DNA of 40,390 nt, taken from NCBI GenBank assembly GCA_001275005.1, contig JWZX01002902.1, positions 1 through 40,390 of the forward strand, written 5' to 3'. This document shows positions 1-40,390 of the stretch, one piece after another. The position numbers and the translations under genes were made by a program. This DNA comes from Chrysochromulina tobinii. Lineage: Eukaryota. The first letter of the stretch is position 1. Every line of letters starts with the position of its first letter. The notes under the pieces were generated by a model. It was not told the DNA's origin. It searched no databases and saw nothing but the letters and a program-made list of their open reading frames with translations.

Positions 1-2
1 CG

Positions 3-57
<55 letters not shown>

Positions 58-320
58 CGCCGCCGCCGCTGACTTTGGGGAGCGGTAGCACGGCCGACAT
101 CTCTGGGCCCAAATTCAAAGGCGATAGCGGGGCCTCGGCCGTGGTGGTGGTGGCCTTCTTCATCCCTCTGCTCGTCTTCCTTGCGTTCTACGTCCGAACG
201 CGGAGGGGCCGCCAGGCTGTTGCCCTCAATGAGGTTCAGGTCATGCCAACCATGAAGACGAGAACAAACGGCGGAGGCGGCAAGAGTGACGCACCCGTTG
301 ATGATGAAGAGGGCTTGTGA
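3..320 (+). CDS. 3' end of a Pro-rich single-pass membrane protein (5' partial)
   Basis: (CCG)n poly-Pro run in frame with ORF 75..320; hydrophobic TM (AVVVVAFFIPLLVFLAFYV) followed by a basic stop-transfer (RTRRGR); TGA at 318-320. Confidence 0.65.
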
Positions 321-663
321 GTCCGCCGCGTAGGGGCGCGTGCAGGGTCGTTCGGTGGACGATGTCGGATTGCCGGGACCAACTCGAGTTCTCGACGTCA
401 GTCGTACACACGGTACTCTTCGCAAGTACACTACCGGGCGTCCCCCGTCTTTTACCCGACCTACGAAGCTACATGCGTCATGCCAATGTAAACGAGATAC
501 TACCTACTTGTTCTCGTAGATCTTGTACTAGCGAACTCTCTAGCAGCCGCGGGCGGGCAAAAGTTATCATAACGAGCCACGAAAACCGGAACCTTACGGC
601 GGTCCTTCCGGCACGCTTAACACGCTACACGGCAAGTGTGCCCCGCCCGCGGCCAGAGAGCGG

Positions 664-761
664 TAACCGACCCTCCGTACACGCTTATGATGCCTGGGGG
701 TGTCCCCCTCGCCACGTGTGCGCTGCCTGTTGGCATGTTTTACTTACTTACTTACTTACTT
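664..761 (+). mobile_element. 5'-truncated non-LTR retroelement/SINE-like 3' end with (TACT)n tail
   Basis: ~98 bp ending in TTTACTTACTTACTTACTTACTT; flanked by near-identical direct repeats GCGGCCAGAGAGCGG (649-663) and GCGGCCAGAAGAGCGG (762-777), consistent with a target-site duplication with one indel. Confidence 0.6.
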
Positions 762-1363
762 GCGGCCAGAAGAGCGGAGAAGTGCGTCTTGACTAATTGA
801 CTACGCTTTGCTCTTCATTTAATGTTTTAAATACAACTCAGAGATATAACTCAGATACAACTTGAACTTCTCCGTAGTCGGTGTCGGAAGTCTAAAATGT
901 ATCCAGGACGATCCGCGGGTCCGTAACGTGGGCGGTGTCACCTTTGCGCTTTGGCTTTCCGCTGAGCGCTGTTCGTTCTCGTCGCCGATCTGATGGTTAC
1001 TCTCGATTTCGCATGTCATTTCGGCGGTTAAAACATTGCGGGACGGTCCCCAAGTTTTTATCTTAGTATCCGCACACACACATTGTGTGTGCTGACACAC
1101 CACACCGCAGGCGTCGTGTCCGTGACGGCATGCGTGACGGCCCGCGACCGCCGCAAATGACCGATGGCCCTCTCTGATCTCCCTGGCGCTCTCGCCCTCG
1201 ACGTACTCTCCCATGCCTTACTCTCTGACCTTCCTCTCTGTGCGCACAACAGCGCACAATACATGGCCGCACACACGGGGGGAGGGGGGCAATCACCACG
1301 AAATGCGAGTTCGTGCCGCGGACGCACAGAGCGGTGGCGAATCCCGACCGTCTTGAAATTCGA

Positions 1364-3757
1364 TCAGAGCTTGGAGAACGGCACTGAACCCGCAAGGGCG
1401 CCGGCACTATCGCGGCCGCTGGCGCCGCTGGAGCCCTTCTTCAAGTGGACCTGATCCACGGCCGCACCCGGCTGCACCGCCCGGCGCTGGACGGGCAAAT
1501 TCTCGGGGCGGTGCTCGTAGGAGCCGATGTCGAGCCACTCGGGGTTTTGGCACATCCAGCGGATGGTCTTGCGCAGCGACTCCCAAAAGGTGAGGGGCAG
1601 CGCAAAGCCGAGCGCGCGCAGCTTGTCGCCGTCGAGCGCGTACCTCAAGTCGTGCCCCGGCCGCTGCGTCGGGTTGTCGTGCATCTTGTACTTGAGCTCC
1701 TTGCCGAGCTCTTGAGCGACGAATTGGGCCACTTCGAGATTGTTGAGCTCGATCTCGCCCTGCACATTGTACTTCTCGCCGTGCGATCCGTGCTCGAGGA
1801 CGAAGAGTACCGACGCGGCGATGTTGCGTGCGTGGATGTACCAGCGCGAGCCCGGTTTGGTCGCACCCTTGTACGCGTGGATGGTGATCTCCTCGCCCTT
1901 CATGATCTTGTTGATGCACAGGGGGATGAACTTTTCGGGGTGCTGGCGCTCGCCGAAGGCGTTCATCACGTTCATCACCATGAGCGGCACGCCGTACGTG
2001 TTGTAGTAGCTGTGGCAGATCATCTCGGCCGCCGACTTGGAGGCGGAGTATGGGTTGGACGGGCGGTGGGCATCCCCCTCCTTGAAGGCCTCGCCCTCGG
2101 CCGCGCTGCCGTATACCTCGTCCGTCGAAAAGTAGACAAAGTGCTTCAGGTTGGGCAGGCGGCGCGAGAACTCGAGCAAGTGGAGGGTGGACTTGATGTT
2201 GTTCTCCACAAAGGGCACCGGTGTGTCGATCGAGTTATCCACGTGCGTCTCGGCCGCAATGTGCAGGATCACCTCGATCTGCGGCGCGTCCATCTCGTAG
2301 AACAGTCCGGGAGGGAGCTCGTTGGAGAGGTCGAAGCAGAAGATCTCGATCAGATGGAAGATGCCGGTGGAGCGAAGCCGATCGAAGCCCTTGGAAGCGT
2401 ACGAGAGCTTATCGAGCACCACCAGCTGGTAGTCGGTGTTCCGCGCGAAGTGCTCGACTACGTGGTGGCCGATGAAGCCGCAGCCCCCTGTGATCAGACA
2501 CTTCTTATTCCGGCGCTTGAGCGGGATGCTCGGGGTTCGGAGAGCGCTCTCGGCGGCGATGGCGGCCGAGAAGGTCTTGATCGCGTCGACGATTCGCTCG
2601 CGGTCCGAGGCGCTCAGCCACCAGCCGACGGGCACGCACGCCACCTCGCCCGCGAGAGTATTGAGCTGAGGCAACAGGGCGATGAAGCGCGCCACGGTCG
2701 AGTGGGTGTCGTTGCGCTGATGCACAGCGGAGGCGACGATGCCGCGGTCGCGCAGGTGCTTGTAGAAGCGGTCGCGCTCCCCGTCGAGGATGCGCAGCGT
2801 GTACAGCCAGTACGCCGAGCGCGTCCCCTCGGGCAGCGGTGCGAGCAGCTCCACCCCGGGCAGCTGCTGCAGGTGCGCGTCGAAGTACGCCGCGTTCTCG
2901 CGGCAGCGCGCCAGCAATCCATGAATGTGGGGAAAGTTGGCGAGGCCGATGGTGGCGTTGACGTCGTTCATGTGGAACTTGAAGCCGTACTCGGGGATGT
3001 CCGACTCCATTCGGAAGTCCGTGCCGGTTCCGGAGCGCCTCTCGCGGTCAATGCCAAACCAGCGGATGAGCTTACCGCGCTCGTAGAGCCGTTGGGTGGG
3101 CAGGAGCACCACGCCGCCGTCGACGGTGGTGACGTGCTTGATCGCCTGCAGCGAGTAGACGACCGTGTTCCCGTGCGTGCCCAGCTTGCGCCCGCCGTAC
3201 TCCGCGCCGAAGGCGTGCGCCGCGTCCTCGATGACGTGCGGCCGGAAGCCAAAGCGCCGGAAGCAAACCTCCTGGACGCGCGCGACGGCGTCGAGGTCGA
3301 TGGGCGAGCCGCCCCAGTGCACGATGATGATGACCTTGGTCGTAGGCGACAGCTTCCGCTCCAGGTCCAGCAGGCACATGTTGCACGTCTTCGGGTCGGC
3401 GTCCACCCACTTGATGCGCATCCGGTTGGCGAGGATTGGCCAGTTGGTGGCAGTGCAGGTGAGCGGGCAGGTGAGCACCTCGTCGACCTGCTCCGTCAGC
3501 CCGGGCCAGTCGCCATGGGGCTGTTGCAGCAGGTGCAACGCCAGGTGCAGGCCCGACGTCCCCGAGTTGACCGTGAGCACGCGCGGGTTGCCAAAGAAGC
3601 CGCGGAGCACTTCTTCAAACTCCTCGACCTTTTTGCCCTGCGTGATGTAGCCGCTGTGAAGCACGGAGAGCAGCGGCGCGTCGAGCTCGGCCGGTGGCGC
3701 CATGAACACCTTGAACAAGGGGATCAGCGGGAGCGCATCTGAGTTGGATTCCGCCAT
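1364..3757 (-). CDS. Bifunctional DegT/DnrJ/EryC1/StrS PLP sugar aminotransferase - NDP-glucose 4,6-dehydratase (RmlB-like) fusion, 797 aa, intronless
   Basis: N-half: IPLFKVFM, VNSGTSGLHLAL, VHWGG, IEDAAHA, SLQAIKHVTTVDGG (PLP Lys), GFKFHMND. C-half: ITGGCGFIG, DKLSYA, AAETHVDNS, STDEVYG, YSASK, QHPEKFIP, RPGHDLRY. Likely start MAESNS at 3757. Confidence 0.93.
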   Translation of the reverse strand: MAESNSDALPLIPLFKVFMAPPAELDAPLLSVLHSGYITQGKKVEEFEEVLRGFFGNPRVLTVNSGTSGLHLALHLLQQPHGDWPGLTEQVDEVLTCPLTCTATNWPILANRMRIKWVDADPKTCNMCLLDLERKLSPTTKVIIIVHWGGSPIDLDAVARVQEVCFRRFGFRPHVIEDAAHAFGAEYGGRKLGTHGNTVVYSLQAIKHVTTVDGGVVLLPTQRLYERGKLIRWFGIDRERRSGTGTDFRMESDIPEYGFKFHMNDVNATIGLANFPHIHGLLARCRENAAYFDAHLQQLPGVELLAPLPEGTRSAYWLYTLRILDGERDRFYKHLRDRGIVASAVHQRNDTHSTVARFIALLPQLNTLAGEVACVPVGWWLSASDRERIVDAIKTFSAAIAAESALRTPSIPLKRRNKKCLITGGCGFIGHHVVEHFARNTDYQLVVLDKLSYASKGFDRLRSTGIFHLIEIFCFDLSNELPPGLFYEMDAPQIEVILHIAAETHVDNSIDTPVPFVENNIKSTLHLLEFSRRLPNLKHFVYFSTDEVYGSAAEGEAFKEGDAHRPSNPYSASKSAAEMICHSYYNTYGVPLMVMNVMNAFGERQHPEKFIPLCINKIMKGEEITIHAYKGATKPGSRWYIHARNIAASVLFVLEHGSHGEKYNVQGEIELNNLEVAQFVAQELGKELKYKMHDNPTQRPGHDLRYALDGDKLRALGFALPLTFWESLRKTIRWMCQNPEWLDIGSYEHRPENLPVQRRAVQPGAAVDQVHLKKGSSGASGRDSAGALAGSVPFSKL

Positions 3758-4382
3758 GAGCGCGACGCAGTCTGTCGGCGGGCAGCGGCAAAGCGAATTC
3801 GCGGCCGTTTCTCGCCTCGCACGTCGCACACTCGTAAACTTGGTCGCGTTGGTTGATTGGCGGATCATCAAACTACACAAACGGCAGCCTGGTGAGCGCG
3901 ACATCCCGGTCCCTGCTAAAGCTAGACCAGGCTCTGAATCGCGGTGGGTGGGCGGGAACACATAACACTCCCAGAACTGATGCGCATCGATATTCGAAAG
4001 CGCCGACAGGAGACTGTCGGCACATTCTAGGAGCCTCCGGCGGAGACCGGCAATACTTCACTCGCCGAATAGAGCAACATCAGCCCGCGCGCGGGCGGCA
4101 TACGAACCGCATGACAGGGTGCCTATAAGGCTTTCCCCTGGGTATCCCCTTCCCCCCAAACGGCGGAGAGACCCCCCAATGGGTTCTCCCGCATCCCCCC
4201 CGTCTGGTTCCATGATGGATACCGTCCTGTAATCTGGCCCTTTCACGTTGGGTTCACAGCCGTGTAACTTTGGGCGTCACACGGCATTCACACCAACTTA
4301 TTCGACGAATTTGGGTACGGCCATTTTCAAGAACGACGCCTTCTCCTAGCGCTCCTGGACTTTGCCCACCTTGGACGCGCCT

Positions 4383-5819
4383 ATGACGAAGAAATCCTCC
4401 AAACACTCGCCCAAATCCTCGCCCAAGGAGCGACCACCCTCGCCAAGGCCTACGGTGATAGCCACGGCGGCTTCGCCCAGCAGGCCGGCTACACTTCCGT
4501 TTGGAGCCGGCGCCGCAGTCTTTACGGTACGCACGAGCCTCAAAGTGCGTGCCGGTGCCGAGCTCGACTCAGATCATTCGGGCGAGGTGCGGGCGGGCAC
4601 GCGCGTACACATCCTCGAGCAGCGAATGCTAGCAGATAGCACGTCTCGTTCTCGCCTGGTGCTCGAAGGCGAAAGGACAGCGCTCGGCTGGGTGAGCACC
4701 GTGAGCAAGACCGACGGCCAGAGCAATCTGCTCGAGGCACCGGCAGCTGTGCCATCCAAGGTCTTTCTCGCGCACGCCCCCGCCTCTGAGGCCTCCCACG
4801 CGAAGCCGACGTCCTCTGCGGCCGCCAGGCCGCCATTGCCTCCGCCACCTGTGCCTCCGCCACCAGTGCCTCCGCCACCAGTGCCTCCGGCTCCTAGCGC
4901 TGACGCCGCGGCCACATCGAAGCCAAAGCTGGGCGCGCGCGCGTCCACGACGCCGTGCCTGAAGCTCACGCACGCGCAGCCGAGCAACTCGACTGCCTCG
5001 CAGCGCGGCGATCCAGGCTCTCACCGTCCCGTGAATGTGAAAACCGTCCATGGGGTGAGCGGCGCGCTAGTTGTGGCGCCCATCGACACGAAGCGTGCGG
5101 CGGAGGACGAACGGCGGCGAGCGGCGTTGCGCATGATCGACTGGTCGATGTCCGAGAGCGCCGCCGTGAATCGAAATAAGATCCTGCTCACGCTGCCGCC
5201 GCCAACTGGGAGCGAGAGCAACCGAGCGGCAGTTACCGAGCGACAAGTAGCCGCTAAGAAGCTGGGCGACTTGGCGGCCCGCCTGGAGAACGCGCTACGG
5301 GAGGGGCTGGACACCGGCGTACCCGATGCCGTGCTCGAGCGCGGCATGATGCGCATCGCGGACCTCGAGCATGAGGCCGCCGAGCAGCGAAGGGCCGCGG
5401 AGGCCGCCGCCGCGACGCGTGCGGCGCTCGCGGCGACGCAGACGAAGAGCACGGCGGGTGGCTTCCGCGAAGGGTGCCTGGTGAAGCTGCACGGGCTGAC
5501 GGACAGCATCGGGCTGCAGCAGGGCGCGTTCGACGTGCCGATGGCAAAGTATAACGGTCGGATGGGTCGCGTCGTCGAGTACGCGCCGTCATGGCTCATG
5601 AAAGCCGGCGCCGATGGGCTTGCTGGTGAGTCCCCTGATGACCACTGATGACCGCTGATGACCACTGATGGCCTCTGGTGACCACTGATGAACACACGGA
5701 CTGGACTTGCAGGTGAGTCCCTCGTGGCGGTGCTGCTGGCTCCTCATGCCACCGATCGTGATCGAGCCAACGGCGTGTGGATCGCGGTGCCGCCTGCTAA
5801 CCTACAGCGATGTGAGTAA
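4383..5819 (+). CDS. Pro-rich protein with N-terminal SH3b-like domain and C-terminal algal 'VxLHGL...NGxxG...PxNL' beta domain; intron 5626-5712
   Basis: ORF 4362..5648; splicing GT(5626)..AG(5712) continues GESLVAVLLAPHATDRDRANGVWIAVPPANLQRCE* (TAA 5817-5819). LKVRAGAELDS...GTRVHILE...GWVS resembles an SH3b-type module. Confidence 0.65.
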
Positions 5820-6279
5820 AATCAATACATCCTCTTTGTCAGCAGACGTGAGAACGCCGAAGAGAGCCCTTGCAGAGAGCTCATCTCGCTCTTGTCTCGC
5901 CCTCGCCTTCTAGGCCTTAGGTCACTACGTGTCGAAGCTCGAACGGACAACTCGTCAACTCGACTAGAACCAGGACTGTATTAAATAGTTAAGTGTCAGT
6001 GCTTTGACCGATTGTACCACTGAGTATCGGGTCAATACTTAGTAGAAAAACTCTCTCACTCTCTCGATACGAGTAATTACTAGACCTAGCTTGAGCCTTG
6101 ACGTTTTTGTGTACCGACGTTAAAGCTTCAGAGGCACTGAGGCAGTTCCAAGCAGTTCCCCGCGGCGCCCGGCGGCTACTCGTGAGAGGAGTCACCCAGG
6201 TGCTTTCGGTCTTCGGAGAGGAGCCATACAGGATCAGGAGCCTCTGCCTGGTCGTGGTGCCTCTGCCTCTGCCTCTGCC

Positions 6280-7950
6280 TCACGCTCGACTCGGCAGCGG
6301 CGTGAGTTCTTCATTGCGTTCCTCATTGCGTTCCTCGGCCGTCTGTGCGTCGACGAGTCTCACGTGCCTCGTCGTCTGTTTTGCCGCTTGGGGTAAGAGG
6401 CGTACACGTCCCCTCTTGCCGTGGCTACTGCTGCTGCTGCTTCCACATTCCTCGGCATCGCCGCCGATCTCGTCGCTCGCAGGCGTCAAAGGCTGCGGCT
6501 GCGGCTGCGGCGTGGTGTCAATGTCCGGGCCGGCGACCGCATACCATACGGCAGCGCCCACGGTGAGTAGGCTGACGCTATACGCAGCCACAGCGAGGGA
6601 CGCCGTATCAGTCACAATCCCGACAACGAGCGGACCTATGAAGGTGCCCGCGTCGGAACACACCTTGTACAGGCCAATGAAACGGCTTCGCGCTCGAGCG
6701 GGCGCAGCGTCTTGACCGACCGTCTGCACCAACCCACTGCTCAGGCCGTTGCCGATCCCAAGCAGCGCACTCGCGAGCACCAGCATCCAAGCGCTCGAGG
6801 CGGCGCCTGCGAGCGCGAGGCCTGCAGCCAACAACAGCAGTGAGGGCACCCCAGCAGCCTTCCGCCCATACTTGTCCATGACGACGCCCGCGATCGGGAA
6901 CGTGATCGAATCGACGGCGAACGAGATCGAGGTGAGATAGCCCGTAAGCTCGACGCTCAGTTGCAGGGAATTCGCCTTGAGCGGCAGCAGCATACTGCGA
7001 CACACTCGAGCGAACGCAAAGGAGAAACCGATGGGCGCGACCGCCAGCAGCGGGAGAGTCCACGGCGGCAGAGAGCGCCGCAAGCGACGGTAGAGCCGAC
7101 TGGTCCAGCCGCTGCGCGCTCTGCCGCTGCCCTCCCCGAGGTCTCCACCGTCCGTGCTGCCATCCAATGTACTGCCGCCCGCCATGCTGCCGCCTTCGCG
7201 CTCAGATGCTGTCAGACTCTCTCGGTCCGATTGCATCTCAGTGCCAGAGCGCGTCTCCAGCTTAGAGGCGATCGGCGTAGACTCGTCATCGCTCACGCGC
7301 GGCATCGCGACCAGCAGCAGCAGCACGACGCACACGGCGATCGACGTCTGGCACTCAAACGCAGCCAGCGGTCCCGCCTTGGCGTACACCGCCGCTCCGC
7401 TTGCCGGACCGATGATCTGCGCGAGTCGCATGCATCCGCCGATGAGCGCGTTGGCTCGACCGCGCAGTCGCATGTTGACCGCGGCCGAGACGAACGAGTT
7501 GCGCGCGATTTGGAAGGTGCCCATGCCGACGCCCTCGCCAAACCAGCCGATGAAGAGGAAGTGGAGCGCCCACGCGTGCTGATCAGTTAGCTCATGAGCG
7601 GCGTCACCACCTCTTACATGAGTGCTGAGCCAAATGCCCAGCACGAGCGTGGAGTAGCTCAGCATGCGTACGATGGCTCCCAAGAGAATCCCACGCCGCT
7701 CGCCGATGCGGTCGATGAGCACGCCAGCGCATGCAGCCGTGCAAACAGACCCGAGCCCTTGCATCCCTATGATGGCGCCGACGGTGGAGGAGGACGCGCC
7801 GAGCTCATTTTTGGCATAGATTGGGAGCACGACCGCAACGAAAGACATTGCAGTGACAGCGGCGAAAGCTGTCACATAGATCGGCACGATCAGGTGGCGC
7901 AGGTCGCGCAAGGACGGCGGCTCGTCGCCCGATGGCACCGCCCTTGACAT
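6280..7950 (-). CDS. Major facilitator superfamily transporter (556 aa)
   Basis: Two bundles of ~6 TM helices separated by a hydrophilic loop; motif A twice (GVLIDRIGERRG, GVVMDKYGRKA); DAGTFIGPLVVG. Confidence 0.9.
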   Translation of the reverse strand: MSRAVPSGDEPPSLRDLRHLIVPIYVTAFAAVTAMSFVAVVLPIYAKNELGASSSTVGAIIGMQGLGSVCTAACAGVLIDRIGERRGILLGAIVRMLSYSTLVLGIWLSTHVRGGDAAHELTDQHAWALHFLFIGWFGEGVGMGTFQIARNSFVSAAVNMRLRGRANALIGGCMRLAQIIGPASGAAVYAKAGPLAAFECQTSIAVCVVLLLLVAMPRVSDDESTPIASKLETRSGTEMQSDRESLTASEREGGSMAGGSTLDGSTDGGDLGEGSGRARSGWTSRLYRRLRRSLPPWTLPLLAVAPIGFSFAFARVCRSMLLPLKANSLQLSVELTGYLTSISFAVDSITFPIAGVVMDKYGRKAAGVPSLLLLAAGLALAGAASSAWMLVLASALLGIGNGLSSGLVQTVGQDAAPARARSRFIGLYKVCSDAGTFIGPLVVGIVTDTASLAVAAYSVSLLTVGAAVWYAVAGPDIDTTPQPQPQPLTPASDEIGGDAEECGSSSSSSHGKRGRVRLLPQAAKQTTRHVRLVDAQTAEERNEERNEELTPLPSRA

Positions 7951-8168
7951 CGACGGGGCGGGTGTGTGAGCAAGGGGTCGGTTTCCTATCTGTTAGTAGG
8001 AAGTAGATACCGGTAAAAAGACACCGGGGGGAGCCCGGTAAGTGAGTCAATTATGTTATGTTCATACGGAACGGGGGTTAAATCGAGACCGGGTCCAATA
8101 TCGCGCGGAGACCCGGCGCGCCACGAGGGATCTTGCGCCGCCGCCCGCGCCCGTGGAGCTCATGGAAC

Positions 8169-9353
8169 CTATCTGAGGACATCAAGCCTGCCCGACCCGT
8201 CCTTCGCCGCGCCGGTGCCTCAGCACACAGTGATGACACAGGCCATCAGTAGCACTTACCTTCATGGTTGGGTCGAGGACCGATGCGTCCATCGCGTGCC
8301 TTCCACGTGCGCTCCCCCTTGGACTCCCAAATCTCGACGCCTAGGGCGTAGAGCTCCTGATGAGGAATGCAATCCGAGGCTCTCAGAGGAAATTAGAGGC
8401 CCTCGGAAGAACTAGAGGCACTCGATTGCACTCAGAGGCAATCCGAGGCACTCGGAGGAAATTCGAGGCAATTCGAGGCAATTCGAGGCAATTCGAGGCA
8501 ATTAGAGGCAATTAGAGGCACTCGGAGGAAATTCGAGGCAATTAGAGGCACTCGGAGGCACTCGATGGCGTATGAGGCACTCGGAGGCACGCTCACCTCG
8601 CGGATATCATCCGCCATGCGAAAGTCGCGTCGGACACGAGCCTTCTCCCGCTCCACAAGTTTGTCGAAGATGAACAGGTTCGTAGGCTCGCCGTCCGTCT
8701 CGGGCGGCGGCGGGGGCGGGCCCGGCGTCGGTGGCGGCTCGCCAGTCACACTCCGTGGCAGGCCCGGTCCTGAGTGGCCGGAACCCTTGCCCTTGCCTTT
8801 GCCGCCGCCACCCTTGCCGCCGCCGCCAGCATAGTCATCGTACCCATATCGCGGCGGCGGCGGCCCGTAGCCCATGCTGTGGCCGCCTCGATCATCGTAG
8901 CCGCCTCGATCATCGTAGCGCGGTGGTGGTACTCCTCCGTAACCCTTGCCGCCGCCGTAACCCTTGCCGCCGCCGTAACCCTTGCCGCCGCCGTCGAAAT
9001 AGCCACCACCGCCGCCATATCCGCCGCCATCGTAGCCACGCCGATCGTCGTACCGCCGATCATCAAAACCTGCGGCACTCCCGGGGCGTGCGGGTCAGAG
9101 ATCGGCAGCAAAGCTCTGCTCTCGTTTTCGAAGGGCGTGGGCACAGCTCACGTCGCTCGTCGTATCGATCGTCGTGTCGCCTGTCGTCGTATCGCCTGTC
9201 GTCGTATCGCCTATCATCGTAGCCTCCACCTCGCCGCTCGTCGTCCTGGCCGCGTCGGCGCTCCGGCGGCCCGTCCCTCCGCTCGGCTCTTCGGTCGGCT
9301 TCGCGGTCGTCGCGGTCGTCGCGGTCGTCGCGGTCCCTCTCGCGCTCGGCCAT
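8169..9353 (-). CDS. RD/RY/GY-rich low-complexity (probably RNA-binding) protein with C-terminal CysRS-anticodon-domain-like module; introns 9070-9151, 8357-8596 and one more near 8259 (3' end uncertain)
   Basis: MAERERDRDD..YDDRR repeats, spliced to GGGKGY repeats and poly-Pro, then KLVEREKARVRRDFRMADDIRE|ELYALGVEIWESKGERTW, matching the R..AR..DF..AD.IR..L...GV pattern of the CysRS C-terminus. Confidence 0.6.
8357..8596 (-). repeat. Intron filled with ~10-bp tandem repeats (sense TGCCTCGAAT/TGCCTCTAAT)
   Basis: GAGGCAATTC/GAGGCAATTA/GAGGCACTC arrays on +; GTGAGC donor and CCTCATCAG acceptor on the minus strand. Confidence 0.8.
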
Positions 9354-9560
9354 CTCGCGCTCGGCCAACTGGCGATCGCTCCAAGAGCGGCGGCGGCGCG
9401 CAGGCGGTCCGTGGGCAGGGAACAAGTTTGGACACGTCATCGCACGTCGAGCAATAGACCCACAACATGTACATGTACAAGTGTAACCTTGCCCCCCTCT
9501 CCTCTTTGTGTCGCATGGATCTTGAGGTTCGATCTCCCTCGCTGAGCTTCTTTCGGTGAT

Positions 9561-10724
9561 ATGGCGGCGCATTTCTGTGTGGGCAGCGGCGCGGCACAGC
9601 GTCGGAGTTGGCTATCGCCGGAGTTGAAGGCCAAGCTCGAGGCTGTTGTCGAACACATCGGCCAGCCGGGCAAGGGCATCTCCGCCTGCGATGAGAGCGC
9701 CCGCACGATCAATCCACGGTTCGAAAAGGTGGGCGTGGAGGCGAGCGAGGATCGGCGCCGTGCGTACCGCCAGATGCTTTTCGAGGCCGAGGGCGCCGAG
9801 CAGCTCGTTTCGGGCGCCATCCTCGATCCGGAGACCGTCTTCCAGAAGAGTGACAAGGGCGTGCCGCTGCCCAAGCTGCTCGCAGAACGTGGCATTCTGC
9901 CGGGTGTCAAGCCCTCGCTCCAGGTGTACAAGCTGCCTGGCTGTGACGGCGAGACAGTGATGCAGGGGCTCGACTCGCTCGCCGAGCGCCTGCGCGAGTA
10001 CCGCGAGGCCGGCTGCGTCTTCGCCAAGTGGCGCTCGCCACTCGACGTGGACGTGGCCGCGGGGAAGCCGTCGCAGCTGGCGATCGAGGCGAACATGCGA
10101 GACCAGGCACGGTACGCGCTCATCTGCCAGAGCGAGGGCATCGTGCCGATCGTCGAGCCCGATCTGGTCCTCGCGGGCACGCACACGCTCGAGGACGCTG
10201 TCGAGATCAACGTGCGCGTCCTCAACGCTCTCTTCAGCTCGATGGCCGAGCACGGTGTGCACCTCGAAGGGTGCATCCTCAAGGTGAACATGGTGAACGC
10301 GGGTAAGAATGGGCCGATCACGTACTCCGCCGAGGAGATCGCCGACGCCAACCTGCGCACGCTTCGGCGCACGCTCCCGGTCGCCGTTCGCACGGTCAAC
10401 TACCTGAGTGGAGGCCAGCCGCTGCCCGATGCATGCGCGCGTCTGGATGCGATCAACCGCCTCAAAACGCAGCGAGGAGGCGACCGATATGCGCCGTGGA
10501 ACCTATCGTACTCGTGGTCCGCGGCGATCCAGCTGCCGCTCTTTGAGCTCTGCCGGGACGGCGAGCTCGCGCGTGATGTGGCCACTGGCCTGCCGCTCAC
10601 CGCGATGGCGGCTCAATACGTGGCGAACCTCCGCATCGCCTCGGCCGCCGCAAAGGGCGAGCTGGCGGCCGCCCTGGTGCCCGACGTGCGCGAGACGACC
10701 GGGACCGCGCCTGCCCTTTCGTAG
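9561..10724 (+). CDS. FBA: Fructose-bisphosphate aldolase class I (divergent)
   Basis: GKGISACDES, RRAYRQML, AKWRS, ARYALICQSEGIVPIVEP, LKVNMV (Schiff-base Lys), YLSGGQ, PWNLSYS. Confidence 0.9.
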   Translation: MAAHFCVGSGAAQRRSWLSPELKAKLEAVVEHIGQPGKGISACDESARTINPRFEKVGVEASEDRRRAYRQMLFEAEGAEQLVSGAILDPETVFQKSDKGVPLPKLLAERGILPGVKPSLQVYKLPGCDGETVMQGLDSLAERLREYREAGCVFAKWRSPLDVDVAAGKPSQLAIEANMRDQARYALICQSEGIVPIVEPDLVLAGTHTLEDAVEINVRVLNALFSSMAEHGVHLEGCILKVNMVNAGKNGPITYSAEEIADANLRTLRRTLPVAVRTVNYLSGGQPLPDACARLDAINRLKTQRGGDRYAPWNLSYSWSAAIQLPLFELCRDGELARDVATGLPLTAMAAQYVANLRIASAAAKGELAAALVPDVRETTGTAPALS

Positions 10725-10913
10725 GCCCAGGGGATGAGTGTTGTTGGAGCCGCCGCTGCGCCCAAGAAGGAGCGTGAATACAGCGGCGGTGCGAACGCGC
10801 TCTGCGTTGGCATGGGGGCCCAGGGTGGCTGGCTGACCGGACGACGCGTCCCAGTGGTGCGCAGTGGTTGACTAGAATGTAATACTACTGTAGTACATTT
10901 ACAGCTACGTCGA

Positions 10914-11978
10914 TCAGTCCTGTTTGCAAAACTGGTTGTCGGTGCTGAACTGCTGTGGTACGTACATCACCTCGGGCGTCCTGCGGAAGAGCGCAAAGCA
11001 GCACCAGCCACATGTGCCAAACAGCTCCAGCTCGGCATCGTTGTGGACCTCCGGGCTGAGCCACAAGAGACTGCGCCCTCCCATGAGATATAGATCGTAG
11101 CCCCATGCCTGCGCTGCCCTGGCGAGGGACGGAATGCTCGCCTTGGCGCCGCCCCGAAAGGGGTCCTCCTGCAGACTCAGACGAGCCCTGTGCCAATGTG
11201 TGCAGCACTCAAACGTGACGACCGCGGCCTTGCGCTGCGACAGAGTTTCCTTGGCGCTCATGAGGATCATCCCATCAAAGCCCTCGGCGTCAATCTTGAC
11301 CAATGTAATCGGCGAGCGCACGTGTGTTGTCACGAAATGGTCGAGGGTCGTCACGTTCATCATGGTGCACCTCAAGTTGTCGGTCGCATGATTTGGCACG
11401 TCCGATGCTCGCATCGAGCTCATCAACCTGTCGCCGATGTCCGCCGACATTTTCGACTCGCAGACGCGCGTTGGTGGCGCAGGACGACTCGAGGCCGCGG
11501 GTTTATGCAGACTCTCGACGCCCACACCGCGCAATTTCAGGCCCTTCAACTTCAGCTCACTCGCCGCCAGCGACCTGAAATTGCTGGGCCGCATCTCGAT
11601 GCCATGGTAGTAGAAATGGCTGTGTGTTGGACAATAGGATGTGACGCTCTTTTGCGGCCCCATCGCCTGGCATGGCGATGGGTCCAGATGCGACAACGGG
11701 TGCAGCTTCTGCACGATGCGGTCCAATTGCTTGTCCCAGAGCTCCAGAATGTGGGGCATCTTCATGCCCTTGTAGGCGCCCATCTCAATGATTGTTCCCG
11801 GCGGCAGACGCATATTTTCAAGCGGAAACTCATTACCCTCATACTTCCAAGCTTGATGGAAAAGGGCGATCTGCCGCTGCGCGAGGGTAGTCGGCACGCG
11901 GCACGGTGCCTCAAAGGCACTTGTGTTCCAATCGGGCGTACGCGGTCCAAGGAGCGTGAGTGGCGGCGACGAATTCAT
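10914..11978 (-). CDS. FkbM-family (Methyltransf_21-like) methyltransferase
   Basis: IIEMGAYKG (SAM motif I-like), HGIEM, VTTLDHFV, LVKIDAEGFDGMIL..A..L, VTFE, GYDLY. Confidence 0.75.
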   Translation of the reverse strand: MNSSPPLTLLGPRTPDWNTSAFEAPCRVPTTLAQRQIALFHQAWKYEGNEFPLENMRLPPGTIIEMGAYKGMKMPHILELWDKQLDRIVQKLHPLSHLDPSPCQAMGPQKSVTSYCPTHSHFYYHGIEMRPSNFRSLAASELKLKGLKLRGVGVESLHKPAASSRPAPPTRVCESKMSADIGDRLMSSMRASDVPNHATDNLRCTMMNVTTLDHFVTTHVRSPITLVKIDAEGFDGMILMSAKETLSQRKAAVVTFECCTHWHRARLSLQEDPFRGGAKASIPSLARAAQAWGYDLYLMGGRSLLWLSPEVHNDAELELFGTCGWCCFALFRRTPEVMYVPQQFSTDNQFCKQD

Positions 11979-12280
11979 TCTCGATGCCTTGCGCCATGGT
12001 CTTTCGAAGGCGAAAAAGGTCCTTCGTTATTTTGCACACTCTCGTGTTGCGTCGCGTCCCCGTGCGGCATGCATGCGCGCTCTGAATATCGGTGTCGACA
12101 GCCCGTCAATCAATACAAGTATCTTTGCAGTTTCTGACTGCCTGCTCGCGACAGACCGGCCGATGTGGGCTCTTTTCTGTTGGCTCTCGTTTCCTGTGAA
12201 GACAAACGTGTTTTCCATTCCCCTCTCGGTGCTCAGGGTCCGCCGCGCCAACTACTCGCAAGCGACTGCAAAGCGTCGCC

Positions 12281-12919
12281 ATGACGATACGTAGATGGCT
12301 TGCCGGGCTGCTCCACCTGTGCTCATACCTGAGTGTGAACGCACTAAAACCTCTGCCTCTCGCCCAGCGCCGCAGCATCGTGATAGCTGCAGCCAGTCTG
12401 GGGCTGCCTATGCCTTCACGAGCCATCGATGATTTGCCGGGCCAGGTCACGAAAATGGATGCCTTTCAACTCAAAGCATCGTACAACGGTCTGTTCGATG
12501 CGCTGCAGCAATGGCGGGTGGAGATCGCAGCTGTGCAGCTTGGCAACGAGCCCTCTTCAGTGGTGGCTGTTGCCGGGCTTTCGGACGCAGAGCTCAAACG
12601 CTTTTCGGAGCTCGATAAGTCTGCAGCGGAGGCCGTCAAATCGTTTGAGCAGAGGAAAAACGAGATGCTCCAAAGCCTCTTCCTCGCTCGAGGGGCGGCC
12701 AGGTACGAGAAGGATCCTTCTGTTGCGCTCACCTACATTGAGAAGGCCAGGGGAGCGGCCGAGGGCGCCATGGGCGATCTGGGTACGATCGCCACGATTG
12801 CTGGTGTGAAGCTCACGCGCCGACCGCCCACAAAGGCCGCCGCTGCCTCAGCTGAGGCGGCTCTCACCTTCACGCCACGGGTGGCTCCCGCGCCGCCGGA
12901 CAATAAGCTGACGTTTTAA
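12281..12919 (+). CDS. Hypothetical helical protein, probably plastid/thylakoid-lumen targeted
   Basis: Signal-peptide-like N-terminus (..SVNA|L) followed by twin-Arg + hydrophobic + SRA (QRRSIVIAAASLGLPMPSRA); coding-like codon usage. Confidence 0.6.
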   Translation: MTIRRWLAGLLHLCSYLSVNALKPLPLAQRRSIVIAAASLGLPMPSRAIDDLPGQVTKMDAFQLKASYNGLFDALQQWRVEIAAVQLGNEPSSVVAVAGLSDAELKRFSELDKSAAEAVKSFEQRKNEMLQSLFLARGAARYEKDPSVALTYIEKARGAAEGAMGDLGTIATIAGVKLTRRPPTKAAAASAEAALTFTPRVAPAPPDNKLTF

Positions 12920-13079
12920 TGCGAGTACGAACGACCGTTCGAGGTGCCCACGTGAGCCAAAGTTATAGGGCCTCTTCCCATGACCCTCTTTCAGCCAATT
13001 CACGCTCCAAAACTTCTCCGCTCACACCTCCGGCGCGCCGCCTTGTACCAGTATAGGGGGTCAAACAAGGCCCGAGTGG

Positions 13080-15164
13080 ATGGCTTTCGTGTCCATCGTC
13101 ACGTCGGCCCTCCTGCGCGATGACACGATGCGCCCACCATTGCCGTATGACATGATGCGCCCACGACTGCCGTACACGTCCAAATCAACGTGCAGTCCGA
13201 AGCTCATTAGCAACAACAGCGACGCCCCAGCCCATGATCTCGCGCAGACGCACGAACCTGAGACTGCTGATGAGTGCATCAAGGCGTGCTGCAACGAGCC
13301 GCGCTGTGGCGGCGTCCTATTCCAGCCGATTGCTAAAGTAACGTGGAGTGCCTGCATCGCTGGGAAGCCGTGCTGCTTCTTGAAGACAGCAATCGCCTCC
13401 ACCCAGCCGTGGCCCAGCCAATTTCCTGGTGGCTCTTTTGTATACGAGATGACCGACCGGCCGCAGGACGACGAGAAGCTTCACTTTTTGTCGGCAACGC
13501 TGGGTTCGCATATGGTGCTCCAGCAGGCGCCGCACTCGGCGACCATCTGGGGCTTTACGCAGGCCGGCGCGCGGGTCGAGACAACCATGACGCCGAGCGA
13601 TGCCACCCGGTGCAAACGGTTTCTGCGCGCGCCATGCGAGGCGCAGACGCTGGTCACCTTTGCAGAGGACGATGGGACGTGGCGCCAGAAGCTGCCGCCC
13701 ACGCTCGCGTCCAAGGCCGCCTTCGACTTCCGCATCGTCGCCTCGAACGAGACCGTGGCCTCTCTGGCCGAGGCGGCCATCGTCGATGTGCTCTTCGGGG
13801 AGGTGTTCATTTGCGGTGGCCAGTCGAATATGGAGTTCGGCATGCCCACGGTCACGAACGCCACGGCGGAACAGCAGCGGGCGAACGCGTACCCGACGAT
13901 ACGTTTCTACTCCGTAGGCCACTCGACCGCAAGCGCGTCGCCCCTTCGCGACCTCCAGACGGTTTGGGAGCCATGGCAGGTAGCGAGCAATGAGACGATC
14001 TGCAAGGACTTGTCGGGCAACTTGTTTGCGACGTTCAGCGCGTCGTGCTGGTTCTTCGGGCGCATGCTGTCGGAGGCTCTCTCGCCAGAGGGCGACGTGC
14101 CCATCGGCCTGATTTCTAATAATTGGGGCGGCACCAAGCTCGAGGTTTGGGTCCCCGCGGCCGCCTTGGCCGAATGTAACGCCACATCCTCATTCACACC
14201 GGGCGACGGCCCGATGTGGAATGCGATGATCCTTCCGTATACGGTCGGCCCGATGGCGATCGCGGGCTTCGCATGGTACCAAGGCGAAGCGGACACGGCG
14301 AGCGAGCAGAGCGCCGCGATGTACGGTTGCACCTTCCCATCGCTCATCCGGCATTGGCGCGCGGCCTTCCACAACCCGTACGCCTATTTTGGGTTTGTGC
14401 AGCTCTCCACTTGGTGTGCGCTGCCGCCCGAGTCGCTTCCGCAGATGCGCGCGGCGCAGATGCGCGCCCTCGAGCTCGATCACGTCGGTTATGCGACAGG
14501 TGCCGACCATGGGATGGGGTGTAACATTCATCCAGGGGCCAAGCAATTCGTGGGCGAGCGGCTCGCGCGTGCCGCCCTCGCGATCCAATACGGGCGCGAG
14601 GACGTCACGTGGCGCTCGCCCACGTACAAGCGCGCTGTGCCGACGACATTCCAACTGGACGGCGGCAGCAGCGATGGTATCATAGGTGGCATTGGTGCTC
14701 GCGGCCCAGGCATCATAGGTGGCATTGGTGCTGCGGCCAGCGTCAGTGTGCGTGTGAGCCTGAATGACGTGAGCGACGCGGGGCTGTACACGGTGTACCC
14801 AGCCAATTACCTGCCGCCTAATTACGCCGAAGTGGAGCCTACGCCTGTCGACTGCTTCGGCACGTTTGTAGTGAACGCGACCTACAATGCGTCCATGACA
14901 GTGCAGTGTGCGTGGGCGGCGTTGCTCGTCGAGGGTGCTGGCTGGCTCAATGCAACCGTCACGGTGCCCTCGGACGATCTTCGCAGCCTGCTGCTGACCG
15001 CCCAGCTGCCGCCTGCTCGGCAGCCGCCAGCTCGGTGGGTCGCCGCGGCCCCTGCCGTCATGGGCAGCGCGTACGGCTGGGGCCCGATCCCAATGATGAA
15101 TGTGTACGACAAGGGCACTGGCTTGCCCGTGCTCGGCTGGAACGAGTCCATGACGCCTCCGTGA
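13080..15164 (+). CDS. Sialate O-acetylesterase-like (SASA/SGNH) with N-terminal PAN/apple domain
   Basis: LGSHMVLQQ, DVLFGEVFICGGQSNM, FSASCWFFG, VPIGLISNNWGGT, WYQGEAD, FVQL, IHPGAKQFVGERLA; N-terminal ECIKACCNEPRC...CFLK PAN pattern. Confidence 0.9.
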   Translation: MAFVSIVTSALLRDDTMRPPLPYDMMRPRLPYTSKSTCSPKLISNNSDAPAHDLAQTHEPETADECIKACCNEPRCGGVLFQPIAKVTWSACIAGKPCCFLKTAIASTQPWPSQFPGGSFVYEMTDRPQDDEKLHFLSATLGSHMVLQQAPHSATIWGFTQAGARVETTMTPSDATRCKRFLRAPCEAQTLVTFAEDDGTWRQKLPPTLASKAAFDFRIVASNETVASLAEAAIVDVLFGEVFICGGQSNMEFGMPTVTNATAEQQRANAYPTIRFYSVGHSTASASPLRDLQTVWEPWQVASNETICKDLSGNLFATFSASCWFFGRMLSEALSPEGDVPIGLISNNWGGTKLEVWVPAAALAECNATSSFTPGDGPMWNAMILPYTVGPMAIAGFAWYQGEADTASEQSAAMYGCTFPSLIRHWRAAFHNPYAYFGFVQLSTWCALPPESLPQMRAAQMRALELDHVGYATGADHGMGCNIHPGAKQFVGERLARAALAIQYGREDVTWRSPTYKRAVPTTFQLDGGSSDGIIGGIGARGPGIIGGIGAAASVSVRVSLNDVSDAGLYTVYPANYLPPNYAEVEPTPVDCFGTFVVNATYNASMTVQCAWAALLVEGAGWLNATVTVPSDDLRSLLLTAQLPPARQPPARWVAAAPAVMGSAYGWGPIPMMNVYDKGTGLPVLGWNESMTPP

Positions 15165-15255
15165 GTGTCTGGGACTCGTCTTTGACGTTGCACAGACGTG
15201 CCTGACAGGCTGACTGCCTGTTTTTGTTCATTAACAATTTTGCTAAGCAATGACG

Positions 15256-15343
15256 GGACCATTGTACCCTGGCTGCGATTCGTTACCGAAGCGGGGTTTT
15301 GCGAGCGACTCGCAACTTTGACTTGAACTTGACTTGACTTGAC
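15256..15343 (+). mobile_element. Putative non-LTR retroelement 3' end with stem-loop and (CTTGA)n tail
   Basis: Perfect hairpin TTGCGAG-CGA-CTCGCAA immediately before TTGACTTGAACTTGACTTGACTTGAC; ATGACG on both sides is a possible short TSD. Confidence 0.45.
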
Positions 15344-15447
15344 ATGACGATTTGCAAGCAGGCGCGCTCGCTTTCTCGCACGCCAGAGATTCCCGAGCGA
15401 GCAAACGCCGCTTCACCATAATCCACGCTTACGCAACAAGCCTAGAG

Positions 15448-17283
15448 ATGCCGGACAAGATTCTGCTCAACATCGGAGGCACAAGGTTTCATGCCACTCG
15501 TGCCACGCTGCAACGGGGCACATACTTCAGTGCGCTACTTGATCGTGAGTCGAAGACGCACTTCGAGTCTGATGGCAGCATTTTCATCGACAGAGATGGA
15601 ACTCATTTCCGCCACATTCTCAACTTCTTCCGTGATGGGCGCGTGCCAGATCTGCCGGAGCCCCACCGATCGGAGCTGTGTGCCGAGGCAGGTTACTACC
15701 GAGTTGGCGAATTGGTTGCAGGCTTGTCTAGGCCTTCAAAGGAGCAGGAGGCGGCCATCGCAGCAGCGGAGGCTGACAAGGCTGCAGTGGTGGCGGCAGC
15801 AGTGGAGGCAGCGGAGAGGGCGGCGGAGACGATTGCGGCGGAGAAACTAGCGGTGGAGAAGGCGGCATTTGAGGCCAAGCTGGAAGCCCTAGCGCGGGCG
15901 TCAGAGGAGAAGCTAGCGATGGCGGAGGCGACGGTCGCGGCTGCGAAGGCGGATCACAAAGACAAGGAGGCGCGTGTCGCGCAAGACGCGCCCTGCGATC
16001 CAAAGTGCGGTCACAGCCTGCAAGCTGCGACTGGTCGGTGCGCCATCGGAGGCGGCGGCGGACTAGGCAGTTGCCTCATCACCTTCTGTGCCTTCGGTGC
16101 GCCGCTGCTTCTCGTCGTGTCCCTCATCCTCTGTCTCGTGCGTTCGCGCCGGCAGCGGTCGTGCAAGTGCGCCACCTACCGCGCTGCACATGGCCACGCG
16201 CCCACTCAGAGCGCATACTTTTCGATCAAAGAGACGACCAAAGACGCGCCCGAGCCACCCGACCTGCACAAGCACCCAATCTGGCTCCAGTACGGTAAGA
16301 AGGGCTTCAAGGACGGCGACGCGATGGACATGAGCATCGTGCCCGAGGGCAACCGTGTCTCCACGTACGTGATCACACAGTTGGGCCGCGCCGACTGCCA
16401 CGGCGAGCGCGTTATTTGCGGCCCGTCGCTGCGTGTCGCGCCGCCGACGACCAAACCCGCCGCCCCGCCGGCGCCCCCCGCCCCCGCGGACCACCCAAAC
16501 AGCTCAAGTAAGGCAGCGACCGCGACCATCGGGCCGCCCTCGTCGGTGGGCAAGAGGCCCATCTGCCTTGCGCCGCTCGAAGTTGCTTCACCTTCATCTT
16601 CACGCTCATCTTCACCTTTGTCTGTGCTTGCAACACCGAGTGCAGCGGAAAGGGCGGGGGGCGAGGCAACTGCGAACCGCGTCTTTCCCGACACGAAACA
16701 TCGAGGCTGCACATTCGAGGAGGTACGCACGACCGACCCCAGTTACGTCCGCTGGGCGATGAGCGTAAGAGAACCGTTCGGGACGATCGCGGCTTTGGTC
16801 ACCTACTGCGAGGCCAAGGAGGCGGCCGACACGGTGACGACTGAGAGGTCATCTGATGAGGTCGATCGCGTGATGGAGGGTAGGCCATACAGTCAAGAAG
16901 CAGCTTTTGCAGTGCTCAACCAGCAACTGCTCGGGGACATGAGCGCCTTCCCGAGCGCTTTCCATCTCCAGGCGGCGACCGTTAGTCTAGACGGCCACAC
17001 GCCGCTGCTGACGCCGGTATTACTCTCGCTGGCGCAGACGAATGCGAGCGGCGTCGCTCTCGCGTCGCCTGACAAGGAAAACGCCGGTCTCCACACGCCG
17101 TCGATCTCTTCGCCGACGTGCCATCGGCGGTCATTGTCTCGCTTGCCCTGTGGCGGCCCTCGCCGTCACAAAAGCTGCGGTTGCCTACCCCCACATGTAC
17201 TCGAACCATCTCGTTCTCTGTCATCACCGCTTCTATCACAACAACGTTCCCAACGTCTCTTGGGTGTGAGGAGTCCGCGCTGA
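15448..17283 (+). CDS. KCTD-type BTB/POZ domain protein with coiled coil and low-complexity C-terminus (may contain unplaced introns)
   Basis: LLNIGGTRFHATRATL, YFSALL, IFIDRDGTHFRHILNFFRDG, LCAEAGYY; Ala/Glu-rich coil follows. Confidence 0.8.
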   Translation: MPDKILLNIGGTRFHATRATLQRGTYFSALLDRESKTHFESDGSIFIDRDGTHFRHILNFFRDGRVPDLPEPHRSELCAEAGYYRVGELVAGLSRPSKEQEAAIAAAEADKAAVVAAAVEAAERAAETIAAEKLAVEKAAFEAKLEALARASEEKLAMAEATVAAAKADHKDKEARVAQDAPCDPKCGHSLQAATGRCAIGGGGGLGSCLITFCAFGAPLLLVVSLILCLVRSRRQRSCKCATYRAAHGHAPTQSAYFSIKETTKDAPEPPDLHKHPIWLQYGKKGFKDGDAMDMSIVPEGNRVSTYVITQLGRADCHGERVICGPSLRVAPPTTKPAAPPAPPAPADHPNSSSKAATATIGPPSSVGKRPICLAPLEVASPSSSRSSSPLSVLATPSAAERAGGEATANRVFPDTKHRGCTFEEVRTTDPSYVRWAMSVREPFGTIAALVTYCEAKEAADTVTTERSSDEVDRVMEGRPYSQEAAFAVLNQQLLGDMSAFPSAFHLQAATVSLDGHTPLLTPVLLSLAQTNASGVALASPDKENAGLHTPSISSPTCHRRSLSRLPCGGPRRHKSCGCLPPHVLEPSRSLSSPLLSQQRSQRLLGVRSPR

Positions 17284-17554
17284 TCAGTCCATGATACATG
17301 ATCTCCGGCGCCACGCCGGCTGCCACCAGGAGGGCAAACCACGAGAGAGCGGGAAAGCGTCAGGAGGAGCGGGAGCGACAAGTGGCCTAGTGCGTATCGT
17401 ACAGCTGAACAGTATTGAGTTTGTCCGCCTGTGTCATACATTGTAATTATGTGTAGAATCGAATTATGGCTTCGCCTTCGGCCTGAGAAAAAGGTTTATT
17501 GATCGTCGTTTTGAACGCGACGTGCGCGAACCGAATTCGAGTTGCGTCCATGTC

Positions 17555-19876
17555 TTACCACACTGCCCTCCCGCTCCACGTACCGTTGGTCATCGGCCTC
17601 CCACGGAGTTTGGAGACAGGCACGCCACTCACCCATGCGACGCGTGGCGGCGCGTGATGGTGGCCGTGCCTCGCGCGATACTTGGCCGTGTACTCTCCTC
17701 GCATGTTGACTGCCGGCCTACTGGCATCGCGTTGCTCCTTCAGCCAGCCTGTGGGGAAGTGTGGGTTGGGGGCGGGGGGAGGGATGAGCGTGGCATGGCT
17801 GATTGAGGCTCGGGGATCGGATAGGATGCTCAAAAGGAAGGGGTTGGTCGCCCTCGGCCTCGCACATTCTCCAAACGTATGATTCCAAACGTCGGGCGCG
17901 AAGCAGACTGGCTCGGGGCAATACGTCCACGAGTGACACCTCGGGTGTGCGTCACACGCAGCGCAGCACTCGGCGGCCGAGCGCTTTCGGAACTTGGAGC
18001 CCCAAGTATGGGCCCGAACGCCATCGTAATCGGCATGCATCTCAGTGCCGCATGCATCGGTGGGTGGAGCCCAGCTGAACCGGTAATACCCAAGGGGATC
18101 GAGATTGGCTCCTTGTGCTGCGGACACGACTGCGGCGAGGGGAAGATCGCTCGGCGCAGCATGCAAGTGCTCACCACGGCGCCTCGCCATGTGGCGCCGG
18201 CCGTTGCGCCGCCGCCCCCCGCGTCTGCTGTCATCACCCTCAACCACCGCATCGTCGAGTCCCGAGAGCCGACGCGAGGCCGACCGGCTGCCGTTGAGGT
18301 GCGTGAGCAGCGCGTACACGTCATGATCGAAGCTCCCGAAGAAGAGGATCCCACCTGCCCAGACCATCAGAGGTCATCAGAGGCCATCAGAGGCCATCAG
18401 AGGTCATCAGAGGTCATCAGAGGCCATCAGAGGTCATCAGAGGCCATCAGAGATCATCAGAGGTTATCAGAGGCCATCGGAGGCCATCAGGGAGGTCATC
18501 AGAGGCCATCAGAGGCCATCAGTGACCATCAGAGGCCACCAGAGGCCACCAGAGGCCATCAGTTGTCCGTCAGCACACCATCCGTAACTGATGGAGCGCC
18601 TGATGAGAGAGGCCATCAGCGGGCATCGGAGGCCATCAGCGCACCATCCTCGCTGAGCACCGGGTCGGAGTGCACGGCGCTCCCAGTAGGGTACCTCCAG
18701 ATCTCTTGGCCCGAATGGGACGTGAGGGCATACAGCGAGCCATCGAAGGAGCCCATGTAGAGCACGGCTCCGTCGGGCGAGAGCGCCGGGCGAGAGCCCA
18801 CCTGTGCGGAAGAGTCCAGGCGCCGTGGTGAGCACTTGCATGCAGTCCCACGGCTCCGTCGGGTGAGAGCGCCGGCCGAGGGTCGACCTTGTCGCCGGTC
18901 GGGAAGCGCCAGATCAGGCTCCCGTTGTGAGTCCACACGGAATAGATGTTCGAGTCGAAGCTGCGGGGACCATGAGGGCGGCCGAGCGCTCAGGACCAGG
19001 CCGGATCAGGGTGGGAGGGACGGTTAAGAGGCCATCAAGAAGCAATTAAGAGGCAATTGAGAGGCAATTAAGATGCCATTACGAGGGGCGGTTAAGCGGC
19101 CATCCGAAGCCATCACACCTGCCAAAATAGAGCGCCGAGCCGTCCACGCTCAGTGTGAGCCCGGATTGGGCTTCCGCGCCGCAGCTGAAATTCCAAGCGG
19201 GCTTCCCACTCGCAACGTCGAGCGCGTAGACGTGATGATCGTCGGAGCCGATGAAGACGGTCGCGCCATCGACGGACAGGATCTGGTCCGACTGTACCTG
19301 AGCTCCCGTCCGGTACGTCCACTCAACGGTCCCGTCGGCAGTGTTCAATGCGTAGACAGAGCCATCGTGCGAGCCGACGATGAGCAGTGTGCCGTCCGGA
19401 GTGAGCCGGCTCTCCGAGCCAACGGCACCTCCGAGCTGTGTCCTCCACACCAAGGCGCCCGTCGAGGCAACAACTGCGTATAGGCTTGCATCGTATGCGC
19501 CAAAGTAGAGAAACCTGCCATCCTGAGCCAACGTGGCCGTCGAGCCGATGGGGCTGCCCGTCGAGTAGCGCCAGAGCTCGTGGCCATCAGTCGCACGGAG
19601 AGCAAACTCGGAGCCGTTGACTGTGCCGATGAACAGGACGTCTCCGGCCGCCGAGAGGGTGGGTCCTGCATACACTGGGCCGCCCGTCTCAAAGCGCCAA
19701 AGCCTGGCCCCCGTGGTTTCGTTGAGAGAGTAGACGCCACCATCGTCGTTTCCGATGTAGAGCTGTCCATTCAGAAGGACAGGATCGGATCGCATGGCGT
19801 CGCCCAGCGTCGCAGCCCAGAGCTCGGAGGGCTGCGGCCACAACCTTGGCTGCGACAACCACGATTGCGACTTCAT
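17555..19876 (-). CDS. PQQ/BamB-like beta-propeller repeat protein with C-terminal PAN/apple domain; introns 18961-19118, 18802-18887, 18355-18644, 17749-17865 (start may lie further upstream)
   Basis: Repeated LSxDGxxLYxGSxDGxxYAL...G..xWRxxTG units stay in register across the proposed GT-AG introns; C-terminal CGTEMHADYDG..AAECCAAC..CHSWTYC..GEC|WLK..WVSG. Confidence 0.85.
18355..18644 (-). repeat. Intron containing (GGCCTCTGAT/GACCTCTGAT)n tandem array
   Basis: ~20 copies of AG(G)CCATCAG/AGGTCATCAG on +; splicing restores LSEDG|GILFFGSFDH. Confidence 0.85.
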
Positions 19877-20527
19877 GGACTATGCTTCAGTGTGAACCAT
19901 TTGCTGTGAAACTTTCGAGTAACACCTCTCCTTCCCCCCCACAGCAAGCTGTTGGACGCTCGGGCAATGCCGCTTCGATTGTCTCTTCACTTGTGAAGCA
20001 GAGGAGAGGTGTTTGCTCGACAGCGTGTGAACGTACGTGACGCGGCTGATGGTACCGTACAGTAGCGCTACCCGTAACGGGGCGGAGGGCGGGTCGACCA
20101 TTTATGGATGGAGACGCACAGGGCCCGTGGGCGCCTCGAGCTTTTGGAACTAACCCCTTGGCTGTGAACGTTGTCATAGCGGCCGTCGAGCCTGTCAGCG
20201 AGCGAGCGAGCGAGTAGTCGCGGCAGCGAGGTGGAATTCAGTCTCTCAAAATGCGACGTAGTTGGACCGAAGGCATGGCGCCCGTGACGGCGCGGGCCCT
20301 CACCCACCCGCCTAAAAGTCTAACCGCCTCATGTGAGGCAGGGGCGAAGCCCCCGGCCATTAGGGAACCACCCGCCCTTAACCCGCCCTGAACGGAAAGG
20401 CAAAGCCAAAGGGCCTCACGCCCGGCCCTCCGTCCTCGCCTCGGTAGTCCTCTCCGGGTAGGTCAATCCCGAATGGACCTGAAGGAGTTACAAATCCCTC
20501 CCTATTCCTATTAACGTTTACATCGCT

Positions 20528-21247
20528 CTACCGGTGGGGCACGATGCCTGCATGGTAGATACGCCCGCCGTCGGCCTTTTTTGGCTCCACGACAGCAGGG
20601 AGGTCGACAGGTCCGAGTTGAGGTTTGAGGTGAGAGTAGTGAGGGTCAGTAGTTGAATCGCCACTTACGATTGCACCGGACTGGAGAAGATACTCGATGG
20701 ATACCGTGTTGTGTTGCGTTGGTGTCGCGTTCTGTTTGTACTGTGTAGCTTGTGGGGTAGTGAGGGTGGTGTTGCGCTTGACCGTCTCGATCGTGCGCGC
20801 CGCGTGCGGCGTGGTAGTGCTCAGCGGCTCGGCTGCATGCGGTGCTGCGGCAGCCGCAGCGAGCGTCTTGACGACTGTGTTCTTCGCCCAGGGCGCGCGT
20901 GAGCGTGCGGAGTCGTTGATGTCGATCGGGCTGGTGGTGCTGCGCTTGGTGGTCTCTGTCGTGCGCGCCGCGCGCGGCGACGTGGCGATGCTCGGCGGTC
21001 CGGTTGCCTGCGGAGCTGCGGAGACTGCAGCAATCATCGTAGATGTCGTCGTGTTCGATGAGTTGCTCGACGATCTTGGCGCTGAGAGGCTCTTCTTGAA
21101 GCTCTCCTTAGCGGGCTCCTTCAGGTGCCATGGTCGCTTGTACTCGTAGATGAGGTTCGGGTCGTGAGGTCTGGTCGAGGGCGCAAGGCTGCAAGGCTCA
21201 GCAGGTTCGTGCAGAGCATCGGGCACAAAGGCTTCCCCGGTGGTCAT
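20528..21247 (-). other. Thr/Ala/Ser-rich ORF of unknown origin, possibly part of a mobile-element remnant
   Basis: 239-aa ORF with an internal duplication (PRAARTTETTKRSTT / PHAARTIETVKRNTT); its 3' end shares 26 identical nt with the downstream minisatellite. Confidence 0.3.
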
Positions 21248-21756
21248 CCCGTCCGGGCTACCAATGATGAGCTTCAGGGTGTACGGCTTGATTGGACATA
21301 ACTGGAACTGGATTACTGGACTGGTTGACTGTCAGGCAGGGCCTGACGCGACGGATCTATGGGGCAGGCGGCAGCAGATGCTGGCCTTTCTATCTCGAAC
21401 GCTACGTACCTTCTCACGGTGCCCGCCGGAAACGGCGGTGGTTTCAGATTCGGCCTATGAACGATCCGGAATGCGTGTGTCGTCCGAGCGAATTGTCCGG
21501 AAAATCTCAGGGGGCCGACGCATCGCGTCGGTCATCCAGTAACATGGCGGTTACTTGTGTATGAAGAGGTTTGAGACGTATGTCGTATCAGACCGTCCCG
21601 CGTCCTGCGGCCCTGTGTCAGCCATCTGTCAGCCGCAGCAGCTCTTGCGGCTTGAACCGGTTTCCTACAAAAATTAAAACTCCGATATTTTCCTATTATA
21701 GGTTGCCCACTGTCGGCCTGTCACTGCAAACTGGCTCTACGACAGCGGCGAGCGGG

Positions 21757-22100
21757 GGTCAGCGGCACGCAGACGCACATCACCCCTCCAGGCCGCCCCC
21801 CACCCGCACCGGCTTTATGGTAGATACGCCCGCCGTCGGCCTCACAGGCTCTGCGACAGCGGGTCAGCGGCACGCAGACGCACATCACCCGCTCCAGGCC
21901 GCCCCCCACCCGCACCGGCTTTATGGTAGATACGCCCGCCGTCGGCCTCACAGGCTCTGCGACAGCGGGTCAGCGGCACACGCAGACGCACATCACCCCT
22001 CCAGGCCGCCCCCCACCCCGGCCACCCTGGTAGATACGCCCGCCGTCGGCCTCACAGGCTCTGCGACAGCGGGTCAGCGGCACGCAGACGCACATCACCC
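21757..22100. repeat. Minisatellite, ~105-bp unit, ~3.3 copies
   Basis: GGTCAGCGGCAC..CAGACGCACATCACCC starts at 21757, 21862, 21968 and 22072. Confidence 0.9.
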
Positions 22101-22328
22101 CAGGCCTCCCCCCTGAGACCGTGGACAGACTCTGGCTTTCAGGTGCAGGTGGTGCCGTCGTCGTCTAGGTGCAGCGGCGTGCGCATCAAGGCGCAGCAGC
22201 GTCACCAGGATCCAGGTCCTTACCAACCCTACCCTCACACGCGTTAGCGCATGGCGTTCTTGTCACGTCCTTGAGGAAGAAAACCATCGCAGTCGGAACA
22301 TGAGCACGCCTGTGCGCTGTGAGCGAGC

Positions 22329-25300
22329 TTAGCGGGCCATCTCGATGGCCGCGGGGGGGGCGCCACGGGCCATCTCGATGGCCGCGGGGGGGGCGCCACC
22401 GCCCGGCGCCGGCGGGGGCATGCAGCAGCCACACTTCGGTAGGCAGGAGAGCGCGTAGTGCGCGCACACCGGCTTGCTGACTGCGGAAGCATGGGGGCGC
22501 GTGCACACAATCACTCAAAATGAGCTGTGTGGCAGAGGGTATGTGACGGAGGGAAATGTGAGGGGGGCAAAGCGAGGGCAAAGCACCCTTGTCGCCAAGG
22601 GGGCACTGCCCAATGCACTTGTAGCAGAGGCATTGATAGCCACACCCGCACAGGTTCTTCATGGTGGGCGTCTTCAAGCCCGCGGTGCAACAGAACAGGC
22701 CAAGCTTGCAGCAGAAGCCCGCGGTGCAACAGAACATGCCGCACGGCAACGGGGTGTCGTTCGCGGCGCAGCAGAACTTTTCCTCAAAGCAGATGAGGGT
22801 GCAATCGCCTTTGCAGCAGCAGAGGATCTTCTCTAGGTTGAAGGAGTCGTAGCAGCAAACGCAGGCAGTCCATACGCACTCTTTCTCGGCGGCTGCCTTG
22901 GCCTCGGCCGGCTTCTCGGCCGCCGCCTTACCGCCCGCCGCCTTCTCCCCCGCCGCCTTGGCCTTGGCCTCGGCCGCGGCCTTCTCGGCCGCCTTTGTTT
23001 GCAGACGATGTTGTTCGGGGGTCGAAGTGACACCCTCGAGCTCCGCGCGTCGACCCTCGACCTCCTCCTCACGCGCAGGGGATACGCGGTTCGTCTTCTT
23101 GAAAAACCCCGAGACATCGCCCGTCGAAGGCATACCTTCCATGGACTGCATGCCGCGGTGAACACCTTCCTGATGAACCGGCTCGAGCTGCATCCCTGCG
23201 CGCATCGCAACCGAAAACTCTTCGAAGTCGATGCCGCCGCCCTTGTTGGTATCCGCGTCGTCGAACAGCTTCTGCAAGGCGTCGCTTGCAATATTCTTCC
23301 CCATGTCCTTGAGGGCTTCATCGAGCTCGATTTTCGTGAGTTCACCATCACCATCTTTGTCGAGCTCGGCAAACTTTGCGAGGAGCACCTCGTCCGACAG
23401 GTCGTAATTCACACCACTATCGGGCTCATCCTCTTCGTTCTCGTCTGCTTTGCGCGACCGGACAGCGTTTTCTACCTTGCGGTCCTCTTCAGGGACCACC
23501 AGCTTGCCCTGCTGCTTCTGGGCGGTAGCAGCGTCGCCCGCGGCACCCGCTGCCTTTTTCGATGATAGCTCATATACCTCCCCAAGCTCGGAGGGGTCCA
23601 CGCCACTTTCCTCGACTTCGTCGCCTTCCTCGACCTTGTTGGTGAGTGCCTTTGAAGGGGTTGATGGATTCATTCTGTTCATCATCTTCATCACGCCCTT
23701 AACCGATTTGGCAAAGGCCATGGCGACCCATGGGAAGGTGCCAAAGGTGTAGATGTGCTTCAACAGGATACCCGGAATCTTGTAGAGTCTGAAGTCGAGC
23801 TGCGTCGCGGATTGGAGGAACAGGTTGCAGACGTCTTGTTGGATCGTCGCGATAATCGGAAAGGGCGGGGAGCACTTGACTGCAAAGTCCCATACTTGAT
23901 ATCCGAATTTCGAGGCATTCGTCACTGCGAGGAGGGCCTGGACCCCCATTTGCGTGAAGATTGCGAGGAGGTTATTAGGGTGGGCGAAGTTGAAGAACGT
24001 ATCGAAGACGAACTGAAAATAACCAGTCTTCGGAATCTTGTCGACAACATTCTTGCCATCGACCTCGAGAGTGATACCCGTGATTGGGTTCTTACCCTGG
24101 AAGAGCAATTTGAAGTTCTTCGCGATCTTCAGTTGGGTGTCACCTTTGCACGCGTCGATGAGCATCGCCCTGATCTTATCGAACGCCATGAGGGGGTTCC
24201 ACTTCGTCTCGCCCGTCTTTTTGAGAGTGGCGCGCATCATCACGAGCACCAGATTGGCCTTTTTGACGCCATCCATCACGACCTTCGACCACTCTTTGAC
24301 AACCGCATCGCGACTCGTTTGTTCCTTATACATCTCCTTGAACAGCTTTTTCTCCTTCTTCGCTCCTACCTGCACGACGCCTTTCTGGTCGGTGAATTTG
24401 AGCATGCAGTACTTCGTCCGATCCTTGCGCAAGCAGCCCCTCTCACGCAGCCTAACCAGATCCGGGTCAGATCCGGGTGTATCAGGGAAGTACCTGTGTG
24501 GGGTCAAGGGAGTGGATGCGCGGCACATGTGGATGATAGGAGGCAACGCAGGCGAGGTGAGGCGGGCGAATGTGGCGTGCGCATGCGGGCAACGTGGGCA
24601 AATGCTGGGCACGAGCGTACTTCTCCCACTGCTTCTTCTTTTCCTCCGCAAGCGCGAGGATAGCCGGCGGGAACTCCACAAAATCGATTGAGCCGCCCCC
24701 GTCCGTGTCCGCGGCAAGAAACATCTCTTCGATCTCGGCCAGAGTGTTGTTGAGCTTGAGGTTCTCGCACATTTGTATCAGCTCCTCCAGCTCGATCGTG
24801 CCCGACTTGTCGAGGTCCGCTTCTTCGAATGCCGTCTTCAACCGGCCTGCATCGCCATAGATCTCGCGGAGATCCTGCTCCGCCTTCTTTAGCCGCTGGA
24901 TCAGCTCATTGATGGCCTTCTTGTTCCCCCTACGGCCCGCCGACGAGCGAGCTCTCTTGCGCCGCAGCATCTCGTCCATGAGGATGATTTTGTCGAAGTG
25001 CTTATCCGGGTAGCAACATTGCAGTTGTCCATAAAATCGGCGCTTCCGCCACTGAATGCTTCTCGATACCCACGCCGCGTGATCTTCTACGACGCCACTG
25101 AGCGGATCATCCTGGGGAACCGGGACGATGATGGGGAAAGGGGAGTTCTCTTTGAGCCCGAACTCGCACTTGACGGCCGAATGCTCTGCGTGCTGCTCCA
25201 AAGCGCTCACGATGAACTTGAACCAGTCGTCGAGATTCTTTGCAAGATCGATCATGGTGACCTTCATTTTCTTTGCCTTGCACCTTGTTTCCAAGGTTTG

Positions 25301-25696
25301 CCACCCTTGTGCGTCTACCACTATGAGACCGTTGACGGCATCGACGGTTGCAAAGGTTGTTTTCCCGTCACGGATCGCAATCTTTGGGAGGCCTTTTGGC
25401 TTCACCCCGTCGACCACACTGAGAGTCGCACAGCCCTCCGTCGTCGCTCCGAACGCCATCAGGTTCTCCAGGAAGTGATTGATCGTGTTCGTCATGAAGG
25501 CAAGGGAACCTGTGAGCATTACTGCAGGCTTGAGGATGTTGTCGAAGGTTGGTAGCCCTGTTTTCTTGTCGTACAAAGCCACCTCGTACTCGCGCATGGG
25601 AGACTTCTTCACGAGTGTTTGGGGTCGGTTCGCCTTGGCCCACTTGGAGGCCTCATTCTCCTTCGTGCCAAACGCCAAACGGAACAGCGAGGACAT
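22329..25696 (-). CDS. Large EF-hand protein (two EF-hand pairs) with Cys-rich C-terminal domain, ~1044 aa; introns 24494-24620 and 22481-22586
   Basis: EF loops DLDKSGTIELEE, DTDGGGSIDFVE, DKDGDGELTKIE, DTNKGGGIDFEE; splicing joins ORFs 24482..25969, 22186..24717 and 22329..22514 in frame (exons total 3135 nt). Confidence 0.8.
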
Positions 25697-25766
25697 CGAA
25701 AAGGATCGAGGCAGGAGTGAGATGCGCGATCTCAGATGGCCTGCAACGAAAGAACCTGGGCAGGAG

Positions 25767-25888
25767 GGCCGCGTGAGTGCGGAGGCACGCGGCCGGAGAG
25801 GCAGGCTGCGCAGGGCGCGGCTGCAGGCAGGGCCGCGTGAGTGCGGAGGCACGCGGCCGGAGAGGCAGGCTGCGCAGGGCGCGGCTGC
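25767..25888. repeat. Tandem duplication, 64-bp period, upstream of the EF-hand gene start
   Basis: GGCCGCGTGAGTGCGGAGGCACGCGGCCGGAGAGGCAGGCTGCGCAGGGCGCGGCTGC occurs twice; a degenerate third copy starts near 25917. Confidence 0.85.
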
Positions 25889-26251
25889 GGCGCTGGCCTT
25901 TGCACCTGGGCAGGCAGGGCCGCATGAGTGCGGTGCCGCATGGAGGCGCCAGGAGATCGAGTTTTCCAAGAAAGGTAATTGCTAATGTAATCGAATGATC
26001 GTTTCCGAAATTCTTTGACGTTTCCGCGCCCTATGCAGGGTGTCTCCACGGGACCTGCATCTTGCCGAGTCAACATGAAAGAGTTCATTGTTTTCTACAT
26101 GAAGTTTGTTGAAAGTGCTGTCTTGAACAGCCACATCGTCCCCCGAGCGCGCGGAGCGCCACACTGTGAGAGATAAGGGCGCGCCCCCTCAGCAAGGCAA
26201 GCAACCACGCAGACGTTCAGGAAAGCCGGAGATCAGGTGCGGGCAGGCCTC

Positions 26252-27893
26252 ATGATCAACTTCGCCGAAATTCAGGACAACATCGAGCACTTACAAACAC
26301 GGGAGCAGGCGATGGCGGCGATTCTCAGCCGGCTCGAGACGACGGTGGCGACACTGTGTGCGAGCTCGCGCGTGGACGAGATGGAGCAGCGATTCAAGGA
26401 TACTTTTGAGCAGCAGCACCGCGCGCTCGAGCGCCTCGACGTCGCGCAGCAGATTGCCGCCAAGGTCGTAGAGGAGATGCCAACCATCCAGCGCGACTTG
26501 ATGGCGAAGCTGGCCGAGGTGGAACAGACGGGCGCGGTCAAGCTGTCGGAGCTGTCGGAGAAGCTGGGCTCGCGGCTGACCAGATGCGAGCTCGAGGTGC
26601 GCCAGAAGGCCATGGACAAAGACCTGCAGCAACTCTCCGCTGCACTGAATGACTGCTCGAAAAAGGAGGAGGTCGATAAGATGCAAATGACGCTGATCAA
26701 GGTGCGCGATGAGGTGTCGCTGCGCATCGACAGCGTTGGCGAGAGCACGAACAAGATGCGCAAGGAGCTCGACACGGGCCTCGAGGCCATCACCGCGACC
26801 AGTGAGGCCATCACCAAGCAGGTCTCCGAGCGGACGAAGAAGCTTGAAGAGGAGTCGGCGCAGCTGCAAACGTTTGTGAGCAAAGCCGAGCGCGCGCTCG
26901 CGTCCAAGGTGTCGGCGGAGGAGCTGAACGCGGTGAAGACGGCGTTCGCGGCCCAGCTCGAGGAGACGCGAAACGTGCTCCGCTCCCAGCTCGACATTGC
27001 ACGCGCCAAGGCGGAGAGCGCCCTGAATGAGCTGACCAAGGTGAGCGTCGTGCTGCAGAGCGTCGCGGGGCAGGAGGAGATGGACAAGCTCAAGAACGCG
27101 ATCTCGTCGGTGCAGGCGTCGGCAATCAAGTTCGAGGAGAGCCTCAAGACCAAGGCGGACATGGAGCCCGTCGAGGCGCGCCTGACCGACCTCTTGATCG
27201 AGCAGAAGGCGACGCGCGCCGACCTGTCAACCAAGGCCGATGAGGCCGCTGTCAACGTTAAGATCCAGGGAGTCGTGAGTGCGTCGAGCGGCGAGCTGAT
27301 CAAGCTGCGGGATAGCACGGGGACGCTCCAGGTGTCGGTCACCGCCCTCGAGCAGGCGATGGTCCTCATGAGCCACCAGACGCAGCAGAAGGCCGATCAG
27401 CGCGAGGTGGGAGAGCTGCGCACAGTTAACGAGGCGATCTCGGAGCGGGTCGGTGCTCTCAAGGAGGAGTTGCAAGGTATGAGGACCCATGATTGCCTCT
27501 CAAGATGACCCATGATTGCCTCTATTGAGAACCGATGACGTCGGTGCTCTCAAGGAGGAGTTGCAAGGCATGTGATGACCCATGATTGCCTCGGATGGCC
27601 TCTGATGGGCCCTGATTGCCTCCCTCATCAGGGACGCTCTCGAAGCTCGAAACTTGGATCTCGTCGATGAATACCAAGAAGGGCAACAACATCAAGCTGC
27701 AGCCGCCGCCGCCTTCAGAGCCCGGCGGATCACAACCGTCCTCCAACGGCGCTCACAACGGCGCCGCGAAGCCGAAGCTGACCCCGCCTCAATCCATCGC
27801 GCCGTCTGGATCACAAGCCGTCGCCCCGTACCAGCCTCCTGCCCAGCAGATGAAGCCGACGCCGCCTCCCGCACGCCCCGCAACACCGCCACC

Positions 27894-27924
<31 letters not shown>

Positions 27925-28416
27925 CCGCCACCGCCGGCGCAGCTCAGCGGCCAGCAGCAGCAGCAGCTCGATTCGCTGCAGGCCGCGTCACGCGCCGCCC
28001 TTGCTCCTATGCTCGCTCAGGAGCTGCATCGGCTGCAGACGCAGGCGGCGACGGCGACAATGACGGCCGAGATGAGGAGCCGGCTCGACGCCCTCGAGGC
28101 ACAGGCCGCCTCCTCCCTCGCGCCCGAGCAGGCTCAGTTGATGTTGGATCTCCAGGCCCAGCAGCAAGAGCAAGCCCGACAGATGCGCGAGATGCAGGAG
28201 CAGCATCAGGTGTGATTGCCTCGGATTGCCTCTGATGGTCCTTGATTTGGCACAGTACCGCCTCGGATTGCCTCTGATGGTCCTTGATTGCTTCCCTCAT
28301 CAGGCTCAGATGGCGCAGTACCAGGCACAGCTTGCCGCGCAGCAGCAAGCCGCGAGCGCGGTACCACTGGCTCCAAAGGGAGGCAACACAGCGCCGAATA
28401 TGCTGGGCGGCATGTT

Positions 28417-28468
<52 letters not shown>

Positions 28469-29299
28469 TTCAGTAGCGTGGACGAGGTGCTGCGCACGCG
28501 CGCTGCGGATGAGGCACTTCGCGCGCGCGTGGCGGAGCTCGAGCGTCAGCTCTCCGAGACCCTCACGTACGTCGCGCGCATCGAGAAGGCCGCTATGGCC
28601 AGCAGCGGCCCCCGCGGCGGCGGCGGCGGAGGCGGAGGCGGAGGCGGAGGCGATGGTGAGCTTTCGGGCAGCTTCTCGCCGCCGATGCAGCCGTACATGC
28701 TCGCCGGCCGGATCGATGCGAGCGGTATGCTCCCTGTCGGCGCACCGCCCGACCCGACCGTCGGAGGGTATGCCAGCGGTGGCGGGTACGCTGCCACCGC
28801 CGGATTGACGGCCTATTTCCCGCCCAATTCGAATGCGTCCGTTGGAAGACCTTCGCCCATGTATGCGGCCCCTGTGGCGCCCCAAGGCTACCTGCCGAAC
28901 GCGTCTCCGGGGCCGGTGGTACTCTCGCCGCGCACGCAGCGCACCAAGCACGCGGGCGGCGCACAGGCGCTCACCGCCGCGGCCGCCGCCAACCAGAGCA
29001 GTAAGGTAGCGAGCGCCACCGACCTCGGTGAATGGGACGACCTCGCCATTGGCGAGCCGGGCCATGCGGGAGGCCGGCAGCCCGGCGCGCCGCCGGTGCC
29101 GCCGTTCCGCTCGCAGGCCGACCGGCGCCAGTGGCTCCTGTCCGAGAAGCGTCGCTGGCTCGTCGAGATGCGCCTGGGCAACACCCCGGCCGAGCCCGTC
29201 GCCTTGCCGGTAGAGAAGCTGCCGCCCATATCTAGGAGCACGCTCGAGGCGGTGCTCGTGGGCGGCATGAGAGTCGACACGCTGGTGACGCCGCGCTAG
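26252..29299 (+). CDS. Long coiled-coil protein with Pro/Gly/Gln-rich C-terminal half; introns 27477-27631 and 28210-28303
   Basis: Heptad-rich ORF 26237..27508 (KADxxxV repeats) joined in frame to ORFs 27616..28215 and 28226..29299 via GT..CCTCATCAG introns. Confidence 0.8.
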
Positions 29300-29344
29300 A
29301 TGGCCAGGGTACAACAAAGTTGAAAGTAACTTTGTGGAATAAGT

Positions 29345-29471
29345 GAATCGTGTCAGTTGACCCATACCGAACGCGCGCCAGGCTATCTTGAATCGTGTCG
29401 GTACACTCGCAGCGCAGACCGTCCGACCCACACCTAGGGGAGTGATCCGCACATTCACATTCACACATCAC
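29345..29471 (+). mobile_element. Possible retroelement 3' end with (CACATT)n tail
   Basis: Intergenic segment ending GATCCGCACATTCACATTCACACATCAC; internal repeat TGAATCGTGTC x2; no clear TSD. Confidence 0.3.
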
Positions 29472-29550
29472 GTTAACACCACGCCAGCAGGAACCAGGAT
29501 GGACTGACTTTGCCCCGATTCGTGAGTTCCCCGAAGCCGGCACATAGAGG

Positions 29551-30738
29551 ATGGACACAGCGGAGCGATCTCTCGGCATCGCCGTGCTACCGCTCGGCGG
29601 CGATTTGCAGGTGGTCGGCATAGGCATGTCAGGGGTATGCAGCTACATGCCGTGCCGTCCATTCCAATTCAAATTTACACTCTCATGCCACCGCTGCCCT
29701 TGCTCACAGACTGCCGCAGCGATTGCTGAGGTCGTTCTCGAGCGACTTGACTCATCCCACCATCTGTCCAGTGTTGTTCATCATGATTGGAATGCGGCGA
29801 CCGACGCTGACGTGATCCTCTTCGTGATCGAGGTCGAGTCTGATGGCAGTCCGAGCGAGACAGCGAGAAAGTTTCTGCGCTCGCTCAAGAAGCAGCCGCC
29901 ACCGCTGGGCGGCGCGTTGGACTCGAAGCGCGTGGGCGTGCTGGCGCTGGCGCGAAACGTGTGTGCCTTCTCTGCGGGGAGCGGGGGCTCCAACAAATAC
30001 AGCGGCGCCGCTAAGCTGCAGAAGGCGCTCATCGACGCGGGCGCCACACTGCTGGTGCCGATGGGCAGCGCTGAGGTGGAGATGGAGGAGGTGGAGGTGT
30101 CAATCATTCCTTGGGTGGATACGGTGGCCGACGCGTGTGCCGTCGTCCAAGCGACGCCTTGGACTACAAACGCTGCCGAGCATGCGCGGCCATCGGCCGT
30201 CGCGGAACCGAGATGCGATCTCACCACAGTCGCTCGGCCGAGATGCGATCTCACCACAGTCGCGGCAACGAGATGCGATCTCACCACAGTCGCACGGCCG
30301 TGCGTTGGAGATGCATGCGTTGGAGATGCATGCTGCGAGGCCCACGGTCCAGGAACGCATGCATCAGTCTTGCCGAGCAGATCGTCCGACGTGCGCAATA
30401 AAGATGGGTCCTCGCCCGGCCCTGTGACGGTGCTCGCGCCGGACACGCAGATCCAACCGGACCGGATTAGGAGCGGTAGCCCACTTTGGGATGCGCTGAC
30501 GGGAGGCTCTTGGATGCATGCGTTGACGATGCTCGCACTAGTGGGTGTCGCTGCTTGCGCAGTCGTGATGGCGCGTGGGGAGCGGGCAAGAGGAAGAGGC
30601 GCGCGCGGCGTGAATGGGCGCTTCGCGCGCGCATCGGCCTCGCCTTGCACTGCCGTCACGGCGAGCCCCCCGCCACCGCTACGAATGATGCCGAAGCGAA
30701 GGCTATACGGTTCAGGTCCGCCGTCACATACGACATAG
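29551..30738 (+). CDS. Flavodoxin-fold protein (resembles FMN domain of diflavin reductases) with C-terminal TM; probable in-frame intron 29611-29709
   Basis: TAAAIAE, VILFVIEVESDGSPSETARKFLRSL, LDSKRVGVLALA, AAKLQKALIDAGATLLVPMG, IIPWV; TM WMHALTMLALVGVAACAVVM. Confidence 0.65.
   Translation: MDTAERSLGIAVLPLGGDLQVVGIGMSGVCSYMPCRPFQFKFTLSCHRCPCSQTAAAIAEVVLERLDSSHHLSSVVHHDWNAATDADVILFVIEVESDGSPSETARKFLRSLKKQPPPLGGALDSKRVGVLALARNVCAFSAGSGGSNKYSGAAKLQKALIDAGATLLVPMGSAEVEMEEVEVSIIPWVDTVADACAVVQATPWTTNAAEHARPSAVAEPRCDLTTVARPRCDLTTVAATRCDLTTVARPCVGDACVGDACCEAHGPGTHASVLPSRSSDVRNKDGSSPGPVTVLAPDTQIQPDRIRSGSPLWDALTGGSWMHALTMLALVGVAACAVVMARGERARGRGARGVNGRFARASASPCTAVTASPPPPLRMMPKRRLYGSGPPSHTT
30209..30293 (+). 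repeat. Coding 30-bp tandem repeat x3 (RCDLTTVAxx)
   Basis: CGAGATGCGATCTCACCACAGTCGC at 30209, 30239 and 30269. Confidence 0.9.
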
Positions 30739-31099
30739 GTTCCGAGTGGTCCTTTCCAAGATTCGTACGTCGGGTACGGTACCCAGTTTAAAGTCATTTA
30801 TCATACGTCTCCAGCACACTTTCGTTCGTAACGAACGGAATCAGCCCACCACACTCACGTCGGAGCGTCTAGTCGGAGTAAAATACATCCAACAAGTGAC
30901 TTTCGATGTCTTCTCCACGAACCTCAACCATGAGTCTTGGACAGGCTTGTCAACAGGCCCGGCCGTTGCCCCCCCCACAATGAGCTACATATAAAGAATG
31001 CATGCAACTTACACTTCTTCACAGAAAAAGCTGCGAAAGTCGCGTCTTCCTGCGAAACGCCGTGTGCTATTTGCGCACGCTGTCGACGTTCTTGTCACC

Positions 31100-34000
31100 A
31101 TGGCACTTTCACTCCTACCCATCAGCATCTTCGTCCTCATCCTCTACAACGCAGACGCAGCACCCATCCTCGCCACCAATGCCAGCGTCAACTCCGCCGC
31201 TTCGGCAAAGGCAGTGGCAGCCACCGCCTCCTCCACTCGCCGCTCCCTGAAACAGGAGCGCCAGGCGCCCCAGCCACAACAGCAGAAACCGGACCCCAAC
31301 TGGAAGCCGCCAGACCCGATGGCCCTCGCGACGTGGAAGAACTCGGGCCACGACTCTGAGCTCCACGACGAGACGGAGATCATGCCAGATGACTTCCTCT
31401 GGCAAAACCTTCCCGGCCGCTGCTGCTTCACCGGCCACTGGGACAACCAGCGAAAGGATAAGGCCGGCGGACCGCTGTGGGTGAGCATCCACGATTGCAG
31501 CCAGTGCGACGTCTGGGGGCAGCCAGACGCGACGTGCCATAGCGGACCCACGGAGTGTATGACGTATGTCGCCGCTCACGCTTCGCACGCGCACTCACCG
31601 CTCACACGTCTCGCTCAGATGTGCCCATGCTTAAGACGCTACCGTGCCGCTTCGCTCCCCCCTCTCTCACCCTCTCTCCCTCTCTCTCTCTCTGGCCAAC
31701 AACCACGCACCTGCAGGTGCGGAATGGAGTTGTACTGTGAAGGGCGGCCACCTCCGTTGCTGGGTGGCGCCCGGACGTGCACCGGCGCATCGCGCATCGG
31801 CGAGGGCTGCTTCGACATGCTCAAGATGGGCGTGTGCATGAGCAGGGGCCTCGATGAGTGCATGCAACAGTGCCAAACGACGCCCAACTGCGAGATGGTC
31901 GTCTACTACACGCAGGAAATGAAAGGGTCATGTACACTGTGCGCCGAGCTGAGCTCGATCCGCGAGGCGAGGTTGATGACCACTGAGGGCCCTCTGATTG
32001 GCACGGATGAGCCCTAATTGCCTACTTCATCAGGTGCGCTGACATGAGCTCGACCGAGGCGACGCCACACGAGACCACGCGCATCTATGCTCGCCAGCCC
32101 GCCCCGCCCCCGCCTTCCGAGCCACAAGACAAAGGGAAGCATTATGGGTACAACATCGACTCGAGTCCCAGGCCGCCGCCGCCGCCGCCCAGGCCGCAGC
32201 TCGGTCTGAAGGCTCCGCCCGCGCCGCTCGAGCACATGGGCTGGAATTCCAAACAACACTTTGAGTGTACTTTCGAGGATCAGATCGAGTACACAGTGAG
32301 CTCTGATGGCCCCTGATTGCGGTCTGACCCCTGTTTGCCGCCTTCGAGGATCAGATATCATATAGACGACCCTCTACGAGTACCCCTCTGCATGCAGGTG
32401 AACACAGCGATAGGGTACACGGACAGGCAGGCGGCAACCCGCCTCGAGTGCTGCAACTTCTGCGGGCTGCAGCCGGGGTGCGGTGACTTTGTCTTCCAGC
32501 CGTCGACAGGCCTGTGCGTGCTGCTCCCGGGAGCTTCTGAGGTCGTCAAGATACCTAACTCGCAGGTGGTTTCGGGCACCGTGTCGGTGGCGCTGCTGCG
32601 CCCAGAGGCGCTCGAGCATGGCGACTGCGTCTTCACGCCAGGTGCGCTGACGACGCCCTGATGGCACCCTGATGACGCCATTATGAAGCCATGATGACGC
32701 CCCGATGACGCCCTGATGACGACTTGATGACGCCCTGATGACGCCCTGATGACGCTCGAGCACGGTGGCTGCGTCTTCGTGCCAGGCTCGGGGTACACGA
32801 ATGGCAAACTCGACGTGGCGGGAGTCCCGAGCGGTCGGAAGCCCATCTTGACGAAGCAGGACTGTTGCGATGCATGCATGGCCGACACACGCTGCGCCAA
32901 GTTCTCGTTTCGGCCCGACTCGCATGCATGCGAACTCTTCGAGCCCCTCGCCGAGGAGTACGCTGGTTGCCTCTGATTACCTGCACCGATGGCCTTCCTG
33001 ATTGCCTCTGATTACCAGCACCGATGGCCTTCCTGATGGTCTCCATGGGTAAGTGCCTCTGATGACCTCCCTGATGACCTCCCTGATGGCCTCCCTGATG
33101 TGGCCTCCCTGATGGCCTCCCTGATGGCCTCCCTGATGGCCTCTGATGGCCTCTGATGGCCCCTGATGACCTCCCTGATGGCCTCCCTGATGGCCTCTGA
33201 TGGCCTCTGATGGCCCCTGATGGCCTCCCTGATGGCCTCCCTGATGGCCTCCCTGATGGCCTCTGATGGCCTCTGATGGCCCCTGATGACCTCCCTGATG
33301 ACCTCCCTGATGGCCTCCCTGATGGCCTCCCTGATGGCCTCCCTGATGTGGCCTCCCTGATGGCCTCGCTGATCAGGTTCACGACCGATGGAGTGATCTC
33401 GGGCATTTTAGCCGCTCGGTACGTGGCCGACGGAGGGCATGCCGTCGGCATTGCCTCCGGCCAGCACGCTATCGCAGGGGGCATGTCCGGTGGGCACGTG
33501 GGAGCTGCCCAAGGGGGCGGCGGCGGCGGCTACGGCGGCGGCGGCTCGTCGTTTGGCGGCGGCGTCGTGTTGGGCGGTGGCGTCGCGTTGGGCGGTGGCG
33601 TCGTGTTGGGCGGCGGCGGCTACGGCGGCGGCGGCTCGTTGTACGGGGTCGAGGAGCTCTATCCCCCCATGCCACCCGCGCTCACGGCACGTGACGCCAT
33701 CAAGCCCCCCTCTCCGCCCCCCGAGGGCTCCATGCTGCAGCAACGCCTCATGTCGGCCCTCGCTCTCGGACTCGGAGGTCTGATGCTCGCCGGGTTCGTC
33801 ATGTGCTTCTACTGCTTCTTCTCGCAGGTGACCAGCCCGCTGACTGGCACACGATCTGCCGCTTGATTACATCTGTCTTTCTTCATCATCTGCTTCTGCA
33901 TCTCCTGCTTCATCTCCTGCTTCCCACAGGACCTTCGCAAGCTGCTCGGTGTGGAAGTGACGCCCCCCGGCTTCGTCAAGCCCGGTAACGCCGTGGAGGA

Positions 34001-35307
34001 CGGCAGCGGCACCGAAGGCGAGCTCGACGCTCTTGACGATGCGGAGCATGAGAAGAGTCAGAAGAGACCCACCAGGACGGGCCAGGAGGTCTCAGTGACG
34101 TGTCAGACCTCCTCCATCACCCAGACGCAGCACGTGCCGCTCGCAGACTGTCTCGAGTGCGCCGCGACCCCGTTCAGCTCTACATCAGCTCTTCAGCTCT
34201 ACTTTCGTAGTGCCGGATGACCACTGAGTGCCCTCGGCTCGGCACTGATGACCACTGATTACCTCCGTCATCAGGTGTGCCGACCTCCTCGAGCTCATCT
34301 CGATGCTCGCGGAGCTCTTCCCCGCCGTCATGCGGAATCAGCGCAAAGAGCGGATGCTACTCATGTGCCGACTCACCACCCTCGAAAGGGCGACGAGGGG
34401 TGGCACGGCCAGCGCCAAGGCAGCGGCAGCGGCGGCGGTGGGCGGCGGCGGCGGCGGCGGCGGCAGCGGCGGAGGCGGAGGCGGAGGCGGAGTCGGAGGC
34501 GGAGGCGAAGGCCGCGGTGGCGGCGGCGGTAATGGTGGCGGCGGCGGCGGCCGTGGCAGCCTTCCAGTCGCCGACGACGGCTGGATGCTGGTCACCCGCC
34601 ACTCCGACCTGAGCCACATGCTCAGCAGCTGCGCCGCCCTTCGGCTGCTCGAGCGCCCTGCGGACTTTCGAGAGGATGCTCACGTGCTCGCCTTCGTGCC
34701 CGAGGGCGCCGTCATGGGCACCGTCTCGGGCAGGCGCGGCGGCAAGGCGCGGCGCGAGAAGGCCGAGGACAGCTCGGGGGAATCGGCTGTGGCGGCCGCC
34801 ACCAAAGGCAAGCGCGCTGTCCTGGGCGAAGCTGTGAAAGCGGCCAACGGTAAGCGCCGTGATGAGCGCGACACGACACGACGCGAGAAGGCGGGCGACG
34901 CTCAGGACGACGCGAGGTTGGGTCTGCTTGCGGGCGAGGACGACGCTCAGGACGACGCTTATGACGAGGGAGACGAAGACAGAGAACCTCCGACCTCCCA
35001 CACCAGCCGCCAGCGTCATCACGAGCCTGCGCCTGGGCAAAGGAGCGTCTGGGAAGGGGACGACCCGATTTGGTCGTCGCCGACTGAGTCGAGAGCCGCG
35101 TCCTCGGCCTGCACGCGAAAGGCGCCCAGCATGGCGCCCAGCAGCGGCGGCGGTGGCGGGCGCGGGCGGACTCGGGAGGGCGTCGAGACGAATGCGGCCG
35201 CGCCGCTGCCGCTGCACCCGCCGGCGTGCCTTATTTTCGATCAGATGATCGATCATGCACAGCAGCAGCAGCGTCGCTCGATGGCAGGGGTGGCTGGCAT
35301 GGACTGA
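31100..35307 (+). CDS. Single-pass cell-surface protein with multiple Cys-rich PAN/apple-like domains; introns 31564-31716, 31939-32033, 32296-32397, 32642-32785, 32958-33376, 33828-33929, 34157-34274
   Basis: Signal peptide MALSLLPISIFVLIL; ECMQQCQTTPNC, ECCNFCGLQPGC..F.F...CVL, DCCDACMADTRC..F.F...CEL; TM ALGLGGLMLAGFVMCFYCFF; all proposed GT-AG introns preserve frame. Confidence 0.75.
32958..33376 (+). repeat. Intron with long (CTGATGGCCTCC/CTGATGGCCT)n array
   Basis: Roughly 30 CTGATG-core units of 10-12 bp; splicing gives AEE|FTTDGVISG. Confidence 0.85.
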
Positions 35308-35547
35308 GGTGGTGGGCTCTGCGAGGTTCTGTAGTTCTAGTAGGTGCGTCTCAGTTGGAGCTGCTGCCATTTTTCGGCTTTGTGGGTTTGTGAATGGACT
35401 CGTTCTATACGATATCTTCGCACATCTACAACTAGCGACGCGGCCACAAGTCAAAGCACGCCGCTCTGGCTCGACGACGCACCCCACCTACTGGCTTATT
35501 TCTGGTTTTATCATATGCGTTGGGCATGGCGTTGGGTCCAAACCCGT

Positions 35548-36228
35548 TCAGCTTCCCATTCGGGCAATCATCTCAAGGAGGTCATGGTGGCCATCGAGCT
35601 TGAGCAGCATGCTCTCAGTGCCCAGCCGCGCGTGCGTGCCCATGGCGAGCATTAAGAGCCGCGGACGCCACCAGCTCAGCACCAACGCCGCTGCCGAGCC
35701 CTCGGCCGCCTCGCCTTTGGCGTGCAGCTCGCGCGCGAGCGAAAGCGGCGTGGGGTCGCCGGGTGCGGACGAGGCGGCGAGGATGGAGGCGCCTTTGCGG
35801 AGGAGGGCGTGGGCGCGGGCGGCGGGGATGATGGTAAGGTGGTGGAGCGGCGTGGTCCATTTGCAGGAGGTGACGAGCCATGCGGATAGGTTGGTGTTGC
35901 CAAAGCGCGTTGCCCTCTCCTCCGCCGTGCCGTTGGTTCCGTGGATAGTGAAGGCGCGCTCGGCACCGTAGGAGGAGACGAGTCGGACCCATAGGAGGTC
36001 ATAGGCGCAGGCGTTGCTCATCGGCGTGTCACCATACTTGCCGGCCTTATTCACATCGGCACCGTGCTCGAGAAGCACAGTGCCGATGTCGAGGTGGTTG
36101 AAATTGATGGCCCACAGCAGCGCCGTGTAGCCGTGCTCGTCGATCTGATTGATGCCCGCGCCCTCGGCGAGCAGGTGCCGCACCTTAGCGGTATCGCCAC
36201 GCTTGACTGCATCGCCCAGCGGCGCCAT
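35548..36228 (-). CDS. Ankyrin-repeat protein (226 aa)
   Basis: LGDAVKRGD..VRHLLAEGAGIN, GYTALLWA..NHLDIGTVLLEHGADVN, GDTPM, TPLHHL. Confidence 0.88.
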   Translation of the reverse strand: MAPLGDAVKRGDTAKVRHLLAEGAGINQIDEHGYTALLWAINFNHLDIGTVLLEHGADVNKAGKYGDTPMSNACAYDLLWVRLVSSYGAERAFTIHGTNGTAEERATRFGNTNLSAWLVTSCKWTTPLHHLTIIPAARAHALLRKGASILAASSAPGDPTPLSLARELHAKGEAAEGSAAALVLSWWRPRLLMLAMGTHARLGTESMLLKLDGHHDLLEMIARMGS

Positions 36229-36624
36229 CTCGAAGTAATGTCCGTTGTCCCCGTTTATTCCCAGATAAGTAATTTATTAACTTGCATGTCTTGTTCCAGC
36301 GAAGAAACCATCAGCACTTCAGAAGACCGGGAGCGTGCGCGTCAAAAACCGAGAATTCTCTGCTTTTCCGCTCTCCTTACGTTCTTGACTTACGTTGTAT
36401 TACAAGTGGCCAGTCCTCGGGACGCAAACTCACCACGAACCCGACCTGTGATTGCCCAACGGTCGATGATCTGGACTGAAACTCTGCGCTGCTCTCTAGC
36501 GGATACTGTATTCGTCGCACGTTGGTTCGCGAAGTTCGGAACGCAAGCGTGAAGCGGAAACCCAGCGTCCACCAGTCACGCTCGTGGCTAGGCTGGACCA
36601 CCAGTCAGTGCTGTCGCCTCCTGC

Positions 36625-39421
36625 TCACGCCTCGTGCTCCTTGACGGTCTCGTCAAAGTCGCACAGCCGCGCAGCCGCAAAGTCGAGCAGCCCTTCCCTT
36701 CGCCCCTCGGATGTACACGCTGCCGCCTGTGCGGCCACCTGTGCGGCCGCCGCCTGCGCCGCGACCACATCGGACAAGGGGCTGCGCCCGCCCTTTGCAT
36801 CCGACGACATTTGGGGTGGCGTGTTCTGGTCCGCGTCGGGCGCGCCCGCTCGTGCAAGGGCCCTCTGTCGCTGTGTGGCTGCCTGCACGGCGTGGTCGTG
36901 TCGTCGTACGCCCGCCATCTGGTCGGCGACCGCGCTGCCCAGCGACTGCTCGAGACGGCGCGCGGCGCGCCGGCGCACCTCGTACAGTGTGAAGGACACG
37001 TAGATGGCCGCCGCAATCAGAAAGGACGCGAGGAAGATGGCGTCGAAGAAGTGGTAGTAGAACTCGAACTCCAGGCCGCGTGCGGCCTCATGGATACCCT
37101 GACGAAACGCATTCGACAGAGAGCCCCTCATCATGAGGACAAAGGAGAGTGAGCGCAATCAGGGCGTCATCAGAGACTCATTACCTGACGGAACTCGTGC
37201 GGCAGAGAGCCCCTCATCATGAGGACCGAGGAGAGGAGGTAGAAGCCCATCAGCTCGGCTGCCGCCGCTCCGACCAAGTCGGCCAGGCCCGCCACCGGAG
37301 CGTCTGCGGCGTCGTCGCCCTCCTCCAAGCCCTCCTCCTCGAGCGCTTGCTGCATGCAAGTGCTCACCACGGCGCCCTGCTCCTCGAGCGCCGTGAATGA
37401 GCCGCCGCCGCCACTGCCGCCACCGCCACCGCCGCCGCCGCCGCCATCGCCACCGCCTCCGCCGCAACCGCCATCGCCACCATGCCCATCGGGCATGCCC
37501 GATGCGGTGGCTCTGCCCGATGCCGTGGCTCTGCCCGGCGTGGCCATCGTCATCGCCGGGGTCCTCAAGCTGGCGTCGGGCGTCGTGCTGAGCACCCGAC
37601 GTGTCACGGAAGAGGAGTGAGCTCCACTGGCGCAGAGGGTCCTGCTGCTGATGCTGCTGCTGCTGCTGCTACCCACTCTCAAGGCGCTGGCCGTGGTCGG
37701 TGACGAGAACACGTCCGCCGCCGCCGGGGCTACGGGTTGATCCGCTTTCGGCGCGGCGGCCGGTGTGACGAACCCCGTGTGCAGGCTCGCGTTGGAGCCG
37801 TTCACACCGTTGGAGCCGTTCACGCGTGCGCGGCGTGCGGCGAGACGCTCGCGACGGCGCTGCGCATGTCGCTGCTCGAGCAGCTCTATATTCATCGCCA
37901 CGCGGCTCGCCTACAACCGGAAGTTATCAGAGGTCATCAGAGGTCATCAGAGGTCATCAGAGGTCATCAGAGGCCATCAGAGGCCATCAGAGGCCATCGC
38001 CAGGCGGCTCGCCTACAACCGGATCATCCGAGGCCATCAGAGGTCATCAGAGGCCATCACCTGCACCAGGAAACCGCGGACAGAGCTGAAGACCATGATG
38101 CCAGTCAACCAAAGCGAGACACCCTGAGAGTAGAAAGCGGCGGCGGCTGGGTCGAGCAGCGAGTCGATGGCGCTGTGGTGAGCGCTTGCATGCAAGGCAG
38201 GTCATCAGTGGCAATCAACGTACCTGGGTCGAGCAGCGAGAGGCGCAGCGCGTAACCGATGGCACGAGTCACCGGATCCACGCCCGTGCGCCGCGCGCCG
38301 TGCTGCAAGATCGAGCGAACCGCCAGACCCACCTTGACGACGCAATAGCCCGAGAAGACGTCTCCAATCACGCTGAGCGCACGCCCTAACAAGGTCGACG
38401 CTTGACGTAGGCGCTTCTCCTCATCGAGTAGGCGCGCAAAGGCCCCCACCTCGCGACGCACGGCCGCGCGAAGCTCGAGCGACTCGCCCTGTGCCGCGCG
38501 CAGCTCGCCCAGCGCCTCATTTTGCGAGGCCGTCCGGAACAGTCTCGGCTTCAGAATCGGGAGCGCGGCGATCGCCACCTTACCCAACGCGCTCGCCGCG
38601 CCGTACCAGTCGCACTGCTGCACGGCGAGGCACGTGTTCTGCCACTTTTCGCTCCACACGCTCGCCGCAGCCTCGATGCGCCGTTTGCGACCCTCCTGCG
38701 AGGCCGCGATTCGCCTTCGGATGCCGCGCAGCCGCAGTCCATGTTTGGCCAGTCGCTGCAATGCATGCACGAGCGCCCGCTGCGCCTCGTCGAGCTCGGT
38801 TGGGTCGTCGACGTGCAGCAGCCGGCGCAGCGAGATGGAGAGCCCCGCAACCGCGCCGACGCCCGACATGAGCGCGGAGAGGCACACGCCGAAGACGCCC
38901 GCCGACGAGAGGCAGCGCGAGAGCAGCTGCGAAAAGATCGTGTCGCCCTTGTCGGCGGCGCCGCGCGTCGTCGGTAAGGTCTCGTCGACCTTGAGGAAGA
39001 GGTAGAGCCATGCGAGCATGGCTAGCAGTACGGGTGGCAGCACGGCACGGGCTAACAACCGGTACCGGTTCAAGACGCGCCGCATCACGAGCGTGAGCAG
39101 CACGTACGGCAGCACGAGCACGATGAGCGCGAGGTCGACGCCCAGGTGCAGCCGCCAGAGCATGAAGCGCGCGCGCGCCGGCAAGCCGCCGTTGATCTCG
39201 AGTAACACAAGCAGCAGCAGTGCACCCGATGCGGCGAACGTGAGCGCAAAGAGCCGGCGTGGCAGCAGGTTGCCCGGCACGTGCATGACGAGTGAGAAGA
39301 GCATGTGCCCGACCAGGTAGAGCGGCGCGGAGATGAACGCGACGAAGGAGGTCTCGGAGAGCACCACGCCTTGCAGGTAGAGGGGTGCGGCTGGCACCTC
39401 GTCCATGAGGGACGTGCTCAT
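36625..39421 (-). CDS. GPR89: Golgi pH regulator / GPCR-type G protein (GPR89/GPHR/GTG/COLD1 family); introns 38147-38223, 37911-38060, 37099-37184
   Basis: LFALTFAASGALLLLVLLEI, GVFGVCLSALMSGVGAV, FSGYCVVK, DPVTRAI, SQGVSLWLTGIMVFSSVRGFL, AELMGFYLLSSVLMMRGSLPHEFRQ|GIHEAARGLEFEFYYHFFDAIFLAS. Confidence 0.9.
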
Positions 39422-40022
39422 CGCCTCAGACAACGACGTCAAAGCCGCGCTGGTGGCGTGTCGATCGACGCCCTGGGGCCGACCGACACTCGACCGACAC
39501 AAAAGACACGATCACTTGGATCATCACAGCTTCCAATCCTTTCGGAGGTCACAACCTCGCCGCAATCTCATGCGGAGTCCTCCAGTGTCCTCAAAGAGTG
39601 ACGCCGATGTGTAGAATGGAGATTCACACTCACCGTCAATTACCATTCGCGTTCCTCAGAAATCAGAACTCCATTCGATTGCTCCACTCTGTGAGTCTGT
39701 GTCCCAACACGAATAGAGCGTTGAGCTCTCTCACAAGCAAGATCAAGCCGAGCCTCAGACCTTTTAATGCCCGCCAAAACCGTTTGATTTCGAAGTTTGC
39801 AAAAGTTATTTTTGCTCTCTCAAGTCCCTCGCCGACGGCTCGCCCAAGGGTACGGCGACGCTCGATCATGTTCTCACGGCGGGGCTCGAACGGGGCAGTT
39901 GGGTGCGGCGCGCCGCCTGGTTTGCATTCGATGATGCTCAGGGACTTGTATCCGACCACATGATTGTGATCGTGGAGCGAGCGCCGCGCTCCGTCGTAAC
40001 CGACGACTGTGGAGTCCATCGG

Positions 40023-40390
40023 CTACCGCGCTACCTCGTCGAAAAGTGGCAGGCGCACCAGTCGGCCGCCTTCGTCGCCTCCTTTGCATCTGGCCTCGAA
40101 CAGCTGCGCGCGGGGACGTGGCGCGCGCACGCGGACGACACGCCACAGCGGCTCTCCACGGGCGCCGCGGCCATTGTACAGCTCGTTGCTCTGCTCAATC
40201 ACGCCGCCAGTACTGCTGAGGTCGCCAGGCGAGGCGACCCGCGCCGAGACTGCACCCGCCGCGTCCATGACGCGGGCGGCGGCATCCAGGGCATTCGGGC
40301 TCAGCTCAAGCGCCAGCAGGGCGTTCTGCGCGTCGTCCGTAAGGCGCGCCTCGCCGTCGCCCAAGCCGCCCACGCGCTCGCCTCGCTGCG
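40023..40390 (-). CDS. 3' end of hypothetical protein (5' partial)
   Basis: Open frame running off the window with host-like GC3 codon usage; TAG at 40023-40025. Confidence 0.5.
   Translation of the reverse strand, partial: QRGERVGGLGDGEARLTDDAQNALLALELSPNALDAAARVMDAAGAVSARVASPGDLSSTGGVIEQSNELYNGRGARGEPLWRVVRVRAPRPRAQLFEARCKGGDEGGRLVRLPLFDEVAR

What the first reader, a model, noticed from the sequence alone, without database searches (positions are those of the whole stretch)
5626..38223. Many introns are built from a duplicated copy of the neighbouring exon edge plus stereotyped filler: candidate intron-genesis system
Seen in sequence: in 5 unrelated genes, about 12 predicted introns contain a copy of the adjacent exon boundary. 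The intron 3' end copies the upstream exon end in 32642-32785 (~33 nt, diverged), 37099-37184 (~51 nt, diverged) and 38147-38223 (17 nt exact). The intron 5' end copies the downstream exon start in 5626-5712 (9 nt), 18802-18887 (~39 nt), 31939-32033 (~30 nt) and 34157-34274 (~11 nt). An internal copy occurs in 27477-27631 (29 nt exact), 37911-38060 (28/29), 32296-32397 (14 nt), 28210-28303 (11/12) and 18355-18644 (donor copy). The rest of each intron is CTGATG-core repeat and/or a shared 25-bp motif. Established: tandem duplication of a proto-splice site and double-strand-break repair are proposed intron-gain routes but are rarely seen at scale, and Introners (Micromonas, Aureococcus) are near-identical elements with short TSDs, unlike these. 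Inference: a recurrent mechanism (staggered break or templated end-joining plus a shared filler template) creates or remodels introns here.
Basis: partly seen in the sequence, partly recalled or inferred. Interest (0 to 1): 0.9.

Follow-up and report, generated by a model that had tools for sequence, protein, structure and literature searches.

The report
Algal introns born from exon duplications
In the alga Chrysochromulina tobinii many introns carry a 17-52-base copy of the neighbouring exon edge around a filler of short intron-type repeats, and two of them appear to be missing from a close sister lineage, so a duplicating repair process likely keeps creating and reshaping introns here.

Summary
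The window is a Chrysochromulina tobinii contig. All 12 introns are GT..AG and give open frames. Eight of 12 exon copies beat every control. 5626 passes an in-register test, 28210 is marginal, and 18355 and 34157 are chance. Independent assemblies and wild alleles carry the nine introns they cover, so these are not artefacts.

Unspliced gene calls from metagenomes imply that 38147-38223 and 5626-5712 are absent from a sister lineage (94-97% protein identity). 38147 is also absent in three distant relatives (36, 42, 81). These two have the least decayed copies. 27477 and 37911 are instead older introns duplicated across a splice site.

The fillers share a vocabulary but are not an Introner family: 26-61% identity, no terminal inverted repeats, variable duplication length (80). 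Best reading: staggered-break repair that duplicates the site and patches in pieces of other introns. It resembles Daphnia neointrons but has longer repeats and a recognisable filler. Sister-lineage DNA was not seen directly and RNA support is thin. The scan noted a similar intron earlier in this genome (e1-2577349).

The parts
5626..5712 (+). Young intron. Direct repeat 5615-5634 / 5702-5721 (18/20) spans the junction and supplies both splice sites; 67-nt CTGATGACCA filler; apparently absent in the sister lineage
   Evidence: read-through alleles; spliced in annotated models P0047 and P0048
18355..18644 (-). Repeat-filled intron of the PQQ/BamB-repeat gene; the claimed donor copy is not above chance
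18802..18887 (-). Intron whose first 39 nt copy the downstream exon start (34/39); the 26-nt motif and a pyrimidine tract supply the acceptor; some alleles carry the cassette twice
27477..27631 (+). Older intron with a tandem duplication across its donor (28 exon nt plus 23 intron nt, copy from 27540); present in the sister lineage
   Evidence: joined form in run X15 and unspliced wild allele in X14
28210..28303 (+). Intron of two filler copies around a 12-nt piece (28248-28259) matching the downstream exon 11/12; marginal
31939..32033 (+). Intron whose first 32 nt copy the downstream exon start (25/32); filler supplies the acceptor; absent in relative P0141
32296..32397 (+). Intron with a 14-nt exact copy (32343-32356) of upstream exon 32272-32285; absent in relative P0141
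32642..32785 (+). Intron whose last 33 nt copy the upstream exon end (28/33) and supply the AG; 11-nt CTGATGACGCC filler
33828..33929 (+). Unflagged intron with a possible 24-nt decayed copy of the upstream exon end (18/24; low complexity)
34157..34274 (+). Filler-bearing intron; the claimed 11-nt copy is not above chance
37099..37184 (-). Intron whose last 51 nt copy the upstream exon end (44/51); shared with the sister lineage, where the copy decayed differently; absent in P0001
37332..37391 (-). In-frame exonic insertion: 26-nt motif in antisense within 30 nt, between two 15-nt direct repeats (14/15 here, 15/15 in L004)
37911..38060 (-). Older intron with a tandem duplication across its acceptor (28/29, copy at 37995-38023); present in the sister lineage, same position in P0002, absent in P0001
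38147..38223 (-). Young intron of the GPR89/Golgi pH regulator-like gene. 17-nt exact copy of the upstream exon end supplies the AG; 60-nt filler supplies the donor, repeats and the motif; apparently absent in the sister lineage and three distant relatives
18158..18183 (+). Fourth copy of the 26-nt motif, antisense inside a predicted exon, with no clear flanking repeat
32958..33376 (+). 419-nt intron that is mostly CTGATG-core array, with no exon copy: filler without duplication

Best explanation
These introns carry 17-52-nt copies of the adjacent exon edge around a shared repeat filler, and they likely arise when a staggered break or pair of nicks in a gene is filled in (duplicating the site) while a short patch, probably copied from other introns, is captured between the copies. 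Shown: the duplications, the shared filler and the sense-strand bias. In six introns (5626, 18802, 31939, 32642, 37099, 38147) the copy supplies one splice site or both and the filler supplies the rest, so splicing restores the original mRNA exactly. Indirectly shown: two such introns are absent in relatives. Inferred: inserts survive when the result is a spliceable GT..AG unit or is in frame (the antisense exonic insert at 37332-37391). Inferred: the same duplicating process hits existing introns, giving copies across a donor (27477) or an acceptor (37911) and allele-specific internal repeats. Inferred from general knowledge of U2 introns: the CTGAT/CTAAT repeats and the GCTCAC in the 26-nt motif act as branch-site-like signals, and the TGA triplets put stops in unspliced RNA. 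The repair enzymes and whether the patch template is DNA or RNA are untested.
For: Ten of 22 introns have exon copies at p <= 0.004, and six show an in-register donor/acceptor repeat. For 38147: 12 of the 15 listed members of cluster 1 read into the intron. Sixteen proteins of a second haplotype (LLEPD) read straight across the site and stop in the next intron; the nine in cluster 3 lie on 42 contigs up to 45,555 bp. P0006 (60% identity) is contiguous there. P0001 and P0002 are contiguous in a shifted frame, scoring 158 and 157 against shuffle maxima of 113 and 105. For 5626: 9 of 15 listed members (32 contigs, up to 35,946 bp, marker GPAGES) lack the intron, 4 read into it and 2 are spliced annotation models. 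The two restricted introns have the least decayed copies (17/17 and 18/20); three shared with the sister lineage are 78-86%. Relatives at 50-72% identity run off frame at nearby but different sites, as if they had their own introns there (P0136-P0138, P0141). Fillers have no fixed ends or length. Secondary duplications segregate among alleles of 38147, 18802 and 31939. Fill-in of 3' overhangs is a shown source of small tandem duplications in mammalian cells (PMC8355091, abstract).
Against: Intron absence rests on read-through of unspliced gene calls, not on sister-lineage DNA. The four DNA loci fetched all belong to the intron-bearing lineage. 5626 has no outgroup, and direct repeats could equally mediate precise loss. 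Filler arrays were found in no intergenic DNA (about 7.9 kb) and almost only sense, which orientation-blind DNA insertion does not predict without strong selection. Junction microhomology was significant at only 1 of 12 filler ends. About half of the introns with filler show no exon copy, so filler and duplication may be partly independent. RNA support is one contig each for 27477 and 38147, and the latter could be an intronless allele. The sample is one 40-kb window with hand-annotated introns.
Confidence: 0.55

Rival explanations
1. The fillers are short non-autonomous mobile elements, for example intron-derived RNAs inserted by a non-LTR retrotransposase or a HUH-type element, whose insertion makes variable-length target-site duplications. 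This would be an atypical Introner.
For: Variable duplications around an insert are typical of target-primed reverse transcription (own knowledge) and of Replitron-1 in Chlamydomonas; one Replitron locus is reported in C. tobinii (PMC10288648, passages). The 26-nt motif recurs at four places in 40 kb and at the end of an unrelated contig, followed by a pyrimidine tract and CAG (L007). The filler is confined to transcribed introns. An earlier unchecked scan note reports over a hundred related repeat-flanked introns.
Against: Six fillers of 34-110 nt share only 26-61% global identity, with no common ends and at most 1 nt of terminal inversion. Duplications of 33-52 nt are long for a transposase. 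Copies across existing splice sites (27477, 37911) need no insert. No autonomous partner was looked for or found.
Confidence: 0.25
2. Plain tandem duplication of exon sequence makes the intron, or remodels an old one. The filler arises afterwards by mutation to a branch-site-like repeat, slippage expansion and conversion among introns. There is no captured patch.
For: In 32642 the filler end aligns with the exon just upstream of the duplicated unit (p 0.01), as if a longer duplicate had turned into repeats. 27477 and 37911 are plain duplications across splice sites. Strict sense bias and intron confinement fit selection on splicing signals. Many filler introns lack exon copies.
Against: The youngest intron (38147, 17/17 exact) already holds 60 nt of filler that includes the shared 26-nt motif. 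No intermediate without it appears among the 12 intron-reading alleles listed. The other 11 filler ends show no exon similarity. The exonic insert at 37332-37391 has the motif between two 15-nt repeats.
Confidence: 0.14
3. All these introns are old. Duplications only remodel them, and the intronless alleles are losses by deletion between the direct repeats.
For: The 37911 site is shared with P0002 at 46% identity. Six introns are shared with the sister lineage. Direct repeats favour precise deletion (own knowledge). 5626 has no outgroup.
Against: 38147 is missing in the sister lineage and in P0001, P0002 and P0006. 31939 and 32296 are missing in P0141, and 37099 in P0001. Several independent losses would be needed.
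Confidence: 0.05
4. The duplications are assembly or haplotype-collapse artefacts.
For: The reference is a 454/Illumina draft (PMC4580454, passages). A 90-nt exonic repeat differs in copy number among assemblies. No long reads were seen.
Against: L001 and L002 match the window at 99.98-100% over 28-40 kb. L004 (99.1%) and L003 (97.9%) keep the introns they cover. Copies are diverged from the exon and decay differently in different lineages. A lake contig spans intron 27477 with its internal copy.
Confidence: 0.01

Closest known systems
Neointrons from staggered double-strand-break repair in Daphnia pulex (PMC4202315, passages read)
   Same: [quoted passage not shown]
   Different: Daphnia repeats are 4-12 bp (33 cases) and the insert source is mostly unknown. 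Here repeats are 17-52 nt, the insert comes from a vocabulary shared with other introns, and close to half of the introns in the window are affected.
[quoted passage not shown]
   Same: A duplicated exon edge supplies splice sites. 5626 duplicates a proto-splice site; 27477 and 37911 duplicate across an existing boundary, as in potato.
   Different: Those are isolated cases made wholly of duplicated sequence. Here 34-110 nt of foreign filler separates the copies in six introns and the pattern recurs in unrelated genes.
Introners (PMC9860276 and PMC12130899, passages; bioRxiv 10.1101/2020.10.14.339549, first part read)
   Same: One splice site is carried by the insert and the other recruited from the duplicated target, as in the Chrysochromulina sp. 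MAG family with 4-bp TSDs.
   Different: No end-to-end similar family, no fixed TSD length, no TIRs. C. tobinii is in the 2022 survey's genome list, and that row is the only 'tobin' hit in the stored supplement, which was cut when stored.
10-11-bp tandem repeats in Emiliania huxleyi introns (Read et al. 2013; recalled, paper not held)
   Same: As I recall, short-period, strand-biased repeats concentrated in haptophyte introns.
   Different: I recall no link there to exon-edge duplication or intron birth; not checked.

Membership tests
Introner | Family of introns similar along their whole length | tested here: not met
   15 filler pairs, 26-61% global identity, lengths 34-110 nt
Introner | Family-specific short TSD (about 3-9 bp) or none | tested here: not met
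   Duplications of 17-52 nt, different at each site
Introner | Terminal inverted repeats (in many families, not all) | tested here: not met
   0-1 nt in six fillers
Introner | Creates introns at positions empty in relatives | tested here: met
   38147 and 5626, by read-through of unspliced gene calls; indirect
Introner | Copies outside genes or an autonomous partner | tested here: inconclusive
   No arrays in about 7.9 kb intergenic DNA; no genome held
Daphnia-type staggered-break neointron | [quoted passage not shown] | tested here: met
   Six introns in register
Daphnia-type staggered-break neointron | Presence/absence among close relatives | tested here: met
   Two introns, indirect
Daphnia-type staggered-break neointron | Secondary internal duplications in young introns | tested here: met
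   Alleles P0012, P0014, P0016, P0021, P0023 (38147); P0143, P0146, P0148, P0156 (18802); P0091 (31939)
Daphnia-type staggered-break neointron | Repeat length in the reported 4-12 bp range | tested here: not met
   17-52 nt; this is the variant feature
Daphnia-type staggered-break neointron | Origin by break repair (enzymology) | not testable with these tools
   Also only inferred from footprints in Daphnia
Rogers-type tandem duplication | Duplicated AG|GT supplies both splice sites | tested here: inconclusive
   Fits 5626 (18/20 across the junction); the others take one site from the filler
Rogers-type tandem duplication | Intron consists only of duplicated exon sequence | tested here: not met
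   34-110 nt of filler in all six
Non-LTR retro-insertion (SINE-like) | Shared 3' end or tail with variable 5' truncation and an autonomous LINE | not tested
   Needs the genome; five introns share a 3' end in (C/T)TCATCAG but no element was defined

The most novel reading that the evidence does not exclude
Chrysochromulina has an ongoing, element-free intron factory. Breaks in transcribed genes are patched with fragments of the cell's own introns, possibly from intron RNA, between long duplications of the site. A large share of its introns are therefore born this way, and existing introns seed new ones without any transposon.
Probability: 0.3. Interest if true: 0.88.

Novelty: new variant of a known kind. 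Interest (0 to 1): 0.66.

Why it matters
The source of the sequence in newly gained introns is a long-standing open question. Daphnia neointrons mostly have no traceable source (PMC4202315), and recent surveys attribute bursts of gain to transposons (PMC12130899). Here both halves of a new intron are traceable: the duplicated exon edge and a filler shared with other introns. The footprint is dense (10 of 22 introns) and comes with an age series from exact to decayed copies. Wild populations hold intron-bearing and intronless lineages, and the species is in culture with a 59-Mb genome (PMC4580454). A genome-wide test of repair-driven versus element-driven gain is therefore directly feasible. 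Introner pipelines that require whole-intron similarity would miss this class.

Tried and rejected
No whole genome is held, so no genome-wide scan was possible. Motif scans of viral contigs found nothing or one contig end (L007). The prokaryote genome scan gave two bacterial hits that I took as chance and did not examine (L005 and L006). The record behind L004 is not held, and its 9.6 kb beyond the window held no repeat arrays. The one metagenome scan returned only intron-bearing alleles. The wide protein search for PQQ-gene relatives never ran, so 18355 and 18802 have no outgroup. Exact look-ups missed 4 of 10 and 7 of 10 ORFs, so 28210 could not be tested. For 18355, 18802 and 34157 no listed allele lacked the intron. 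No reads were laid on 4.2-20.1 kb, and DNA run X1 could not be read. Rfam gave no match. Junction microhomology was significant at 1 of 12 ends. The motif folds only weakly (about -5 kcal/mol). P0004 and P0026 lack 38147 but have the window's LLDP haplotype; they may be partly spliced RNA and were not counted as intronless alleles. The 18355 and 34157 copies were rejected as chance. Literature searches (up to 20 titles listed each) showed no paper describing this pattern in haptophytes, but most subscription journals are not in the library.
Full report
Source. A protein search with the first exon of the gene at 36.6-39.4 kb returned a 100% match named Golgi pH regulator of Chrysochromulina tobinii, on a contig of 40,390 bases. 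The window is therefore a piece of that haptophyte's draft genome, a 454/Illumina assembly (PMC4580454, passages). No whole genome was held.

Observation. All 12 intervals are GT..AG. Splicing them gives open frames in five unrelated genes: an unnamed gene, a PQQ/BamB-repeat gene, a coiled-coil gene of 932 aa, a PAN-domain gene of 1024 aa and the GPR89-like gene. I annotated 10 more introns by hand as a comparison set; the list may be incomplete. Against 500 shuffles, 261 coding windows and the other introns' flanks, 8 of the 12 flagged copies pass clearly, 28210 passes narrowly, and 5626, 18355 and 34157 do not. One of the 10 unflagged introns (33828) passes. An in-register comparison of donor and acceptor regions rescues 5626 (18/20, above all 462 mismatched pairs). 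It also shows the same architecture at 18802 (36/41), 31939 (17/20; 1 of its 42 mismatched pairs scored as high), 32642 (29/34), 37099 (45/52) and 38147 (17/17). 27477 and 37911 are a different type, a duplication that spans an existing donor or acceptor. 18355 and 34157 are rejected.

Not an artefact. Two other assemblies match the window at 99.98-100% across 28-40 kb. Wild alleles at 99.1% and 97.9% keep the introns they cover. A lake contig spans intron 27477 with its internal copy. For the three flagged introns below 20 kb the evidence is read-through proteins from several contigs, not DNA.

Splicing. Annotated models splice 5626 (C. tobinii and C. parva) and 38147. The Pfam ABA_GPCR profile runs across the 38147 junction. 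Lake RNA runs gave one contig skipping 155 nt at 27477 and one skipping 77 nt at 38147. Only contigs were available and three of four runs were read. The 38147 joint could come from intronless DNA.

Gain or remodelling. The protein collection holds unspliced gene calls, which run into an intron when the DNA has one. At 38147, 12 of 15 listed members of the window's cluster (30 members in all) run into the intron. Sixteen proteins of a second haplotype, about 96-97% identical, cross the site cleanly and then stop in the next intron, on contigs up to 45,555 bp. Three distant relatives (P0006, P0001, P0002; 45-60% identity) also cross it. At 5626, 9 of 15 listed members (42 in all), about 95% identical and on contigs up to 35,946 bp, lack the intron; there is no outgroup. 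The sister lineage has 27477, 31939, 32296, 32642, 37099 and 37911. P0141 (72%) lacks 31939 and 32296. P0001 lacks 37099 and 37911, and P0002 has an intron at the 37911 site. Copy identity follows this order: exact or nearly exact in the two restricted introns, 78-86% in three shared ones. The 37099 copy has decayed differently in the two lineages. All of this is indirect, because the sister lineage's DNA was not fetched.

The filler. The six in-register introns hold 34-110 nt between the copies. Pairs share 26-61% global identity, with no common ends and no terminal inversion. They draw on a shared vocabulary: 10-12-nt CTGATG/CTGATT repeats, a 3' end in TCATCAG and the 26-nt motif. The repeats occur 82 times sense and once antisense in introns and form no array in about 7.9 kb of intergenic DNA. 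In 18802 and at the end of contig L007 the motif is followed by a pyrimidine tract and CAG, and its GCTCAC lies 32-37 nt before the AG. I read it as a branch-site cassette, from general knowledge of U2 introns; this is untested. Where the copy supplies the AG, the filler supplies the GT, and the reverse. One motif copy sits antisense and in frame in an exon between 15-nt repeats that are exact in L004. This suggests the same event can occur without making an intron.

Mechanism. The best-supported reading (0.55) is fill-in repair of a staggered break that duplicates the site and captures a patch from another intron, with splicing as the filter. Fill-in at 3' overhangs makes small tandem duplications in mammalian cells (PMC8355091, abstract only). 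Against it, the filler is confined to the sense strand of introns, microhomology is rare (1 of 12 ends), and many filler introns lack an exon copy. An atypical mobile element with variable TSDs remains open (0.25). So does plain duplication followed by repeat expansion (0.14), which fits 32642.

Comparison. It works like the Daphnia neointrons (33 exon-edge repeats of 4-12 bp among 90; PMC4202315, passages) and overlaps the tandem-duplication model (PMC4974935, passages). It fails the Introner tests of family identity and fixed short TSD (PMC9860276 and PMC12130899, passages; bioRxiv 2020.10.14.339549, first 10,000 characters). C. tobinii is in the 2022 Introner survey's genome list with no other 'tobin' hit in the stored supplement, which was cut, so a listing could be hidden. 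Eight literature searches showed no description of this pattern in haptophytes. The Emiliania intron-repeat report is recalled only. An earlier unchecked note of this scan describes a 15-nt-repeat-flanked intron elsewhere in this genome and favours a mobile family. I reached my reading before seeing it and did not test it.

Verdict. A real, dense footprint of intron birth and remodelling by local duplication plus shared filler; a new variant of a known kind. Interest 0.66.

Noticed in passing
window 27449-27477 and 27540-27568: One lake contig (run X14, depth 5.2) has the same T>A change in the exon (27454) and in the intronic copy (27545), a hint of conversion between the copies or of a separate duplication event. 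One site, one contig.
   Followed up: no
window 33516-33637: An in-frame 90-nt exonic unit bounded by a repeat of about 31-34 nt occurs 1, 2 or 3 times in L004, the window/L002 and L001, and is skipped in X14. Real copy-number variation or an assembly effect.
   Followed up: partly
proteins P0001, P0002, P0006, P0136-P0138, P0141: Orthologues at 45-72% identity appear to have introns a few codons apart from each other and from the window's. P0001's intron holds a different short repeat. This suggests frequent independent gain across these haptophytes.
   Followed up: partly
window 8357-8596 and 18961-19118 (minus strand): Introns filled with a related 10-11-nt repeat with a TAATTGCCTC core, without an exon copy.
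   Followed up: no
window 31564-31716 and 17749-17865: Predicted introns whose length is a multiple of three and that can be read through in the coding frame; candidates for retention or intronisation.
   Followed up: no
window 26252-35307 and 36625-39421: The public annotation seems wrong here. P0140 fuses parts of three genes, and P0003 ends inside intron 37911 although the frame continues to about 830 aa.
   Followed up: partly
window 21756-22101: A 106-nt tandem repeat of 3.3 copies in a gene-poor stretch, with a partial copy near 20550.
   Followed up: no
L007:4495-4554: A viral-collection contig ends in the 26-nt motif, a pyrimidine tract and CAG; probably a chimeric end.
   Followed up: partly
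window 1391-3757 (minus strand): An intronless frame that looks like an aminotransferase fused to a nucleotide-sugar dehydratase (labels from reading the translation by eye, not from a call); possibly of bacterial origin.
   Followed up: no
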